Sequence record: KY555145.1
Direction: 5' to 3' (one strand)
DNA: 64,000 nucleotides
Part shown: positions 1-64,000 of the stretch, piece by piece
How the letters are laid out: each line of letters opens with the position of its first letter
Position numbering within the stretch: position 1 is the stretch's first letter
Program-made: the position numbers and the translations under genes
Notes under the pieces: generated by a model
Database searches by the model: none
Told to the model about the DNA's origin: nothing
What the model saw: the letters and a program-made list of their open reading frames with translations, nothing else

Positions 1-242
1 GTCCGGCCTTTGTCCCCGGCTTGCTGGCGCCGCCGCGCCTTGCGGTTCATCGCCTCCCGTCCGTAGGTCATCTCGATCCCGGTCTGGAGGTCCTGGCGCG
101 TCAGCTTGCCGCTGGCGAGGGCTTGATCGAGCACCTCCACGGCCTCGGGCGGGTACTTCTCCCGCGCGGCCTTCAGATAGGCCGCCTTCTCCTCGGGGGA
201 TAGAGTTTCGACGGGGTCTTGTTCGGGGGTCGGCGCGGTCAT
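1..242 (-). CDS. hypothetical protein, runs off window start (MTAPTPEQDPVETLS...)
   Basis: ATG at 242 with GGAG RBS; open to the window edge; not in the ORF track. Confidence 0.6.
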   Translation of the reverse strand, partial: MTAPTPEQDPVETLSPEEKAAYLKAAREKYPPEAVEVLDQALASGKLTRQDLQTGIEMTYGREAMNRKARRRQQAGDKGR

Positions 243-300
243 GAAAATCTCCAGGCGCGGGAATGTCACCCCTGATGACACACCCAGCACGAGACGTAAA

Positions 301-333
301 GTGTTGACAGACGACACTCGCAGCCGGTATTGA
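301..333 (+). promoter_or_regulatory. sigma70-type promoter of the repeated phage family (no leader box)
   Basis: GTGTTGACA-N18-TATTGA upstream of 358. Confidence 0.65.
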
Positions 334-357
334 ACCTCCTGTACGGTAAGGGAAAAC

Positions 358-957
358 ATGATCGACGACGAGTCAGACTGGCAGGAAGGCGAGCTTTCGC
401 CGCCCCGCGCCCCGATCACCACCAAGGACCTGACGGCCGCCGCCCAGAGCGTCGCCGGCGGGCGCATGGCGGCGATGCGGGCGGCTGGAGAATCCCATCG
501 ACGCGATTTCCTGATCCTGCGTGGACCGCTGGGCGTTGTCCGGCTCTCGTTCGCGCATGTTCCGGTCCTCCAGGCGCTTTGGCGTGTCTGGGCTCGCAAG
601 CGGCTCCAGCGGATCGATGATCCCGGCGCCAATCTTGCAGAGATCGGAGCCGAGATGGGTTTGGAGGTCAGCGCGGTCCGCCCGGTGATCACCAGCCTGC
701 ACAAGAACCGACTGATCCGCACGCGCCGCAGCCACCACGGCTGGCAGGGCGTGCGGGCGACCTACTACCCGTCGGAGATCGCCGTCCAGGCCCTGGGCTT
801 GGCGGAGGTCCTCGGCCCTGGTCACGCCGTCCAGGTGGGGCGTAACGCCTCGGCCTGGGCGAGCCGCAGCCAGACCGAGCCCGGCAACCTGTTCCAACAC
901 GCCGCGCTGTTGCGGGGCGGGGCTCATGCCAGGGCCTACGATTCGGAGTATTCATGA
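358..957 (+). CDS. putative winged-helix DNA-binding protein
   Basis: LAEIGAEMGLEVSAVRPVITSLHKNRLIRTRR resembles a wHTH; GGAAA RBS. Confidence 0.5.
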   Translation: MIDDESDWQEGELSPPRAPITTKDLTAAAQSVAGGRMAAMRAAGESHRRDFLILRGPLGVVRLSFAHVPVLQALWRVWARKRLQRIDDPGANLAEIGAEMGLEVSAVRPVITSLHKNRLIRTRRSHHGWQGVRATYYPSEIAVQALGLAEVLGPGHAVQVGRNASAWASRSQTEPGNLFQHAALLRGGAHARAYDSEYS

Positions 958-958
958 A

Positions 959-1375
959 ATGCCGCAAACCGCGAAAGACCTCAAAGCCGCCGACGTCCAG
1001 CCCGCCGGGGCTAAGGGAAGCGCGCAGCCTGGAGGTGCTGAAGGGGCGACCTCCACGGGTGCGGTCCTTCTGAGCAAGGAGGCCATCGGCCAGATCGGGG
1101 AAGCCCTCGGCGGCCGGACCCATTGGCAGGCCTCGATCGCGCGTCGGGTCGGCGTCTCCAAGTCGCAGATCACCCGCTATCTCAATGGCGATCGCACGCC
1201 CAACACCGCCCTGGGCGACATCTTCATGGACCTGATCGTCGGGAACATCGAGGAACTGTCCGACCTCCTGAGCACGCCCGGCCTGCCCGAGGCCGAGGGC
1301 GCGGTGGTCGCCGAAGCCCAGCGCCACATCCAGCAAGCCGTGCAGTTGCTGCGCGACAAAATCCTGTATTCCTGA
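959..1375 (+). CDS. XRE/Cro-family HTH regulator
   Basis: QASIARRVGVSKSQITRYLNGDRTP HTH; ATG immediately after upstream stop. Confidence 0.75.
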   Translation: MPQTAKDLKAADVQPAGAKGSAQPGGAEGATSTGAVLLSKEAIGQIGEALGGRTHWQASIARRVGVSKSQITRYLNGDRTPNTALGDIFMDLIVGNIEELSDLLSTPGLPEAEGAVVAEAQRHIQQAVQLLRDKILYS

Positions 1376-1383
1376 GGTCCCGC

Positions 1384-1854
1384 ATGTCCCTGATTGAGAA
1401 GCTCAACAACGACGCCCTGGCCGCCCGCAAGGCGGCGATGCGCAAGGAAGCCGGCGGCGAGCACGCCGTTCTCCTGGCGACGGTCGCGGCGGACGCCGCC
1501 ATGATCGCCAAGAACGACCGCCAGAACCCCGGCCGCGACGTCACGGACGAGGACGTCGTCGCCACGCTGAAGAAGCACATCGGCGGCATCGACACCACCC
1601 TGGCGGAACTGACCAAGCGCGGCCGGTCCGAGGAGGAGCAGTCGCGCTTCATCGTCGAGCGCCGGCGCCTGGAGGCCTATCTGCCCCAGACCCTGTCGGG
1701 CGGCGATCTGACCGACGCGATCCACGCCACGGCCGCCAAGCTCGGCGTCGACCTGCACGTCAAGAGCACCAAGGCGATCGTCGCCGATCTGCAAGAGCAG
1801 TTCCCTGGCCAGATTGATTCTTCGGAAGTCGCGCGCTATCTTAAGAACGTCTGA
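1384..1854 (+). CDS. YqeY/GatB-C domain protein
   Basis: MSL.EKL..D...A.K, DEDVVATLKK and LEAYLPQ.LS pattern of YqeY family; GAGG RBS. Confidence 0.75.
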   Translation: MSLIEKLNNDALAARKAAMRKEAGGEHAVLLATVAADAAMIAKNDRQNPGRDVTDEDVVATLKKHIGGIDTTLAELTKRGRSEEEQSRFIVERRRLEAYLPQTLSGGDLTDAIHATAAKLGVDLHVKSTKAIVADLQEQFPGQIDSSEVARYLKNV

Positions 1855-1881
1855 TCCCAGACGAAATCCCAGTCAGAACTT

Positions 1882-1912
1882 AAAAGGCCCCGGAGCGATC
1901 CGGGGCCTTTTT
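1882..1912. terminator. bidirectional intrinsic terminator between convergent blocks
   Basis: AAAAGGCCCCGG-AGCGAT-CCGGGGCCTTTTT. Confidence 0.85.
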
Positions 1913-1932
1913 CTATTGGTGGACGGGGCGCC

Positions 1933-2994
1933 TCACGCCGCTTCCGTCTCGGGACCATCCTTGATCCAGGCCGCGTAGAGGTCTTCCAGGACCTTGACGC
2001 GCGCCGGGTCCATGTCGGACGGATCGCGGATGCCTTCGAAGACCCCATGGCGCGGCAGGTCGTAGTCGCCAGCCAGGGCGTAGCTCATCTTGATGAACTT
2101 CCCCAGCGGCGGGTTGTCATAGAATTCCGCCTTCTGCTTGGCGTTGAGCCCCGAGGCGACCCTGGCGACCTTGCCGGGCCATTCAGGGAAGATGACCAGC
2201 AGGCCGCCGGCGATGCCCTTGCCGACCTTGCCCGCCTTGTGGGTCGAGCGCTTGGTGTAGCCGCGCTCGTCGAGCGTGGCCTCGTTGGTGTTGGCCTTCT
2301 CCTCGTAGCGCCCGACGCAGACGCCCTCCAGGTCGGCCTTGTCCTTGGCCTTGACGTTGAACCCCTCCAGCACGGTCGAGCGGCCGGGCTTGTAGGGGCC
2401 GTCGATCGCGCAGAAGATCAGCCCCTCGTCGTCGTTCTCCAAGGCCTCGTAGAACATCGCCACGGCCTGCTCGGCGGTTTCGAGCAGGCGCTGCTCCAGG
2501 ACGATGACCCAGGGCGGCAGGTCCCCTTCCAGCGCCTTGAGGGCGGCGAGACGCTCGGCCTTGCCGCCCGGCGCCAGGAAGTGCTCGAAGACGTAGTAGC
2601 GGATGTCCGGCTCGCCCTCCTGGGTCATGACCGCCGAGGTCGAGCCCCGGAAGTTCAGCTTGCCGTCGGTCAGGATGCCGATTTCGCCATCCAGGCCGTG
2701 CGGCAGGGTCGACAGGAGCCGGCGCACGTGGTGATTGGGGATGTACTTGAGCGAGCGAGTGATCCCGTGTCCGATCTCATCGACCTCGGTCGTCACCCAG
2801 CCCTGCTCCGTATGGATCAGCGCCGCCTCGATCTTGTCGGGATGCACCGGAGAGACGCTGGCCCGCACCCCGTCTTTCTTGAACGAGGCATAGCACGGGA
2901 ATTTGATCCGCGCGGCGAACTCGCTCGGCTTGACCGAGTCGGTGTCGGCCAGGGCGATGCGGAATCGCTTGTAGGGCTTGAACGGCTTGCTCAT
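1933..2994 (-). CDS. lig: ATP-dependent DNA ligase
   Basis: KKDGVR (KxDG adenylation motif), LDGEI, YYVFE, EGLI, K.K motif V and C-terminal OB fold; start at MSKPF. Confidence 0.9.
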   Translation of the reverse strand: MSKPFKPYKRFRIALADTDSVKPSEFAARIKFPCYASFKKDGVRASVSPVHPDKIEAALIHTEQGWVTTEVDEIGHGITRSLKYIPNHHVRRLLSTLPHGLDGEIGILTDGKLNFRGSTSAVMTQEGEPDIRYYVFEHFLAPGGKAERLAALKALEGDLPPWVIVLEQRLLETAEQAVAMFYEALENDDEGLIFCAIDGPYKPGRSTVLEGFNVKAKDKADLEGVCVGRYEEKANTNEATLDERGYTKRSTHKAGKVGKGIAGGLLVIFPEWPGKVARVASGLNAKQKAEFYDNPPLGKFIKMSYALAGDYDLPRHGVFEGIRDPSDMDPARVKVLEDLYAAWIKDGPETEAA

Positions 2995-3443
2995 CTCAAC
3001 TTTCCCTCGATCAGTTTGAGGCCGGGCTGATCCCGGTTCATTTGGTAGACGGCGTAGCGATCGCCATTGAACTCGACGCTGTAGACGGTCATGTCGGCGT
3101 TGAGGCACTGCATCCACATGTTCCGCGTGCCCGGCCCGCCAGGGAAGGCCACGCAGACATCGGCCCCGCTCTCCACGCGCATCCGGGTGTTGCGGTTCTT
3201 CGGCGCGTCGTCGCCTTCGCCGTCCAGGGCCGGATCGACGGGATAGACCTCGATGCCAAAGCCCCATTTCTCGGCCCAGGCGCGGCAGAGCCGGTCATAG
3301 CCCTCGGCGTCGCCGTCGACCCAGACCATGTCGCGCGGCCAGCGAAGCATCGACACCAGGGCCGAAAGTACCAGTCGCGGGGCCTGCTCGACGACCCCGA
3401 CCCGGCCGCCGCAGACCACCGCCTTGAACGGATCAGGCTTCAT
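2991..3443 (-). CDS. SLOG-fold DUF2493/YspA-like protein
   Basis: VVCGGR, DGDAEGYDRL, RNTRM, VAFPGGPGTRNM. Confidence 0.75.
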   Translation of the reverse strand: MKPDPFKAVVCGGRVGVVEQAPRLVLSALVSMLRWPRDMVWVDGDAEGYDRLCRAWAEKWGFGIEVYPVDPALDGEGDDAPKNRNTRMRVESGADVCVAFPGGPGTRNMWMQCLNADMTVYSVEFNGDRYAVYQMNRDQPGLKLIEGKLR

Positions 3444-4926
3444 CGCCGAAAATCTCCGGATCGAGCACGTCTTCCTCCATGTCGATGAACCCCTGTAGCG
3501 GCTGGCGCGGCTCGACGCGCCTGTTCTCCAGCATGATCTCGTCATGCACCCGCATCTGCGGGATGTAGTCGTACTCGAAGCGCCGCTGCCGGAGGCCGAG
3601 CGCGTCGAGGCTCATGTGCCGGCCGTGATGGCGCTGGGCGTCGGACAGGAATTCCTGATAGGCGGCCCGCGTCGAGGTGGCATGGCGGGCGGCGTCGGAC
3701 AGCGCGGCGGTCAGGGGCTTGAACGAGGTGGCCCCGTCGCTCATCTCGGTGATGGTGTCGAAGAAGGGCTCCAGGTCCGCCACCCCGCGCGGGCCGATCC
3801 CCAGCCATCCCGCCAGTCGTTCAGGCTTGACGTCGTAGCACGAGCCGTCGATCGCCCAGGCGCCCTCCTTGGGGTCCCAGGTCCAGGGCGCGTCGTTCAT
3901 CGTCGCCAACACCCCGAAGGCGTCGCAGCGGTCCTTGCCGTCGCGCAGCACCCCGTAGCCGAACTTGGCCTTGCCAAGCATCGTGGTCCATTCGAGCAAC
4001 ACCGTCGGCTCGATGTTCAGCGCCGAAAGATGCCGGGCCAGACGGCGCGTGTTGGCGGAGGCCGGCGAGGAAATGCCCAGCACGTCGTGCTCGAAGATCG
4101 CCCAGTCCTCGTAGTCGGCGAACCGGCAATGTTCGGGATAGTCCTCGAACACGCGGTCGCGGTCGTATTTCGGGTCGTAGATGTCGCGGAAGTCATAGTG
4201 CCGCCCGCCACCGCGAATCAAGGTGGGGTTCGTGTTGAGCCTCAGGGCGTAGCCGAGTTCGATGTAGCGATTTTGGCGCTCGGCCGCGCGCCCCAGCGTC
4301 GAGGAATCAGGCATCCAGCATCCGGTCCACTCCCCTTCCGGCCCCCAGATGAACAACTGCGCGATCTCCGGGCGGATGTTGCGCAGGTGCGGCTCGGTGG
4401 GCGGCAAGTAATAGGCCAGATCACCGATCTTGACCCGCATGCTCTGGACGTGATGCTCGTAGCGGCGCACGGCGTCGTTATAGCGACCGCCTGAAAAAGG
4501 CTCGATCATCCTGGTCGCCATCGCGTAGTCCTTACTCATCAGCCAGTCCATGGCTTGCTTCTGATAGGGGTAGGGCTGAAAGGCCTTGACCATCTTCTGG
4601 CTTATGACCGTCTCGGACTTCAGTATCTGGGCCATGGTCTCCTGGAGGCGCGACTTGCCGGCTTGCCGGGGCGCGACGAGGAGGTCTCCCAGGCCCAGGG
4701 TGGTGTCCTCGATGATCTTGAGGTCGTTCCAGGACGTCGCGTGCGTGGTGACGCTCCCCACGGGCGAGGCGGGGTCGACCCCGAGGATCATCTTGCCGAT
4801 CTTGTGGTCGAACGCCGCCACGATCTGCTCGATCTTCGAGAGCGGCGCGGTGTCGTCGAGCGGATAGGCCACGTCGAGCGTGCTCGACGGCAGCGGCGGC
4901 TTGGCGTAGGCTTCCCGCAGCTTCAT
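3433..4926 (-). CDS. large hypothetical protein with isolated P-loop-like and VHDE motifs (start uncertain)
   Basis: long ORF with GC3-rich codons; APRQAGKS, FQPYPYQKQAMDWL, RVHDEIMLE; first ATG outside the DUF1643 gene is at 4926. Confidence 0.6.
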   Translation of the reverse strand: MKLREAYAKPPLPSSTLDVAYPLDDTAPLSKIEQIVAAFDHKIGKMILGVDPASPVGSVTTHATSWNDLKIIEDTTLGLGDLLVAPRQAGKSRLQETMAQILKSETVISQKMVKAFQPYPYQKQAMDWLMSKDYAMATRMIEPFSGGRYNDAVRRYEHHVQSMRVKIGDLAYYLPPTEPHLRNIRPEIAQLFIWGPEGEWTGCWMPDSSTLGRAAERQNRYIELGYALRLNTNPTLIRGGGRHYDFRDIYDPKYDRDRVFEDYPEHCRFADYEDWAIFEHDVLGISSPASANTRRLARHLSALNIEPTVLLEWTTMLGKAKFGYGVLRDGKDRCDAFGVLATMNDAPWTWDPKEGAWAIDGSCYDVKPERLAGWLGIGPRGVADLEPFFDTITEMSDGATSFKPLTAALSDAARHATSTRAAYQEFLSDAQRHHGRHMSLDALGLRQRRFEYDYIPQMRVHDEIMLENRRVEPRQPLQGFIDMEEDVLDPEIFGDEA

Positions 4927-5032
4927 GAGCGCGTCGGCCGCCTTGCCGGTTGGGGCGATGACCTGGGCGATCGCCGTTTCCGGCGGACGGGCGGTCTTGC
5001 CGCCCAGGCCCAGATTGCTCAGGAAGGCCGGC

Positions 5033-5639
5033 TCAGGCGGAACGGAGGGGGACGACAGGCTGATCACCTCGGAGATAGAGGGGATGGCGCGGGTGGCCGT
5101 CCTTGGACTTCCCGAGGCACTTGACCTCGACCCCGGTGATTTCCGCCTGTTGGACCGCGCCATAATCCTGATCCTTGAACTCTCCATGCACGCCCCAGGC
5201 GGCGATCACGTCGGCGCCGGCGGTCATGGCATATTCGAACACGTGCTGGAGGACGCGGGCGTTCATCGGCCCGATCGGGTCCTCGGCGGCCTTCATCTCC
5301 GCCGGCGAGGGCGAGCGGAAGGCGAAGAGGGCGAGCAAAGCCCATGCAGCGCCGGATCGTCGGATCGTCCAGCCGCGCCGTCGCGGTCGACGGGTTCAGC
5401 ATCAGGAAGATCAGCAGCGGCTTGCCAGGGTCCCAGACCCGCATGAGGAGATAGCGGAAGGTCTCGCACCGCGACAGCAGGGCGGCTTTGATCACGCCAT
5501 CCTCCACCACCGCGTCGCCGTAGACGTCGGTCAGGTCGGGATCGAACACGGCCTCCAGCGAGGTTCCATCCAGGACCTGGAGCAGGCCCTTCCAGGTGGC
5601 TTCCACCGCCTCGGCGGTGATCTGGGGTGCTGTCGTCAT
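5033..5639 (-). pseudogene. DUF1643 family protein split by a deletion/frameshift at ~5330
   Basis: N-half (SRCETFRYLL..MLNPSTA..DDPTIRRCMGFAR) and C-half (LFAFRS..DPIGP.N..AAWG..HPRHPLY) are in different frames and the usual connecting segment is absent. Confidence 0.8.
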
Positions 5640-5686
5640 TCCTGACATTTGCCCTGAAATACCAGGGTCTGTCAACGCTTGAAATC

Positions 5687-5716
5687 AAAAGGGCCGCCCC
5701 AGCGGGACGGCCCTTT
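5687..5716. terminator. intrinsic terminator
   Basis: AAAAGGGCCGCCCC-AGC-GGGACGGCCCTTT hairpin, T-tract on minus strand. Confidence 0.75.
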
Positions 5717-5937
5717 CTCGATCTTGTCGAACTTCGCCGATCCGAAACCGGGGCTTCCCGGCGACCGCCTCGGAGTTCGACCTTGTAGCGCCTCTAACGC
5801 TTGCCCCGCGTCGCGGCTTGGGAGCACCGAGCCTTGACGCTGATCTAGTGGGCGGCAGGTGATCGCGGCGGTCATTGCCTCCTTCAAGGGCGAGGCCCTC
5901 TCATGCCCGCGCAGCTTAGGCGGCGGCGCGGATCACG

Positions 5938-6321
5938 TCAATCCCCCGGATAGCTGGCGCAGACCTCGCGCAGGATAGAGCGCAGCGGCTCGCCCGGCAC
6001 CGCCAGGGGCTTGAGCTTGCGGCTCTCGTCCCAGGCCATGGCGTTGGCGTGCAGAAGCCAGAGCACGAAGGCGCGCAGGTCCTTGACCCCGTCGGGCAGC
6101 GGGATGCCGCGCGCGGTGGGGACGTGGAAGACCCGCCCATCATCCGTGTACGCGAGAACCTCGTCGAGCACCGTGGCCCGCTTCTTAGCTTCGGCGAGGA
6201 CAGCGACACCCTTCTGGAACTCACTGACCTGGATGAGCGCCCGGCGCTCCTTAGGGAAGTGGGTCTTGGTCCACCAGGAGGGCTTGCTGTTTGAGGACAC
6301 GGTTACGCTCCAGGAGGGCAC
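5938..6321 (-). CDS. hypothetical protein (start uncertain)
   Basis: phage-like codon usage over 5938-6240. Confidence 0.5.
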   Translation of the reverse strand: MPSWSVTVSSNSKPSWWTKTHFPKERRALIQVSEFQKGVAVLAEAKKRATVLDEVLAYTDDGRVFHVPTARGIPLPDGVKDLRAFVLWLLHANAMAWDESRKLKPLAVPGEPLRSILREVCASYPGD

Positions 6322-6514
6322 GCAGCGAGGGGATGTTGCCGTCCGCCATCTGGTAGAGGCGGACGAACTCGTCGTAGTCGTACTCGTTGATGAGGTCCCG
6401 CATCGCCTGCGGGAGCTTGTCGATGGTCTTGAAGAGCCGGCGCCGATAGCGCTGGGCCTCCATGCGCCGGCGGATGGCGGCGTGGCGCGTCTTGGCCGCC
6501 CGAACGCGCCGCAT
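6251..6514 (-). CDS. basic hypothetical protein (MRRVRAAKTRH...)
   Basis: TGATG overlap with upstream gene. Confidence 0.6.
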   Translation of the reverse strand: MRRVRAAKTRHAAIRRRMEAQRYRRRLFKTIDKLPQAMRDLINEYDYDEFVRLYQMADGNIPSLRALLERNRVLKQQALLVDQDPLP

Positions 6515-7023
6515 CAGGCCGCCGGGGCGATCCAGTCCTCGCGGTCGTCGGCGTAGAGCACCGCCGCCAGCTTCCCCGTGCCGATGTCGCACTTGGCCGC
6601 CGCCTCGACCGCCTGGGGCGCGGTGGCCCCCATATGGAGCGCGCCCAAGGCCGACCACGTGCCCGAGCCGAAGGCGTAGAACGGCGCGCGCATGGTGTAG
6701 GCCGGCGCGCCGCTCTCGAACCGCAGGCAGAGACCGTCGGGCAGGATGATGTAGCCGTTGGTCTCCTTGTCCGGCTTCTCGGGACGCCCCATGTCGCAGT
6801 AGGCGTCGCGCCCGCCGCTGGCCAGCCACTCGTCGAAGGCCGGCGAGCGCACCCAGTCGTTGAAGATTTGGACGTAGGCCGATTCGCCCGCCGCGCCGAA
6901 CAGCAGCGTGCCGCCGGGACCCTTGCGCTTGCCGATCTTCTGGACATTCCCGCAGGGCGTCCAGAGGTCGAGAACCCGAGCATCAGCGGCCAGCACGCCG
7001 TCGCGATAGACGATACACGTCAT
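6514..7023 (-). CDS. Ntn-hydrolase, proteasome-beta/HslV-like peptidase
   Basis: N-terminal MTCIV..DGVLAAD (Thr nucleophile), KI, GAAG, AFGSG...ALGAL..GATA..AVEAAAKCD..TG. Confidence 0.75.
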   Translation of the reverse strand: MTCIVYRDGVLAADARVLDLWTPCGNVQKIGKRKGPGGTLLFGAAGESAYVQIFNDWVRSPAFDEWLASGGRDAYCDMGRPEKPDKETNGYIILPDGLCLRFESGAPAYTMRAPFYAFGSGTWSALGALHMGATAPQAVEAAAKCDIGTGKLAAVLYADDREDWIAPAA

Positions 7024-7053
7024 ACGTCCAAACTCCTCAAAAGCAACTTCAGA

Positions 7054-7746
7054 TCAGCGCGGGGCTTGCGGCAGGCGCTTGGCCGCCGGGTTCCGGGCCG
7101 AGCCCGTGGTCGGACCCGCCAGACGCCCAACCTTCTCGGCCTTGAAGCCCTCGGGGCGCAGGGGCGTGCGCGACTTGCCCGACGCAGCGGACCGCTCCTT
7201 GACGAGGTCATCGCCGCCCTGGGTCTGGGGCGTGGCGCCCTTGATCACGCCGCCCTTGCGGTTGACGTTCGGGGCGTTGACCGACTGGACCTGCCCGTTG
7301 GCGCCGGCCGCGATCTGACGCGTCGTCAGATCGACCAGGGCGTCGGCGAAGGCCGACAGCAGGGCCAGGGCGGAGTCCTCGACCGGCTTGGCCGAGACGC
7401 CGGTGAAGCCGGTGTCCTCGTGCTTGGCCTTGCCGCTGATCCGCACCGAGATCAGCCGGGTCTTCTTGTTGCGGAACAGGCCCGAGACCTCCTCGCGGGT
7501 CGAGACGTCGACGCGGGCGCCGGGCGCGACCGTTTCCAGAAGGCCCAGGGTGGCGTAGTAGCTGTTGACGAAATTGAGGGCCGAGCCCTTGGGATGGCCG
7601 ACGGCGGCGGCGATCTTGGCGAAGCCGTTGTCGATCACGGTGCTGGCGAGGCTGGTCGGATAGGACTCGGTCAGCAGGTTGTTGACCTGGGTCTTCAGGG
7701 TCTTCAGTTGGTTGATGTCCAGGGTGAGGGCGCGCTTGGCGACCAT
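7054..7746 (-). CDS. hypothetical protein with basic disordered C-terminus
   Basis: GGAG RBS; 230 aa ORF. Confidence 0.7.
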   Translation of the reverse strand: MVAKRALTLDINQLKTLKTQVNNLLTESYPTSLASTVIDNGFAKIAAAVGHPKGSALNFVNSYYATLGLLETVAPGARVDVSTREEVSGLFRNKKTRLISVRISGKAKHEDTGFTGVSAKPVEDSALALLSAFADALVDLTTRQIAAGANGQVQSVNAPNVNRKGGVIKGATPQTQGGDDLVKERSAASGKSRTPLRPEGFKAEKVGRLAGPTTGSARNPAAKRLPQAPR

Positions 7747-7756
7747 GGTCTTTCTC

Positions 7757-8293
7757 CTAGTCCTGCTCGTCGATCTGGCGAGCGCGTTGAGTGTTGCCGT
7801 GGCGATAATCGTTCCAGTGGTCCATCTTGACGAACTTCCCGCCCACCGTGCGTTGGACGAAAATCCCGTCCGGGGAGACCAGCCCGTATTTCTCGTCCGC
7901 CTCGTTGATCATGCGGAAGAACTCCGCCTGCCAGGGGATCGGCATCTCCTGGAGCGACACGCGCGGCAGGCAGAGCCAGGAGGCGTAGGAGAGCCCGAAG
8001 AAGTAGCTCGACGGGGTGTCGTGCAGCGGCACGTCGCCGGCGTAGTGCGTCACGTGTCCGGTCTTAGGATCGCGCGTCGAATGGCTCCAGGCGGCCCAGA
8101 GGTCGCGGCGGCTGGCCTCGGCGTCGGCCTGACCCCGGATGATCGCCTGGACGTCGGGCGTATAGCCCGAGAAGGCGGTGGTGTCGTTCTCGTCCAGGCA
8201 GTCAGCCAGGGCCGCGCGCAGGGCCGATCGCAGCTTGTCCTCGGTCAAGGTCGCGTCGGAGGCGATCTGGGCGATACGGTCGCGGAAGGTCAT
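7757..8293 (-). CDS. hypothetical protein (MTFRDRIAQ...)
   Basis: ATGA overlap with upstream gene. Confidence 0.65.
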   Translation of the reverse strand: MTFRDRIAQIASDATLTEDKLRSALRAALADCLDENDTTAFSGYTPDVQAIIRGQADAEASRRDLWAAWSHSTRDPKTGHVTHYAGDVPLHDTPSSYFFGLSYASWLCLPRVSLQEMPIPWQAEFFRMINEADEKYGLVSPDGIFVQRTVGGKFVKMDHWNDYRHGNTQRARQIDEQD

Positions 8294-8718
8294 TGGCAGA
8301 CGTCCTTGGCGTCGCGCGCGGTCACGGGCGACATGTAGGTGTCGGGGTCCCAGGCGCCGGGCGTGCTGCCGCCGTAGATATAATCGCCCGGCGCGGGCGG
8401 CGTCATCGACCCGCCGTTGCTGGCGACCTTGCCCGGATTGGCGTAGGCCGAGAGCCACAGGCGCCCGTCGCTGCCTCGCAGAACGAATTGGCCGTTCTGG
8501 CGGCAGACGCGGGCGATGGTCATGCGCCATGCGTAGTTGAGCTTGGCCTTCTTGGCGGCCTCGTCCCGCAACCACTGTTCATGCCCCAGGCGCGCCCAGC
8601 GCGCCTTCTTGGCCACGAGGTCCTTGTGCTCCTGCGACCAGAGAGGGTGGTTGTACTCGTCGCACGCCGAGAGGCTGATCCCGGCGACGACAAGCAGGAG
8701 GAGAGCGCCGCGCCGCAT
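8290..8718 (-). CDS. putative lipoprotein
   Basis: MRRGALLLLVVAGISLSAC signal peptide with lipobox. Confidence 0.7.
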   Translation of the reverse strand: MRRGALLLLVVAGISLSACDEYNHPLWSQEHKDLVAKKARWARLGHEQWLRDEAAKKAKLNYAWRMTIARVCRQNGQFVLRGSDGRLWLSAYANPGKVASNGGSMTPPAPGDYIYGGSTPGAWDPDTYMSPVTARDAKDVCQ

Positions 8719-10148
8719 CAGGCGATCTCGTAGCCGGCCGCGACCCGTTCGCGGATTTGGTCCAGGGTCGCCGGCTCCAGCACCTTGCCGGTGTTGAAGA
8801 CCTCGTCCAGCAGGTCGTGCTCGACCACATCGCCCTCGTGGACCGTGATGGTCTCGAAGCGGCCGTCCTCGGTCGTCACCAGGGCCAGCTTGCCCTTCTT
8901 GGAGACCTTGCCAGGATCGGTGATCGGGTCCTTGTAGATTTCGACCCACTCGCCGTTGATCTCCTGGGCCGAGGACTTCATCGCCCACTTATTGGTGTCG
9001 CGGTCCAGGTCGCCCGTCGCCAGACCGCCGCCGGCGGCCGTGATGATGCTGTCGGGCGCGACGCCGATGTTGCGGGCCAGGATGAACGGGTCCATGTGGG
9101 TGTTCTCATTCATGCCGTCGCCCTGGAGGACCTTGGCGCCCAGGTTCAGCACGTCCAGGCCGTGACTGTTCTTCTGGGTCCCGAAGCCGGCGGCCAGGGT
9201 CTGGACGACCGGCGGGATGACCTTGAAGAGATCGCCCGAGTCCGGGCGGCAGACCGGGGTCAGGCTCTTGTTGGCGATCAGTTCCTTGCGTTCGGTCAAC
9301 TTGCCGGCGAAGCGGAAGATGTCCCAGGTGTCGCCGACCAGCGAGACGATCGAGCCGGGAGGCGCCTTGTTCAGGCAGTGGTCGATATAGTCGTCGTCGT
9401 TGTCGCGGCCGAACGCGCACGAGATCGAGTGCTCCGAGGCCAGGACCGAGTAGCCCGACATCTCGCTGAAATAGTTGATATTCGCCGCCCGCACGCCAGG
9501 GACGTTATCCGAGCCCTGGAAGTGGAAGAGGTGGGCGATGCCGGCCAGGACCGAGTGGTCATAGCCCATGGTCCCCCGCGAGGAGAAATCGAGGAAGGCG
9601 AACGGCGACATCGGGGTGTCGCTGTTGGCTTCCCAGAAGCTCTTGATCCGCGAGGCGATGCCGTTGACGCGCGCGGCGATCGTCGAGGCCGTCCAGACGT
9701 CGCGCAGGATCATGGTCTCGAAGTAGGAGGTCAGCCAGGGCAGACGCGGGTCGAGGTTCTCGACCGAGATCAGCGCGTTGCGGATCGGGATCATCACGCC
9801 CTCGGGCGCGGCCTTGATCCGCAGCGGGAGATAGCCGCCGTACTCGTTCAGGATGATCTCCCAGCCGTCGCGGTTGAACGGCAGGCCGTGGGCCGGCACG
9901 AAGGCGGCCATCTCCTCGACGTCGGCGCGGGTGACCGGCTTGCCGAGCTTCTGGAAGAGCAGGCGCTGGAACGCCGCCAGCATCACCTTGGGATAGCGCC
10001 CGCCCCGGCTCTCGATGTAGCTGTAGACGGTAGTGCAGCCGTCGCGATAGAGCACCCAGTGCCCCAACTTGTAGCTGTCGGTGTCGGCGATCAGATTGTA
10101 GGTCTCGACGGGCGGCGTGCCGTCCCAGTTGGCGAGGTCAAAGGCCAT
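8718..10148 (-). CDS. nadV: nicotinamide phosphoribosyltransferase
   Basis: DTDSYKLGH, YSYIESRGG, DFSSRG, ASEHS, SLVGDTWD, RPDSGD, QGDG, DRDTNKWAMK, KDPITDPGKVSKKG. Confidence 0.92.
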   Translation of the reverse strand: MAFDLANWDGTPPVETYNLIADTDSYKLGHWVLYRDGCTTVYSYIESRGGRYPKVMLAAFQRLLFQKLGKPVTRADVEEMAAFVPAHGLPFNRDGWEIILNEYGGYLPLRIKAAPEGVMIPIRNALISVENLDPRLPWLTSYFETMILRDVWTASTIAARVNGIASRIKSFWEANSDTPMSPFAFLDFSSRGTMGYDHSVLAGIAHLFHFQGSDNVPGVRAANINYFSEMSGYSVLASEHSISCAFGRDNDDDYIDHCLNKAPPGSIVSLVGDTWDIFRFAGKLTERKELIANKSLTPVCRPDSGDLFKVIPPVVQTLAAGFGTQKNSHGLDVLNLGAKVLQGDGMNENTHMDPFILARNIGVAPDSIITAAGGGLATGDLDRDTNKWAMKSSAQEINGEWVEIYKDPITDPGKVSKKGKLALVTTEDGRFETITVHEGDVVEHDLLDEVFNTGKVLEPATLDQIRERVAAGYEIA

Positions 10149-10162
10149 GATGAGGTCCCCCT

Positions 10163-11404
10163 TTAAGCGTTGAGGCTGAGCATGCGGTCCACGATGAAGG
10201 CGTGGTCCTCGAAGGTGTCGCCGGGGTCGATCTCCGAGATCGGGTCCCAGTCGGCGGCGGCGGCGTCGTCATGGCCCTGCACGTGCGGCAGACCCAGGCC
10301 CAGAGGCGGGGGCGGCAGGACGAAGTGATAGGCCGTGGAGATGATGTGGGCGCGCCGCGAGCGGTGCGGGTCGTCGAACACCTGCGGATCGCCGATCTGA
10401 TAGCGGCGCAGCAGGTGCATCGCCTTCAGCACGCAGTCGGGCGCCGGCGGGGCGGTGGACTTGGTCTTCTCGGCCGCCTTGCACGCTTCCAGCCACGCGC
10501 GGTACTCCGGCAGATGGGCGGACGGGAGGAACAGCGCCGTCTCCTCGATCACCTCGCGCAGGCAGTTGTCCATCAGCGAGCGACCGGCGTTGACGAAGCC
10601 GCCCGGCAGGGCCTTCATCCCAAAGCCCTCGGGGCCGCCGCGCCGGATGCGCAGGATGTGACCGGCGCACTCGACGACCGCGTCCACCGCCAGGAAGGGG
10701 CCAGCGCCCCAGCGTTCGCGATAGGCGTCCTCGGCCTTCTTTTGCGACATCAGATAGGCGTATTCCGGGCGGTCCCGGAACCGCTCCAGGAAATCGATCG
10801 TGCTCGGGTAGAGGAGATCGGTCCAGGCGTAGCCGTTGTCGCTCCACGAGGTGTCGCGGAAGTTGACGGCGCCGGCGAAATAGGCCTTGCGCAGGGCGGT
10901 GGCGTTGACCCCGTTGTCCTCGACCGGGGTGTAGGGCCATTGCGGGAACCACGTCAGATACTCGCTGGTGGCGTCGCGGATGTTGCCGATCAGGGTGACG
11001 CGCGGACGCAGGACCTTGGAGGCGTTCTTGACGTGCTGCTGGACCTGGGCGATCCACTCGTTCTTCCCGTAGGGGCCGGTGTCATTGAGCGCGATCACCT
11101 CGGTGCGGCTCAGGAGATCAAGCACGAGGGCGGCGTGATCGTCCACGCGGCTCTCGACGGTCTCGGCCTCGCGGCCGGCGTCGGCCTCTTCCTGGGCCAG
11201 ATCGCTGAGCCCGTTCAGGATCATCTCCTGGCGCTCGCGGAAGGTGAAGGGGTTGCGGGTGTCGCGGGCGAGATTGGCCGAACCGACGAACCACAGGACC
11301 TTGCGAGCCTTGCGGCGCGCGGCCTGGAAGAGGCGGAAGTGACCCATCTTGGTCACCAACTGCCCCCGCGTGATCAGCACCGCGATGTCGTATTCGAAGT
11401 CCAC
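10163..11404 (-). CDS. bifunctional NMN adenylyltransferase / Nudix hydrolase (NadM-Nudix type)
   Basis: VGSAN..RDTRNPFTF.ER, NATALRK, GPFLAVDAVV, ALPGGFV..G....CLREVIEET, VFDDPHRSRR..IIS; adjacent to nadV. Confidence 0.85.
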   Translation of the reverse strand: MDFEYDIAVLITRGQLVTKMGHFRLFQAARRKARKVLWFVGSANLARDTRNPFTFRERQEMILNGLSDLAQEEADAGREAETVESRVDDHAALVLDLLSRTEVIALNDTGPYGKNEWIAQVQQHVKNASKVLRPRVTLIGNIRDATSEYLTWFPQWPYTPVEDNGVNATALRKAYFAGAVNFRDTSWSDNGYAWTDLLYPSTIDFLERFRDRPEYAYLMSQKKAEDAYRERWGAGPFLAVDAVVECAGHILRIRRGGPEGFGMKALPGGFVNAGRSLMDNCLREVIEETALFLPSAHLPEYRAWLEACKAAEKTKSTAPPAPDCVLKAMHLLRRYQIGDPQVFDDPHRSRRAHIISTAYHFVLPPPPLGLGLPHVQGHDDAAAADWDPISEIDPGDTFEDHAFIVDRMLSLNA

Positions 11405-11832
11405 TATCGCTTACCCCTCATTCTGAAGCCGGGTCGGATGCGCCGGATCGGCTTGTTCTCGTCCAAGGAGCGACCTCCATAGCCGCTCAACTCGCTAAAA
11501 CCGTTCATACGCACCGCGAACCGGCGCGTCTTGACGGTCAACTGGTCGCGCACGAAATCGCGCTCGACCAGGGTCAGGTCGATGACGTCGCCGAACACCT
11601 CCCCGTGGAAGATGCGCCGCCGCGCCCAGGCGATCGCCGCCCCGAGGTGCGGAAATTCCCGGTGCCGCTCGGCGTCCCGGATCGAGACGCCGTCGGCATA
11701 GCTGGCGTCAACCCAGTCCAGCTTGACCTCGCGGCGTGGCGCGGTCACCTTCTTGAACTCGATCGGCGGCGACGGTTGGCCTAGACCCCCCGTCTCGATG
11801 TCAAAAACCGCGTAGGTGATTGTCTCCGTCAT
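11404..11832 (-). CDS. hypothetical protein
   Basis: first gene after promoter; GAGG RBS. Confidence 0.65.
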   Translation of the reverse strand: MTETITYAVFDIETGGLGQPSPPIEFKKVTAPRREVKLDWVDASYADGVSIRDAERHREFPHLGAAIAWARRRIFHGEVFGDVIDLTLVERDFVRDQLTVKTRRFAVRMNGFSELSGYGGRSLDENKPIRRIRPGFRMRGKR

Positions 11833-11840
11833 GCCTCGCG

Positions 11841-11873
11841 ACACTACGCTTTGGGTTCTTGTATTGTCAACAC
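11841..11873 (-). promoter_or_regulatory. repeated-family promoter (no leader box)
   Basis: GTGTTGACA-N18-TAGTGT. Confidence 0.65.
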
Positions 11874-11874
11874 A

Positions 11875-12348
11875 TCACTTCAGGAGCTTGAGGACGGGGG
11901 CGTGATATTTGAACCCCGCCTCGCTGATCGGCCCCACGCCCACGAAGGTGATGGTCGGCTTGTCGAACACCGTGCGGCCCGCGTCGAGGACTAGGGTCGC
12001 GCCGGCATGGTCGCGGAACCGCTCATAGAGGGCTTCCAACTCGGCGCTGGTCCCGGTGTGGAGCGCGATCTTCACGGCCGACTGCGAGTAGCGGTACTGC
12101 CGCGCGATCCTGGGGAACCGCTCCATGGCGTCCCACCACGCATGCAGGTAGGCGTGGCCGGCCTGAGCCGCGAGCTTGCCCAGGTTGAGGGATTTTTCGT
12201 CCGGCTTGCGGCGGTTCTTTGCCACGGTCATCGCGTCGAGCGCGTCCTGGCTCACGATGGCGTAGAGGCGCAGTTCGGCCTCGGGCTTGCCAGCGAAGAC
12301 CGCCATCAGTGAGTCCCAGGCGTTGCGCCATGCGTCGATCAGGTTCAT
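11875..12348 (-). CDS. peptidyl-tRNA hydrolase, Pth2 family
   Basis: GKLAAQAGHA, KIAL, VLDAGRTVF...TITFVGVGP. Confidence 0.88.
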   Translation of the reverse strand: MNLIDAWRNAWDSLMAVFAGKPEAELRLYAIVSQDALDAMTVAKNRRKPDEKSLNLGKLAAQAGHAYLHAWWDAMERFPRIARQYRYSQSAVKIALHTGTSAELEALYERFRDHAGATLVLDAGRTVFDKPTITFVGVGPISEAGFKYHAPVLKLLK

Positions 12349-12788
12349 GAAAAGCGGCTTTCGTAGGAGGCCTCCAGGGCGATCGCCGCGTCAAAGGCGA
12401 CGTCGATGAGGTCCTCGTGTATGAGAACATCGAAGGAGCGGTCGACCCGGAGGGCGAACTGGGCTTCCATCGAGCGGTTGAAGGCCAGGAGGTCCTTGTG
12501 GAGCCCCGCCATGCGGTCCAGGAGCTTGATCGCGTAGACGTCCGGCCCGAAGGTCCCCCGCGTCTGATGCAGGCGCTTCTTGACGTCGTTGATCGTCTCC
12601 CAGGACTTGACCTTCAAGTCCTCCATGAGGTCGGCCTGCTGCTCGACCCGGATCAGGTGACGCAGCAGGCGCCGGAGCCGGGCCTGGATTTGATCAGGCG
12701 GGGCCGACGGCGGAGGAGCGCGACACTCCTCCGCCTCGGTGGCGATCATCTGCCGCGCCCGGTTGACGCAGTCGAGGATCGAAGCCAT
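12345..12788 (-). CDS. hypothetical helical protein
   Basis: ORF in operon with overlapping start/stop codons. Confidence 0.65.
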   Translation of the reverse strand: MASILDCVNRARQMIATEAEECRAPPPSAPPDQIQARLRRLLRHLIRVEQQADLMEDLKVKSWETINDVKKRLHQTRGTFGPDVYAIKLLDRMAGLHKDLLAFNRSMEAQFALRVDRSFDVLIHEDLIDVAFDAAIALEASYESRFS

Positions 12789-13213
12789 CAGCCCTCGGCG
12801 GCCGGCGCTTCCGGCTCAGCGGTGGTCTTGCCCTTGCCCCTGCTCGCCGGCGCGGCCTGGGCTTCTTCCGCCGCCGGCTCGGCGATGGGCGCGGGGGCTT
12901 CCACCACCGGTTCGGCGTCCGCAGCCGCCTCGACCGGCGTGTAGTCGGCCTCGAACGCGGCCGGCTTCAGGATGGCGATCTCGTAGGCGTCCTCGCCGCG
13001 CGGGATGCGGACGATGTAGTCGTCCTGGGTCGCCGAGGCGATCTGGCCGTTGATCGGGACCAGGAGCTTGCCGACGGCGTCCTTGCCGACGTGCATGGTC
13101 CCCATGGCGGTGTAGCCCGAGTGCTGGGTCAGCCACGCCGGCAGGTCTTCCAGGCGCTGGAAGCTGTACTGGACGGCGTCCACGGTCACCGGTTGGCGGA
13201 TATACTGGGTCAT
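12788..13213 (-). CDS. conserved phage hypothetical protein
   Basis: Y..QPVTVDAVQY ... DDYIV ... FEADY pattern common in phages. Confidence 0.7.
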   Translation of the reverse strand: MTQYIRQPVTVDAVQYSFQRLEDLPAWLTQHSGYTAMGTMHVGKDAVGKLLVPINGQIASATQDDYIVRIPRGEDAYEIAILKPAAFEADYTPVEAAADAEPVVEAPAPIAEPAAEEAQAAPASRGKGKTTAEPEAPAAEG

Positions 13214-13812
13214 GCGGTCTCCTGCTGGAGGTTAGCCGGCGCCGGGATGGCGTCGGAAAGGGCTTGCTCGACCAGGGTCAGGATGTCCGTGACGAGCTTG
13301 GGATTGAGGTCGGGCTCGGTGAGCGCGGCGGCCAGGGCGTTGATCCGGAACCACGTCGGGTCGGCGTGCGGGATCAGATTGAGATTGTGCAGGTGCAGCA
13401 GCGTCGAGCCGTGGGAGGCGGTCCGCTCCGAAAGCTCGCGCAGCACGCGGGCGCCGGCGAGTTGGTCGGCCAGGACCTTGATCACGCTGCCCGAGGGAGC
13501 CAGGAGCAGGCGCATCCAGTCGCCGTTCGGATCGTCGGCTTGGCGCAGGTCCGGATGGTCCAGCGTCTTGCCCCAGATCACCTCGTGCGCCTTGGCGGCC
13601 AGCGAGCGGCGGCGGCGGGCGAGGTCTTCGGCGTCCTTGGCGGCGCGCAGGCTGGACAGCGTCGTGGCGATCAACACCGAGGGAAAGAGCGCGACGACGA
13701 AGAACGCGGCGCGCTCAAGCGGCGAGGCGTGCGAAGCCACGATATTCATGGCCGTGCCGATCAGCACCGTCGGATAGATCAAGCCGCCGTGGCGCTGGAT
13801 GAACGAGATCAT
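13210..13812 (-). CDS. membrane protein (2 N-terminal TM segments)
   Basis: hydrophobic segments at ~aa 10-27 and 35-52; first gene after promoter. Confidence 0.65.
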   Translation of the reverse strand: MISFIQRHGGLIYPTVLIGTAMNIVASHASPLERAAFFVVALFPSVLIATTLSSLRAAKDAEDLARRRRSLAAKAHEVIWGKTLDHPDLRQADDPNGDWMRLLLAPSGSVIKVLADQLAGARVLRELSERTASHGSTLLHLHNLNLIPHADPTWFRINALAAALTEPDLNPKLVTDILTLVEQALSDAIPAPANLQQETA

Positions 13813-13813
13813 G

Positions 13814-13876
13814 AAAAGGGCCTCCGGCGTTGTCGTCGGAGGCCCTTCTAGCGAGTCGGTGTCAGGCTGTCAACAC
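13814..13876 (-). promoter_or_regulatory. repeated-family promoter overlapping a terminator hairpin whose loop is the leader box
   Basis: TTGACA-N17-TAGAAG; GGGCCTCCG-ACGACAACGC-CGGAGGCCC-TTTT. Confidence 0.8.
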
Positions 13877-13889
13877 ATGTCAGCCAGGA

Positions 13890-14501
13890 TCAGGCGGCGT
13901 TCGTCACCAGGGTTTCCAGGCGGTCAAAGCCCAGGTCGAGGCGGCCCCACATCGACGAGGGCGTATGCGGCTTGACCACCTCGGTGAACCGCGCGCGCTC
14001 CTTCAGATACATGCGGGCCATGGGGATGTTCGGCTGGCCGGTCGCCGGGTCCTTGATCGAGGCCTCGACATTGGCGATCCGGTCGGCGAGCTTGAGGATG
14101 CAGGCCTTGGGGTGCTCGCCCAGCTTGCGATAGATGTCCTCGTTGCGGGCCTTGCGGTTGGGGCCAATGCCCGAGACCGCCCAGACCAGCGCCGCGACGT
14201 CCTCGCCGAACTTTTCCTTGATCATCTCCAGCCGCTGCTCGGGCGTCATGTCGAGATGGGTGTCCTCGATCACGTCATGCAGCTTGGCGGCGGCCGTCCA
14301 GGTAAAGCCCAGGAACCCGTAATCGTCGAGGATGCGCTCGACCTTCTGGAGGTGATAGAGATAGGGCTGGCCGGCGTACTTCTGGTCCCCGTGGGCGACG
14401 ATGGCGAATTCCGTCGGGTCTTCCTGGCGCAGCGGCGCGCCCGGCGCCGTCGGGAGGCCGGTCAGGATGGAGGCGAGTTGGTCGAGCGAGGCGTCAGACA
14501 T
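13890..14501 (-). CDS. HD-domain hydrolase, RelA/SpoT small alarmone hydrolase-like
   Basis: AH.DQKY.GQPYLYHL, AAKLHDVIEDT, LKLADRIAN. Confidence 0.8.
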   Translation of the reverse strand: MSDASLDQLASILTGLPTAPGAPLRQEDPTEFAIVAHGDQKYAGQPYLYHLQKVERILDDYGFLGFTWTAAAKLHDVIEDTHLDMTPEQRLEMIKEKFGEDVAALVWAVSGIGPNRKARNEDIYRKLGEHPKACILKLADRIANVEASIKDPATGQPNIPMARMYLKERARFTEVVKPHTPSSMWGRLDLGFDRLETLVTNAA

Positions 14502-14907
14502 GGGGCTTCTCGGAGATCGGAGTGAAGACTTCCAGGCCGTCGACGACCTGCATCAGATGCGTCGGCGGGTGGGCGGGATTGTAGCGGATGTAGCCGGCGA
14601 GGCCGCCGTCGATCATCGCCCCGCCCCGCTCCTTGTAGTCGTGCCGGAAGCGCGAGACCAGGAACGAGCCGTCAGGCATCTCGATCGCCGAGAACTGGGC
14701 CTGTCGGATCGAGGCCGCCGAGGTGATGTAGAGCCCGCCGTTCAGGGGATGGGTGAAGAGCCCGAAGTAGTTGTCGTGGCCCTTCTCGCGGTCCGGCGTC
14801 TCGGTGTAGAAGACGTGGAACGGCCCCTCACGATCGGGCAGGTCGTAATAGCCGACGTACTTGGCGTTGTAGTACTTTTCGGCCCCGGCGATGTTGATGC
14901 TGCTCAT
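14494..14907 (-). CDS. conserved phage hypothetical protein
   Basis: ATGA overlap; aromatic-rich 137 aa. Confidence 0.65.
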   Translation of the reverse strand: MSSINIAGAEKYYNAKYVGYYDLPDREGPFHVFYTETPDREKGHDNYFGLFTHPLNGGLYITSAASIRQAQFSAIEMPDGSFLVSRFRHDYKERGGAMIDGGLAGYIRYNPAHPPTHLMQVVDGLEVFTPISEKPHV

Positions 14908-15407
14908 GCGACCCTCAGGAATTCTCCCCAGGCGGGGAGGGCGTGCTTCAGATAGGCGGCGTGCGCCTCGTCCGGCGTCGTGTAGCACCCAAGATAGCGG
15001 TACACCCCGTTGATCGTGACCTGGGCCTGGAACGGCTTCGTCTTGCTCCGGCTCTTGGTCACGCCCTTGGGAAGCGCGCCGACGTTCGGGCGGTTCACGA
15101 GGTTCTGGGACCGCGTCGCCTTCCGGAGGTTCTTGATCCGATTGTTGCGCCGGTTCAAGTCCTTGTGGTCGACGTCGTGATCGGGCATCACCCCGTGATG
15201 GATCGCCCAGGCCACCTTGTGGGCGGCGATTTGAATTCGCCGGCCGCCATAGGAGACCTTCATCACTCGATAGCCGTCCTTGGTCACCGAGCCGCAGCGC
15301 TTGCGGGACTTGGAGCCCCGCACGGTGATGGCGCCGGTGGCGGGATCGTACTTGTAGCGCGCCCGGAGGAAGTCGACCGGGATCGAAAACTCTGCATCCC
15401 CCGACAT
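14904..15407 (-). CDS. HNH homing endonuclease with AP2-like DNA-binding domain
   Basis: AHKVAWAIHHG..P.HDVDHKDLNRRNNRI.NLR.AT..QN; YLGCY.T.DEAH.AY. Confidence 0.88.
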   Translation of the reverse strand: MSGDAEFSIPVDFLRARYKYDPATGAITVRGSKSRKRCGSVTKDGYRVMKVSYGGRRIQIAAHKVAWAIHHGVMPDHDVDHKDLNRRNNRIKNLRKATRSQNLVNRPNVGALPKGVTKSRSKTKPFQAQVTINGVYRYLGCYTTPDEAHAAYLKHALPAWGEFLRVA

Positions 15408-15411
15408 AGGA

Positions 15412-15651
15412 TTAGTCCTTCTGGGCGTGCCGCTTGAAGAGGAGGTAGAAGCCGTAGGCGACGAGCACCGGAATCCAGAGCAGGATCAGGGCCACAGTCT
15501 GACCGAGGGTCATGAAGAAGAACGCGGTCTTCCAGTCGTTGTTGTACTGGTTGTCGCGCACCGCATGGACTTTCGGATAGTCGATCGCATAGCGGTAGCC
15601 GGCGCGCGCGAGGCCCAGAAGCAGGCCGATGATGAAGTAGAGATCGGTCAT
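15412..15651 (-). CDS. small membrane protein
   Basis: two hydrophobic segments. Confidence 0.6.
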   Translation of the reverse strand: MTDLYFIIGLLLGLARAGYRYAIDYPKVHAVRDNQYNNDWKTAFFFMTLGQTVALILLWIPVLVAYGFYLLFKRHAQKD

Positions 15652-15654
15652 GGC

Positions 15655-15921
15655 TTACTTCTCCGAGGCCTCGATCATCTTCTGGGCGCCGGCGTTCAGC
15701 TTCTTGCGCAGGAGCCAGAAGACCGGAATCCAGAACAGGGCGAACAGGCTGGCGGGCCAGAGGGCGCCGAGGACCAGACCGGTGATGAAGACGAACCAGC
15801 CGTAGATGCCGAATTCGTCGAGGGTCCTGATCCCCATCTCGCGGACGAAGGTCGGGACGATGGCCGCGCCGGCGACCCACCATCCGATGGCCAGGAAAAG
15901 GCCGACGAGCCAGTAGAACAT
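15655..15921 (-). CDS. small membrane protein
   Basis: hydrophobic segments. Confidence 0.6.
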   Translation of the reverse strand: MFYWLVGLFLAIGWWVAGAAIVPTFVREMGIRTLDEFGIYGWFVFITGLVLGALWPASLFALFWIPVFWLLRKKLNAGAQKMIEASEK

Positions 15922-16223
15922 CAGGGTTGTTCCTTCTCAAGACCCACGTCGGGGTCGTATTTCAGGATGACGCCGTCCTCGTTCCGGTGCTCCATCAGCG
16001 GGAACCCCGAGACGAACTGCGGCACGAAGAGGTCGCGGCGCGGCTGCTGGAGCCAGATCAGGCCGGTCTCGGCGACCACCGCGCGCTCGGCCGGGGTAAG
16101 CTCCCAGCAGGAGATCACGCCCTCGGGACCGGTGTAGGTGTGGAGCGGCGCGACCGTGTCCTCGTTCCCCGGAGCGGGGTTCCAGACCTTGTTGGCGCCG
16201 GCGAAGTTACGAGGGACGGCCAT
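15921..16223 (-). CDS. conserved phage hypothetical protein
   Basis: VISCWELTPAER..VAETG.IWL pattern. Confidence 0.65.
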   Translation of the reverse strand: MAVPRNFAGANKVWNPAPGNEDTVAPLHTYTGPEGVISCWELTPAERAVVAETGLIWLQQPRRDLFVPQFVSGFPLMEHRNEDGVILKYDPDVGLEKEQP

Positions 16224-16458
16224 CGGCGTTCTTGCCCTTGTTGACGAAATACCAGATCGCCAGGGCGATCAGGAAGCCGGGGACGCCCAGCGGCCATGCG
16301 ATGGCCATGCCCAGCGCGGTGAAGAAGCCCAGCGCCACCGCGCCCGCCGCGTCGGCGAGCTTCAGGACCCCGGTGCGGCTTTCGTGCTTGATCGTCCAGA
16401 TGGTCGCGATAAGGCCGCTGACCACGCCCAGGATGATCGAGAAGATGATGTAATTCAA
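16207..16458 (-). CDS. small membrane protein
   Basis: TTG start overlapping upstream TGA; 2-3 TM segments. Confidence 0.55.
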   Translation of the reverse strand: MNYIIFSIILGVVSGLIATIWTIKHESRTGVLKLADAAGAVALGFFTALGMAIAWPLGVPGFLIALAIWYFVNKGKNADGRPS

Positions 16459-16838
16459 AGCAGACCCGCCGCCTGCTTGGCGGCCTCCTTGGCGCGGACC
16501 TTGTCGGGAGACAGGCTCTTCACGCGGTTGATCTCGTCGGCCTCGCAGCCGTCGGCGCTGATGCCGAGATTTTCGCAGAGGGTGTAGAGCGACAGCAGCA
16601 GGCCGCCGACCTCTTCCTTGACCTCGCCGACCGGGCGGCTGTAGGTCCAGTGCGCCTGCCGGATCACGTCCTCCAGGCTCAGGCCCTGGGTCTGGACGAG
16701 TTCCATGCACTCCTCCAGGGTGCGGAAGGCCTGGATGCGTCGGTTGAAGACGCGGCCCGTCAGGACCTCCTCGACCCACTTCCAGCACCACGTCTGGCGC
16801 TTGGCCCGGTGCTCATGACAGGCGTCGACCTCGGTCAC
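16455..16838 (-). CDS. MazG-like all-alpha NTP pyrophosphohydrolase
   Basis: RTLEECMELVQ ... KEEVGG acidic pairs; GTG start. Confidence 0.55.
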   Translation of the reverse strand: MTEVDACHEHRAKRQTWCWKWVEEVLTGRVFNRRIQAFRTLEECMELVQTQGLSLEDVIRQAHWTYSRPVGEVKEEVGGLLLSLYTLCENLGISADGCEADEINRVKSLSPDKVRAKEAAKQAAGLL

Positions 16839-16984
16839 GATTTTCTCCAGTCGAACAGCGCCCAGAAGGCTTGGCGGGTGTCCCTGGTCCAGGACCAGGG
16901 ACGGATCGCCAGGGTGGAAAGAACGAGGGCGAAGATGACGTAGCCAATCGCGACCCGAGCCAGGATGTCCAGGAAGACCCCCAT
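16835..16984 (-). CDS. small membrane protein (49 aa)
   Basis: MGVFLDILARVAIGYVIFALV...; GTGA overlap. Confidence 0.5.
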   Translation of the reverse strand: MGVFLDILARVAIGYVIFALVLSTLAIRPWSWTRDTRQAFWALFDWRKS

Positions 16985-16987
16985 GGC

Positions 16988-18220
16988 CTAGCCCTTCACG
17001 CAGAGGACTTGCTTGAGGGTGTGGACGATGTCCACGAGGTCCTTCTGGGCCTCCATGACCGCGTCGATGTCCTTGTAGGCCATCGGGATTTCGTCGATCA
17101 CGCCGGCGTCCTTGCGGCACTCCACGCCCTCGGTGGCCTTGATCTGGTCCTCCAGGGTGAAGGTCGCCTTGGCCTGGGTCCGCGACATCGTCCGGCCCGC
17201 GCCGTGCGAGCACGAGCAGAACGAGTCCGCATTGCCCTTGCCGCGCACGATGTAGGACTTGGCCCCCATCGAGCCGGGGATGATCCCGAACTGGTCCTTC
17301 TGCGCCGACACCGCGCCCTTGCGGGTCACGAAGACCCACTCGTCGAAGTGGAACTCCTTCTGGACGTAGTTGTGGTGGCAGTTCACCGCTTCCTTGTCCG
17401 TCTTGAACGGCGGCAGGCCCGAGGCGCGCATGGCTTCCAGGACCCGGACCATCATCATCTCGCGGTTGATCCGCGCGAAGTCCTGGCCCCAGGCGACGGC
17501 TTCCACGTAGTCGTGGAACTCCGGCTCGCCCTCGCAGAGCCAAGCAAGGTCCTTGTCCAGCGGCTTGCGCCCGTCACGCCGCAGCATCATCTCCTTGGCC
17601 TTCTCGATGAAGATACGGCCGATGGTGTTGCCGACGCCGCGCGAGCCCGAGTGGAGCATCACCCAGACGCGCTGGTCCTCGTCGAGGCAGACCTCGATGA
17701 AGTGGTTGCCGCCGCCCAGGGTGCCCAGTTGGACCACGCTGTTGGCGTTCTTCAGCGCCGGGTACTTCTCGCAGAGCTTGTCGAACCGCGCCTCCAGGCC
17801 CGAATCGACCCACTTGCGCAGGATCGAGTTGGGGATGCCGCTGCGCCCGTTCCAGCCGCCCGACGGACCCGGCCCGCCGTGCGGGACGGCGTGCTCGATC
17901 AGCGAGCGAAGCTTGGACAGGCTGTCGGGGAGGTCCGACGCGGTCAGGCTGGTGCGGACCGCCATCATGCCGCAGCCGATGTCGACGCCGACGGCGGCCG
18001 GGATGATCGCGCCCTTGGTCGGGATCACCGAGCCCACGGTCGAGCCGATGCCCATGTGGACATCCGGCATCAGGGCGACATGCGAGTGAATGAAGGGCAG
18101 GGCCGCAAGGTTGTGGGCCTGGACCTGAGCCGGTTGCTCGAAGTTCACGCCGCGAACCCAGGCCTTGATCACCCCGCCATTCCAGCCGTTGATCTCTTCG
18201 TAATGGGTCTCGGCGGACAC
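16988..18220 (-). CDS. rtcB: RtcB RNA 3'-phosphate/5'-OH ligase
   Basis: MPDVH, GVDIGCGM, GTLGGGNHFIE, MLHSGSRG, CHHNY, RKGA, PGSMG, SHGAGR, DEIPMAYK. Confidence 0.95.
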   Translation of the reverse strand: MSAETHYEEINGWNGGVIKAWVRGVNFEQPAQVQAHNLAALPFIHSHVALMPDVHMGIGSTVGSVIPTKGAIIPAAVGVDIGCGMMAVRTSLTASDLPDSLSKLRSLIEHAVPHGGPGPSGGWNGRSGIPNSILRKWVDSGLEARFDKLCEKYPALKNANSVVQLGTLGGGNHFIEVCLDEDQRVWVMLHSGSRGVGNTIGRIFIEKAKEMMLRRDGRKPLDKDLAWLCEGEPEFHDYVEAVAWGQDFARINREMMMVRVLEAMRASGLPPFKTDKEAVNCHHNYVQKEFHFDEWVFVTRKGAVSAQKDQFGIIPGSMGAKSYIVRGKGNADSFCSCSHGAGRTMSRTQAKATFTLEDQIKATEGVECRKDAGVIDEIPMAYKDIDAVMEAQKDLVDIVHTLKQVLCVKG

Positions 18221-18236
18221 GGCGGGCTCCTTCTGT

Positions 18237-18286
18237 GGTGTCGTGATTTACGACTTTTGACCATGCTCCTCGGACGGTGTCAACAC
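18237..18286 (-). promoter_or_regulatory. repeated-family promoter with variant box (ACGACACC)
   Basis: GTGTTGACA-N17-TCAAAA, then box and GAAGGAG RBS of rtcB. Confidence 0.65.
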
Positions 18287-18463
18287 TTCTTCAACGGCGG
18301 TGATCTGAATTTGCAGCAGACTGGCCGCCGGGTGGCTGGGCGGAAGAAGGGCCTCGGCCTGTTTCATGGCGTCCAGGGTGTCTTCCAGCGCAGCGCGGAA
18401 GGTGTTGCGCTGCTCGGTGGTGGCGCGGACGGCGGAGGGAAATTCGAAGATCATGGGGATCAC
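18248..18463 (-). CDS. hypothetical protein
   Basis: short helical ORF. Confidence 0.5.
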   Translation of the reverse strand: MIPMIFEFPSAVRATTEQRNTFRAALEDTLDAMKQAEALLPPSHPAASLLQIQITAVEEVLTPSEEHGQKS

Positions 18464-18485
18464 CTTGAAGGGGTACGCTAAAACG

Positions 18486-18520
18486 AAAAACGCCGGCGAG
18501 GATGGCTCGCCGGCGTTTCC
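18486..18520 (-). terminator. intrinsic terminator
   Basis: AAAAACGCCGGCGAG-GATGG-CTCGCCGGCGTTT. Confidence 0.8.
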
Positions 18521-18549
18521 TAGTCCAGGGCGGGGCTAGAGCCGCCGCC

Positions 18550-19380
18550 TTACTTCACGTTGATGAACGGGATCGCGCCGCCGGTGGTGTTCGGCAGGTG
18601 ACCATCCCACTTCTCGATCGCCTTGAGTTCGACGATCTGCGGCGAGGCCGAGATCGACGCGGCCAGCAGACGGTTCGATTCGGCTTGACCACGGGCCTGC
18701 TCGATCGCGGCGTTGGCTTCGGCCTTGGCGACCTCGACGCGGGCGGTGGCCGCCACGGTGTCGGCGTCGGCCTTGGTCTTGGCCTGGATCGAATCGAGGA
18801 TCACCTGCGGGTAGCGGATGTTGCCGATCCAGTCGAGTTGACTGATCGTCACCCCGTCCCTGGCCCACTTCTTCTGCACGCCGGCGAGCGCCCGCTGGAT
18901 CACCTGCTGGCGTCCGCCCTTGTACAGGAACTCGACCGACACCAGTTCGGTCTCGCGGGCGATCGCCGAGCGGACGTCGTTGCGGATCGGACCTTCGAAC
19001 AGTTGGTCGAACGACAGCCGGTACTTCTTGTAGAGCGCCGGCGCCGCCGCCGGGTCGACACGCATGACGAGTTGGACGTCGGCGGTCATCGGCAGGGCGT
19101 TGTTGTCCGAGAACGTGACTTCCTCGTTCTCGGCGCCGCGCTCGTCGGCGTCGCGGGTGTAGGTGTAGGTGCGCTGGATCGCCGGGTAGTCGACGATCTT
19201 CTCACCCAGGCCGTTGAAGTGCATGCCCGAGGCCAGCGGCGTCGGATCGACGCCCGAGCCGCCCATGGTGCGAATCTTCACGCCGACATTGCCCGGCTCG
19301 ACGGTATGGAAACCGCAGGCCGACATGGTCGCCGCCATGCCCATCAGGGCGACGGCGGTCAGGAAGGACTTAATCTTCAA
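18550..19380 (-). CDS. SPFH/band-7 (prohibitin-like) lipoprotein
   Basis: signal peptide ending MSAC; VEPGNVGV; band-7 core with C-terminal AEA-rich coiled coil. Confidence 0.85.
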   Translation of the reverse strand: MKIKSFLTAVALMGMAATMSACGFHTVEPGNVGVKIRTMGGSGVDPTPLASGMHFNGLGEKIVDYPAIQRTYTYTRDADERGAENEEVTFSDNNALPMTADVQLVMRVDPAAAPALYKKYRLSFDQLFEGPIRNDVRSAIARETELVSVEFLYKGGRQQVIQRALAGVQKKWARDGVTISQLDWIGNIRYPQVILDSIQAKTKADADTVAATARVEVAKAEANAAIEQARGQAESNRLLAASISASPQIVELKAIEKWDGHLPNTTGGAIPFINVK

Positions 19381-19720
19381 GGGGTTGCTCCTTGCTTTGT
19401 TTCGGGGATTTGTGGAACGCTTTTGCGATGTCGCCAGCCAGCTTCATCGCGAACATCACGACCGTCGGCAGGCCCACGAACAGGACCGCGAAGGCCGCGA
19501 ACGAGGCGCCGAGGAAGTGGGCTTCGGTGAGGGTCCAGGCAAAGCCCATGATGACCAGCGCGCCGGCCATGATCACGAGCATCGGATAGACCGAGAGGCG
19601 GTAGAAGAGCCCCGGAAGGCGCTTGTCCTTGAGGGCCGCGCTGGGGCCGCCCAAGGCGTTCACCAGGAAGAAGACCATCAGGATCAGATAGATCGGGAAG
19701 AGCGGAAGGAAGAGCCTCAT
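19370..19720 (-). CDS. membrane protein (3 TM)
   Basis: MRLFLPLFPIYLILMVFFLV... Confidence 0.65.
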   Translation of the reverse strand: MRLFLPLFPIYLILMVFFLVNALGGPSAALKDKRLPGLFYRLSVYPMLVIMAGALVIMGFAWTLTEAHFLGASFAAFAVLFVGLPTVVMFAMKLAGDIAKAFHKSPKQSKEQPLED

Positions 19721-20454
19721 TGGGCGCGGCCTTTCAGGAGTTCGTTGACGCGATTGCGCAGGCTGTCGACCTTGTCCTGGCCCCCGAGGATGTCGGCGAG
19801 CAGGGTTTCGTCGACGCGGCTGAGCGCCCAGGCGAGATCGACCATCAGCGTCGTCTTCTGCTCGGTCGCGATGGCGACCTGCTCCTCGATCGCCTCGACG
19901 ATCGCGGTGACGAGGACTTCCTGGCGCACGCGCCAGCAGCCGTCGTCGCCGGCATAGAACCAAGTCGAGATGATGTTGTCGGCGCGGCTGTTGTCGGCGA
20001 TCTTGCGGGCGGCGTGGTAGGGGCCGTCATCGCGGCCGAGCACCGTGCCCAGGGCCAGGGCCGCCTCGATGTCCCTGAACCGGTTGGCGACCATGGGGAA
20101 CCACGACTCGCGGTCCTTGAAGTCGTCGCGGGCGTTCTGGATGATCTGGAGGATCAGGGCCACGCGCTTGTCCGAGATCGGCCGGTCCTCGACCAGCCGG
20201 CGGGACGCCCACTTGACGCGTTCGAGTGGCGTGACCACCACCGGCGCGCCGGCGTTGAGCAGCAGCTTGGCGACCTCGTTCTCGTAGGACTCGTACTCGC
20301 GGCAGCGCGCTTCCAGGCGACGGATCGTGGCGCGGTCCTCGATCGCCTGCTTGGTCATGTCGTCCATGGCCTCGGTGGCTTCCCGAAGTTGCTCCTCCAG
20401 GGCCGCCACGCGCTGAACGACGCCGAGCGCCAGAGTTTCGGTCGCGTCGGGCAT
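19717..20454 (-). CDS. coiled-coil hypothetical protein
   Basis: TGATG overlap with upstream gene. Confidence 0.65.
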   Translation of the reverse strand: MPDATETLALGVVQRVAALEEQLREATEAMDDMTKQAIEDRATIRRLEARCREYESYENEVAKLLLNAGAPVVVTPLERVKWASRRLVEDRPISDKRVALILQIIQNARDDFKDRESWFPMVANRFRDIEAALALGTVLGRDDGPYHAARKIADNSRADNIISTWFYAGDDGCWRVRQEVLVTAIVEAIEEQVAIATEQKTTLMVDLAWALSRVDETLLADILGGQDKVDSLRNRVNELLKGRAQ

Positions 20455-20741
20455 CAGGCCGCGAGCCCGCGCTGCTTCAAGGCGACGATCTGCTCGATCT
20501 CCTTGAGGATGTGGTCCGACAGGCGGTCGGTCCGTTCCTTGATGCCGGCGGGGACGCCGATCTTGCACTGACCGATCTCGTGCAGGCGGTCGGAGACGGC
20601 CTTCAGGTCGATCAGGGTGTCGCTGATCAGCACCTCGGCGAGGCCGATGGCCTCGGTCTGGATGGCGGCGATCCGCTGGGCGGTGGTCTGCGCCGATTGG
20701 CCCGCGACGAGGGCCAGGGCGGCGGTGTTCTTCTGGGTCAT
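20454..20741 (-). CDS. hypothetical coiled-coil protein
   Basis: first gene after promoter. Confidence 0.7.
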   Translation of the reverse strand: MTQKNTAALALVAGQSAQTTAQRIAAIQTEAIGLAEVLISDTLIDLKAVSDRLHEIGQCKIGVPAGIKERTDRLSDHILKEIEQIVALKQRGLAA

Positions 20742-20754
20742 GGAGGTCTCCTTC

Positions 20755-20803
20755 GTTGTCGTCGGGCGTGACTTCTAGTTGGGTTCCTGGAGGCTGTCAA
20801 CAC
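20755..20803 (-). promoter_or_regulatory. repeated-family promoter with GACGACAAC box
   Basis: GTGTTGACA-N17-TAGAAG-N8-GACGACAAC-GAAGGAG. Confidence 0.85.
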
Positions 20804-21065
20804 TTTCGCTCACCGGCGCGGCGCCGTAGTGCGCGACCAGGACAAGCCGGGCGCCGCAGGCGACTAGCGCGCCGCGCGCGTCGTAGATCAGCCGTCCGGC
20901 CTCCTCGCCGTTCTTGTCCAGGATGATGGCCTCCCTGGCGTAGGTCGGCTTGCCGCTCTTGCCCCGCTGGATGCGGATCGGAGGATCATCCGTGCCGCGC
21001 TTGGTGTTGCGGTCGATGACCTGCCGGTTGATGTTGAGGACGCAGGTCTTGCGGGTGATCTTCAT
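20775..21065 (-). CDS. conserved phage hypothetical protein
   Basis: NINRQVIDRN.K.G..DPPI ... G.LIY......CGAR pattern. Confidence 0.65.
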   Translation of the reverse strand: MKITRKTCVLNINRQVIDRNTKRGTDDPPIRIQRGKSGKPTYAREAIILDKNGEEAGRLIYDARGALVACGARLVLVAHYGAAPVSESVDSLQEPN

Positions 21066-21370
21066 TTGGCGGCGGCCTCCATCCTGAGGGTGATGATTTC
21101 CTGGCGCAGGCGCTCGTTCTCGCTCCGCAGCCGTTCGAGAGGGTCGGTGATCGCCCGGACGCGCGCGTCGATCAGGGCCTTCTCCTCGGGCGAGCGCCAC
21201 TGGTAGCCGTGATAGAGGGCGCTCAGCAGGTTGACCTTGCCGCTGCCGGCGACGATCTTGCCCCGCGTCTTGAGCCATTCCGCCGCCGCCGCCTCATGCA
21301 GGAGCCAGGGCGTGGGATGCAGGGGAAGCAGGCGCGCCGGGATCGGCGCGCCATGGTGGTCCAGGATCAA
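21062..21370 (-). CDS. hypothetical protein
   Basis: overlapping operon ORF. Confidence 0.6.
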   Translation of the reverse strand: MILDHHGAPIPARLLPLHPTPWLLHEAAAAEWLKTRGKIVAGSGKVNLLSALYHGYQWRSPEEKALIDARVRAITDPLERLRSENERLRQEIITLRMEAAAK

Positions 21371-22788
21371 ATCAGCGCTCCTTGGCTCGGATCGGCCGGC
21401 GCGTAGACGGCGCGGTTGATGGTGGTCTCCGGCTCGCCCGAGCGCTTGTTGGCGCCGTGACGCTTGATCGTGGCCCGGATGGCGTAGCGCTTGCCGGCCT
21501 CGGGACGGTACTTGCCGGTGTGGAAGTTCACCACCGCCGAGCCGTCGTCGCAGCGGATGGCCACGATGCAGGTCGTCTCGCCGAAGTCGTTGGTGTAGAG
21601 GTTGGTCCGCACGACCTCGCCCACGAAGTCCACGCGCTGGCCCTCGGCGGCGTCGAGGTGCTTGGCAGGCGGGCGCTGGGGAGCGTCGGCCTTCTTGCGG
21701 GCGTCCTCCTCGCGCTCCAGGGCGCGGCCGACCGACAGACCGACAGCGGCTACGATCACCCCGATGCGCTTGACCAGGACGAAATCTTCCTGGGCGAGCA
21801 CCATCTTGATGTTCTCGTGGAACGGATTGCCCGGCTTCAGCGAGCGGATGTAGTCGGTGAAGCCCTCGCGGTCGAATTCCGGCTCGAAGCCCTTGTAGGA
21901 GTCGATGATCTCCTGGTTACGCTTGCGCTCGTAGTCCGACAGGCCATAGCCCCGGTTGCCGAACATCAGCAGGCCGACATGCTTGCGCGAGTCTTCCTTG
22001 CTGTAGCCGCCGAGCCGGCGCGCCACGCGGTACGAGGTCCGCAGGAGTTCGCCCAGATCGACGTACTCCTCGCCCTTGCGCCAGCCGCCCGGATCACCCT
22101 TGAAGTTGTTCAGGTCATCCCAGAACGACAGCATGCGGACCGGATCGGCCCCCATATAGGCTTTCAGGCACGAGGCCCCGATCATCTTGATCCCGTCGGC
22201 GGTCTCGCAGACGAAGGTGTGTTTGCGGCGCTGGTTGACGCCGCAGTGGGCGCACTCGCCAGCGTGTACACGCATCCCTTCCACGACGTCGTTGGCGGTC
22301 TTGTCGACCAGCTTGAGGTAGTGCCCCGTCTTCTCGGCGGCTTCGTAGATGCCCAGGACGCGGCCCTTCTCGCCGACCATCGGCGGAACCGACAGGGTGA
22401 TCTCGATGCGGCGCACCACCATGGCCTCGTCGCTCAGATAGGGCGAGGGAATGTCGACCACCTTGCGCTCCAGGACCTCCAGGGTCTGGGCGCCGTGGGC
22501 GGCCCGCTTCTGGAGCTTGGCCAGCAGGCGCATGAAGCGTTCCTCGACGGCGAAGCCCATCATGAAGGTCAGGACGGCTTGGCCGTCGCGCACGCCTTCC
22601 TGGGCCTCCCACATGGCGGTCCGGTGAGCCTCGCGCTCCTGCTCGTCCTCGAAGATCGACACGCCCCTGGCGGTCACGACCTCGACGCCGTCGACCAGCA
22701 CGCTGGCCTGATCGGCGACCGTCTCGGGACGCTCACCGTAGGTTTCCAGCATGTAGTCCTGGTAGCTGCCTTCGAATTCGCCAAACAT
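21367..22788 (-). CDS. hypothetical protein with Cys cluster and C-terminal OB-like domain
   Basis: CAHCGVNQRR...IGASCL; beta-rich C-terminus; first gene after promoter. Confidence 0.75.
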   Translation of the reverse strand: MFGEFEGSYQDYMLETYGERPETVADQASVLVDGVEVVTARGVSIFEDEQEREAHRTAMWEAQEGVRDGQAVLTFMMGFAVEERFMRLLAKLQKRAAHGAQTLEVLERKVVDIPSPYLSDEAMVVRRIEITLSVPPMVGEKGRVLGIYEAAEKTGHYLKLVDKTANDVVEGMRVHAGECAHCGVNQRRKHTFVCETADGIKMIGASCLKAYMGADPVRMLSFWDDLNNFKGDPGGWRKGEEYVDLGELLRTSYRVARRLGGYSKEDSRKHVGLLMFGNRGYGLSDYERKRNQEIIDSYKGFEPEFDREGFTDYIRSLKPGNPFHENIKMVLAQEDFVLVKRIGVIVAAVGLSVGRALEREEDARKKADAPQRPPAKHLDAAEGQRVDFVGEVVRTNLYTNDFGETTCIVAIRCDDGSAVVNFHTGKYRPEAGKRYAIRATIKRHGANKRSGEPETTINRAVYAPADPSQGALI

Positions 22789-22802
22789 GATCGGCTCCTC
22801 TC

Positions 22803-22849
22803 GCTGTCGTGAGGGAGCTTGTACGGACTCACGCCGATGCTGTCAACAC
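22803..22849 (-). promoter_or_regulatory. repeated-family promoter with variant box (ACGACAGC)
   Basis: GTGTTGACA-N17-TACAAG. Confidence 0.8.
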
Positions 22850-22870
22850 TCTAACGCCAACAAAGAATCG

Positions 22871-23191
22871 CTAGGCCGCATCCTCGGGGGCTGCTTCGAG
22901 CGTCAGGGTGTACATGTCGTCGACGCCGATCGCCGGCTCGATCCCGACGATCACGCAGGTCCTGATCTTGCCGCTCTGGGCCTCGTAGATCACCGTGTCG
23001 TCCAGGCGCGGACCTTGGCAGTGAACCATCACGCTGGCCCGGTCGATCAGCAGGGGCTTCCTGAACCATCCGCGCTTGACCTTGCGCGGCGGCGCGATCT
23101 TGAACGTGCTGGCGTGGAGCGCGTGTCCCCAGCCCTGCTTGGCGGGCCGGAAGTCGAAGGTGCGCGGGGCTTTATCGAGGCGCAGGAGCAT
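22871..23191 (-). CDS. hypothetical protein
   Basis: ORF with RBS. Confidence 0.6.
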   Translation of the reverse strand: MLLRLDKAPRTFDFRPAKQGWGHALHASTFKIAPPRKVKRGWFRKPLLIDRASVMVHCQGPRLDDTVIYEAQSGKIRTCVIVGIEPAIGVDDMYTLTLEAAPEDAA

Positions 23192-23399
23192 GGTGGTCCT
23201 TTTCCAGAGTGCGGCGCTCCAGGCGCCTGTGGCCGATGAAGGTGATCATGTCCTTGGCCTGGACACGCGTGGGCATATAGCCTCCGAACCGCCGCTGGAG
23301 CGGGATGCGCCGGTACTTGGCGTCGAACTTCCAGCGCCAGCGCCACGCGTCGGGGTTCTGCCGCGCGAGGAGGGCGAAGACGAAGGACGGCGGGATCAT
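23172..23399 (-). CDS. basic hypothetical protein
   Basis: ATGA overlap. Confidence 0.55.
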   Translation of the reverse strand: MIPPSFVFALLARQNPDAWRWRWKFDAKYRRIPLQRRFGGYMPTRVQAKDMITFIGHRRLERRTLEKDHHAPAPR

Positions 23400-23641
23400 G
23401 GGTTGTCTCCCGAGAGGATCGAGAAGGTCGCCACCGGCGTCTTGCCGTCCAGCGGATGGCCCAGGATCAGTTCGGGGTCCTCGTCGCCCTCGCGGTCCTT
23501 CCAGACCACCTTGCCGTGATAGGTCATGACGCCGGCCGGGAGGTTCTGGCTGACCAGCCGCAGGGTCTCGGCATAGACATGGGTCCAGTCGAACGGGTTC
23601 ACCTGGGCCGGATTGTTGGTCACGCTGACGATCAAGGGCAT
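23396..23641 (-). CDS. hypothetical protein (MPLIVSVT...)
   Basis: TGATG overlap. Confidence 0.6.
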   Translation of the reverse strand: MPLIVSVTNNPAQVNPFDWTHVYAETLRLVSQNLPAGVMTYHGKVVWKDREGDEDPELILGHPLDGKTPVATFSILSGDNP

Positions 23642-24162
23642 CAGGAGGTCGAGCCTTTCAGATGGGTGTGGCCGCGATGGAACATGGTGGCGGCCTGCTT
23701 TTCGGTCCGGCACGGCCCGAACCATAGGCTGTCGCCCTGGCGGCGGGCGGCGATCCCGTATTCCCGCCGGGGCTCTTCGAGATAGGGGAGCGTCGTCAGG
23801 GCGCTCAGGACCTCGTAGGGCGTCTCGTCCGGCTCGATCTGGTCGTCGGCCACGGCGATGTAGAAATAGAGGTCGCGATCGGCCAGACCCAGCGGCGACT
23901 TGGCCCGGAACGAGCGGTAGCTCGACCAGAACCAGCCTCGCCGCATCTCCAGGCCCCGGCGGACGCCGAGCAAGCCCTCCTGGGTCTCGCCCTCGGGCCA
24001 GCACCCGAGGATCGAGGCGCTATAGGTCGCGCCCTCGGGCTCGCCAAGGTCGGCGCGGACAGCCGTCATGGCGATCGCCTTGGCCTCTTCCTCGTCGGCC
24101 GCCGCGATCTCGATCTCGGTGACCAGGGACTGGGAGACCTTGACCAGGAACCGCTCAGTCAC
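23641..24162 (-). CDS. hypothetical protein
   Basis: operon ORF. Confidence 0.65.
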   Translation of the reverse strand: MTERFLVKVSQSLVTEIEIAAADEEEAKAIAMTAVRADLGEPEGATYSASILGCWPEGETQEGLLGVRRGLEMRRGWFWSSYRSFRAKSPLGLADRDLYFYIAVADDQIEPDETPYEVLSALTTLPYLEEPRREYGIAARRQGDSLWFGPCRTEKQAATMFHRGHTHLKGSTS

Positions 24163-24847
24163 GGAGGCCTGCGAGTTGGAACGCCGTGGCGCCGACGGCC
24201 GCCGCCAGTTCTTGCTTCAGGTGCTCGACGTCCTCCTTCAACTCCTTGAAGTAGGGCGTGTCGGCGAGCAGGTCCTGCATCTTCCAGGCCAGGGTGTAGG
24301 CCCGGTGGACATAGCCCGTCGGATCGTCCTCGACCATCTTGACGACGTCGATCGCCTTCAGTTCGATCAGGCCCTCGGGACCCTTGATGAACACCACGTC
24401 GTGCGGCTCGATGATCCGCACGCCGCCCGAGGCGAGGTTCTTCAGGACACGCTCGCGGTGCTCGCAGTGATCGACCACGCCGATCTCGCCGCGCAGGGCG
24501 TGCGGTGGGTTGTGGGTCACCATGACAACCCGGTCGCCCGGCTGGAACGCCCAGCGGACTTCGGGGTCGTTGAGGTGGTCGTCGACCATCTGTCGGATCG
24601 TCGCCAGGGAGGTGTGGCCGTAGCAGTCGCCGTGGAGGACGTAGTGGATGATCTTCCACTCCTTCTCGGTCGGCATCGGGACTTCCTTCCCGTCGCCGTC
24701 GCGGCCGTGATAGTAGGCCGCCGTGCCCAGGCGATGGATGAGTTCGAAGGGCTCGCCCTCGTCGGTGACCTCCGGATGCGCATCGAGCAGCGCGATCATC
24801 TTGGCGAGGCTGTAGGTGAGCGGTCGGGTGGCGGGGCGCTGGGTCAC
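24155..24847 (-). CDS. hypothetical protein with SH3/Tudor-like segment
   Basis: FQPGDRVVMV...GEIGVVD. Confidence 0.65.
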   Translation of the reverse strand: MTQRPATRPLTYSLAKMIALLDAHPEVTDEGEPFELIHRLGTAAYYHGRDGDGKEVPMPTEKEWKIIHYVLHGDCYGHTSLATIRQMVDDHLNDPEVRWAFQPGDRVVMVTHNPPHALRGEIGVVDHCEHRERVLKNLASGGVRIIEPHDVVFIKGPEGLIELKAIDVVKMVEDDPTGYVHRAYTLAWKMQDLLADTPYFKELKEDVEHLKQELAAAVGATAFQLAGLRD

Positions 24848-25728
24848 AGGTGCTTCTCCAGGCCCAGGTCGTCGATCACCGCCTGGGCGATCGCTTCCAG
24901 ATTGAAGTGGCCGTCGATGACCGTGTCCTGCGCATCGTCGGCGTCGACATAGTTGGACCGCGCCGGCGCCGGGGCTTCCAGGATCGCGCGCTTCAGGGCG
25001 TCGGCCAGGATGACCGCCGGGGTCCGCTTGACCTTGGCCTTCTTGACCTTCCAGTTGAGGTCCTGGAGGCGCACGACGCGGCGATCGCCATCGACGATCT
25101 CCTTGAAGGCGCCGGCCTTGATCAGCCGCTCGACCGTGTCGTCGCTGAAATGCGGGTTGGCCTCGTCGACCGGGAAGGTTGTCCAGCAGTCCTGGCCCAG
25201 TTGGGTCAGGGTGCGCGAGGCGTTGTTCGCCGCGACGATGGCGTGGTACTCGTCGGCGAGCATGAACTGCTCGTAGCCAGGGCCGCAGAGCGTGCCCCGA
25301 TCATTCAGGACCTCGACATAGCAGTTCTCGCCGTTCCAAGAATCGGAGAGGTAGCATTTGACCAGGGTGTAGGTCTTGCCGACGGTGTAGTTCTCGTTGC
25401 CGCCGACATAGACCGCCTGGGCGTTCTGCGGGAACGGCCAGCGATACTGCTCGTGGTCGGGATCGAACGCCTCCAGGACCTTCAGGATGGAGTCCAGGCT
25501 CACCTCGTCGGCGGTGAAGCGCTTGTACTTGCCGTCGGCGTCGCGGCCGTGGAAGAGGTCCTGGCACTCGCGCACGATGTCGTACTCGAACGGCCAGATC
25601 GCGCCGCCGCGATAGTCCGAAAGGACCTTGTCGAACTCAGCGACCGAGGCGCCCGACGCAGCCATGGAAAGCAGCGTCTGGAGGATTTCGGCCGGCGGAC
25701 GAGCGTAGGCGTGGGGCTGGCGGATCAT
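24844..25728 (-). CDS. hypothetical protein
   Basis: 294 aa ORF, ATGA overlap. Confidence 0.7.
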   Translation of the reverse strand: MIRQPHAYARPPAEILQTLLSMAASGASVAEFDKVLSDYRGGAIWPFEYDIVRECQDLFHGRDADGKYKRFTADEVSLDSILKVLEAFDPDHEQYRWPFPQNAQAVYVGGNENYTVGKTYTLVKCYLSDSWNGENCYVEVLNDRGTLCGPGYEQFMLADEYHAIVAANNASRTLTQLGQDCWTTFPVDEANPHFSDDTVERLIKAGAFKEIVDGDRRVVRLQDLNWKVKKAKVKRTPAVILADALKRAILEAPAPARSNYVDADDAQDTVIDGHFNLEAIAQAVIDDLGLEKHL

Positions 25729-26087
25729 TGACCCGACACCTTCGCCAGTTGCTTTTCCAGTTCGGCGCGCAGTTCGGCGTCGCTCAGGCCCAGGCGTTCC
25801 TTCATGAACGCCACCGCCTCGGCGGCGGTCTCGAACGAGCGGGTCTCGGCATCGGTGCTGTCGCGCAGGCCGAGGATTTCGACCACGCCCCAGATCGTCG
25901 CCCAGGCGACGGCGATCAAGGCCGCCACCGTGATGACAAAGCCGAAGTTGAATTGGCGCGCGCCGGCGAGTTCCACCGCCTCGGCCGCCGTCCAGGCTAC
26001 CGCGACCATGCTCACCGAGGCGAGATGGAGCAGGGCGCCCCTGCGGGTGTGGGTCGGGCGGACGGTCAGGGTCATCTTGTCTTGCAC
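25725..26087 (-). CDS. membrane protein (2 TM)
   Basis: GTG start after GAGGAG; first gene after promoter. Confidence 0.65.
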   Translation of the reverse strand: MQDKMTLTVRPTHTRRGALLHLASVSMVAVAWTAAEAVELAGARQFNFGFVITVAALIAVAWATIWGVVEILGLRDSTDAETRSFETAAEAVAFMKERLGLSDAELRAELEKQLAKVSGQ

Positions 26088-26103
26088 GAGGGTCTCCTCT
26101 GCG

Positions 26104-26150
26104 GTTGTCGTCGCCCGCCTCTTAGGCCAAGGCCAAAGCCTTGTCAACAC
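26104..26150 (-). promoter_or_regulatory. repeated-family promoter with GACGACAAC box
   Basis: GTGTTGACA-N17-TAAGAG-N6-GACGACAAC. Confidence 0.85.
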
Positions 26151-26152
26151 AT

Positions 26153-28451
26153 TCAAGCCAACGTGACGCCGAGCGTCGCGGCCAGCTTCTGGAGCGCCGC
26201 GCGCTGGGTCTTGATCTGCTCGTCGAACTTGTCGAACGCGGTCAGGACGTCGGTCTCCAGCTTGCCGAGCGCTTCCCATTGCTTCTTGAGTTCGGCGCCA
26301 GCCAGTTCCGCCGCCTCATTGCGTTCGGGGCCATAGACACGCTCGCGCATCTCGGCGACCCAGGCCCAGGGCAGGCCCAGGTCCTCGGCGACCTTCTTGT
26401 CGGTCCAGGTCCCGATGTAGCGCTGCTGGATCGTGTTGTAGTGGACGTCGAGGGCCTCGATGATCCGGCGGTTCTCGGCAAGCAGAAGACGGCATACGAG
26501 ATCTGATCGTGACTGGAGTTCAGACGTGTGCTCTTCCGATCTGGTATGCGAGGAAGACGTGCCCGATTCACGGACTGAAGATCAGCGAGCCATCCACGAG
26601 CGAAGCCCCCTCTTCGGAGCCCGCTTCGCCGACATCCAAGCGTCGGTGATCACCTGCGAGCAACCCGACGACCGGTTCCCCTCGCAGATCAGCCACGCCA
26701 TCAAGGTCGACTACATCTGCGGGGCCATTGGCCTGCGGCGGGCTGACTTCAGCCTCGACGTGCCCCTCCCCTACGAGGACTGGTATCAAGGCCAGGACGC
26801 AGGGTTGATCCAGGCCGGCTACCTGTTCACCGCGCTCCGCCACGAGTTCTACGACCGCGTGCTCGTCGAGCATCCTGAACTGAAGAGCGATCCGCACCTC
26901 TTCGCGCTCATCGCGCTCAACGAATACTGGCACCAGCAATTCCGCTTCCGGCACTATCGCCGCGATGGCCTGCTGGTCCTGCGCGATCGCGTGCTCCATT
27001 GAGCGGCAAGCCCCTGCTGCTGTTCGGCGGGGCGCTGAAGGCAAACGTGGTCGGAGCCTTCGTCCACCAGGGCGAGACCTTCCACGTCATCCGCCCAGGC
27101 TACTGCGCCCAAGGCCGTCGCCGGCCAGCTTGGTCCCAGATCGTCCCCGGCGCCACCCCCATCTACACCCTCAAGCTCCGCGCCGATCTAGGCCCCATGC
27201 TTCAGGCCTTCCGCGCCCGCCTGGACTCCGAGACCGGCGGTGACACGCTCCTGCTGGGGCGGGCGCTGGAGATGTGCAAGTCCGCAGCCCGCCGGCGGTT
27301 CAAAGACGGCGTGAGCGGCGAACAGCCGGCCCCGCCCGTGAGAAAAGGGGCTTCTGGAGCGCCGCGCGCTGGGTCTTGATCTGCTCGTCGAACTTGTCGA
27401 ACGCGGTCAGGACGTCGGTCTCCAGCTTGCCGAGCGCTTCCCATTGCTTCTTGAGTTCGGCGCCAGCCAGTTCCGCCGCCTCATTGCGTTCGGGGCCATA
27501 GACACGCTCGCGCATCTCGGCGACCCAGGCCCAGGGCAGGCCCAGGTCCTCGGCGACCTTCTTGTCGGTCCAGGTCCCGATGTAGCGCTGCTGGATCGTG
27601 TTGTAGTGGACGTCGAGGGCCTCGATGATCCGGCGGTTCTCGGCCGGTGTCGCCGTGCGCGGCGGATCGGCGAGAGGAACAGGCGTGGCGACGGCGGCTG
27701 CGGTAGCGGGCACGGGGGCGATCTCCAAAACAGGGTTGGGGGCGTCGGGGGCAAGCTTGCCCTGACGGATCAGGCGGGTGCGGGCGGCGTTCTTCTGCCG
27801 CTGGGAGCGTTCCTCGGGGGTCATCGACTCCCAGTAGCGGCGGGAGGCCTCGCCCTGCTTGGCGGCGGTCTCGGCCTTCTTGGCGGCGGCGCGGGCGCGG
27901 CGGGTCTCATGACCCTTGGCGGTGGCGGCCGAGCGCTGCTCGGGCGTCATGGAGGCCTGGACGCGCCTCAGGCGATCGCCGTCCCCACGCCCCGGCTTGG
28001 TCTTGAGACCGCTCTTGACCATCGCCGCTTCCACGAGGGCGGCGCCGACGGCGGTGGGGGCGTTGGCGGGGCTGGGCTTGGCTTCCACGATGGCTTCCTC
28101 TGGAATGATTTCGAACTTCGCCAGGGCGTTCGAGACGGTGTAGACGGCCGCGTCGAGCAGGAGACCGTGCTGGTTCTCGGGCGGCTGGGACGCGGCCTTG
28201 GCCAGCCCATGGCAGGCAGGACAGACGTCCTTGTTGCGTGAGCCTCCGACCGACCAGCCCCGTTTGCGGAACATCTTGGCGGCGAATTCCGACGGGATGT
28301 GGGGTGAGCGGGTGGTGATGGGGATGGCGTCCTCGGCCGGGCATTTGCGGCAGGTGATGACGACATGGTTCTGGCGCTTGGACGGATCACCGTTCAGGGA
28401 TCGCATCTCGACCCGGAAGGAGTCGCGCGTCGCGAGTTTGGTGGTGCTCAT
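26153..28451 (-). CDS. Zn-finger/basic protein (~384 aa) interrupted by an assembly artefact; true CDS probably join(26153..26479, 27645..28451)
   Basis: CRKC and CPAC motifs; the C-terminal coding region is present twice and only the left copy ends in a natural stop (QKLAATLGVTLA). Confidence 0.75.
26185..26479. repeat. 295-bp direct duplication, copy 1
   Basis: appears identical to 27350-27644. Confidence 0.9.
26479..26542 (+). other. Illumina TruSeq P7/index/Read2 adapter (contaminant)
   Basis: CAAGCAGAAGACGGCATACGAGAT-CTGATC-GTGACTGGAGTTCAGACGTGTGCTCTTCCGATCT. Confidence 0.98.
26559..27002 (+). CDS. hypothetical protein on misplaced fragment
   Basis: GTG after GAGGA; opposite strand to all neighbours; directly follows the adapter. 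Confidence 0.55.
   Translation: MPDSRTEDQRAIHERSPLFGARFADIQASVITCEQPDDRFPSQISHAIKVDYICGAIGLRRADFSLDVPLPYEDWYQGQDAGLIQAGYLFTALRHEFYDRVLVEHPELKSDPHLFALIALNEYWHQQFRFRHYRRDGLLVLRDRVLH
26999..27349 (+). CDS. hypothetical protein on misplaced fragment, truncated at junction
   Basis: TTGA overlap; runs into duplicated segment. Confidence 0.5.
27350..27644. repeat. 295-bp direct duplication, copy 2
   Basis: appears identical to 26185-26479. Confidence 0.9.
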
Positions 28452-28460
28452 GCTATGCGC

Positions 28461-28700
28461 TCACCGGCATGACAGGCAGACCTCGTCTTGCAGTTCAGAA
28501 GGGTCGCACCAGTGGTCGCAGACCTCGCACTTCCAGACCTTGCGGTCGAGGAAGGTAAAGAACGCATCCGGCGCGTCGAAATAGCCGAACGGGAAGCCGG
28601 CGTTGTCGACGGCCTCCTGGACGTCGACCGTGGTGCCGAGCATCTTGGGGGCCAGACGCAGCGCCATGGCCATCAGTTCGGGGCCGCCGGGCTCAGCCAT
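28461..28700 (-). CDS. small Zn-ribbon protein
   Basis: CEVCDHWC...CLSC. Confidence 0.65.
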   Translation of the reverse strand: MAEPGGPELMAMALRLAPKMLGTTVDVQEAVDNAGFPFGYFDAPDAFFTFLDRKVWKCEVCDHWCDPSELQDEVCLSCR

Positions 28701-29037
28701 TGGACTTGTCCTGGCGGGTCGCGGCGCGGCGCTCGTTGAACCACTGCTGCCATTCGGCCTGGGTCATCCAACGCTGCCGGCGCTGGGCGTTATAGACCTC
28801 CAGGCCCTTTTCGGAGACCCGGTATTCCTTGGAGCCCCGCGACATCGCCGCCGAGCGCTGCGTGGCCTCGGCGAGCCCGCGCTTGACCAGTTTGGCCAGG
28901 GTGGCGGAATGGTGCGAACCGTTGGAGCCGCCGACGTCCATGGGGCGTAGCCAGCGGATCGGCTCATCCCTGAAACAAGGGATGAGGCAACCCAGGACCT
29001 CCCAGTCGCGGTCGGTGAGCGGCTTTTCACGGCTCAT
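28693..29037 (-). CDS. winged-helix protein
   Basis: HSATLAKLVKRGLAE...YRVSEKG. Confidence 0.65.
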   Translation of the reverse strand: MSREKPLTDRDWEVLGCLIPCFRDEPIRWLRPMDVGGSNGSHHSATLAKLVKRGLAEATQRSAAMSRGSKEYRVSEKGLEVYNAQRRQRWMTQAEWQQWFNERRAATRQDKSNG

Positions 29038-29207
29038 CGCAGTAGTTCTCCATCGGCGATCCGGATGTCGGTCAGGGGATAGTCCTGGAAGAAGGCGCGC
29101 AGCCGCTGGCGCAGCATCCCCTCGACAGCCTCTGCGTTGTTCAGGGCCTCGGCGAGGTCTTCGAACATCTGGCGCTCATGGGCGCGTAATGGGCGGGTCT
29201 TCGGCAT
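29034..29207 (-). CDS. hypothetical protein (57 aa)
   Basis: AGGAGG RBS; first gene after promoter; below ORF-track cutoff. Confidence 0.65.
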   Translation of the reverse strand: MPKTRPLRAHERQMFEDLAEALNNAEAVEGMLRQRLRAFFQDYPLTDIRIADGELLR

Positions 29208-29218
29208 GGGACCTCCTG

Positions 29219-29265
29219 GTTGTCGTCGTGCGGCTTTTAGCCCCGATAGGTCAGGCTGTCAACAC
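29219..29265 (-). promoter_or_regulatory. repeated-family promoter with GACGACAAC box
   Basis: GTGTTGACA-N17-TAAAAG-N6-GACGACAAC. Confidence 0.85.
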
Positions 29266-29590
29266 AATGCAGCCAGCCGGGCGATATAGTCCCGCATCCG
29301 CTCGCTCGACGCATAGCGCCACGTCCAGGGGACCTGTTCGGGGCGCGCGCCGTTGAACTGGCAAAGCCATAGGAAGGCCTCCTCCGAGTGAGGCCAGTTC
29401 TCGGCGTCGGCCGAGAAACCGGTCATGCGGAAGCACGCGGCGACCTCGGCCGGCGTCAGGTTGGGATCACGCACGGCCTTGAGCTTGACCTTCACCTCCT
29501 CGGGCGGCGTGGGCGGCGGAGGTTCGACCTCGTAGCCGGCCTTGCGCAGGAGCTTGATCGCGGCGGCGATCTCAGGACTCGGTTTCAGGT
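29259..29590 (-). CDS. hypothetical protein (start uncertain)
   Basis: coding-like from LKPSPEIAAAIK. Confidence 0.5.
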
Positions 29591-29820
29591 TTCCACTCCC
29601 CGCACCAGCTATTGATGTGGACCAGCGGGAATTCCGCCCAGCCGATCTGATCGGGCGGGTTGTCCCCGTGGAAGCTGCCGCCCGTTCGCGCGGGGTGGTA
29701 GCGCGACGGGCCGACCTTGATCGAGGGCGGGAAGCGCCGGCAGTCGCCGTGCATCTGGACCGCGCCCGTCTCAAGGAAGAACCGGCAGGTCTTGCAGGAT
29801 TGGCCTTCGGGCTGTCTCAT
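29572..29820 (-). CDS. Cys-rich hypothetical protein
   Basis: CKTCRFF...GDCRRFPP...WCGEW. Confidence 0.7.
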   Translation of the reverse strand: MRQPEGQSCKTCRFFLETGAVQMHGDCRRFPPSIKVGPSRYHPARTGGSFHGDNPPDQIGWAEFPLVHINSWCGEWKPETES

Positions 29821-30083
29821 GCGGGAACCCTGTCCGCGCTGACGGCCGCGCGCCACGTGGCGACGTCGCCCAAGAGCGCGCCGCCCAGGAAGCGGTCCTC
29901 ATGGATCGGCACGTCGCCGTCGGCCAGCCCCAGCAGATCGAGTTGGGCGTCGATCCACTGCTGCTCGCTCATATAGGGCTGGTGGCGCGCCGTGGCGCGG
30001 ATGCCGTATTGTAGACGCTTGTCGTAGAGGGTGAGGCGCAGGCCGGCATGGTCGCGCTCGATCCAGATGTCAGGCCGCTGCAT
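29817..30083 (-). CDS. hypothetical protein
   Basis: operon ORF. Confidence 0.55.
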   Translation of the reverse strand: MQRPDIWIERDHAGLRLTLYDKRLQYGIRATARHQPYMSEQQWIDAQLDLLGLADGDVPIHEDRFLGGALLGDVATWRAAVSADRVPA

Positions 30084-31101
30084 CGGCGACCTCCTCGGCC
30101 TCTTCCTCGCTCGGGGCGATCGTCGAGCCCGAGTATTCCTGAAGGTGATCGACCGCCTTCTGGGCCAGCGACGCGGCGGTGAAGATGAAGCGCTTGTCGC
30201 CCTTCAGGACCTTCAGCCAGGAGGCGACATAGGAGGCGTGATCCTCACGGACTTCCGGGGTCAACCCAAGAATGGCGCAGAGGAAGGCCGAGCCCAGTTC
30301 GGCGACCAGTTCCTCGGCGGCGTAGGCCTCGTCCCCGAAGCGCTTGCCGAACTCGCGGTTCAGGCGGTCCTCGCGACCGGTCCAGTGGACGAACTCGTGG
30401 CCGAGGGTGGCGTAGTAGCTCTCCTCGTCGCGGAAGGCGTCGAACTGGGGCATCTGGATGAAGTCCAGGTGCGGCGAGAAGAAGGCCCGATGGCCGCCGT
30501 GGCGCACCTCGGCGCCCGTGGCGGCGAAGAACTTCTCGACCGCCGCGTTGCGCTCCAGGACCCGCTTGGCTTCCTCGGCGGGCGTCGCCGGGGCCGGGGC
30601 GGGCTTCTGGTAGAAGCGCTCGGGCAGGCCGTCGATCTGCTCGACGTTGAACACCAGATAGGACTTCAGGAACGGGATCATCCGCTCGACGTCCTTGCCG
30701 TTGGCGTCCTTCTCGGTCTTCTTGAACTTCGAGGCGTAGACGATCAGTTCGGACTTCTCGCCCTTGCGGACCTGACCACCCAGGTCCCTGGCTTGGTTGT
30801 AGGTCATCCAGGTCGGGTTGGTGTAGCCGCGCTCCTGGGCGGCGGCCCACAGGAGGACCACGTTGATCCCGGTGTAGCGCTGGCCGGTCACCCGGCGGGG
30901 ATAGATCGCCATGCCGGCCGAGGCGCCGCCGGGAGCCGACCACGGCTTCAACCAGGGACGCACGCCAGCGTCGAGGGCGGTGATGATCTTGTCGGTGATC
31001 TTCTGATAGAGGTCGACCTTGACGGTTTCGGTCGAGGCCTTGCCGGTCTCCTTGGTGGAGCGCTTGGCCGGCTTCTTCTTGGCGGCGGTGGTCTTGGTCA
31101 T
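30070..31101 (-). CDS. ardC: ArdC-like antirestriction ssDNA-binding protein (DUF1738 plus zincin domain)
   Basis: YQKITDKII.AL..GV.PW.KPW, YTGINV, WMTY.QA..LGGQVRKGEK, VFNVEQ, HEFVHWTG...RL.R, EELVAELGSAFL. Confidence 0.92.
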   Translation of the reverse strand: MTKTTAAKKKPAKRSTKETGKASTETVKVDLYQKITDKIITALDAGVRPWLKPWSAPGGASAGMAIYPRRVTGQRYTGINVVLLWAAAQERGYTNPTWMTYNQARDLGGQVRKGEKSELIVYASKFKKTEKDANGKDVERMIPFLKSYLVFNVEQIDGLPERFYQKPAPAPATPAEEAKRVLERNAAVEKFFAATGAEVRHGGHRAFFSPHLDFIQMPQFDAFRDEESYYATLGHEFVHWTGREDRLNREFGKRFGDEAYAAEELVAELGSAFLCAILGLTPEVREDHASYVASWLKVLKGDKRFIFTAASLAQKAVDHLQEYSGSTIAPSEEEAEEVADAAA

Positions 31102-31113
31102 CAGGGCCTCCTC

Positions 31114-31159
31114 GTTGTCGTCGAGGGGTTCTAGCCGGCGACCGCGACCTTGTCAACAC
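31114..31159 (-). promoter_or_regulatory. repeated-family promoter with GACGACAAC box
   Basis: GTGTTGACA-N17-TAGAAC-N5-GACGACAAC-GAGGAGG. Confidence 0.88.
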
Positions 31160-31367
31160 TCTCGCGCCAGTTCTTAATCGCTTGGCGTTCCGCGAAGGTG
31201 GGCTGGCGCTCCCAGCAGGCATACTGCTCCGAGCCTCGGGTACAGTTCTCACGGATGATCTCGCCATCCGCGTTGTGCAGCGGCGTGTAGGGCTTCTTCA
31301 TGCAGTGCCCGAGATACTGCCCCACCCAGGGGTGCCAGAGGCGGCAGTTGCCGCAGACCTGCCTCAT
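31131..31367 (-). CDS. Cys-rich hypothetical protein
   Basis: CGNC...GHC...C..W; resembles 29572 type. Confidence 0.6.
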   Translation of the reverse strand: MRQVCGNCRLWHPWVGQYLGHCMKKPYTPLHNADGEIIRENCTRGSEQYACWERQPTFAERQAIKNWRESVDKVAVAG

Positions 31368-31606
31368 CAGGCGCTCATTATCGCCGCGCAGAGGATCATC
31401 ACCACCAGCCCGCCGACGATCGGGCAGACGATCAGCGACATGCAGAACGTCAAGGTCGGGTGGTCGATGAAATAGAACAGGTAGGGAGGCGGTTGGGGCT
31501 GGTTATAGAGAACGGCCGCGCCCAGCGCCAGCGCGATGGCGCCGATGATCCAGGCCAGTCCATACCAGAAGGCGCCCTGGAGAAGCGTTTCGACTTTCGG
31601 GTTCAT
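31367..31606 (-). CDS. small membrane protein
   Basis: two TM segments. Confidence 0.6.
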   Translation of the reverse strand: MNPKVETLLQGAFWYGLAWIIGAIALALGAAVLYNQPQPPPYLFYFIDHPTLTFCMSLIVCPIVGGLVVMILCAAIMSA

Positions 31607-31923
31607 CGGCGGTTGTTCTCCAGGTCCCAGATGCGGTTGCGCAGTTGGCGGATGGTCTCTTCCAGGTCGCGGACCTTGCGATAATGCTGGTCCTCGGTCT
31701 CCTGGGTGTTGCGCTTGTAGCGCCGCTCCCGCTCGTCCATCTCCGTCTGGAGCGGATTGGGGATCACGTCATGACCGTGGGCCATGCCGTAGTTCTCGAA
31801 CGAGCCCTCGATCCCTTCGGCGATGCTTTGACGCTTTTCCAGCGGGATGCCGTTCCAGAGGTCAAAGAGGCCTTCGCCGTCGAACGAGGCGTCCAAGCTT
31901 TCGAGCCAGTAGTCAGTCGCCAT
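31603..31923 (-). CDS. hypothetical protein
   Basis: operon ORF. Confidence 0.65.
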   Translation of the reverse strand: MATDYWLESLDASFDGEGLFDLWNGIPLEKRQSIAEGIEGSFENYGMAHGHDVIPNPLQTEMDERERRYKRNTQETEDQHYRKVRDLEETIRQLRNRIWDLENNRR

Positions 31924-32296
31924 GATGGATGCCCTCCCCGGCCCGGACGCATTGGATCGGGCCGCCGTCGCCCTCTTCGGTGTAGCGCACGAGACTACCG
32001 GCCTTGATCAGCATCTGGACCGTCTCGTCGCTGACCGTGGCGTCACGTCCCGGCGGGCTCCAAGAGCGACCGTCCTCCATCAGGATCAGGCCTTCGCGGC
32101 GGATCGCCAGCGACATCGCCTGGGCCGCGCGCTGGGCGGCGCTAGTCGCGCCCTCGACCAGGACCTTGAGGTCCTCGATCGGGAAGCACTCCAGGAACCG
32201 AGTGCGGACCTCCAGGCGCTCGGCCGGCGGCAGGCGCATGATGTCGCCCACCAGGATGTCGGCGTACTCCTCGGCGGTCTTGGGGGCGTCGGTCAT
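31913..32296 (-). CDS. hypothetical protein
   Basis: operon ORF. Confidence 0.6.
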   Translation of the reverse strand: MTDAPKTAEEYADILVGDIMRLPPAERLEVRTRFLECFPIEDLKVLVEGATSAAQRAAQAMSLAIRREGLILMEDGRSWSPPGRDATVSDETVQMLIKAGSLVRYTEEGDGGPIQCVRAGEGIHHGD

Positions 32297-32550
32297 GACT
32301 TGAGGCTCTGGCAGGCGAACGTGATCACGTCGCCGAGGGTGTTGAAATCCTCGGGGAACTGGACCGGCTCAGGGACGGCGAAGTCCTCCTCCAGGCACAT
32401 CATCAACTCGATGATGTCCAGGCTGTCGAGGCCCAGATCATCTTCCAGCCGTAGCCCCTCGTCCATATCGTCGAGGGTGTACGACCGGTCGGTGATCGCA
32501 TGGGCGTAGTCGAAGGTCGCCGCCTTGATCTCGTCGCGCGTGAAGGTCAC
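32293..32550 (-). CDS. acyl carrier protein-like
   Basis: LEDDLGLDSLDIIELMMCLEEDF (DSL phosphopantetheine site), acidic 85 aa. Confidence 0.85.
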   Translation of the reverse strand: MTFTRDEIKAATFDYAHAITDRSYTLDDMDEGLRLEDDLGLDSLDIIELMMCLEEDFAVPEPVQFPEDFNTLGDVITFACQSLKS

Positions 32551-33281
32551 GGCTCTCCCCCTGGTGTCGTTTCGGCGCTTCTAGCCCTCCCAAGCAGAGC
32601 CGTCAACACATCAGCGCCACGCCAGACCCAGGATAGGCTCAGAACGAGGTCGCGGTCCTCATAGGCGGCGCTGCGCCCGGTGATCACCTTGATCGCCGAG
32701 AGCGGGCCGAACCGCCAGAAGACGACCGTGCGCGAGTCGTTGCGGCCGGGCAGGTGCTCCAGCAGCACGCGACGCTTGATCGCCAAATGTCGCTGCTCCC
32801 TGTGAAGGACGAGCGCGACCTTGCGCGTCGGGTCAGACCCGAACCACCGGCGCCAGTAGCCCGGATTGTCGATGTTCTCGAACAGCCGGCCGATCCGCTT
32901 GCTGACGGGGCGAAGCCCAGGCTCGCGCCGGCGCACGCTCAGCGGTGGGAAGGTGCAAGGCGGCCACTCCGGAAGCAGGCGCAGGCGCAGCCTCCGGAAT
33001 TCCCACGCCGGCATGGCGTTGTCCTTGGTGTTGTTGCACGCCACGCAGGCCGCCGCCAGATTGCTCTCGTGGTTCGATCCGCCCTCGGCCCTAGCCTCCA
33101 GGTGCTCGATCGTCACCTCGTCGGGCTCCAGCTTGCCACCGCCCCGGCCGATCCGCCGGCGATAGGCCATCTGCCCCGTGCAATAGGTGCAGAGGCCACC
33201 CGCCTCCAGGAAGAGGCGGTGGCGGCGGTTCGGAGCGGCGGGCGGTAGCGGGTCCTGGACCAGCACCTCAGATGAGGACAT
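32547..33281 (-). CDS. HNH endonuclease (McrA/HNH_5 type)
   Basis: CTYCT...TIEHL.AR.EGGSN...NLAAACVACNNTK. Confidence 0.85.
   Translation of the reverse strand: MSSSEVLVQDPLPPAAPNRRHRLFLEAGGLCTYCTGQMAYRRRIGRGGGKLEPDEVTIEHLEARAEGGSNHESNLAAACVACNNTKDNAMPAWEFRRLRLRLLPEWPPCTFPPLSVRRREPGLRPVSKRIGRLFENIDNPGYWRRWFGSDPTRKVALVLHREQRHLAIKRRVLLEHLPGRNDSRTVVFWRFGPLSAIKVITGRSAAYEDRDLVLSLSWVWRGADVLTALLGRARSAETTPGGEP
32563..32609 (-). promoter_or_regulatory. repeated-family promoter with variant box, inside the 3' end of the HNH gene
   Basis: GTGTTGACG-N17-TAGAAG-N7-ACGACACC-AGGGGGAG. Confidence 0.75.
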
Positions 33282-33714
33282 AGCCGTCCTTGCCGTTGTC
33301 GAAGATCAGATCGGAGAAGCGCAGCGTCTCCAGGGCGGTGTTGAAGGCCGCCTCGGAGCCGCCCACCCGCGCCCAGACCGTGCGTCCGCCCATGACGACA
33401 TGGAAGAGGTCCGGCGCCGTCTGGGAGCGCACCACCGAGGCGGCGTTGTCGACCAGCACCCGATAGGCCGCGCCGGCGACCGTCAGGCGGTCGCGCGTGT
33501 CGAGCAGGCCCAGACCCCGCAGGTCGGCGAGATAGTCGCTCAGCCCCTGCACCGTGACGCCGGCCGCCAGGGCAAGCGTGGTCGGGTTGTTGTTGGCGCC
33601 CAAGGCCTTAAGGACCTCGACCCGGCGCAGGATCGCCTCCTCGCGGGTCTCGACCTCGATCTGGTCGTCGGTCTTCTGGGCGCCCTGAATGGTCTTGCGC
33701 AGCGGTTGCAGCAT
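33268..33714 (-). CDS. putative HTH protein
   Basis: LALAAGVTVQGLSDYLADLRGLGL. Confidence 0.55.
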   Translation of the reverse strand: MLQPLRKTIQGAQKTDDQIEVETREEAILRRVEVLKALGANNNPTTLALAAGVTVQGLSDYLADLRGLGLLDTRDRLTVAGAAYRVLVDNAASVVRSQTAPDLFHVVMGGRTVWARVGGSEAAFNTALETLRFSDLIFDNGKDGYVLI

Positions 33715-33723
33715 GGTCGATCC

Positions 33724-34107
33724 TTAACGAATGAGGCTCCAGGCCTCTTGGGTTTTGCCGTAGGGTTCGGGGAAGATATAGCCCCGGTGGTGGAGGTCGG
33801 CCAAGATCGCCTCGGTGTGCGGAAGGTAGGCCTCTTCGCTCCCGGTATAGGGCGTCTCCTGGTTCCTGGCTCGCCAGAAGAGGCGGTGGTTCAGCCGCAG
33901 AGCCGTGCGCTCGAACGCTCGGCGCGGATTGATCTCGCAGGCCAGGATGTGGCAAATCCAGCCCGCCTCGGTGTGGCGCACCCGCCCGCCCTGCAAGGCG
34001 AAGAAGCCCTCGTCCTTAAGCGCCATGAACTCCGCCTGGAGTTCCGGCAGGAAACGCACGAGGCGCCCGAACGCGTCATGGAAGACGACGACGCGGCGAT
34101 CATACAT
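33724..34107 (-). CDS. hypothetical protein
   Basis: operon ORF. Confidence 0.6.
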   Translation of the reverse strand: MYDRRVVVFHDAFGRLVRFLPELQAEFMALKDEGFFALQGGRVRHTEAGWICHILACEINPRRAFERTALRLNHRLFWRARNQETPYTGSEEAYLPHTEAILADLHHRGYIFPEPYGKTQEAWSLIR

Positions 34108-34459
34108 CGGTTTGATAGCCCAGGAACGGGCGCAGAAAGCCCATCAGGTCCTTGTCGATGCGGATCGCCTTGAGTTCCGAGCAGCGGGCGTTCTCGGCGA
34201 CGGTGCGCAGCCACTTCGCCCGCTCGTAATAGGTCGGGGCATGATCCCACCAGCGATAGCTGCTCTGGCGGATAGCCTCGGCTTCCTTCTCGGTCGGCGG
34301 GCGTCGCTTGAAATGCCACCACGGCCCGTCCTGGACAGTGTCCATCGTCATGATCTTGGCCAGGGTCTCGTTGCGGGTCGCATTGCCCAAGGCCTGCGCT
34401 TCCTCGGCCGCCTTGAGAGCGGCTTCGAGCAGGACGAGGCGATCGACTTCGGCGGACAT
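34100..34459 (-). CDS. hypothetical protein (MSAEVDRL...)
   Basis: operon ORF. Confidence 0.6.
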   Translation of the reverse strand: MSAEVDRLVLLEAALKAAEEAQALGNATRNETLAKIMTMDTVQDGPWWHFKRRPPTEKEAEAIRQSSYRWWDHAPTYYERAKWLRTVAENARCSELKAIRIDKDLMGFLRPFLGYQTDV

Positions 34460-34461
34460 GC

Positions 34462-34731
34462 TCACTTCAGCTTCTCCCCAATATAGACGTCCAGGAACCG
34501 CGCTTGCGCATCCTGGTCCTGGAACATCCAGATCGCGTACTTGGTGCGCGGGAACGGCTGGCGGAAGAACTCCACCGGGCCAAGGAGGTCCTTGGCGCCG
34601 TGCGGCGTCGGCGCGACCAGCGGCGTCTTGACCACGAACGGGAAGCGTTCGAGGCGCTTGATCACCGCCATCGAACAGTCGCGCTCGCGCGTCGTCTTTT
34701 CGGGCAGGTCGCGGGTCCAGGTCGTGGTCAT
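34462..34731 (-). CDS. hypothetical protein
   Basis: TGATG overlap. Confidence 0.6.
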   Translation of the reverse strand: MTTTWTRDLPEKTTRERDCSMAVIKRLERFPFVVKTPLVAPTPHGAKDLLGPVEFFRQPFPRTKYAIWMFQDQDAQARFLDVYIGEKLK

Positions 34732-35030
34732 CAGGCTTGCACCTCGAAGGCGTTGATCTTGTGGGCGTCATACCACCAGCGCCGGCCCTGGCAGGCCTTG
34801 CAGGTGACGTCGTCCCAGCCCTCGGCGAAGGCGAGGGGCTTGAGGGTATGGGCCGGCACCGTCTTGATCGTCGAACGCACCCCGCCGTTCTTCAGGTAGG
34901 CGGTGCGGCCATGGACCGTCTCGGGCACGGCGATCGTCTTGTCCGGCGACCAGCGATTGCAGACCGTGTAGCGCCCTTCGCCGCTGTTGCGGAACGGGCG
35001 CGGGGCATGGGCGGTGGCGGGCTTAGACAC
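34731..35030 (-). CDS. hypothetical protein
   Basis: operon ORF, CKAC. Confidence 0.55.
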   Translation of the reverse strand: MSKPATAHAPRPFRNSGEGRYTVCNRWSPDKTIAVPETVHGRTAYLKNGGVRSTIKTVPAHTLKPLAFAEGWDDVTCKACQGRRWWYDAHKINAFEVQA

Positions 35031-35181
35031 GGGCCTTCTCCGAGGTCCGGATGATCAGGGCGACCAGCAGGATCGCGATGATCACCGCCGTCGTCATCGG
35101 AGGCTGGCGATTGTAGCCGTCGATGAAGCCAAGCACGGTCCCCGCCAGCATCGCCGCCCCATAGGCGCTCCAGAACTTCAA
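35023..35181 (-). CDS. small membrane protein
   Basis: TTGA overlap; hydrophobic. Confidence 0.5.
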   Translation of the reverse strand: MKFWSAYGAAMLAGTVLGFIDGYNRQPPMTTAVIIAILLVALIIRTSEKARV

Positions 35182-35765
35182 GCCTCGATCTCCTCGAACC
35201 GCCCATCCATGAATTCGGCCTCGCGCCGACCCCACATCTGGCCCTCGGCGTCGAGGTAGGTCAGCAGGGTCTCGTCATCGAGCACCGGGGTCTCGCACTG
35301 GATGCGGATCGTCCCGACCAGGGCGTATTCGCCGCCGCGCTTCCTGTGGCGGAAGCGCCGCATGCCGCGCGGAAGCTCCGCCAGGAAGGCCTTCAGGGCG
35401 TCCGCCACCTTGGCGACGCCGTGCGGGAAGTGCGAGCCCGGCCCGCGCACCCATTGATAGATCGTCGCCAGGGCGAAGCGCCCGGCGGCGATCTCGCCCG
35501 TGGGGTCCTTGCGGATCATGTCCGGCGCGTAGTCTTCGAGATAGTTCGTCCCGAGGATCGCCATGCAGCGGGCCTCCTCCACCGAAGTCGGCAGACGCAG
35601 GTGATCGCGATCCAGGCGGTCGGCCTCGGCGAGCGACTTGATCACCCCGACCAGGATCGCCGCCTTCTCGGCGTGCCACTGCCGGCCACCGGGCTCTGCG
35701 GCGCGCTCGGCGTGGTAGAGGTGGTAGTCCAGTATCTCGTGGACGTCTTCGCTCTGTCGGGACAT
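35178..35765 (-). CDS. hypothetical protein with C-terminal DUF1653-like domain
   Basis: RFRHRKRGGEY...Y....G.MW.R...EF.DGRFE. Confidence 0.65.
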   Translation of the reverse strand: MSRQSEDVHEILDYHLYHAERAAEPGGRQWHAEKAAILVGVIKSLAEADRLDRDHLRLPTSVEEARCMAILGTNYLEDYAPDMIRKDPTGEIAAGRFALATIYQWVRGPGSHFPHGVAKVADALKAFLAELPRGMRRFRHRKRGGEYALVGTIRIQCETPVLDDETLLTYLDAEGQMWGRREAEFMDGRFEEIEA

Positions 35766-35777
35766 AGGGTTCCTTCC

Positions 35778-35826
35778 GTTGTCGTCACCCGCGACACTAG
35801 ATGGTCGGAGGTGTGACTGTCAACAC
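35778..35826 (-). promoter_or_regulatory. repeated-family promoter with GACGACAAC box
   Basis: GTGTTGACA-N18-TAGTGT-N7-GACGACAAC-GGAAGGA. Confidence 0.8.
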
Positions 35827-35827
35827 T

Positions 35828-36349
35828 TCACGTCAGAGCTAGACGGCGACGATAGAACAGGCGCCGGCCGTTGAAGAACAGACGGATGCGGAATTCCTCG
35901 TCGAGGGTCCCGATGTCGAGGCTAAGGCCCAGGAGGCCCAGGCTGACATAGGCATGGCGCCCGAAGCTCCCCGGAATGGCGTCCATGCCGCCGGCGACGA
36001 ACCGGATGAGCCAGAGCCAGCCCAGGTCGAATCGCTTGAAGCCCTGCCATTCGATCGAGCGCCAGGAGAAGCCGCCGCCCAGCAGGGTGATGTCGATGTC
36101 CAGGTTCCAGCCGTCGGCCAGCGGATCGCGGCGGCGGTGGTAGCGCAGGCGAAAGAAGCCGCCGTCGAGGTCGAAGTTCGGGATCGCGCCAAAGGCCAGA
36201 CGGCGCAGACGCGCCAGGACATAGCCGACCGGGAAGATCACCAGGGCGTAGAGACTCAGGAGGAAGACCAGGGCCACGGCGCACCCCAGGCCATGCCAGA
36301 AGAACCCGAGCATCATCCCAAGCTTTGGCGAATGGTCGGGCATGGTCAT
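35828..36349 (-). CDS. membrane-anchored hypothetical protein
   Basis: N-terminal TM segment. Confidence 0.6.
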   Translation of the reverse strand: MTMPDHSPKLGMMLGFFWHGLGCAVALVFLLSLYALVIFPVGYVLARLRRLAFGAIPNFDLDGGFFRLRYHRRRDPLADGWNLDIDITLLGGGFSWRSIEWQGFKRFDLGWLWLIRFVAGGMDAIPGSFGRHAYVSLGLLGLSLDIGTLDEEFRIRLFFNGRRLFYRRRLALT

Positions 36350-36984
36350 GTCCCCTTGGCGAAGTCACCGGCCCGGCCGATGACATGGAAATAGGCGTAG
36401 GCCTCGCCGGGCGTATGCCGGTCGCGATTATCGACGACCGGGAGGTCCTCGGCGTAGCGGGCGAACCACGCGGCCTTGCGCGCCGCCCAGGCGGCGGGGT
36501 CCTCGTCGTGATCCCAGCCGAACAGTCCGCGCCCGTTTTCCCGACCCTTGCGCAGGTGGGCCACTGGCTGGTTGGTCCCAATGTAGCGGGTGTAGGCCTC
36601 GGGCGCTTCGCCGTGCTGGGTCGGGCGGCCGTCGCCATGGTGGTCGACGAAGGCCAGATCGTTTTTGGAGAGGTCCTGGGCGATCCAGCCGCGACGGTCC
36701 TTGACGAAGGGATCGACCAGGATGGTGATCTCGCGATAGATGTTCGCGCCGACGATCATGGCCCAGGCCTCGTTATCGGCGCGTTCCTTGCCGCCATCGC
36801 GCAGGGAGATCAGGTAAGCGCAGCCGTCCTGGATGGACTTGCCCTCCAGGAGGGCCGCCCAGTTCATGCAGATGTCGCCCCACTTCTTGGCGGCCAGGAC
36901 ATCCCAGGCGGTGCGTTGCTTGGCGTCGCGCTCGTAATAGACCCTGGCGGCGTCGCGCAGATGATCGGAGAAGGTCTGGATCAT
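36346..36984 (-). CDS. hypothetical protein
   Basis: TGATG overlap; 212 aa. Confidence 0.7.
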   Translation of the reverse strand: MIQTFSDHLRDAARVYYERDAKQRTAWDVLAAKKWGDICMNWAALLEGKSIQDGCAYLISLRDGGKERADNEAWAMIVGANIYREITILVDPFVKDRRGWIAQDLSKNDLAFVDHHGDGRPTQHGEAPEAYTRYIGTNQPVAHLRKGRENGRGLFGWDHDEDPAAWAARKAAWFARYAEDLPVVDNRDRHTPGEAYAYFHVIGRAGDFAKGT

Positions 36985-37277
36985 CAGTCGACCTTCGGTT
37001 CGCGCTTGAAGCGGCCGTTCTCGTCATAGCGGTCCGGGTTGGCGCCGGGGGCGTGGAAGCCCGCCATCGAGCCGATCTCCATGGCCGCGCGCTGCGCCGG
37101 CGTAACGCCCATGCGCTGGTTCATGGCGGTGACGGCGGCCTCGCCCTGGACCCCGTAGTCGGTGGGGTAGTAGCCGGTCTCGTCCTTCTTCAGGATGACC
37201 GTCTCGCCCGTCTCGATGTTGATCGAGTAGCAGAGGTCGGGCAGGGCCGCGAGATTGATCTGGCGTTGGGTCAGCAT
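36984..37277 (-). CDS. conserved hypothetical protein
   Basis: GYYPT...N.RMGVT.AQ.AAM..GSM.G..PGANP..YDENG; first gene after promoter. Confidence 0.75.
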   Translation of the reverse strand: MLTQRQINLAALPDLCYSINIETGETVILKKDETGYYPTDYGVQGEAAVTAMNQRMGVTPAQRAAMEIGSMAGFHAPGANPDRYDENGRFKREPKVD

Positions 37278-37289
37278 GGAGGCCTCCTT

Positions 37290-37338
37290 GTTGTCGTCGA
37301 GGATGGCTTCTAGCCGGCCCAGGTCAGGTTGTCAACAC
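37290..37338 (-). promoter_or_regulatory. repeated-family promoter with GACGACAAC box
   Basis: GTGTTGACA-N17-TAGAAG-N8-GACGACAAC-AAGGAGG. Confidence 0.88.
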
Positions 37339-37652
37339 TCGACAGCCAAGTAGACGTTTCGGCGCGGCTCATAGGGGAGATCGTTGGCGATCGCCATCAG
37401 CCAGCCGGCGTGGCAGCGCTTTGGAGCGCAGTGGCAGACGAGATGGAAGCCCTTGAAGTTGGCCTTGACCCAGGCGACGAACGCCTCGTCCTTGGACTTC
37501 AGGGCGATGTACTTGTCGATCACCGTGTCGCGATCGCCATCCTGACCGATGCGGAATTCGTTGCCCGCCGGGGTCCCCCGGCCGACGTACTTGGACATCG
37601 GCGGGAGATGGCCTGGGAACTCGCTTCGGCTGAGAACGCGCAGTTCGATCAT
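37332..37652 (-). CDS. DUF4326 family protein
   Basis: YVGRGTPAGNEF.IG.DGDR..VI..Y...L.GFHLVCHCAP..CH. Confidence 0.8.
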   Translation of the reverse strand: MIELRVLSRSEFPGHLPPMSKYVGRGTPAGNEFRIGQDGDRDTVIDKYIALKSKDEAFVAWVKANFKGFHLVCHCAPKRCHAGWLMAIANDLPYEPRRNVYLAVEC

Positions 37653-38293
37653 GCCGCCCGGCTCTCCACGTAGTCGGCGAGGATCGCCAGGGTGTCCTCG
37701 GCCGAGGTGTGGAGGATCGAGAAGCCCCCAGCCCGGTTCCAGGCCACGCAGTTGGCGACGCGATCGTCGATCAGGATTTGGTGGTCGGAGTGCTTGCGGT
37801 GCATGAACTCCTGCTTCTTGGCCGAGGTCGTGCAGATGAAGCGGTGGTCCTCGATCCGGATGCGATCGGGCACCATGCCGGCCACGGCCTCGTCCCCGGA
37901 GAACATCTCGGCGAACGCCTGGGGCAGAAGCGTCTCCTCGATCCAGCGCCGCTTGCCATAGGCCGCGCCCAGCCAGTAGGGGTGGATCAGGAAGTCCTCG
38001 TCCGTCGCCCCGAACTTGGGCGAGGCGGTCAGGATGATCGGATCGGCCTCGAACACCGCCGTGTAGAGGTCGACGGCGCCGGGCATGAACGGCAGGGTCT
38101 CGAAGAAGTTCGTGCCCTCGATCTTGCGGTACATCCCCTGCTTCCAGAGGTTGGCTTCGTCGTCCATCGCGTGGCTCGACTTGTTGTACTCGGGATCGGG
38201 CTCGAACCCGAGCCGGCGGATGCCCGCGTCGAAATCGGCCAGGACGCCGTCCATGTCGAGATAGATGGCGAAGTTCTTCAGGTTCATGGTCAC
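37649..38293 (-). CDS. HAD-family 5'(3')-deoxyribonucleotidase
   Basis: IYLDMDGVLADF, FF..LP.MPGA, ILTA, K..W, ILIDDR..N...W..AGG..ILH. Confidence 0.85.
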   Translation of the reverse strand: MTMNLKNFAIYLDMDGVLADFDAGIRRLGFEPDPEYNKSSHAMDDEANLWKQGMYRKIEGTNFFETLPFMPGAVDLYTAVFEADPIILTASPKFGATDEDFLIHPYWLGAAYGKRRWIEETLLPQAFAEMFSGDEAVAGMVPDRIRIEDHRFICTTSAKKQEFMHRKHSDHQILIDDRVANCVAWNRAGGFSILHTSAEDTLAILADYVESRAA

Positions 38294-38490
38294 TCCGGAA
38301 ATTGCGCGTGCAGCCCCATGGCGATGCGCGCCAGTTCGTAGGCGGTCTTGGTCTCCAACTCGCGGGTCGGCGTGCGCTCGATCTTGAGTTGGTCGCTCAT
38401 CATGTGGATGGCGTGGATGATGTCGCTCTTGCGCCTCTTCTCGTAGTAGCGGTGCGACGCGGTGGCGCGGATTTCGACGATCGCCATCAC
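38290..38490 (-). CDS. hypothetical protein
   Basis: operon ORF. Confidence 0.55.
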   Translation of the reverse strand: MMAIVEIRATASHRYYEKRRKSDIIHAIHMMSDQLKIERTPTRELETKTAYELARIAMGLHAQFPE

Positions 38491-38849
38491 AGGGCTCCCG
38501 CGCAGGCCAGAGCCATCGCCCAGCCGCGCTCGGTCGGCTCGAAGCGGGCGATCGGCCCCTTGACGTTCGGATCGTCGGAGAAATGCGGGTCGAGCCAGCC
38601 CTTGTTGGCGTGGATCACCTCGTCGAGCGAGCGCGCCTCATAGACCAGGATTTTGCGGCCCTCGTAGTTGAGGGCGTCGGGGTACATGATCTCGACCACC
38701 GTGCAGCGGCCGACCTCCTGGCCCCGGATGAGCCTCCAGCGCGCCGGGTCGGGATCGCCCGGCGTCAGCGTCACGGGAGACTGCCCGCCGGAGAAAAGCC
38801 GCATCTTGCTGGGCTCACGCGCCGAGCGTCCGGTCGAGAACAATCGCAT
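38487..38849 (-). CDS. conserved phage hypothetical protein
   Basis: YPDALNYEGRKILVY...LDPHFS...PIARFEPT..GW..A. Confidence 0.65.
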   Translation of the reverse strand: MRLFSTGRSAREPSKMRLFSGGQSPVTLTPGDPDPARWRLIRGQEVGRCTVVEIMYPDALNYEGRKILVYEARSLDEVIHANKGWLDPHFSDDPNVKGPIARFEPTERGWAMALACAGAL

Positions 38850-38856
38850 CCCCACC

Positions 38857-39243
38857 CTAGTCTCCCAGGCCCTGCATGGCGTTGTCGCGACTGTCCTCGG
38901 CGTCGGGCCGAGACGCCAGGGCCGCCAGAAGGTCAACCGAGAGGTGGCGGTTGTAGATCGCCACGCCCTTATACTTGAAAAGCTCGCTGGCCTCGTGGAT
39001 CAGCGCCCGCTCAACCGCCGCCCAGGCCGTCTGGACGATCTCGGTGTCGGTGGTGTAGTAGGAGAGCTTCCACTTGCGCCCCTTCCACATCTCCGGCTCG
39101 CCGGTGACGGTGTTGACCCCGTCCTTGCAGACGATCTGGAGCCAGACCTCGGTGCGGCTGGTCCCGAGTCGGAACTCGAAGCCAGGATAGCTCAGGCGGT
39201 CGACGATGGTGCGGATCGATTGGGCGCTGCGACGATTCGCCAT
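38857..39243 (-). CDS. conserved phage hypothetical protein
   Basis: GRKWKLS...TD.EIVQTA......HEA.E.FKY.G..IY..H. Confidence 0.7.
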   Translation of the reverse strand: MANRRSAQSIRTIVDRLSYPGFEFRLGTSRTEVWLQIVCKDGVNTVTGEPEMWKGRKWKLSYYTTDTEIVQTAWAAVERALIHEASELFKYKGVAIYNRHLSVDLLAALASRPDAEDSRDNAMQGLGD

Positions 39244-39245
39244 GC

Positions 39246-39707
39246 TCAGGGCCTCGATTTGATCAGCTTCTTCTTGCGTCGGGGCGGGCGCGGCGCGAGC
39301 GGGAAGCCGTGATCCGCGTACACGGGTTCGGGCGGCGGGGCGGGGAGGTCCGCCGGGCGTTCCAGGCTAAAGGCGTCCGCGTCGAGGTCGTAGATCGACA
39401 CCCGATCGCTGTAGCCGTAGCGGTTGTCATGGTAGGTGATCCCGACGTCTCCCAGGCTGGAGACCATGATCACCCGGCAGGCCTTGCCCTTGTAGCGGCC
39501 GTAGAGCTTCGGCATGAAGCCGGCCTCCTCGATCGCCAGGGTCTCGGTGGCGTTGCCGGCGTTCAGCGCCAGAAAGCCCCGCACGATGGCCGGCAGCTTG
39601 TAGTCGCAGATCGCGCGGCTGTTGCTGACCTCGTAGGGCATGCCGATCTTGCCCTCCATCAGGGCGCCCAGGACCTCGGCGTCGCTCAGGGTTTCAGTCT
39701 CGGCCAT
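39246..39707 (-). CDS. hypothetical protein
   Basis: MAETETLSD... Confidence 0.65.
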   Translation of the reverse strand: MAETETLSDAEVLGALMEGKIGMPYEVSNSRAICDYKLPAIVRGFLALNAGNATETLAIEEAGFMPKLYGRYKGKACRVIMVSSLGDVGITYHDNRYGYSDRVSIYDLDADAFSLERPADLPAPPPEPVYADHGFPLAPRPPRRKKKLIKSRP

Positions 39708-39963
39708 AGGTGATCCTGTACGGGAGCCCGCCGACGCAGATTTTCCCGCGTCGGCCGTCGGCGGTGGTGAAACGGAAGCCCTGGCGGCTCTTGGTGCCGG
39801 CGCAGGACCACCATGCGCGGTGGAAGCTGACGACCTCGACGCCGGTGTCGCGCTCGACCAGATGTCGAGCATGACGTCCCTCCCAGGTGTAGGCCCAGAC
39901 CCCGATGGCGAAGAAGACCAGAGTCAGGGAGCCATAGACGGCCCCTTTGACATAGTCCTCCAT
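39694..39963 (-). CDS. membrane-anchored hypothetical protein
   Basis: N-terminal TM segment. Confidence 0.55.
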   Translation of the reverse strand: MEDYVKGAVYGSLTLVFFAIGVWAYTWEGRHARHLVERDTGVEVVSFHRAWWSCAGTKSRQGFRFTTADGRRGKICVGGLPYRITYGRD

Positions 39964-40340
39964 CAGGCCGCCACGAGCCCGGTGATCACGTCGGTGACGA
40001 TGCGACGCTTCTCGGCCGGCATGCCCGCCAGCGCCAGGATCGTCTTGGCGCCGATCTCGGCGACGGCGGTCTCGACGTCGGCCCGGCCGTCGGTCAGGAA
40101 CGCCGGATCGTCGACCGGAGGATAGAAGTGCCCGATGTCCTTCTTCAGGAACTGGGCCGCCTCATAGAGCTTCGAGGACGAGATGCGGTTGTGCCCGCGC
40201 TCGTACTTCTGGACCTGCTGGAAGGTCACGCCGATCGCCTCGGCGAGTTGGCCTTGCGAGAAGCCGGCCGTCTTGCGGGTGTCGCGCAGCTTGCGTCCCA
40301 CATAGACGTCGACGGGGTGCGGGGTCTTGTCGTCAGCCAT
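39963..40340 (-). CDS. XRE-family transcriptional regulator, alphaproteobacterial type
   Basis: HPVDVYVGRKLR..R...GFSQ.QLAEAIGVTFQQVQKYERG.NRIS. Confidence 0.88.
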   Translation of the reverse strand: MADDKTPHPVDVYVGRKLRDTRKTAGFSQGQLAEAIGVTFQQVQKYERGHNRISSSKLYEAAQFLKKDIGHFYPPVDDPAFLTDGRADVETAVAEIGAKTILALAGMPAEKRRIVTDVITGLVAA

Positions 40341-41319
40341 GAGCGGCTTCCTCCTTCTGCTTCTTGGACCGCAGGTCGCGGCGGTGCTTAAAGGCCGCAC
40401 GCAGGGCCTGGGTGGTGTCGTCGTGCATGCCCAGGTCCGCCCCATCGGGCGCGACCACGCTGTTCTGGAGGCCGAACCGATAGCCCTCGGCCGTCAGTTC
40501 ATAGACCGCCTGCTCCTCGTGCATCTGGGCGAGGTGGCGATAATATTCGGCCAGCGCCAGTTCGTAGTCGCCCAGGAAGAGGCGCGCGTTGCGCTCGACG
40601 CCGGCGACCTCGGCGCGGAAGGTCAGCAGGAACCGCCCAGGCCCGACATGCGTCAGCTTGTAGCCGTGTTCGGCCAGCACCTCGTCGACGGTCTTGGTGA
40701 CCGTGTAGATGTGGAAGGTGTAGACGGCTTCGATGTGGGTGTCGTCGTAGAGATACTCGGACCGGTTTTGATGCTCGCCGATGTAGGGACCCCACTTGTG
40801 GTAGCGCCAGCCGCCGGACGCGGGCTGGTGCTCACGCCGGACTTCCACCATCGAGATGAAGTAGGGCGTGTCCGGATCGTCGATCAGGTCGGGGATGCAG
40901 GCGAGAAGCTGCTCGGGGCTGTCGCAGACGCCGTAGCTTTCGACCAGATAGGGGATGCGCCTATAGCCCTCGGGGACCGGCGGGACCTCGTCCAGGTACT
41001 CGGTGTCGAGCACCTCGATCTTGTACTTGTCGTGGAGCAGGTTGATCCGCGCCTCGCGGCGGTCTCCGTCGGCCTTGATCCAGGCCCGGACCGCAGCGCT
41101 GCGTTCCTCCTCGGTCTGCCCGCGTTCGTAGGGCGGACCCCACTTGCTGTCGAGGTCCTCGATCTTTTCGACGATCTCGTACTCGGGATTCCAGGAGCCC
41201 ATCGAGTAGACGCCCTGGTGGAGGCGAATGGGCTTGCGGGCGCGGTTGTTCATTTCCGCGATCATCTTGGCGATCGGGTCGACTTCCGAGGCGGGGCGCA
41301 GGGTGATGTCGTAGAGCAT
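40333..41319 (-). CDS. hypothetical protein
   Basis: 328 aa; GWRYHKWGPYIG motif. Confidence 0.7.
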   Translation of the reverse strand: MLYDITLRPASEVDPIAKMIAEMNNRARKPIRLHQGVYSMGSWNPEYEIVEKIEDLDSKWGPPYERGQTEEERSAAVRAWIKADGDRREARINLLHDKYKIEVLDTEYLDEVPPVPEGYRRIPYLVESYGVCDSPEQLLACIPDLIDDPDTPYFISMVEVRREHQPASGGWRYHKWGPYIGEHQNRSEYLYDDTHIEAVYTFHIYTVTKTVDEVLAEHGYKLTHVGPGRFLLTFRAEVAGVERNARLFLGDYELALAEYYRHLAQMHEEQAVYELTAEGYRFGLQNSVVAPDGADLGMHDDTTQALRAAFKHRRDLRSKKQKEEAAHG

Positions 41320-41600
41320 CAGGCGGCGCCCTGGGCGATTTCGTAGGTGATCTTCGAGACGCCGATATCGACCACGAACCGGTCGGGCGAGCCGTCGAAC
41401 ACGTAGTTGGCCTGACACCCGATAGGCATCATCTTGCCGTTGTCCATCCAGATCGCGTCCGGCGTGGCCTCGACCACGCCGCGCACCTGCGCCTGGGCCG
41501 GAGAAGGTTGCATTTCCACGCCGCCCACGGTGATCGCCACGGCCGCGAGACGCGCGCCCGGCTGGTTCAACTTGGCGATCAGGTCCTGGATCGAGTTCAC
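41319..41600 (-). CDS. hypothetical protein
   Basis: GTG after AAGGAGG; first gene after promoter. Confidence 0.65.
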   Translation of the reverse strand: MNSIQDLIAKLNQPGARLAAVAITVGGVEMQPSPAQAQVRGVVEATPDAIWMDNGKMMPIGCQANYVFDGSPDRFVVDIGVSKITYEIAQGAA

Positions 41601-41612
41601 GCGGCCTCCTTC

Positions 41613-41663
41613 TGTCGTTGTGTCGACATAAGCTCTAGCCGTGGTTTTCCGGCCTGTCAACAC
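41613..41663 (-). promoter_or_regulatory. repeated-family promoter with variant box
   Basis: GTGTTGACA-N17-TAGAGC...CGACACAACGACAG-AAGGAGG. Confidence 0.8.
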
Positions 41664-41679
41664 ACAACCGCCAAGGGTC

Positions 41680-41711
41680 AAAAGAAAACCGCCGCCCCGA
41701 AGGACGGCGGT
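41680..41711 (-). terminator. intrinsic terminator
   Basis: minus-strand CCGCCG-loop-CGGCGG followed by TTTTCTTTT. Confidence 0.65.
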
Positions 41712-41737
41712 CATGACAGAGCATGTCAGGAGGGACG

Positions 41738-43861
41738 TCAGACGTCCAGAGCGAAGGCCGGCGGGGAGACGTCCGGCTTCTGAATGATGAACCCCCGATC
41801 CAAGAGGGGCGGGAAGACCTGCTTGAGCACGCCGGCCGCGACCCCGGCTTCCTCGGCGATTTCGGCGAACGTGAAGGCCTCGCGCTGACCGGCGCTGGCG
41901 ACAAACAGATCGTTGAGCGCCAGGATCACCGCGCCCGCCGGACTGATCTCGTAGGCCATGTCGAAATTCGGGTCTTCCGACAGCCGCAGCAGGCCCTCGG
42001 CCTCCAGGTTCGCGATGAGCGCCTTGAGTTGGTCGACCTTGACCGCGCCAAGATGGGTTTGGATTTCCCAGGGCGCCGCCGGCTCCTCGGCGCGCACGGC
42101 TTGCAGCGTCGCGATCAAGGCGATCGCCGGCATGGCCCGCACGATCATCTCGTCGCCAACCGTCAGGTCCGGGGCGTTGACCAGCAGGTCATTGATCACC
42201 GCGTCGCCGTGGGTCTCGACATAGGTCCGCAGCCGCTTGAGGGCGACCAGGAAGTCGTCCTTGGTGATCGGCTCGATGCGGAAGGTCAGGAGCGGGTCGG
42301 TCGGAATCTCCGAGAAGTAGGCCCGACCCCGGTGGCTCCAGCCCTCGACCACATGCAGGAAGAGATCGATCGGCATGGCGACGGCGCCAAAGCCCAGTCG
42401 CGCATCGTCCGTCGCCTCCTCGACCTGCGCCAGGGCGTTATCGATCGCTTCGAGCGTGAAGCCCCCGACAAGGCCGTTTTCCGCCGCGTCCAGCACGTTG
42501 GCCGCTTCTTCGGTGCCGAGCCCCTCGACGACCATTTCCGAGGCCTCCTGAGCCGTTTCCTGCGGCAGGGCGTCGGCGAGCTTGCTCATCGCCTCGGCGA
42601 CGCCGCTCGTGTCGAGTTCCAGCTTCAGGGCCAGCTTCTCGGGACGCGCCGAGTAGGGCACGCCCTGGATCACCACGGCGCCCAGGTCGCCGACGACGCG
42701 CTTGGTCACTTCCAGATAGGCGTAGCGCGAGGCGGCGTTGAGCAGCGACAGCCGTTCGAAGACGATCTGCTGCTCCTGCTCGCGCGACATGATGCCCGTC
42801 TCCAGGATAAACAGCGGCTCGGAGCCGTCCAGCGGCGGCTTGGCCTCGCCGTCGTCTTCCGGATGATCCTCGTCGAACTCGGCGCCGCTGATCGGCTCGC
42901 TCTCCGGCGGGATGAAGCGGATGCCCGGCTCGCGGGGCGGTTCGGCGGGAGTGGCGTCGTCAAGAGGCATGTCGGTCCTTTGAGGCTTGGAGGTGATGAA
43001 GAGCGTGGTGAGATCGACGTCCCAGACCCCAGACCCATCGGTGAAGAGCGCCATGAAGGTCCCCAGGCGCGCGTCCCAGCGGATGGTCTGGATCACGCCG
43101 TTGACGTCGCCATAGACGCCGGTCGCCCCCACGAGTTCATCGCGCAGGACCTCCGCATGGTCGTGGCACTCACCAAGCGTCGCCGGACGCACGGCGTGGA
43201 ACGGGTATTGCTGATAGGCGCCCGGCGGCGAGACGAGGCGGACATTGACGTAGAGCGGCCCCAGATGGGTGTGGGCGTCGCGCAGGAAGCCGACCACGGT
43301 CTCCCCGTCGTTCTGGGTCGCCACCACAGGCATGCCGGCGCAGTTAGCGGTCAGGACCGCCGGATAGTCCTGGGGATAGGCCACGGCGTAAAGGTGGAGA
43401 TGATCACCCCGGCGCTGGGCCTTCCAGTCGGCGACACACCAAGCCGCCACGCGCGTGGCCCCGAACTCCGGCGTCTCCTCGATCAAGACGCCGCCGTCCG
43501 GAAGGTCCGCTTGCCCAATATAAGGAACGACCTCGCTATGGCTGACGCTCCAGGCGGGCTTGGGAAATTGCGGGGTGATCATGAGCTTCTCGGTGAAGGT
43601 GAGATTGATGGCGTCGGCGTAGTGGACATACGGGCCGACCGGGGTAGTCCAGGGCGGATCGCCCTTGCGAATGTCCGACAGCGGCACCGCGACGTGCCTG
43701 CCGTTGGGCTGGACGATGTCGGCCAGGATGCGCGGCGGCTGGTGCATCAGGGTCACGACGTGCCCCTCGCCCGCCTCGAAGGTGCGACTCTTGGGCCACC
43801 AGACCTTGGACCCGGCCCAGTGGATCGACTGGATGACGAGGTCTTGTTCGGTCCCGATCAT
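41738..43861 (-). CDS. 707-aa multidomain hypothetical protein with C-terminal wHTH-like repeats
   Basis: beta-rich N-half, acidic Pro-rich linker, LEAEGLL...YEISPAG and LLDRGFI segments. Confidence 0.75.
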   Translation of the reverse strand: MIGTEQDLVIQSIHWAGSKVWWPKSRTFEAGEGHVVTLMHQPPRILADIVQPNGRHVAVPLSDIRKGDPPWTTPVGPYVHYADAINLTFTEKLMITPQFPKPAWSVSHSEVVPYIGQADLPDGGVLIEETPEFGATRVAAWCVADWKAQRRGDHLHLYAVAYPQDYPAVLTANCAGMPVVATQNDGETVVGFLRDAHTHLGPLYVNVRLVSPPGAYQQYPFHAVRPATLGECHDHAEVLRDELVGATGVYGDVNGVIQTIRWDARLGTFMALFTDGSGVWDVDLTTLFITSKPQRTDMPLDDATPAEPPREPGIRFIPPESEPISGAEFDEDHPEDDGEAKPPLDGSEPLFILETGIMSREQEQQIVFERLSLLNAASRYAYLEVTKRVVGDLGAVVIQGVPYSARPEKLALKLELDTSGVAEAMSKLADALPQETAQEASEMVVEGLGTEEAANVLDAAENGLVGGFTLEAIDNALAQVEEATDDARLGFGAVAMPIDLFLHVVEGWSHRGRAYFSEIPTDPLLTFRIEPITKDDFLVALKRLRTYVETHGDAVINDLLVNAPDLTVGDEMIVRAMPAIALIATLQAVRAEEPAAPWEIQTHLGAVKVDQLKALIANLEAEGLLRLSEDPNFDMAYEISPAGAVILALNDLFVASAGQREAFTFAEIAEEAGVAAGVLKQVFPPLLDRGFIIQKPDVSPPAFALDV

Positions 43862-44283
43862 GCGGACGCCGCCGCGCCGGCCGGCGTCAAGCCGTAGATG
43901 GTGGGGCCTCGCGGCGACTTGCCGAGCGCGACCACTTCCAGATAGCCCATATTATTCAAAGCCTTTGCCGTTTCATGATCGGGATGGTCGGTGAAGACGT
44001 TGAGCCGTCCGCCCTCGCCCATTGCCTGGGCGGCGCGCAGAAGGCTCGCCTCGGCTTCGGTCAAGGTGACCAGGGCGACATCCTCCAGCGCCACGTCGAT
44101 CACGCAGGTCTGGCCCTGATGAACGAACTCGATGATCGCCAGCCGGCGATAGGTCCCCGGCAGGACCGCAAGGCAGACGCCTCGGACCTCGACCTTCTGG
44201 CGGGCGGTGATCGGGAGATAGAGGCTCGTCTTGACGGCCTTGCCCTTGAGGGACAGATGCTCGTGCGTCGCCAGCGGGATCAT
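43858..44283 (-). CDS. hypothetical protein with C-terminal wHTH-like segment
   Basis: ALNNMGYLEVV...YGLTPAG. Confidence 0.6.
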   Translation of the reverse strand: MIPLATHEHLSLKGKAVKTSLYLPITARQKVEVRGVCLAVLPGTYRRLAIIEFVHQGQTCVIDVALEDVALVTLTEAEASLLRAAQAMGEGGRLNVFTDHPDHETAKALNNMGYLEVVALGKSPRGPTIYGLTPAGAAASA

Positions 44284-44525
44284 GGCTCGACCTTCCGGAC
44301 AGTGTAGGAGAATTCGTCGTGGACGCGACCGTCGAAACTAGCCTCGTAGCCGGGGCCGAGTTCGGCCAGGATGCGCGCCTCGATCTCGGCGAAGTCGATT
44401 TTCGCCATCGCCTGTTCGGCCGCCCGCATCTGCTGGAGGAAGCCGTCCTTGATCTGGCGCCCCGCCTCGGTGCGGATCGGGATGTTCTGGATCGGCGGCT
44501 CGGATTTCGACAGACGCTCGCCCAT
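44280..44525 (-). CDS. 81-aa protein with DNA polymerase A motif A- and C-like peptides
   Basis: IDFAEIEARILAEL and RVHDEF; TGATG and ATGA overlaps. Confidence 0.65.
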   Translation of the reverse strand: MGERLSKSEPPIQNIPIRTEAGRQIKDGFLQQMRAAEQAMAKIDFAEIEARILAELGPGYEASFDGRVHDEFSYTVRKVEP

Positions 44526-45073
44526 CAGGCCCTCCGGCGATAGACCCGCACCGGGCGGGTGGGGAGGCGTTTCTCAGGCGGCTTGTAGGCGACCAGGGCA
44601 TGGCTGATGCAGTAGACGCCTGCCTCGGCGCGGCATCCGCAATGGCCAAAGTCCGGCGAGTTCGGGTCGCCATAGGGCCAGCGGCACATTCCGCGCTTGA
44701 GTTCGGCCGTCGCGAACAGCCGCGCCGGGCGCGGCGGGATGACCGCCGTCCCTTCAGGGACCAGGGCGAGCTTAGGCTTGGCCGGCGGAGCGGGCTTTTC
44801 GACCTTCTTGGGCTTACGCGCCGTGGCCTTCTTGACCTTGCGGACCTGGATGCCCAGGCCGCGCGTCTTCTTGCGGCGGGCGGTCGGAGGCGGAACCTTC
44901 TCGCCCAGTTCGCCGGCGGCCTTCAGTCGGTCGGCCTTACCGCAGACGGCGCTCTTGGTGCGCGGCACGCTCAGGCGCTGACCGATCTCCTTGGTCCCGA
45001 CCGGCTCCGCCCAGAGCTTCTTGAGCAGGGCGATATCCTCGTCCGGCCAGTCGGAATTCCGCTTCTTCACCAC
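44525..45073 (-). CDS. gcrA: GcrA cell-cycle regulator homolog
   Basis: W.DE.I..LKKLW.E......I...L..TKSAV.GKA.RL; L...MCRWP.GDP....F..CG......YC..H...AY. Confidence 0.9.
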   Translation of the reverse strand: MVKKRNSDWPDEDIALLKKLWAEPVGTKEIGQRLSVPRTKSAVCGKADRLKAAGELGEKVPPPTARRKKTRGLGIQVRKVKKATARKPKKVEKPAPPAKPKLALVPEGTAVIPPRPARLFATAELKRGMCRWPYGDPNSPDFGHCGCRAEAGVYCISHALVAYKPPEKRLPTRPVRVYRRRA

Positions 45074-45080
45074 GCTTGCA

Positions 45081-45260
45081 CTACTCCTTGATCTCGACGC
45101 TCTTGGGCGGATTGGGATGAGGAACGAAGACCAGGGCCACGTCCTGACCGCCGGTATAGCGCGTGCGCCGACTGTAGAGCCAGCCGCCTTCCACCGCCAA
45201 CCGCTCGGTCACCTGACCATCGGCTTCGTCGATCTTTTCCCACTTGGACTTCTTAGCCAT
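45081..45260 (-). CDS. 59-aa hypothetical protein (MAKKSKWEKI...)
   Basis: GAGGGG RBS; paralogous to 53660-53956; below ORF-track cutoff. Confidence 0.7.
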   Translation of the reverse strand: MAKKSKWEKIDEADGQVTERLAVEGGWLYSRRTRYTGGQDVALVFVPHPNPPKSVEIKE

Positions 45261-45274
45261 CTTCCCCTCGAATT

Positions 45275-45380
45275 TGGCGGCACCCTAGAGGAGCGTTCGA
45301 GTGTTGACAAGCACCAATGTCGCTGGCTTTCGAGTGTTGACAAGTCCGGTGCTCGTCTATAGGGAGATCGGGACGACAAC
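45275..45380. promoter_or_regulatory. divergent control region with two GAGTGTTGACAAG direct repeats and a leader box
   Basis: repeat cores at 45301 and 45334; leftward TTGTCA-N17-TAGGGT; rightward TTGACA-N17-TAGGGA; GACGACAAC at 45372. Confidence 0.75.
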
Positions 45381-45394
45381 GAAAGGAGCCCGCC

Positions 45395-45703
45395 ATGCGC
45401 TATGTGCTCGACTATGCCGACGACCGGGACAAGCCGGTCTACACCGACTTCCAGGCCGGCGACCGCAAGGCGGCCATCGCCAAGGCCAAGCGCCTGCTCG
45501 CCAAGGCGATCAAGACCGTCGATTTCTCGCTCCATGGGGCCTACATCTTCGTCGATCCGACGGGCGTCGCCCGCGACGTCGACGACATGATCCCGTTCGG
45601 CATGCTGAGCACGATGGCCTACGCCAGCATCATCACCCCGTCGATGATCTCGTTCGACGACCGCGACGCCAAGGCGGCGATCGCCGCGAGGCTCGCCCAA
45701 TGA
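45395..45703 (+). CDS. hypothetical protein (gene A of duplicated block)
   Basis: AAGGAG RBS. Confidence 0.7.
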   Translation: MRYVLDYADDRDKPVYTDFQAGDRKAAIAKAKRLLAKAIKTVDFSLHGAYIFVDPTGVARDVDDMIPFGMLSTMAYASIITPSMISFDDRDAKAAIAARLAQ

Positions 45704-45912
45704 TGGATCGTCAGGACGTCAAGCCCGGCTTCATCTATCGCGGCGGCAAGAACGGTGCCCTTCGGCAGGTCGTGAGCTACGGCGCCACGCCTGACTACGT
45801 CTGCTGGGCCAATCCGCATGATCGCTTGCCCTATGGCGGCTTCATGTCCACCACCTGCACCTCCAAGGCGTCCTTCGCCCGCTGGGCCGACAAGATCGAG
45901 GAAGAGGTCTGA
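45700..45912 (+). CDS. hypothetical protein B
   Basis: MMDRQDVKPG...; paralog at 46618. Confidence 0.7.
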   Translation: MMDRQDVKPGFIYRGGKNGALRQVVSYGATPDYVCWANPHDRLPYGGFMSTTCTSKASFARWADKIEEEV

Positions 45913-46184
45913 TGAACACCTTTTTCCTCCGGCAGACCAAACGGGACGAGCAGGGCCGGCGCTACTTCGAGTTCGTCGATCCTGACCTGACCCAGCGCCT
46001 CTATGTCCGCAAGCCGCCGGACGACTGGTCCGAGGGCTTCCCGATCGTCCTGGAGGACTTCGTCGACGGCAAGCCCGCCGGCTCCATCATCTGCCCGGCC
46101 GGGAAGAAGCGGGGGCACGGCTTCGCGGCCTTCTTCAAGGCCAACCCCAAGGATTTCCGCAAGCTCAAGAAAGGTCGCCTATGA
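45912..46184 (+). CDS. hypothetical protein C
   Basis: protein identical to 47108-47380. Confidence 0.75.
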   Translation: MNTFFLRQTKRDEQGRRYFEFVDPDLTQRLYVRKPPDDWSEGFPIVLEDFVDGKPAGSIICPAGKKRGHGFAAFFKANPKDFRKLKKGRL

Positions 46185-46447
46185 GGATTCCCCAGCCCGT
46201 CGAGTTCACCGTGGCCGACCTCATCGCCCACCTTGCGACCCTGCCCCAGGACGCCAAGGTCGGCGTGCGCGGCGGGTTCGGGGGGTTCGGGGGCTTCCGG
46301 CCGCTCGACGAGATCGCCCCGATCGAACTCGTCACCTTCTACGGCGAGACCGACGTCGACCGCATGACGCTGGCGACCGCCGACCCCATCGCCATCAACT
46401 GGAAGGGCAAGCGCGGCGAGCCCTTCACGGCCATCATTCTCGACTAG
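46181..46447 (+). CDS. hypothetical protein D (GGF x3)
   Basis: paralog at 47377 has GGF x2. Confidence 0.75.
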   Translation: MRIPQPVEFTVADLIAHLATLPQDAKVGVRGGFGGFGGFRPLDEIAPIELVTFYGETDVDRMTLATADPIAINWKGKRGEPFTAIILD

Positions 46448-46455
46448 GAGGACCC

Positions 46456-46621
46456 ATGACCAACCGTGTCTGGATTGAACTCGAACCGTCGCGACGTCGA
46501 CGACATGATCCCGTTCGGCATGCTGAGCACGATGGCCTACGCCAGCATCGTCACCCCGTCGATGATCTCGTTCGACGACCGCGACGCCAAGGCCGCGATC
46601 GCCGCGAGGCTCGCCCAATGA
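46456..46621 (+). pseudogene. junction: 5' fragment of gene E fused out of frame to 3' fragment of gene A
   Basis: MTNRVWIELEPS then switches at 46490/46491 to sequence matching 45573 onward. Confidence 0.8.
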
Positions 46622-46830
46622 TGGATCGTCAGGACATCCAGCCCGGCTTCATCTATCGCGGCGGCAAGAACGGAACCCTGCGTCAGATCGTGAGCTATGG
46701 GGCGACCGAGGATTTCGTCTGCTGGGCCAATCCCCACGACCGCCTGCCCTACGGCGGCTTCATCTCCACCATCTGCACGTCCAGGACGTCGTTCGCCCGC
46801 TGGGCCGACAAGATCGAGGAAGAGGTCTGA
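46618..46830 (+). CDS. hypothetical protein B' (diverged paralog)
   Basis: MMDRQDIQPG... Confidence 0.7.
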   Translation: MMDRQDIQPGFIYRGGKNGTLRQIVSYGATEDFVCWANPHDRLPYGGFISTICTSRTSFARWADKIEEEV

Positions 46831-47111
46831 TGCTGTACAGCATGATCACGGGCGACTCTCCCGAAGACGAATTCGCCGACTATGAGTTCGCCAACGGGAC
46901 CCAGGTCCACAATTCTCAAGCCGAGGACGATGGAACCTTCCGTCGCATGATCACCACGCCCAAGGGGATCAACGTCACCTTCTGGAACGTGATGCCCGTC
47001 GAGATCGTGGGCGAGGTCGCGGCCGAACTCGATCGGGTCGCGGCGGTCAACTTCGAGCAGGGCAAGCGTGCGAAGGCAGGTGAAATCATTCGCGTGTTGG
47101 GGCTCGGATGA
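46830..47111 (+). CDS. hypothetical protein X, unique to copy 2
   Basis: TGATG and ATGA overlaps on both sides. Confidence 0.7.
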   Translation: MLYSMITGDSPEDEFADYEFANGTQVHNSQAEDDGTFRRMITTPKGINVTFWNVMPVEIVGEVAAELDRVAAVNFEQGKRAKAGEIIRVLGLG

Positions 47112-47380
47112 ACACCTTCTTCCTTCGGCAGACCAAACGGGACGAGCAGGGTCGACGCTACTTTGAGTTCGTCGATCCTGACCTGACCCAGCGCCTCTAT
47201 GTCCGCAAGCCGCCGGACGACTGGTCCGAGGGCTTCCCGATCGTCCTGGAGGACTTCGTCGATGGCAAGCCCGCCGGCTCCATCATCTGCCCGGCCGGGA
47301 AGAAGCGGGGGCATGGCTTCGCGGCCTTCTTCAAGGCCAACCCTAAGGATTTCCGCAAGCTCAAGAAAGGTCGCCTATGA
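47108..47380 (+). CDS. hypothetical protein C'
   Basis: same protein as 45912; synonymous differences. Confidence 0.75.
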   Translation: MNTFFLRQTKRDEQGRRYFEFVDPDLTQRLYVRKPPDDWSEGFPIVLEDFVDGKPAGSIICPAGKKRGHGFAAFFKANPKDFRKLKKGRL

Positions 47381-47634
47381 GGATTCCCCAGCCCGTCGAG
47401 TTCACCGTGGCCGACCTCATCGCCCACCTTGCGACCCTGCCCCAGGACGCCAAGGTCGGCGTGCGCGGCGGGTTCGGGGGCTTCCGGCCGCTCGACGAGA
47501 TCGCCCCGATCGAACTCGTCACCTTCTACGGCGAGACCGACGTCGACCGCATGACGCTGGCGACCGCCGACCCCATCGCCATCAACTGGAAGGGCAAGCG
47601 CGGCGAGCCCTTCACGGCCATCATTCTCGACTAG
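47377..47634 (+). CDS. hypothetical protein D'
   Basis: paralog of 46181. Confidence 0.75.
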   Translation: MRIPQPVEFTVADLIAHLATLPQDAKVGVRGGFGGFRPLDEIAPIELVTFYGETDVDRMTLATADPIAINWKGKRGEPFTAIILD

Positions 47635-47642
47635 GAGGACCC

Positions 47643-47882
47643 ATGACCAACCGTGTCTGGATTGAACTCGAACCGTCCGCGTCCGAGGGCCACGCCCGCG
47701 CCGCCGCCGCGTCGGCCATGCTGAAGCGCCTGGGTGTCGACGTCGGCGTCCACAAGCCGGTGTTCTGGCACGAGCGCAATGAGCGCTACTGCTTCACGCT
47801 CGACGCCTCGGGCGTCTACGTCGAGGCCGAGGACCACGGCCACTGGTACAACCTCGATTTCCTGGCGGGCGCCGATGTCTGA
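47643..47882 (+). CDS. hypothetical protein E (intact)
   Basis: AGGAGG RBS. Confidence 0.7.
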   Translation: MTNRVWIELEPSASEGHARAAAASAMLKRLGVDVGVHKPVFWHERNERYCFTLDASGVYVEAEDHGHWYNLDFLAGADV

Positions 47883-48270
47883 GGTCTTCCCGCCGATCCG
47901 CCCCCGCGAGGCCAGGGACGAGGAAATCCACGGCTTCGTCGTCCGCTACGGCTGGTTCTGGAACGTGACCCTGCTGAACGGCACGATCCTGGCCTTCGAT
48001 CCCGACGATGTCGACCCCTGCCGCTACGGCGTGACGGGCAAGGACGACTTCCGCAACCTCGCCGGCGCGCCCGAGACGATCGCGGCCTACGAGTGCGTCC
48101 AGGGCTGGCACGCCAAGGCCAAGCACCTCTCGGGCTGGACCGAACGTCACGACGACCGGCTCGAAGCCCTGCGGACGGCTTATCGCCGCCTGGAGGAGCA
48201 GCGCGAGCGCAATAGCCGCGCCCTGGAGGAGCACGGCGGCATCTTCAAGTTTCTGGAAGGTCAGGACTGA
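47875..48270 (+). CDS. hypothetical protein
   Basis: operon ORF. Confidence 0.65.
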   Translation: MSEVFPPIRPREARDEEIHGFVVRYGWFWNVTLLNGTILAFDPDDVDPCRYGVTGKDDFRNLAGAPETIAAYECVQGWHAKAKHLSGWTERHDDRLEALRTAYRRLEEQRERNSRALEEHGGIFKFLEGQD

Positions 48271-48512
48271 TGCAGAGGACCCTCCATTCGACTGGCCAGG
48301 AACTCTCGGTCAAGTTCAAGTTCCCCAGTGAAAACCTGACCTTGACCGTGCATGCCGAACAGGACAGCCCGATGGCGTTCCTCTGGGTCGAAGGCCGCTC
48401 GGTCGACTATTTCGAGAAGCTCCTGAGCTTCGAGCCGGCCGATCTCGATCTCTTGATCGCCACCCTGTCCGAGGCGCGCAAGATGATCCGCGAGCGCGAG
48501 CCGCAGGACTGA
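48270..48512 (+). CDS. hypothetical protein
   Basis: TGATG overlap. Confidence 0.6.
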   Translation: MQRTLHSTGQELSVKFKFPSENLTLTVHAEQDSPMAFLWVEGRSVDYFEKLLSFEPADLDLLIATLSEARKMIREREPQD

Positions 48513-48513
48513 C

Positions 48514-48768
48514 ATGCTGACCAAGGACGAGATCACCTTCGCGGGCCTGATCAAGGCCATGGAGGACGCCCGACGCACCGCCAAGGCGGCGGGCGATCTC
48601 GTCAGCACGGCCGAGATCGACCGCTGGTTCAAGGAACACGCGCCGATCATCCGGGAGGTCCGCGACAAGGCCGAGGCCGACGAATTCGACGCTGGCGCGA
48701 GAGTGTTGACAACCTCTGAGGAAGGGACTAAAGACACCCTCGACGACAGCGAAAGGAGCCTGCCTTGA
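48514..48768 (+). CDS. hypothetical protein
   Basis: operon ORF. Confidence 0.6.
   Translation: MLTKDEITFAGLIKAMEDARRTAKAAGDLVSTAEIDRWFKEHAPIIREVRDKAEADEFDAGARVLTTSEEGTKDTLDDSERSLP
48703..48750 (+). promoter_or_regulatory. repeated-family promoter with variant box (GACGACAGC)
   Basis: GTGTTGACA-N17-TAAAGA...GACGACAGC-GAAAGGAG. Confidence 0.8.
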
Positions 48769-49784
48769 CCGACTTCCCGATCATCCGCGCCGCCATCTCG
48801 CCCCGCCGGGCCGCCCAGTTCGACGCCGCCCTGGCGAACGTGAAGGCCTTCACCGAGGAAGGCGTCCTGATCAAGGCCGAGTGGAACGACATCAAGGACA
48901 CGTTCAGCCGCGCGATCGCCGAGACCTGGGACGCGTTCAAGGACAAGGAATACTACCCCCGCGCCCGCCAGGGCGAGCACGAGAACGTCGGCAAGCTCTA
49001 CTGGGAGCTTCTGAGCCCCTACCCCCATGTCCTGGCCGGCTATCTGAAGAAGGCCCAGAACGCCAAGAACATCGAGCCGGCGATCCTGCGCGATTTCCCG
49101 ATCGCCTTCTTCACCGAGGCCCTGCCGCTCAACGACATGCTGGTCGCCCTGAAGCCGCTGATCGGCAAGCGCGCGCCGAAGAAGACCAAGGTCCAGATCG
49201 AGCGCGAGGGCAAGGAGCGGACCTGTCAGGTCTGCGGTCGCGGCATCCTGGCCGAGAACGGCCGGATCGCCCACCACGGCTATCAGCGCCCCGGCATGGG
49301 CTATCAGACCCCCTCGTGCAGCGGCGCCCTGGAACTGCCCTTCGAGATCAGCCGCGACGCCTTGGGCGCCGACATCGAGAACCTGAAGGCCTACCGCGCC
49401 CGCCGCCAGACCTATCGCTCCGACGTCAACCTGGAACTGGTCAGCCTGCCGGTCAAGTATCAGGTCTCCGAGCAGGACCCGCGCCGCGCGCCGGGCTTCA
49501 AGCACGTGGTCGACAAGATGATCCACGTCACCCGCGCCGACTGGGACGCCCAGAAGGCCGAAACCCCCGAGGCCTTCGCCGGCAAGTACGGGCCGCGCAA
49601 GCCCAACTACACCTACGAGCCCTTCACCTTCGACGCCCTGAAGACCCAGGTCCTGGGCATGGTCGACGGCGAGATCGAGTTCATCACCGGCACGATCCGG
49701 GCGCAGCAGAAGCGCTATGACGACTGGAAGCAGACGATGGAGTTCGTCGACGGCCAGTATCGGATGCTGGAGGTCGCGGCTTGA
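48765..49784 (+). CDS. hypothetical protein with Cys/His cluster
   Basis: TCQVCGR...IAHHGYQRPG.G.QT.SC.G; TTG start. Confidence 0.75.
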   Translation: MTDFPIIRAAISPRRAAQFDAALANVKAFTEEGVLIKAEWNDIKDTFSRAIAETWDAFKDKEYYPRARQGEHENVGKLYWELLSPYPHVLAGYLKKAQNAKNIEPAILRDFPIAFFTEALPLNDMLVALKPLIGKRAPKKTKVQIEREGKERTCQVCGRGILAENGRIAHHGYQRPGMGYQTPSCSGALELPFEISRDALGADIENLKAYRARRQTYRSDVNLELVSLPVKYQVSEQDPRRAPGFKHVVDKMIHVTRADWDAQKAETPEAFAGKYGPRKPNYTYEPFTFDALKTQVLGMVDGEIEFITGTIRAQQKRYDDWKQTMEFVDGQYRMLEVAA

Positions 49785-49969
49785 CTATCACTGCCCACGC
49801 AGAATCCGTCCTGGCGCTCCAGGCGCAGGCCGCCGACACCCTCAATCGGGTGATCGGAGAGCGCAACGCCGCCACGGGCGCGAAGAAAACGCGCCTGCGC
49901 CGCCTGACCCTGATCCTTGAAGACGTGATGGGCGCCTGCAACGACGCCGTGGAGGAGATGCGCCGGTGA
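49781..49969 (+). CDS. hypothetical protein
   Basis: TTGA overlap. Confidence 0.55.
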   Translation: MTITAHAESVLALQAQAADTLNRVIGERNAATGAKKTRLRRLTLILEDVMGACNDAVEEMRR

Positions 49970-50361
49970 TCTTCAGTTCCAAAACCCAGCCCCACTGCCG
50001 CTGCTGCGCCAAGCCGATCAAGAAGCACACTCGCCGCCACTATTTCGGCTCCAGGGAAGCCAAGGACAACGGCTGGTCGCTCGACCGGATCGAGACCCCG
50101 ATGTCGGAGGACGAACTGCGCCGGCTGGTGAACGGTCATATCGTCTCGTTCGCCTGGAGCCACGACGTCACCTACGACGCCAACTACAAGGCCGTGCGGA
50201 AGAAGACCCACATCGCCTGGGCCAACGTCTGGGACGGAGAGACCTACGAGGACGGCTATTTCTGCACCCTGCGATGCGCCGCCGCGTTCGGGAGCATGGT
50301 GGCCGAGCACTATCCCGATATCCACACCCAGGCCTATGCCGACTTCAAGGGCAAGCGATGA
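49966..50361 (+). CDS. Zn-binding hypothetical protein
   Basis: HCRCCAK ... YFCTLRCA. Confidence 0.65.
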   Translation: MIFSSKTQPHCRCCAKPIKKHTRRHYFGSREAKDNGWSLDRIETPMSEDELRRLVNGHIVSFAWSHDVTYDANYKAVRKKTHIAWANVWDGETYEDGYFCTLRCAAAFGSMVAEHYPDIHTQAYADFKGKR

Positions 50362-51080
50362 ACGACGAGATCAAGAGAACCCACGAGGCCTACGGGACCA
50401 TCGGCTATAGCCACACCCAGGGCGACACCGATCTGGTCGGCGTCGACTACGCCCAGGGCCACTATGTGACCCTGACGATCAAGACGGCCGTCGCCTATGA
50501 GGGCGAGACCCATGACCGCTTCCACGGCGACAAGTACATCTGCAAGGTGGCGATGAGCGAGGTCCAGTGGGCCGCCTTCATCGCCAATCCGAACCGGGGC
50601 GACGGCGTGCCTTGCACCTTGCAGTTCTATCGCGATCCGCTGACCGGCGAGACCAAGCACCCAAAGTATCATCGCGAGCAAATGACCCGCGTCGAGCGCA
50701 CCCGCGAGGCCGTCACCGCCCGCGCCAAGGCCCTGTCGACCAAGGTCAAGGAGGCCCAGGCCGAGCTTCAGAGGTTGATGGACGGCGGCCCGATCAAGAA
50801 GGGTGATCTGAAGACGCTCAAGGACCTGCTCTACTTCGCCAACCAGGACATGGAGTCGAACCTCGGCTACTTCGTCGAGCGGGTGGAAGAGACCATCGAC
50901 AAGGCGGTGGTCGACGCCAAGGCCCAAGTCGACGCCCATCTCGACTTCGTGGTTCGCGAACTGGGGGTGCGGGCTCTGGGCGCGCGGCTCCAGGAGGCCA
51001 TCGACGCGGGGCATGATCCTGGCTCCGTGGGGCAGGCCCTGATCGGGCTCGTGGCGCCGCCGGAGGCAGACCCGACGTGA
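50358..51080 (+). CDS. conserved phage hypothetical protein
   Basis: V.MSEVQWA.FI.NPN.GDGVPCTL. Confidence 0.75.
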   Translation: MNDEIKRTHEAYGTIGYSHTQGDTDLVGVDYAQGHYVTLTIKTAVAYEGETHDRFHGDKYICKVAMSEVQWAAFIANPNRGDGVPCTLQFYRDPLTGETKHPKYHREQMTRVERTREAVTARAKALSTKVKEAQAELQRLMDGGPIKKGDLKTLKDLLYFANQDMESNLGYFVERVEETIDKAVVDAKAQVDAHLDFVVRELGVRALGARLQEAIDAGHDPGSVGQALIGLVAPPEADPT

Positions 51081-51322
51081 GCCGCCGGTTCCTCAACCGC
51101 TGGGCCGAGGCGGTCGACGGCTCGCCCCAGTCCAAGCCCTTCCGGACCAAGGGCCTGTCGTTCGCCCATGCCCGCAGGACGGCGCGGGAGACCCAAGGGG
51201 TCGTCGCCGTCGAACACCAAGAACCCGTCAGCGACGGCTCGCCCAACTGGGCGGTGATCGAGCGCTGGGAATTCTATCCCGACGGCCGTGAGCGCCGCAC
51301 CCTCAAGCTGGAGACCGTCTGA
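51077..51322 (+). CDS. hypothetical protein
   Basis: GTGA overlap. Confidence 0.6.
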   Translation: MSRRFLNRWAEAVDGSPQSKPFRTKGLSFAHARRTARETQGVVAVEHQEPVSDGSPNWAVIERWEFYPDGRERRTLKLETV

Positions 51323-51323
51323 C

Positions 51324-51821
51324 ATGACCCGCAGCACCGCCGACATCATCGCCCGCATCAAGGTCCTGGAGGAGGACCCCACCGACTTCTTCGGCTTCCA
51401 GGCCAATGATCTGGTCTGCTACCTGCCGTTCGAGGCCGCCAAGCCTTGGCTGAATGAAAACGCAACGCCCGAGGTCTGGACGCCCAACGTCAACACTCCC
51501 GAGGCGATCAAGCAGGTCATCCTCGACTACATGGAGTTCGCCTGGGATAAGGCCAACAACCGGCGCGGCCTGTCGGCCGGGCGCTCCCTCGACCACATGA
51601 AGGCGTGGCTCTGGATGCTGGACGAGGACGCGGCCTGGGTCGCGGCCCTGAAGCTCTCCGACTACACCCACTACGGCAAGCCGCAGCTTCGCGCGATCTG
51701 CAAGCGTTTCGGCTGGGACTGGACCGCCTGGGACGACGGCGCCTGGGGCAACAGCGAACACCGCGAAATCGACGTCAGGCCCGAGGACGTCCCCGAGGTC
51801 GGGATCGTCGAGACGGCCTGA
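51324..51821 (+). CDS. conserved phage hypothetical protein
   Basis: YMEFAWDKANN.RGLSA.RS..H...WLW...Y..YGKPQL. Confidence 0.75.
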   Translation: MTRSTADIIARIKVLEEDPTDFFGFQANDLVCYLPFEAAKPWLNENATPEVWTPNVNTPEAIKQVILDYMEFAWDKANNRRGLSAGRSLDHMKAWLWMLDEDAAWVAALKLSDYTHYGKPQLRAICKRFGWDWTAWDDGAWGNSEHREIDVRPEDVPEVGIVETA

Positions 51822-51840
51822 GTCCTTTCCTGGCGCGAAA

Positions 51841-51889
51841 GTGTTGACAAGGCCCTCGGACCTCCTCTATACCCACGCTCGACGACAAC
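51841..51889 (+). promoter_or_regulatory. repeated-family promoter with GACGACAAC box
   Basis: GTGTTGACA-N18-TATACC...GACGACAAC-GAGAGGAG. Confidence 0.85.
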
Positions 51890-51902
51890 GAGAGGAGTTC
51901 CC

Positions 51903-53663
51903 ATGGCCGAGACCATGTCCCTGAGTTTCCGGATCGAAGGCGCCGCCCTGGTGGAGCGGGCGCGCGATCGCGTCATCGAAGGTAACTGGGAGCACGGCCT
52001 GCGCATCCTGGTCGAGGGCCTGCACGGCATGTCCTACGAACTCGCGATCGACATCCTGCTTGGCAAGCACACCCTGGGCGGCTGGTCCTCGGACCCCGAG
52101 GGCGTCTATCTCACCGACCAGGACCCGGAGGACGAGACTTTCAAGCGCTACAAGGAAACCCTCGACTACCAGTTCGCCGGCGTCTTCAAGCTGGACGACG
52201 GCCGGATCATGCGCCCCTACGCGGTGGTCGACAGCTTCTCCAAGATCGACTTCGACTCTAGGGTCCGCTTCCTGCGGCTGGCCCAGGGCTCGGACCCGGT
52301 GTTCTCGCGCCCCAAGCGCTATCACGACCCCCGCGCCGAGATCAACGGCGAGGAGATCGACTGGGCCTATCGCGCCCTGCACTACGCCGACGAGCCGACC
52401 CAGGACATCGTCCGTCTGGTCCGCATGGAGGGCTTCCACCCCACGATCCGCGCGGCGGTCCTGTTCAAGGAAGTCCGCGACTACCCCAAGCTCCTGCTCC
52501 CGAAGGTCGAGACCGACGCCCAGAAGGCCGTCGACGTGGCGATCAAGGCCCAACGCGGCCTCTCCAAGCGTGGGCACGTCTACGAGTACGGCGCCGGTCA
52601 GGACTTCGACAAGGAGCACTACAAGACCACCATGGGGATCGATCAGGTCCCCACCGCGTGGTCCGTGCGCAATCCGAAGTACGTCGATCCCGACGCCAAG
52701 TTCGTGAAGGACACCCTGGCCGAGATCGACGGCGACAAGCGCCCGGCGCCGGCCGGTGATTACGCCGGCGCCATGAACCGGATGATCAAGGATGAGATGG
52801 ACGGCGGCATGGACATCAGCGCGGCCGTCGCCATGACCCAGGCCAAGATGGCGCTGCTGGGCGGCATGGCCGAGGACCCCGAGCAGCGCCTGCGGGCGAT
52901 CAACGACGCCTACGCCGCCAAGTACGAGAAGGCCGAGGGCCGCAGCGTCGAGGAGTACCGCAAGGCCATCATCGCCCAGGCCGGCGATGACTTCTTCGAT
53001 CTCGCGTACACGGATGTGGACGGCAAGGAGGTCGTCCTGAAGGTCCCGACCGCGCCGTTCGAGCAATGGGCTCTGTGGCGCACCGCCGGCGCCCATCTGG
53101 CCAAGCCCTGGAAGCGGGTGACCTACACCGGCTTCAAGACCTTCGGCGATGATCCCTACCACACCGACTGGGTGCTGGGCGCGGGGCTCAACCCCGAGGA
53201 CTGGCCGATCATCGAGGCCGACAATCCGCCGCTCCACAAGGCCGCCTGGGACAAGCGCTTCCGGGTCGCCGAGGAGAAGCTGGGCGGCAACATGCGCGTC
53301 CTGCTCGGCAAGGGCTACGTGACCGGCAAGATCGTGATGCTCAAGCCGGGCGAGGCCCTGTCGCCGGGCGAGATCGGCGTGATCCGCAACGCCGGCCCTG
53401 ACTACGTCCAGGCCGCCCAGAGCGCCATCGAGCACAACTCCGCCTTGATCTGCGAGAACGGCGGCAGCGTCGCCCACCTCGTGGTCGAGTACCTGGACAA
53501 GCCCCTGCGTCTGGCGCGGATCGAGAACGCCCGCAAGATTTTCAAGGACGGCATGACCGTCTACCTCGACTTCGACAAGTCCACGCGCGAGATCGGCAAG
53601 GGAAGCCTTGGCCCGAGCCCGGCGGACCTTGGACTCGATACACAATGGGAGATTTTCGAATGA
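51903..53663 (+). CDS. 586-aa protein with C-terminal PEP-utiliser phosphohistidine swivelling domain
   Basis: ALICENGGSVAHLVV...IENA.KIFKDGMTVYLD resembles the GGxTSHxAI...xxdGxxvxvD consensus. Confidence 0.65.
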   Translation: MAETMSLSFRIEGAALVERARDRVIEGNWEHGLRILVEGLHGMSYELAIDILLGKHTLGGWSSDPEGVYLTDQDPEDETFKRYKETLDYQFAGVFKLDDGRIMRPYAVVDSFSKIDFDSRVRFLRLAQGSDPVFSRPKRYHDPRAEINGEEIDWAYRALHYADEPTQDIVRLVRMEGFHPTIRAAVLFKEVRDYPKLLLPKVETDAQKAVDVAIKAQRGLSKRGHVYEYGAGQDFDKEHYKTTMGIDQVPTAWSVRNPKYVDPDAKFVKDTLAEIDGDKRPAPAGDYAGAMNRMIKDEMDGGMDISAAVAMTQAKMALLGGMAEDPEQRLRAINDAYAAKYEKAEGRSVEEYRKAIIAQAGDDFFDLAYTDVDGKEVVLKVPTAPFEQWALWRTAGAHLAKPWKRVTYTGFKTFGDDPYHTDWVLGAGLNPEDWPIIEADNPPLHKAAWDKRFRVAEEKLGGNMRVLLGKGYVTGKIVMLKPGEALSPGEIGVIRNAGPDYVQAAQSAIEHNSALICENGGSVAHLVVEYLDKPLRLARIENARKIFKDGMTVYLDFDKSTREIGKGSLGPSPADLGLDTQWEIFE

Positions 53664-53956
53664 GCGAGAAGTGGCAACCGGTTGAGGAAGCCGGCAATAA
53701 CCTCTCCGGCTGGAACGTGCGCTCGGCCCAGATGGCGGTCGCCGGCGGGACCCTCTACCGGACGATCGTCTCGCGCGACAGCCAGGGCGCGGCGCCGGCG
53801 GTGAGCACCACCTTCGTCCCGAACGCCCCGCCGCAGTTCACCGTCCAGGTCACCGACGAGGACCTCCGTAGCCTTGCCGAGTGCAAGGACGTCGCCAGGG
53901 CGCGCAGCCTGTTCCGGGGCATCATGAAGGCTCACGGCCTGGAGATCATCGCCTGA
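53660..53956 (+). CDS. hypothetical protein, paralog of 45081-45260
   Basis: KW...MAVAGGTLY...FVP. Confidence 0.7.
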   Translation: MSEKWQPVEEAGNNLSGWNVRSAQMAVAGGTLYRTIVSRDSQGAAPAVSTTFVPNAPPQFTVQVTDEDLRSLAECKDVARARSLFRGIMKAHGLEIIA

Positions 53957-54180
53957 TGCCGCTGTTCGAGCTTTCCGTCACCGCGATCCATCGCGACACC
54001 GTCACGATTGAAGCCGATAGCGAAGCGGAGGCCCGCACCCGCATCCTCGAAGAAGGCTATGCCAACGGGGACGATATCAAGTCGGTTCACCACGATGTCG
54101 ATCCCGAAATCGAGATCGGCGACGCGCGCGATGTGACGGACGAGCAATGGATCACCAGCACCTCGGACGAGGAGGACTAG
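53956..54180 (+). CDS. hypothetical protein (74 aa)
   Basis: TGATG overlap; IEADSEAEA. Confidence 0.6.
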   Translation: MPLFELSVTAIHRDTVTIEADSEAEARTRILEEGYANGDDIKSVHHDVDPEIEIGDARDVTDEQWITSTSDEED

Positions 54181-54687
54181 ATGGCCGACTTCAGCCGCGC
54201 CCGCCGGTCCATGGAGACCGCCGACCTGATCGAGCGCCTCAAGGCCCTCTACGACCTGGAGGACGCCCGCGACATCCCGGACGAGGAGACCAAGAGCGCC
54301 TTGAAAGAGGCGGTGGTCCAACTTGGACAATTGTACGAGCAGGTCGAACTCGGGGAGACCCTCCAGAAGTCCTACCAGAACCTGATCAACTACTACAAGA
54401 CCGACGCCCTGGCCTCGTCCCAGGAGCCGGACTTCAAGCGCGCGGCCTGCGAGCTTCACCTGATCGAGTCCTACCCGCCCAGGCTGCGCCTCGCGGTCGG
54501 CGGCTTCCGCAAGGCCATGGACGAGCAAGGCTTCCTGACCGGCGAGACCGGACGGGCGATCAGCCGGCTGATCAGCAAGCATCTCGACCACGATCTGGCG
54601 GGGCTGCTGGGGTCCGAGATCAATTATTACACGCGTAAGGCTATCGCCGCCTTGCGGGGGTTGGCCCCCGAGGAGCCCAAAGCATGA
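54181..54687 (+). CDS. hypothetical protein
   Basis: GAGGAGG RBS. Confidence 0.7.
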   Translation: MADFSRARRSMETADLIERLKALYDLEDARDIPDEETKSALKEAVVQLGQLYEQVELGETLQKSYQNLINYYKTDALASSQEPDFKRAACELHLIESYPPRLRLAVGGFRKAMDEQGFLTGETGRAISRLISKHLDHDLAGLLGSEINYYTRKAIAALRGLAPEEPKA

Positions 54688-55256
54688 TCGATCCGAAAGC
54701 CAAACTCGCTGACCAAGTCGCCGGCCTCGGCCGTGACGGCGCCCGGCTCTGCGCCGAGGTGCAGGAGCGCTGCACCAGCAACATCGCCGACTCCGTCCTG
54801 GAATTCGTCGCCAACGCCGAGACGATCATCGAGCGTCAGCAAAAGCGCGTCGATGAACTCCAGGTCTCGACGGCGCGGCGGATGCACGTCGAGCGGGCCT
54901 ATCTGCGGGTGATCCAGGAGTTCATCGCCGCCAAGCGCCTGCCGAGCCTGACGGCGTTCCATGATGCGGTCGGCATGCTCCAGGCCCAGACCGAGCAGAT
55001 GAACGGCGACATCGAGCGGCTCGCGACCTATCTGCGCCAACTGGACCGCCGCACGATGGACCCGAAGATGAAGGACCTCGTGGATCACCTGGACTTCTAC
55101 ATCTTCCACGAGTTGATGCGGAAGATTCACTACATCGAGCATTTCGTCCTGCGGGACGCCCGCCTCGCCCTGGTCAGCCTGACCGAGGCCGACTTCGGGC
55201 GGATGGGGCTGGGCGAGCGGCCCGAGCCGCCGATCAGCCAGGATATGCCGTCATGA
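54684..55256 (+). CDS. coiled-coil hypothetical protein
   Basis: ATGA overlap. Confidence 0.65.
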   Translation: MIDPKAKLADQVAGLGRDGARLCAEVQERCTSNIADSVLEFVANAETIIERQQKRVDELQVSTARRMHVERAYLRVIQEFIAAKRLPSLTAFHDAVGMLQAQTEQMNGDIERLATYLRQLDRRTMDPKMKDLVDHLDFYIFHELMRKIHYIEHFVLRDARLALVSLTEADFGRMGLGERPEPPISQDMPS

Positions 55257-55483
55257 TCGAGCACGTCTGGCGCCGTGATCCGCGCGGGCCTGCCTATGGC
55301 TTCCAGCGCCTGGACCTGGACGAGGCCTTGAAGATCGTCGCGGCCGAGAAGCAGGACTTCCTCCTTCATCTGGTCGCGGTCCTGCACGAGAACAACCTCC
55401 TGCGCGACGCCGACGTCATGGAACTGCTCGGCAAGGGCTGGGCGCTCGACTCCTACGATCTCCACCACATCGACGACGATTAG
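55253..55483 (+). CDS. hypothetical protein
   Basis: ATGA overlap. Confidence 0.6.
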   Translation: MIEHVWRRDPRGPAYGFQRLDLDEALKIVAAEKQDFLLHLVAVLHENNLLRDADVMELLGKGWALDSYDLHHIDDD

Positions 55484-55531
55484 GCGTTGACAACACTCTC
55501 GCGCCAACATAGAACCGCCCTCGACGACAAC
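55484..55531 (+). promoter_or_regulatory. repeated-family promoter with GACGACAAC box
   Basis: GCGTTGACA-N17-TAGAAC-N7-GACGACAAC-GAGGAGG. Confidence 0.85.
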
Positions 55532-55543
55532 GAGGAGGCTTCG

Positions 55544-55927
55544 ATGAAGCTCGCGACCCAAGACCGCACCGACCCGCGCCTGAACGCGCGCTACCGCCTC
55601 GCCAAGGCGGTGTTCTACTACGGCGGCCCGCACGAGTACCCGATCCACCTGAACGACTGGTGGAACGAGGTGACGCCGGCCGACGTCGAGGACCGCATCT
55701 CCGAACTCTGCCGCGAACTGTCCAAGCTGTCGGGCCGGACCCTGGCGCCGGCGACCTTCTACGAGCGGATGAAGCTGGGCTTCGTCGACCTCCCGGAAGT
55801 GAAGGACGAGGACTTCGCCGCCCTGTCGGAGACGACCCGCAACAACCTGCTCGCCATGCAGGATCGCTTCTCGGTCCACGGCAGCGGCTTCATGCTCTAC
55901 TGGAACATCGTGAAAGAGGAGGCCTGA
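55544..55927 (+). CDS. hypothetical protein
   Basis: first gene after promoter. Confidence 0.7.
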   Translation: MKLATQDRTDPRLNARYRLAKAVFYYGGPHEYPIHLNDWWNEVTPADVEDRISELCRELSKLSGRTLAPATFYERMKLGFVDLPEVKDEDFAALSETTRNNLLAMQDRFSVHGSGFMLYWNIVKEEA

Positions 55928-55930
55928 GCC

Positions 55931-56290
55931 TTGGACCACAACGACCCCGCCAAGCCCTTGTGCAAGATCGCCGTCCTGGCCGGCCCTCTGTGGGAGGTGG
56001 ACACCGACAACTGCGAGACCCTGCTGGTCCCGGTCAAGGATGTTCCCCACCCCTGCGCCGAGAACTTCCAGGACGAGATCGACATGGCCTTGAACATGAG
56101 CGGCGAGGCCATGGACTGGCGCCGCGTCGAGGGCTTCGCCGCCGTCCTGCGCGACCCGCGCGGCTCGGACATGTCGCCCGTCGAGGGGCCGTTCGCCAGC
56201 GCCGAGGAGGCCTTCAACTACGTCAAGGACCAGTGGAGCGACCGCATCCCTGGCTCGATGGGGCTGGCGCCCTACGAGGCCCCGCAGTGA
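55931..56290 (+). CDS. hypothetical protein
   Basis: TTG start after GAGGAGG. Confidence 0.6.
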   Translation: MDHNDPAKPLCKIAVLAGPLWEVDTDNCETLLVPVKDVPHPCAENFQDEIDMALNMSGEAMDWRRVEGFAAVLRDPRGSDMSPVEGPFASAEEAFNYVKDQWSDRIPGSMGLAPYEAPQ

Positions 56291-56556
56291 TCAAGATCAC
56301 GCGCCGCATGACCTGGGCTGACGCCGGCCGCTGCTCGAAGACCGACTGGACCGCGTGGCTCATCCCAGCCGGCCCGCTGATCGCGGCGCTGCCGTTCGCC
56401 GCCCTGACCGGCGCGTGCCTGTCGATCAAGGACCCGACCCACACCAATCTGGCCATCGCCTTGCTGCCCGGCGCGGCGATGCTCTTCAACGGCTGGATGG
56501 CGACGTTCGCCTTCGACCAGTTCCTGCGTGGGCGGGCCGGCGAGGAGGTCCGCTGA
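56287..56556 (+). CDS. small membrane protein
   Basis: GTGA overlap; 2 TM. Confidence 0.55.
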   Translation: MIKITRRMTWADAGRCSKTDWTAWLIPAGPLIAALPFAALTGACLSIKDPTHTNLAIALLPGAAMLFNGWMATFAFDQFLRGRAGEEVR

Positions 56557-56557
56557 C

Positions 56558-56986
56558 ATGAAGCTCTTCATCATCATCCTGGCGGCGATCCTGTGGCTGG
56601 GCGACACCGCCCGCGCCCAGTCCCTGCCGTTCCGCCTGACCCAGCCGCTGAACTACGGCAGTGATCTCCACTACACCGAGACGCGCGACGCGTCCGCCTC
56701 GCGCGAGCCGCTCAAGCGGGTGATCGTCGACCTGTCGCGCTCGCCCACGGTGGTCATCGAGCGGGCCTGGACCTATGCCGAACTCGCCGGTGCCCAGACG
56801 ACCTGCGGCGAGATCGTCCTCAACGGCCGTCGTCAGAGGTTCGTCCTCCAGGAAGGCCCCAAGACCGCCGTGATCGGCCCGGCGGTGCCCGCCTACTTCT
56901 GGTCGCTCGACGTGCCGGACTACCAGTTCCGCAACGCCGGGTGCCTGCGCGACCGCGCCGCCCTGATCATCCCTCCGAGGTTCTGA
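56558..56986 (+). CDS. secreted/periplasmic hypothetical protein
   Basis: MKLFIIILAAILWLGDTARA signal peptide. Confidence 0.65.
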   Translation: MKLFIIILAAILWLGDTARAQSLPFRLTQPLNYGSDLHYTETRDASASREPLKRVIVDLSRSPTVVIERAWTYAELAGAQTTCGEIVLNGRRQRFVLQEGPKTAVIGPAVPAYFWSLDVPDYQFRNAGCLRDRAALIIPPRF

Positions 56987-56999
56987 TCCTGGCGTTCTT

Positions 57000-57047
57000 G
57001 TGTTGACAAGGCCGGCGCCGCTGGCCTAGAACGTCGTGGACGACAAC
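57000..57047 (+). promoter_or_regulatory. repeated-family promoter with GACGACAAC box
   Basis: GTGTTGACA-N18-TAGAAC-N6-GACGACAAC-AGGAGG. Confidence 0.85.
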
Positions 57048-57057
57048 AGGAGGGACC

Positions 57058-57414
57058 ATGCCGCTCTACGACTTTCCGACCGGACCGACCACGATGGAGG
57101 ACATCGAGGCGTTCGTCGCCGGCGCCCAGGCGGTGGTGACCGCCCAACTGGCCAAGGCCTTTCCCGGCGTGTCCGCGCCGGTGCTGGAGATCGCGCCGGT
57201 TCACCCGAGCAGCCAGTTCGCCAAGATCGTCGCGGTCGACGCCAGCCAGCGCTCGGCCTGGGCGTTCGTCCGGCTGGAGAACGGCCTGATCTACAAGCCC
57301 TCGTCGTGGAAGGTGCCGGCCAAACATGCGCGTGGCACGATCCACACCGCCGCGCACGGCGCCGAGTACGTCGACTGGACCGGCCCGCGCTACGTGAAGG
57401 ACCTGCGTCGATGA
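57058..57414 (+). CDS. conserved phage hypothetical protein
   Basis: AFV..ENG.IYKP.SWK.PAK.ARG.I...WTGP.Y. Confidence 0.75.
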   Translation: MPLYDFPTGPTTMEDIEAFVAGAQAVVTAQLAKAFPGVSAPVLEIAPVHPSSQFAKIVAVDASQRSAWAFVRLENGLIYKPSSWKVPAKHARGTIHTAAHGAEYVDWTGPRYVKDLRR

Positions 57415-57677
57415 GGAACTTCTCCGTTCTCCTGTCGCTGCATGACGAGCGCCGCCTCTACGTGGTCGAGGCGTCGGACCCCGGCAAGGCGGTGGCCTTC
57501 GCCAAGCGCGTGGCGGCGGCGCACGACACCGTCGGCTCCAACTGGGAGATGGAAGTCGTCTTCCACGGCGCTTCCTACCTCGCCATGAAGGGCGCTTCCG
57601 TCAAGGTCATCGATCTGCGCTCCAGCGCGCAGGAACAGGAACCGGTGCCGCACGCTCAGCGTGGGGGTGGCTGCTGA
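57411..57677 (+). CDS. hypothetical protein
   Basis: ATGA overlap. Confidence 0.6.
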   Translation: MRNFSVLLSLHDERRLYVVEASDPGKAVAFAKRVAAAHDTVGSNWEMEVVFHGASYLAMKGASVKVIDLRSSAQEQEPVPHAQRGGGC

Positions 57678-58090
57678 TGCGCGTCGAGGATGGAAAGGCC
57701 ATCGTCGATGACGTCTGGGCGGTGGTCAAGGGCCACCTGCCCGGCGCCATCCATTTCGTGCGCCTCAACTGGGCCGGTCGCCTGCTGCACGGCGGCGACA
57801 TGCTCCACTACTGGGGCATCCAACAGCCGACCCAGATTCCCGGCGTCGCCTATGTCTGGGACGACGAGACCAATGACGGCCCGCTCGGAGGCTGGATGGG
57901 TCCGGAGACCAAGATCATCGCCCGCTTCGCCGACCAGCGCCAGGGCCTGGACGTCCTGCGCGCGGCGATGGAGACCAAGGCGCGCTTCGACGCCCTGGTC
58001 CGCCAGGGCGAGGACCTGCTGCTCGCCCTCAAGGTCCAGCGTGACCAAGCCCTGTTCGCGGCCCTGACCCAGGGGGTTTCCGAGGCATGA
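57677..58090 (+). CDS. hypothetical protein
   Basis: TGATG overlap. Confidence 0.65.
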   Translation: MRVEDGKAIVDDVWAVVKGHLPGAIHFVRLNWAGRLLHGGDMLHYWGIQQPTQIPGVAYVWDDETNDGPLGGWMGPETKIIARFADQRQGLDVLRAAMETKARFDALVRQGEDLLLALKVQRDQALFAALTQGVSEA

Positions 58091-58497
58091 GCTTTGCGAT
58101 CCGCTACTTCCCCGGCCCGCGTCTGGGCTATGGCAAGGTCGTTTCCAGGCATGGGATGCACGTCCTCTTTCAGGCCTATGTCGGGAATGAGCCCCAGCCT
58201 GGGACCCTGCCCGAGGTCGTTCACTGGGACGACATCATCGAAGGTCGCTTTGCCTCGGTCGCCAAGGTCATCCTGGCGATCGACGAATCCATGCGCTGGT
58301 TCAAGGCCCTGGAAGCCGAACGCGGCGCCGAGCAGTCCGCCGAGGTCCTCATGACGCATCTGCGGCGCTATGAGCGCGACGACTGCGAGGTTTGCCACGG
58401 CGCGCGCGGCGGGGTGCGGGGCAACGAGAACATCGTCGATGGCAAGGTGGTCTGCGACTACTGCACCATGGATATCCTCGACGCGAGGAAAAGCTGA
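58087..58497 (+). CDS. hypothetical protein with C-terminal Zn finger
   Basis: CEVCHG..GG..GNEN......CDYC. Confidence 0.7.
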   Translation: MSFAIRYFPGPRLGYGKVVSRHGMHVLFQAYVGNEPQPGTLPEVVHWDDIIEGRFASVAKVILAIDESMRWFKALEAERGAEQSAEVLMTHLRRYERDDCEVCHGARGGVRGNENIVDGKVVCDYCTMDILDARKS

Positions 58498-58712
58498 TGG
58501 GGGCCTACGCCTACTGCCAGAACCCTCACTGCGGCGCGCCACAGGATCGCCCGACGGCCCGCGAGGTCGTGGAGCGCGATCGCCGCTGCTACGCCTGCGG
58601 CAAGGCCGTCCCGGTCTATGACGACTTGGCCGACGTCCTCGAACGGATTGAGAGCCGGATCGACGATCTGGAAGCCGAGGTCAAAGCCCTGAAGGAAGGC
58701 GGAACCCAATGA
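58497..58712 (+). CDS. Zn-ribbon small protein
   Basis: CQNPHC...CYACG. Confidence 0.65.
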   Translation: MGAYAYCQNPHCGAPQDRPTAREVVERDRRCYACGKAVPVYDDLADVLERIESRIDDLEAEVKALKEGGTQ

Positions 58713-59110
58713 CCGCGTCACGCCAAGAGATCAAGGACGTCCTCGACCGCGTGGCGAACCTGCGCGAGCCTGACCGTGATGTCGAGCTTGCCGTCTGGAA
58801 CGTCGTCAGCACCCAGGGCCGCTGGGCGTGGCACGCTCGCCACGAGACGATCCACCAGATCGCCAGCAGCGATGGGCGGTACGGCTATGGCATCTGCTCG
58901 CTGGAGCGCCTGACCTCGTCGATCAACGACGTGCTGTCGTTCGCCCACTATGCCGATCTCCATTCTCTCGAACTCCTGGAGAAGGGGCTGGCGCGGGTCA
59001 AGTTGCTTCCGCGCCATCTCTACGACCAGGACTATGACGTCCAATTCTTCCTCTGCCGCGACATGCTCATGGTGATCCTGGAGCATTGTCTTGAGAAAGC
59101 CAGCGCATGA
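58709..59110 (+). CDS. hypothetical protein
   Basis: ATGA overlap. Confidence 0.6.
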   Translation: MTASRQEIKDVLDRVANLREPDRDVELAVWNVVSTQGRWAWHARHETIHQIASSDGRYGYGICSLERLTSSINDVLSFAHYADLHSLELLEKGLARVKLLPRHLYDQDYDVQFFLCRDMLMVILEHCLEKASA

Positions 59111-59496
59111 GCTTCGTCTATCTTGCGATCCCCTACACCTCCCAACTGGAGGACGAGGCCGAAGCCAGGGCCGAGCGCGACGCCCGGATGGTCGAATTCT
59201 GGAAGGCCGCCGCCTTCCTGATCGAACGGGGCGATCACGTCGTCTCGCCCATGACCCTGGAACCGGCCCTGGTCGCCGTGCCCGACATGCCCTACCGCTG
59301 GGAGCACTGGAAGGAATACTCGATCAAGATGATCGGGATTTCGTCGAAGCTGGTGGTTCTGCAATTGCCCGGCTGGTCGACCAGCCGGGGTGTCATCGGC
59401 GAGATGCACGCGGCGGGTCAAGCCGGCATCGAGATCGAGTTCCTGACCCTTCAGACGGTCGCGACGTGGTTGAGCACCAGGGAGATTGAAGCGTGA
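59107..59496 (+). CDS. DUF1937-like (nucleoside deoxyribosyltransferase-fold) protein
   Basis: VYLAIPYT...VVSP...W..Y...VLQLPGW..SRGV..E...A. Confidence 0.75.
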   Translation: MSFVYLAIPYTSQLEDEAEARAERDARMVEFWKAAAFLIERGDHVVSPMTLEPALVAVPDMPYRWEHWKEYSIKMIGISSKLVVLQLPGWSTSRGVIGEMHAAGQAGIEIEFLTLQTVATWLSTREIEA

Positions 59497-59948
59497 TCCA
59501 GTTCCTCAAGGACATCACGGGCGTCACCGCGCGCGCGGACGCCCAGGAACGCGCCAGGGCTAAGGCCCAACACGCCGCCCGGCTGGCCCAGGCGCGCAAG
59601 GTCGGGGAATTTCAGGTGGTGCAGGAAGACCGCAAACTCTTCCACTATCAACTGTTTCTCACCCCCTCCACGCTCGACGGGTCTTGGTTTTACCTGGGGA
59701 GCTACGGCCACATCTGTAGCCGGGCCAACGCCCACTCCTTCTCGTCCCTGGAAGAGGCCAAGGCGGCGGGCGCGGCGGCGGGCGCTCAATGCCGCGAGCG
59801 CATCGCCGGCGAGATGGAGCGCCAGCAGCAGTTCCGCAACATCTACGCCCCGCCGGAGTTCCTGGCCAAATCCGTCAACGCCTTCAAGTCGAGTGAGGAC
59901 CTGCTGATCGAGGTCGCTCAGGCGGTGTCCCAGAGGTACCAGCGATGA
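59493..59948 (+). CDS. hypothetical protein
   Basis: GTGA overlap. Confidence 0.6.
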   Translation: MIQFLKDITGVTARADAQERARAKAQHAARLAQARKVGEFQVVQEDRKLFHYQLFLTPSTLDGSWFYLGSYGHICSRANAHSFSSLEEAKAAGAAAGAQCRERIAGEMERQQQFRNIYAPPEFLAKSVNAFKSSEDLLIEVAQAVSQRYQR

Positions 59949-60211
59949 GCGCGGTCGCCCTGAAGTTCGACACGCGCGACGAGGCCGAGATGGCGGTCGC
60001 CCAGGCGCTCTACGAGCACTGGGTGCGGAGCGAGCGCGCTCGTCATGTCACCTGGAACCTCCCCGGCTGGGTCGAGCCGCCCGCCTGGGCGGACATGAAC
60101 TGGACCGAGCGCACCCACTGGCTGGTCGAGGCCGGCCTCGTCGTCGACTGCCTGCTCGAATTCGTCAAGAACAACCCCGGCGCCTATGGAGAGAGCCATG
60201 AACCGTCGTGA
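59945..60211 (+). CDS. hypothetical protein
   Basis: ATGA overlap. Confidence 0.6.
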   Translation: MSAVALKFDTRDEAEMAVAQALYEHWVRSERARHVTWNLPGWVEPPAWADMNWTERTHWLVEAGLVVDCLLEFVKNNPGAYGESHEPS

Positions 60212-60818
60212 ACTGATCCTGGGCACCGGCGCGGTCGTCGCGGCCTCGGCCCTGCCGACCGTGGTCGAGGCCGCGCGCATCAAGCCCATTCGACGCTTGC
60301 TCCTGGAGAGCGGCTTCGTCCAACACGAGACCTTCGCCACCTCCTGGATGGCGACCTGGACGGAAGACTCCCACGCCTCGCGGCATGCCGAGGTCGTGCG
60401 GGCCTGGATCGACGAAACGGTCCAGAGCGGCTATCTCAAGTGTGGCGGCGAGACCCTCATCCTCGACAAGCACGTGCGGCTTCCGCAGGTGGACTTCACG
60501 ATCTCGCCGGCCGACAAGGTCTGGTCGCACTGGTCGGGCTGGGTCGAGGAGGCGGGGCTGAAGGTCGTCGTGCGCGTGCTCGCGTCCGATCCCCAGGTCG
60601 ATGCGACCTTCGATCCGGTCTATCTGATGAAGACCCGCTGGCAGGCCGACGGGACCCAGGCTCCGGAGGAGACTCGCTACCTCGTCCGCCGGCCGCTCCT
60701 GCGCTACCACGAGGAGCGCGAGCTTCGCTACGCCCTCGGAGACACCGCCGGCTACTCGCCGAACTCGTTGATCGAGTTCGACAATAGCTGGCTCCTGGAT
60801 ATGGCGAAGACCGCATGA
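60198..60818 (+). CDS. hypothetical protein with twin-arginine (Tat)-like signal
   Basis: MNRRELILGTGAVVAASALP. Confidence 0.65.
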   Translation: MNRRELILGTGAVVAASALPTVVEAARIKPIRRLLLESGFVQHETFATSWMATWTEDSHASRHAEVVRAWIDETVQSGYLKCGGETLILDKHVRLPQVDFTISPADKVWSHWSGWVEEAGLKVVVRVLASDPQVDATFDPVYLMKTRWQADGTQAPEETRYLVRRPLLRYHEERELRYALGDTAGYSPNSLIEFDNSWLLDMAKTA

Positions 60819-61318
60819 TCCGCTCGACCGGAGAAGCGCCCGAGACCCGCGCCGGCCGTCTTGCCGAGGGCTATGCCGCGCAGAAAGCCGCGATCAAGAA
60901 GCTGCTGGACAGTCCGCCCGAGGTGGTGAACGCCCATTGGCAGCACCTGAGCGCGATGATCTGGGCGCACTGTGATCTGCGGGTCCTCGGGGAGTGGCAG
61001 GAACGGCCGGTCCGGGGCTGGATCGCCGAGCACATCAACGCCCCGTTCGACATCTGCCTTTCCCAGGACGGGAACGGCCGCACGATCAGCGATACTGATC
61101 TGGCGATCTCGATGATCACCAATCTGCTCCCGACGGCCTCGATCGAAATTCGAAAGTGGCCTCCCGGCGGAATCCAGATGCCCTGGGAGTTGAAGCTGGA
61201 CACGCGCTTCAGCGCCGGCCGCCACCAGGGCCTTCTCTGGGGTTTCGGCCACAATATCGCCCAGGCCGCTTGGCGCGCCTATTTCAGCTACATCAACAAG
61301 GAGCCCACCGATGTCTGA
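60815..61318 (+). CDS. hypothetical protein
   Basis: ATGA overlap. Confidence 0.6.
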   Translation: MIRSTGEAPETRAGRLAEGYAAQKAAIKKLLDSPPEVVNAHWQHLSAMIWAHCDLRVLGEWQERPVRGWIAEHINAPFDICLSQDGNGRTISDTDLAISMITNLLPTASIEIRKWPPGGIQMPWELKLDTRFSAGRHQGLLWGFGHNIAQAAWRAYFSYINKEPTDV

Positions 61319-61529
61319 CGTCTTCGACGAGGTCGAGCGCCGCCTGAACCGCCGGCGTCCTGGCTTCTGGATTCACAAGGTCGCCATCGCGATCATCGTG
61401 GTGATCGGCCTGTTGGTCGTCGCCGGCGCCGCCGTCCAGGTCTTCAACCCGACCCTGGCGGTCCAGTGGCAGGCCAAGCAGGACGCGGCCTATGACCGCG
61501 CCTACGAAGAAGCCCGGCGGGCCGAGTGA
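61311..61529 (+). CDS. small single-TM protein
   Basis: hydrophobic segment aa 21-44. Confidence 0.6.
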   Translation: MSDVFDEVERRLNRRRPGFWIHKVAIAIIVVIGLLVVAGAAVQVFNPTLAVQWQAKQDAAYDRAYEEARRAE

Positions 61530-62020
61530 TGGCGATCTTCGCGCCTGAATACACCTGGGAGGCGATCGGCACCGATGTCGCCGTTGGCCTGACCGAGGCG
61601 GTGATCCGGGGCGAGGCCGCGCCGGTCTGTGTCGGCTCCTCGCTGCACGCCATGGAATTCCATGTCATCTGGCGCGGCGATCTCTACCGGGCCTTCACCG
61701 GCATGGGGAGCGATCCCGACTGGACCTGCGCCGAGAAGGGCGTGCGGGTTCCGCATCCGCTGGACGGCAAGAAGATCGATGAGATCGAGAAGGTCCAGTA
61801 TCGCGACGAGGAACGCTATCGCCGCGAGATCGAGACCATGCCCGGTCGGCACCTCTACATCTGCCGCAAGACCGACGACCTCCAGGACATCCTCGCCCGC
61901 ATCCCGATGGACCTGCGGATGCGCCACGAGATGTCGAACATGATCACCCTCCTGGCCCGGATGATGCTGGTCCAGAACTCCACCCGCACGCTTTCCCGCT
62001 CCAAACTCGACCGGTTCTGA
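61526..62020 (+). CDS. hypothetical protein
   Basis: GTGA overlap. Confidence 0.65.
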   Translation: MMAIFAPEYTWEAIGTDVAVGLTEAVIRGEAAPVCVGSSLHAMEFHVIWRGDLYRAFTGMGSDPDWTCAEKGVRVPHPLDGKKIDEIEKVQYRDEERYRREIETMPGRHLYICRKTDDLQDILARIPMDLRMRHEMSNMITLLARMMLVQNSTRTLSRSKLDRF

Positions 62021-62021
62021 C

Positions 62022-62543
62022 ATGACCACCCAACGCCTCGATTTCTCCAGCGACGTCAACTGGCCCCCGAAGGTCGACTTCGATCTCAAGAAGCTGCGCT
62101 ACGACGTGGCGGTCGAAATCCTGGAGACCCTGTGGCCCAAGCACCGCCACGACAAGCGCCACGACCTGTCGCTGCTGGGCTCGCTCTGCAAGGTCAAGTT
62201 CGGCGCGGCCGGCTTCAAGGCCGACGACATCAAGGAGCAGACCCTGGCGGTCATGCGCACGCTCGAAGCGGCCAACTTCGTGCGCAACGACGGCGGCGAC
62301 TGGCACCTGACGGCGACTGGCGCGATCTGGGTCCTGGTGGCCCGGACCGCGCCCTCGGGCTGGGCGACCGAGAGCGCCCTGCTTCACCACATCGAACTGG
62401 CGACCTTCCCCGCCGCCGAGATCATCTGGGCGGTCGAGTCCTGCCCCTATTTCCACATCCGCAAGGGAAGCCTGTTCGACGACAAGGTCTTCGATCTCCA
62501 GGCCTACCAGCAGCCGCTCGACGGGTGGAACGGATGGCGCTGA
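62022..62543 (+). CDS. hypothetical protein, possible wHTH
   Basis: LEAANFVR..G..WHLTATG. Confidence 0.6.
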   Translation: MTTQRLDFSSDVNWPPKVDFDLKKLRYDVAVEILETLWPKHRHDKRHDLSLLGSLCKVKFGAAGFKADDIKEQTLAVMRTLEAANFVRNDGGDWHLTATGAIWVLVARTAPSGWATESALLHHIELATFPAAEIIWAVESCPYFHIRKGSLFDDKVFDLQAYQQPLDGWNGWR

Positions 62544-63070
62544 TCCCCAAGACCTGGGACAGCCTGATTCTCGACCTGCGGACCGCCGCCGAGGACAAGG
62601 ACCGCGAGGCCTGGGACGACGCGATCCAGGCCCTGGAAAGCGCCTTCGACGAGCATGTCGAGGGACCGCTGGAGAGCCATCCCAACACCCTGGCCTGGAA
62701 GAAGAGCCTCGACGAGAAGACGCGGTTCCTGGCCGGCTGGCGCCACTGGGGCGGCGGGGCGCGTGACGTCCCCGACGCCTACCGGGGCGACCCGCACTTC
62801 AACCGGGGCCGGTCCGGCGCGGCGATCGCCCAGGACATGAGCGCGGTGAAGGACCTTGACGCGTGTCACCATCCGGTCAAGCATCGGATCGCCGGCGGGG
62901 ATAATCAGGTCCTGCCGCGCCACCCGGCCGTCTATGGCTCCTACGCGGTCGAAATCTGCCGCCTCTGCCGGGGGTGGTCCCTGGTCCAGCACGGGACGCC
63001 CCGGTGGCGTCCTGGTCCGTACTATGACGCCTACGAGAAGGCGACGCGCGAGGAAGAGGAGCGCTGCTGA
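62534..63070 (+). CDS. hypothetical protein
   Basis: MALIPKTW...; C.H...EIC.LC.GW. Confidence 0.65.
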   Translation: MALIPKTWDSLILDLRTAAEDKDREAWDDAIQALESAFDEHVEGPLESHPNTLAWKKSLDEKTRFLAGWRHWGGGARDVPDAYRGDPHFNRGRSGAAIAQDMSAVKDLDACHHPVKHRIAGGDNQVLPRHPAVYGSYAVEICRLCRGWSLVQHGTPRWRPGPYYDAYEKATREEEERC

Positions 63071-63765
63071 TGCTCTATGTGTTCGGGGATATCCACGGCC
63101 GCCTCGACCTCCTGGAGAAGGCGCGACACGAAATCCGTGTACGCGGCGACTGCACGCAGATGATCTTCCTCGGGGACTATGTCGATCGCGGCCCTGACAG
63201 CAGGGGCGTGGTCGAGGCCGTGATGGCGCTCCAGGCCCAGGGCGAGATCGCCCTGATGGGCAACCATGAGGAAATGATGCTGACCGCCTGTCAGATCAAG
63301 TCCTACAACGCCATGTCCAAGCTCTGGGTGTCGAACGGCGGCAAGCAGACCCTGAAGTCCTACGGCGCCGGCGACAATGCCTGGAACGCCAAGTGGGACC
63401 TGATCCCCCAGGAGCACGTCGACTGGCTGGCGCGGCTCAAGCCGATCCACGAGACGCCGGGGCGGGTGTTCGTTCACGCCGGCCTCGCGCCGGGCGTGGC
63501 GGTCAAGATGCAGGAGGAGGAACACCTTCTCTGGATCAGGGACAAGTTCCTCAACGCCTCGGCCGACCAGTTCGAAAAGCACGTCGTCCACGGCCACACC
63601 CACACCCATGCGCGCAAGAAGATCGAAGAGCCCGAGCTTCTCGCCCACCGGACCAACCTCGACACCGGGGCCTTCTATACCGGCGTCCTGGCCGTCGGGG
63701 TGTTCGATCCGGACGGCTATGGCGGACCCGAGGAGGTGCTGTTGATCCGCGAGGACGACGCATGA
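63070..63765 (+). CDS. Ser/Thr protein phosphatase (calcineurin-like metallophosphoesterase)
   Basis: GDIHG, LGDYVDRGPDS, GNHE, FVHAG, LWIR, VHGHT, NLDTGA. Confidence 0.92.
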   Translation: MLYVFGDIHGRLDLLEKARHEIRVRGDCTQMIFLGDYVDRGPDSRGVVEAVMALQAQGEIALMGNHEEMMLTACQIKSYNAMSKLWVSNGGKQTLKSYGAGDNAWNAKWDLIPQEHVDWLARLKPIHETPGRVFVHAGLAPGVAVKMQEEEHLLWIRDKFLNASADQFEKHVVHGHTHTHARKKIEEPELLAHRTNLDTGAFYTGVLAVGVFDPDGYGGPEEVLLIREDDA

Positions 63766-64000
63766 TCCCAGACTTCGTCCAGAAGGCGCGCAAGCTCCTG
63801 CGCCTCTATGGCGACAAGCCCAAGGTCAAGCCGGCCGATCCCGCCGCGCCGCTCGGGGGAAGCGTGTCTTCGCCGCCCCTCCCGGCGGCGCCGTCTCTAT
63901 CCTCCACCCACGGGTTCTGGGGCGGCCCTGGCGGCGGCTCGATCCACGTGGGCTCCGGCCATGCGACCGCCATGGGCTCGGGCGGGGGCGGTAGCACCCA
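63762..64000 (+). CDS. Pro/Gly/Ser-rich hypothetical protein, runs off window end
   Basis: ATGA overlap; open to the edge. Confidence 0.55.
   Translation, partial: MIPDFVQKARKLLRLYGDKPKVKPADPAAPLGGSVSSPPLPAAPSLSSTHGFWGGPGGGSIHVGSGHATAMGSGGGGST

What the first reader, a model, noticed from the sequence alone, without database searches (positions are those of the whole stretch)
13829..57047. Conserved GACGACAAC 'leader box' at the 5' end of nearly every phage early transcript
Sequence shows about 18 copies of GTGTTGACA-N17/18-TA(G/A)AA(G/C)-like promoters, all oriented with local transcription. Eleven carry an exact GACGACAAC a few nt downstream of the -10 element and just before the Shine-Dalgarno (minus strand at 13829, 20755, 26104, 29219, 31114, 35778, 37290; plus strand at 45372, 51881, 55523, 57039). 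Five carry variants (18237, 22803, 32563, 41613, 48742). Spacer sequences are not conserved, so the box is under its own selection. Established knowledge: TTGACA-N17-TAnnnn fits housekeeping sigma70/RpoD promoters, which have no such downstream consensus. Inference: the box lies at about the start site, so most early mRNAs would begin with (G)ACGACAAC. It could be a self tag read by a phage RNA-binding or translation factor, spare phage mRNA from a shutoff nuclease, act as a nut-like antitermination site, or be an operator for one of the phage XRE/GcrA/wHTH regulators. I do not recognise a described function.
Basis: partly seen in the sequence, partly recalled or inferred. Interest (0 to 1): 0.8.

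Follow-up and report, generated by a model that had tools for sequence, protein, structure and literature searches.

The report
Early-mRNA leader tag matching a phage sRNA
Nearly every early operon of this Caulobacter phage starts with the same 9-base tag, and the phage also encodes a small RNA whose exposed loop is the exact complement of that tag, so the phage may switch its whole early programme through one RNA.

Summary
The window is Caulobacter phage Ccr29 (phiCbK group), bases 124001-188000.

**Observation: confirmed.**
- There are 11 exact GACGACAAC copies, against 0.6 expected by chance. All lie at the stated coordinates and in the sense orientation.
- Five variants sit at the same place in otherwise identical promoters.
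- The layout is TGGC-N6-GTGTTGACA-N17/18-TAGAAG-N5-8-box-N0-5-SD-start.
- Between Ccr29 and CcrRogue the box is as conserved as the -35 hexamer (0.98 against 0.99). The flanks are about 0.7.

**New finding.**
- The only antisense copy of the box in the 229-kb genome lies outside the window, at the end of the tRNA cluster.
- It forms the unpaired loop of a conserved ~96-nt transcript. This transcript has its own promoter, a 5' hairpin and a terminator.
- Box and loop change together across genera:
  - phiCbK/Rogue: GACGACAAC and GUUGUCGUC.
  - Colossus/CcrPW: UGACGAUCA and UGAUCGUCA, with CCUCC (an anti-SD) next to the loop.
  - Kabachok/Bajun: GACGAC and GUCGUCA.
- Bertelyvirus phages have neither the box nor, at the syntenic site, the RNA.
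- Predicted duplexes of about -27 kcal/mol cover the box and the SD.

**Best reading.** The box is the docking site of a phage sRNA that most likely shuts off early mRNAs. No expression data could be checked. I found no paper that describes either element.

The parts
13810..13873 (-). Early promoter, exact box (13829-13837), SD and ATG of Ccr29 gp170
   Evidence: predicted duplex with the sRNA seed -32.5 kcal/mol
18218..18286 (-). Early promoter (-10 TCAAAA), variant box CACGACACC (18237-18245), SD and GTG of RtcB (gp180)
20739..20800 (-). Early promoter, exact box (20755-20763), SD and ATG of gp185
   Evidence: the Rogue orthologue keeps the box while the spacer diverges
22786..22846 (-). Early promoter, variant box CACGACAGC (22803-22811), SD and ATG of gp188
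26085..26147 (-). Early promoter, exact box (26104-26112), SD and GTG of gp195
29205..29262 (-). Early promoter, exact box (29219-29227), SD and ATG at 29207. This ATG lies 39 nt upstream of the annotated gp201 start.
31099..31156 (-). Early promoter, exact box (31114-31122), SD and ATG of the ArdC-like antirestriction gene gp205
32548..32606 (-). Early promoter (-35 TTGACG), variant box AACGACACC (32563-32571), SD and GTG of gp210
   Evidence: weakest predicted duplex in the window (-15.7 kcal/mol)
35763..35823 (-). Early promoter, exact box (35778-35786), SD and ATG of gp218
37275..37335 (-). Early promoter, exact box (37290-37298), SD and ATG of gp221
   Evidence: in the Rogue orthologue the discriminator is completely different and the box is identical
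41598..41660 (-). Early promoter, variant box GACACAACGACAG (about 41611-41623), SD and GTG of gp231. It heads the operon gp231-gp230-gp229. gp229 (39963-40340) is the Cro/CI-family tgrL orthologue.
   Evidence: The tgrL cloning primer ATGGCTGACGACAAGACC matches the gp229 start. tgrL is early by RNA-seq.
45337..45397 (+). Early promoter, exact box (45372-45380), SD and ATG of gp237. This is the first promoter of the rightward arm. A second GTGTTGACA lies 33 nt upstream (45301-45309).
48706..48767 (+). Early promoter, variant box GACGACAGC (48742-48750), SD and TTG of gp250
   Evidence: the A-to-G change keeps a G-U pair with the sRNA (duplex -29.4 kcal/mol); the Rogue orthologue has the canonical box
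51844..51905 (+). Early promoter, exact box (51881-51889), SD and ATG of gp256
55487..55546 (+). Early promoter, exact box (55523-55531), SD and ATG of gp262. Its spacer is an inverted copy of the upstream TGGCGCGAGAGTG element.
57003..57060 (+). Early promoter, exact box (57039-57047), SD and ATG of gp266
5630..5678 (-). Promoter of the same type without a leader: an ATG lies 7 nt after the -10 (leaderless-type). No SD, so it would escape the sRNA.
   Evidence: same arrangement in Rogue
11825..11873 (-). Promoter of the same type with an ATG 8 nt after the -10 TAGTGT (leaderless-type)

Best explanation
The box is the 5'-terminal tag of the early mRNAs of this phage. It is the docking site for a phage-encoded trans-acting small RNA.

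**The sRNA gene.** It lies outside the window, at the end of the tRNA cluster: Ccr29 record 57364-57459, which is phiCbK JX100813 about 52957-53052. It has its own strong host-type promoter (AAATTTTTC-TGGC-N6-GTGTTGACA-N17-TAAAAC). It folds into a 5' hairpin, a 10-nt unpaired loop GUUGUCGUCA, and a terminator hairpin with a U tail.

**The pairing.** The loop pairs with GACGACAAC. The adjacent CUUCUG (CCUCC in other genera) pairs with the Shine-Dalgarno sequence that follows the box by 0-5 nt. The result is a duplex of about 20 bp over the ribosome-binding site of the first gene of about 24 early operons.

**Most likely consequence.** Translation is blocked and the early mRNAs are destabilised. 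As the stable sRNA accumulates, this would produce the decline of early transcripts seen after 15 min of infection. Early promoters that make leaderless mRNAs would escape.

**Shown:** the motif, its position, its selection, the complementary conserved structured locus, the co-variation and the co-absence.

**Inferred:** that the sRNA is made, that it pairs in vivo, and the sign of the effect. I put pairing as real and functional at about 0.75, and repression rather than protection or activation at about 0.7 given pairing.
For: 1. **Enrichment and position.** 11 exact copies against 0.6 expected. All are sense and all lie between the -10 and the SD. Genome-wide, 17 of 20 exact copies are promoter-linked.

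2. **Purifying selection.** In 14 orthologous promoter pairs between Ccr29 and Rogue, identity is box 0.98, -35 0.99, SD 0.95, -10 0.85, spacer 0.72, discriminator 0.71, box-SD linker 0.48 and CDS 0.77.

3. **The antisense copy.** The single antisense exact copy lies in a non-coding stretch, between a conserved promoter and a hairpin with a T-run. That hairpin is annotated as a terminator in phiCbK.

4. **Conservation of the locus.** It is conserved in 26 phages. CGTTGTCGTCAG is invariant, while the 5' hairpin changes by compensatory substitutions: GGACC/GGTCC, GGGCC/GGCCC, GGGGCC/GGCCCC.

5. **Folding.** The anti-box is the unpaired stretch between two stable hairpins. Z-scores are -4.4 to -6.7 in four genera.

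6. **Co-variation.**
 - Colossus has the box tGACGATCA (24 copies against 2.4 in shuffles). Its syntenic RNA reads CCUCC-UGAUCGUCA.
 - Kabachok and Bajun have the box GACGAC and the loop GUCGUCA next to CCUCC or CUCCUU.

7. **Cross-matrix of duplex energies.** The cognate seed is best for its own leaders in 5 of 6 lineages. Shuffled seeds never reach the cognate value (0 of 200 each).

8. **Specificity.** First genes behind box promoters score -21.8 to -32.9 kcal/mol. The 63 internal genes of the same arm have a median of -15.8.

9. **Co-absence.** The Bertelyvirus phage RB23 shows no box at its early promoters. RB23 and CcrSC show no such RNA at the syntenic site.

11. **Timing.** Early genes, including tgrL behind one of these promoters, peak at 15 min and then decline (PMC10688885).
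Against: - No expression data for the sRNA could be examined. The phage sheets of the published RNA-seq table are not held, and that study counted annotated genes only.
- One antisense 9-mer in 229 kb is about what chance gives, so the case rests on context, conservation and co-variation.
- Kikimora fits poorly. Its loop AUCGUCG matches only one of about four leaders seen.
- In Ccr29 the anti-SD part (CUUCUG) is predicted to be held in the 5' stem.
- In the phiCbK group the sRNA promoter looks like an early promoter itself, so sRNA and targets would be made together. A delay must then come from accumulation.
- A simple E. coli-consensus scan finds no promoter or terminator at the Ccr29 locus. 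Caulobacter -10 elements end in C and fail its rule. The T-run has 4 T in the scan's best 8-base window, one short of its threshold.
- A double-stranded DNA motif read by a protein would also co-vary in both orientations.
Confidence: 0.6

Rival explanations
1. The box is a DNA operator. A phage-encoded DNA-binding protein sits on +1 to +9 of every early promoter and shuts off, or otherwise modulates, early transcription. The inverted copy in the tRNA region would simply be one more site.
For: - The position overlaps the start site. That is the classic place for a repressor.
- The core ACGACA also occurs next to the -35 of other promoter classes in the phiCbK group: TGTCGTGAATC-TTGACA, and ACGACA-nnn-TTGACA in the tRNA region.
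- The phage encodes several HTH proteins, a GcrA homologue and a T5 A1-like protein.
- A change of protein specificity would make all sites co-vary in either orientation.
Against: - The box has no dyad or direct-repeat symmetry.
- This model does not explain three features of the inverted copy: it is flanked by the complement of the SD in four lineages, it lies in the unpaired loop of a conserved hairpin-loop-terminator transcript, and it has its own conserved promoter.
- The GTCGTG part of the second promoter class is not conserved in Colossus or Kabachok, where only (G)AATCTTGAC is kept. The shared hexamer therefore looks coincidental.
Confidence: 0.15
2. The box is an initial-transcribed-sequence or start-site element read by host RNA polymerase, tuning promoter escape or start-site choice. 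This would resemble the conserved downstream region of T5 early promoters.
For: The distance to the -10 is fixed at 5-8 nt. These are strong consensus promoters. The motif begins with the purines G-A at the expected start.
Against: - phiCbK-type phages, Colossus-type phages and RB23 all infect C. vibrioides CB15. Yet they carry GACGACAAC, tGACGATCA and no box respectively. One host polymerase cannot be the reason.
- This model does not predict a complementary, co-varying RNA.
Confidence: 0.08
3. The box is a translational enhancer or standby site read by the host ribosome (protein S1 or 16S rRNA), or simply a U-poor, unstructured leader.
For: - It sits directly 5' of the SD and is rich in A and C.
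- RB23 leaders without the box are also rich in C and A.
- Its complement GTTGTCGTC resembles 16S rRNA around position 1055. Firmicute-specific primer hits appear. From my own knowledge, proteobacterial 16S has GCTGTCGTC, which gives 7 contiguous pairs.
Against: - Selection for lack of structure does not give an invariant 9-mer.
- The same host carries different boxes.
- A 7-nt match somewhere in a 1.5-kb rRNA is expected by chance about once in four, and that rRNA segment is base-paired in helix 34 (own knowledge).
Confidence: 0.07
4. There is no separate function. The box is part of a promoter-leader cassette that spread through the genome by duplication and recombination.
For: Several promoters share identical spacers or flanks (record 179487, 193375 and 196130; 137873 and 193375; 146846 and 188358). 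One spacer holds an inverted copy of the upstream element.
Against: Orthologous promoters in Rogue keep the box at 0.98 identity, while the spacer, discriminator and linker have drifted to 0.48-0.72. Most spacers within Ccr29 are unrelated.
Confidence: 0.05

Closest known systems
Phage RNA repressors: c4 antisense RNA of P1/P7 and CI RNA of P4 (own knowledge)
   Same: These are small phage-encoded RNAs that act in trans. They pair a short exposed sequence with complementary sites repeated in the phage's own transcripts. In the c4 case the paired site covers a ribosome-binding site.
   Different: Those are immunity factors of temperate elements. They are processed from a longer transcript and act on one operon with 2 sites. 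Here the gene stands alone with its own promoter and terminator, in a phage described as virulent. The target is a tag at the 5' end of about 24 separate operons.
T4 RegB endoribonuclease and RegA translational repressor (own knowledge)
   Same: Both give global post-transcriptional inactivation of phage early mRNAs through the Shine-Dalgarno region.
   Different: Those are proteins. RegB cuts GGAG, and RegA binds ribosome-binding sites. No RNA guide and no dedicated leader tag is involved.
Bacterial and prophage trans-acting seed sRNAs, such as Hfq-class sRNAs, DicF, and the lambda-encoded sRNA of bioRxiv 10.1101/2024.10.31.621285
   Same: The architecture is the same: 5' stem-loop, single-stranded seed and a Rho-independent terminator with a U tail. 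So is the pairing at or near the ribosome-binding site of many targets.
   Different: Known phage sRNAs mostly target host genes or a single phage gene. Here the predicted regulon is the phage's own early gene set, and the target site is an invariant 9-mer at a fixed position. No Rfam family matches.
Conserved downstream region of phage T5 early promoters (own knowledge)
   Same: Both are conserved sequences just after +1 in strong early phage promoters used by the host polymerase.
   Different: The T5 region is thought to act on the polymerase. Here the sequence differs between phages of one host and has a complementary RNA partner.

Membership tests
Housekeeping sigma-70 (Caulobacter RpoD/sigma-73) promoter | -35 TTGACA-like hexamer, 16-18 nt spacer, and a -10 of the type (GC)TANAWC (consensus from my own knowledge) | tested here: met
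   TTGACA is invariant in 21 of 22 promoters. The spacer is 17-18 nt. The -10 is TA(G/A)AA(G/C), often preceded by C.
Housekeeping sigma-70 promoter | Use by host RNA polymerase early in infection | tested here: inconclusive
   The only link is indirect. The tgrL orthologue lies behind the promoter at 41660, and published RNA-seq shows tgrL to be early. No start-site data exist.
Trans-acting base-pairing small RNA | Independent transcription unit: own promoter and intrinsic terminator, with no ORF | tested here: met
   A conserved promoter and a hairpin with a U-run are present in five lineages. The terminator is annotated in phiCbK and Colossus. A simple E. coli-type scan misses the Ccr29 elements.
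Trans-acting base-pairing small RNA | Conserved secondary structure with a single-stranded seed | tested here: met
   The minimum-free-energy and centroid folds leave exactly GUUGUCGUCA unpaired in Ccr29. The same plan appears in Rogue, Colossus, Kabachok and Kikimora. The 5' hairpin shows compensatory changes.
Trans-acting base-pairing small RNA | Seed complementary to target mRNAs, with co-variation of seed and target | tested here: met
   Kikimora is a weak case.
Trans-acting base-pairing small RNA | The RNA is expressed and changes target translation or stability | not testable with these tools
Lambda-type nut antitermination site | A boxB hairpin (plus boxA) in the nascent RNA | tested here: not met
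   The SD follows the box by 0-5 nt and the start codon by about 15-20 nt. There is no hairpin in the leader.
XRE/Cro-type operator | Dyad-symmetric site of about 14-20 bp | tested here: not met
   GACGACAAC is not self-complementary, and its flanks are not conserved.

The most novel reading that the evidence does not exclude
A large phage described as virulent runs the exit from its early programme through one small RNA. About 24 early operons carry a common 5'-terminal address tag next to the SD, and a single sRNA encoded among the tRNA genes reads that tag. Tag and sRNA have co-evolved across at least four lineages of Dolichocephalovirinae and were lost together in another. This would be an RNA-guided counterpart of T4 RegA/RegB, and the first phage 'self-regulon' sRNA.
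Probability: 0.5. Interest if true: 0.85.

Novelty: new variant of a known kind. Interest (0 to 1): 0.8.

Why it matters
- phiCbK is the standard phage of the Caulobacter cell-cycle field, yet how its early genes (41% of all genes) are switched off is unknown.
- A leader tag read by a phage sRNA would give a simple, testable mechanism for temporal control that needs no new protein. It would add a new use of base-pairing sRNAs in lytic phages.
- It would also provide a compact orthogonal regulator for Caulobacter engineering: a 9-nt tag plus a ~96-nt RNA, with natural variants of different specificity.
- It flags an unannotated RNA gene in more than 30 deposited genomes.

Tried and rejected
- **Published expression data.** The phage sheets of S3 Table of PMC10688885 are cut off in the held copy. 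Per-gene timing could not be tied to promoters.
- **One protein reading ACGACA at +2 (repression) and at -45 (activation).** The idea came from the shared hexamer with the second promoter class, TGTCGTGAATC-TTGACA. I rejected it as the main model because the GTCGTG part is not conserved in Colossus or Kabachok.
- **Pairing with 16S rRNA.** Only 7 contiguous pairs with a helix-34 segment are possible. I judged this to be chance (own knowledge).
- **IMG/VR scan** with CCTCC-N0-8-TCGTCAAGCAG. It returned 118+ mostly chance hits. Only one locus (L078) is a true homologue, and its contig lacks the early region.
- **Simple promoter/terminator scanner.** It uses the E. coli -10 rule and is not informative for Caulobacter-type promoters.
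- **Host-genome test.** Whether the box is common at host RpoD promoters was not run. No tool fetches a whole Caulobacter genome. A collection-wide pattern scan would return tens of thousands of chance hits.
- **NAD-capping or nanoRNA-priming ideas.** These were prompted by the phage NadV/NadM and NrnA genes. I considered them and dropped them for lack of any supporting feature.

Full report
**Source of the window**

The window is identical to Caulobacter phage Ccr29 (KY555145.1), bases 124001-188000. It is 97-100% identical to phiCbK and its close relatives. It covers the two divergent arms of small, mostly unannotated genes that flank a GcrA homologue. I fetched the whole 229-kb genome in five pieces so that the motif could be studied genome-wide.

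Chance expectation is 0.6.
- TTGACA-N17-TA occurs 11 times against 0.18 expected.
- Printing every GTGTTGACA-like site with its downstream sequence shows 16 units in the window with one layout: GTGTTGACA, 17-18 nt, TA(G/A)AA(G/C), 5-8 G+C-rich nt (12 in the variant unit at 41660), the box or a variant, 0-5 nt, a Shine-Dalgarno sequence, 4-9 nt, and a start codon.
- The invariant core is ACGACA(A/G/C)C.
- All units point with the genes. In 15 of 16 the start codon found this way is the annotated CDS start.
- Genome-wide there are 20 exact copies. Seventeen are promoter-linked and continue rightward to about 200 kb. Two are inside genes as Ser-Asp-Asp-Asn codons. One is antisense.

**Where transcription starts**

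No start-site data exist. However, three promoters of the same type carry an ATG 7-8 nt after the -10 hexamer with no SD (window 5670-, window 11865-, record 207028+). This is the arrangement of leaderless mRNAs, which Caulobacter translates well (own knowledge). By that yardstick the start site of the box promoters falls on, or 1-2 nt before, the first bases of the box.

One unit (window 41660) heads the operon gp231-gp230-gp229. The gene gp229 begins ATGGCTGACGACAAGACC. That is the published cloning primer for phiCbK gp216 (tgrL), a gene shown by RNA-seq to peak at 15 min and then decline. 'Early' is therefore supported for at least this promoter.

**The box is under selection**

CcrRogue belongs to another genus and is about 82% identical in conserved genes. 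It has 20 exact copies in the same 100 kb. For 14 orthologous promoter pairs the identity per element is as follows:

| Element | Identity |
|---|---|
| -35 | 0.99 |
| box | 0.98 |
| SD | 0.95 |
| -10 | 0.85 |
| first 90 coding nt | 0.77 |
| spacer | 0.72 |
| discriminator | 0.71 |
| box-SD linker | 0.48 |

Duplication has contributed, since some promoters share spacers. It cannot explain this pattern.

CcrColossus infects the same host. Its early promoters carry tGACGATCA at the same position: 24 copies against 2.4 in shuffles, at least 12 of them behind TTGAC-N-TTTCTTTACA promoters. RB23 (Bertelyvirus, same host) has GCAAGAAAnnTG-TTGACA promoters and no box at all. One host polymerase or ribosome cannot account for three different states.

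**The complementary RNA**

The single antisense copy (record 57407-57415) lies between the last tRNA and gp090. The order of elements is:

1. A promoter, AAATTTTTC-TGGC-N6-GTGTTGACA-N17-TAAAAC.
2. About 40 nt that form a hairpin.
3. CUUCUG-C-GUUGUCGUC-AGGAAC.
4. A 16-bp hairpin followed by UCGUUUCGUUUU.

phiCbK annotates that hairpin as a terminator. The locus is present in 26 phages.

In an alignment of Ccr29, phiCbK, BL57, CcrBL10 and Rogue, the promoter and CGTTGTCGTCAG are invariant. The 5' hairpin changes by paired substitutions. Folding leaves exactly GUUGUCGUCA unpaired between the two hairpins, with z-scores of -4.8 for Ccr29 and -6.7 for Rogue. Rfam has no family for it.

**Co-variation**

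I located the syntenic spot in other genera by synteny (end of the tRNA cluster, upstream of PhoH), not by searching for the complement.

| Lineage | Loop of the RNA (just 5' of its terminator) | Box at early promoters |
|---|---|---|
| Ccr29 / phiCbK / Rogue | CUUCUG-C-GUUGUCGUC | GACGACAAC |
| Colossus (CcrPW 98% identical) | GGGCCUCC-UGAUCGUCA-AGCAG | tGACGATCA; the loop is the exact complement of the box plus an anti-SD |
| Kabachok (Brevundimonas host) | UCCUCC-GUCGUCA | (t)GACGAC, then 3-6 nt, then GGAGGA |
| Bajun | CUCCUU-UCAUCC-GUCGUCA | (G/A)ACGAC, then 4-7 nt, then AAGGAG |
| Kikimora | UCCUCCUU-AUCU-AUCGUCG | mixed; only one of about four leaders (cGACGATA) fits |
| RB23 / CcrSC (Bertelyvirus) | none at the syntenic site | none in RB23; CcrSC early region not fetched |

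Further support:

- In a cross-matrix of duplex energies, the cognate seed is the best partner of its own leaders in 5 of 6 lineages. Shuffled seeds never reach the cognate value (0 of 200 each).
- Within Ccr29, first genes behind box promoters score -21.8 to -32.9 kcal/mol. The 63 internal genes of the same arm have a median of -15.8.
- The predicted duplex runs from the box through the SD.

**Mechanism proposed**

Early mRNAs begin with the box. The sRNA loop nucleates on it and the duplex extends over the SD, which blocks initiation and probably exposes the mRNA to decay. In the phiCbK group the sRNA promoter resembles the early promoters plus an A/T-rich upstream element. That element is otherwise seen only at the tRNA-region promoters. 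The RNA would therefore be made from the start of infection and act once it has accumulated. This would give a pulse of early expression, consistent with the published decline after 15 min. Leaderless early genes would be exempt.

The sign of the effect is inferred. A protective or activating role is not excluded.

**Rivals**

- **DNA operator.** This is the strongest rival, because a double-stranded motif also co-varies in both orientations. It does not explain the adjacent anti-SD, the unpaired-loop placement, or the conserved promoter, hairpin and terminator around the inverted copy.
- **Polymerase-read or ribosome-read elements.** These are disfavoured by the different boxes in phages of one host.
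- **Pure cassette spread.** This is disfavoured by the per-element conservation.

**Literature**

None of the following describes these promoters, the box or the RNA:

- the phiCbK genome paper (PMC3556154);
- the XRE/tgrL paper (PMC10688885);
- the CtrA-site paper (PMC9437464);
- searches for phiCbK with 'small RNA', for Dolichocephalovirinae, and for phage-encoded sRNAs.

This is absence within the held library only.

**Verdict**

The most likely reader of the tag is a previously unannotated phage sRNA. The mechanism rests on sequence, structure and co-variation and awaits expression and genetic tests.

Noticed in passing
Ccr29 record 22154, 25097, 28177, 33162, 35909, 52448, 61172, 76214, 82774, 84912, 98413(-), 105665(-), 111644(-), 120099, 210791 (loci L005, L006, L003, L007): A second promoter class serves the structural and replication modules: (T)GTCGTGAATC directly abutting TTGAC(A/T), often with GTTAACCAT (a CtrA-like half site) 15-25 nt downstream. 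It contains a GANTC CcrM methylation site and forms a 17-bp palindrome, TGTCnnGAnTCnnGACA, over the -35. It is a candidate for promoters that depend on the phage GcrA homologue. The core (G)AATCTTGAC is kept in Colossus, Kabachok, Bajun and Kikimora.
   Followed up: partly
window, 9 nt upstream of each TTGACA (e.g. 13883-13886 minus, 45324-45327 plus): A conserved TGGC lies at about -48 to -45 of the early promoters, followed by (A/G)(A/T)GTG before TTGACA. Its function is unknown. It could be an UP-like contact or a factor site.
   Followed up: partly
window 5630-5678 (-), 11825-11873 (-); Ccr29 record 207028 (+): Some early-type promoters have an ATG 7-8 nt after the -10 and no SD, which suggests leaderless mRNAs. 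In Rogue, the orthologue of the third one has a normal box-SD leader instead.
   Followed up: partly
window 55487-55515; Ccr29 record 193375, 196130 (L004): Three promoters share an identical spacer, ACACTCTCGCGCCAACA. It is the inverted copy of the upstream element TGTTGGCGCGAGAGTGT of other promoters. Other promoters share flanks. Promoter cassettes appear to recombine with one another.
   Followed up: partly
Ccr29 record 196166-196230 (L004 46166-46230); Rogue 192609-192670: One box is followed not by an SD but by a conserved hairpin (GTCCGAAATTTGTAnACnGATTTCGGAC), and only then by the SD. This may be an extra regulatory structure in that leader.
   Followed up: no
window 29168-29207 (-): The annotated gp201 starts at 29168. 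The ATG at 29207 has the box-SD leader directly in front of it and is the more likely start.
   Followed up: no
window 45301-45342 (+): There is a tandem duplicate of GAGTGTTGACAAG, 33 nt apart, at the first promoter of the rightward arm. Rogue has the same arrangement at 166219/166253.
   Followed up: no
Ccr29 record 53075, 53869, 55765, 57328 (L006): The tRNA-cluster promoters carry an A/T-rich AAATTTTTC element upstream of the -35, like UP elements of stable-RNA promoters. Three of the four also have ACGACA, or its complement GTCGTG, just upstream of the -35.
   Followed up: no
CcrRogue 215194-215345 (L009 47194-47345), terminal repeat: Six direct repeats of (G)CGTTTTGACG(T/C) lie within 150 bp, followed by clustered TTAAC sites. 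This looks like an iteron-like array in the terminal repeat.
   Followed up: no
Bajun ON529858.1 1299-1940 (L140): A gene annotated as a T4 MotA-like middle transcription regulator sits at the position syntenic with window 358-957 (Ccr29 gp151). That gene lies behind a box-less GTGTTGACA promoter at window 301.
   Followed up: no
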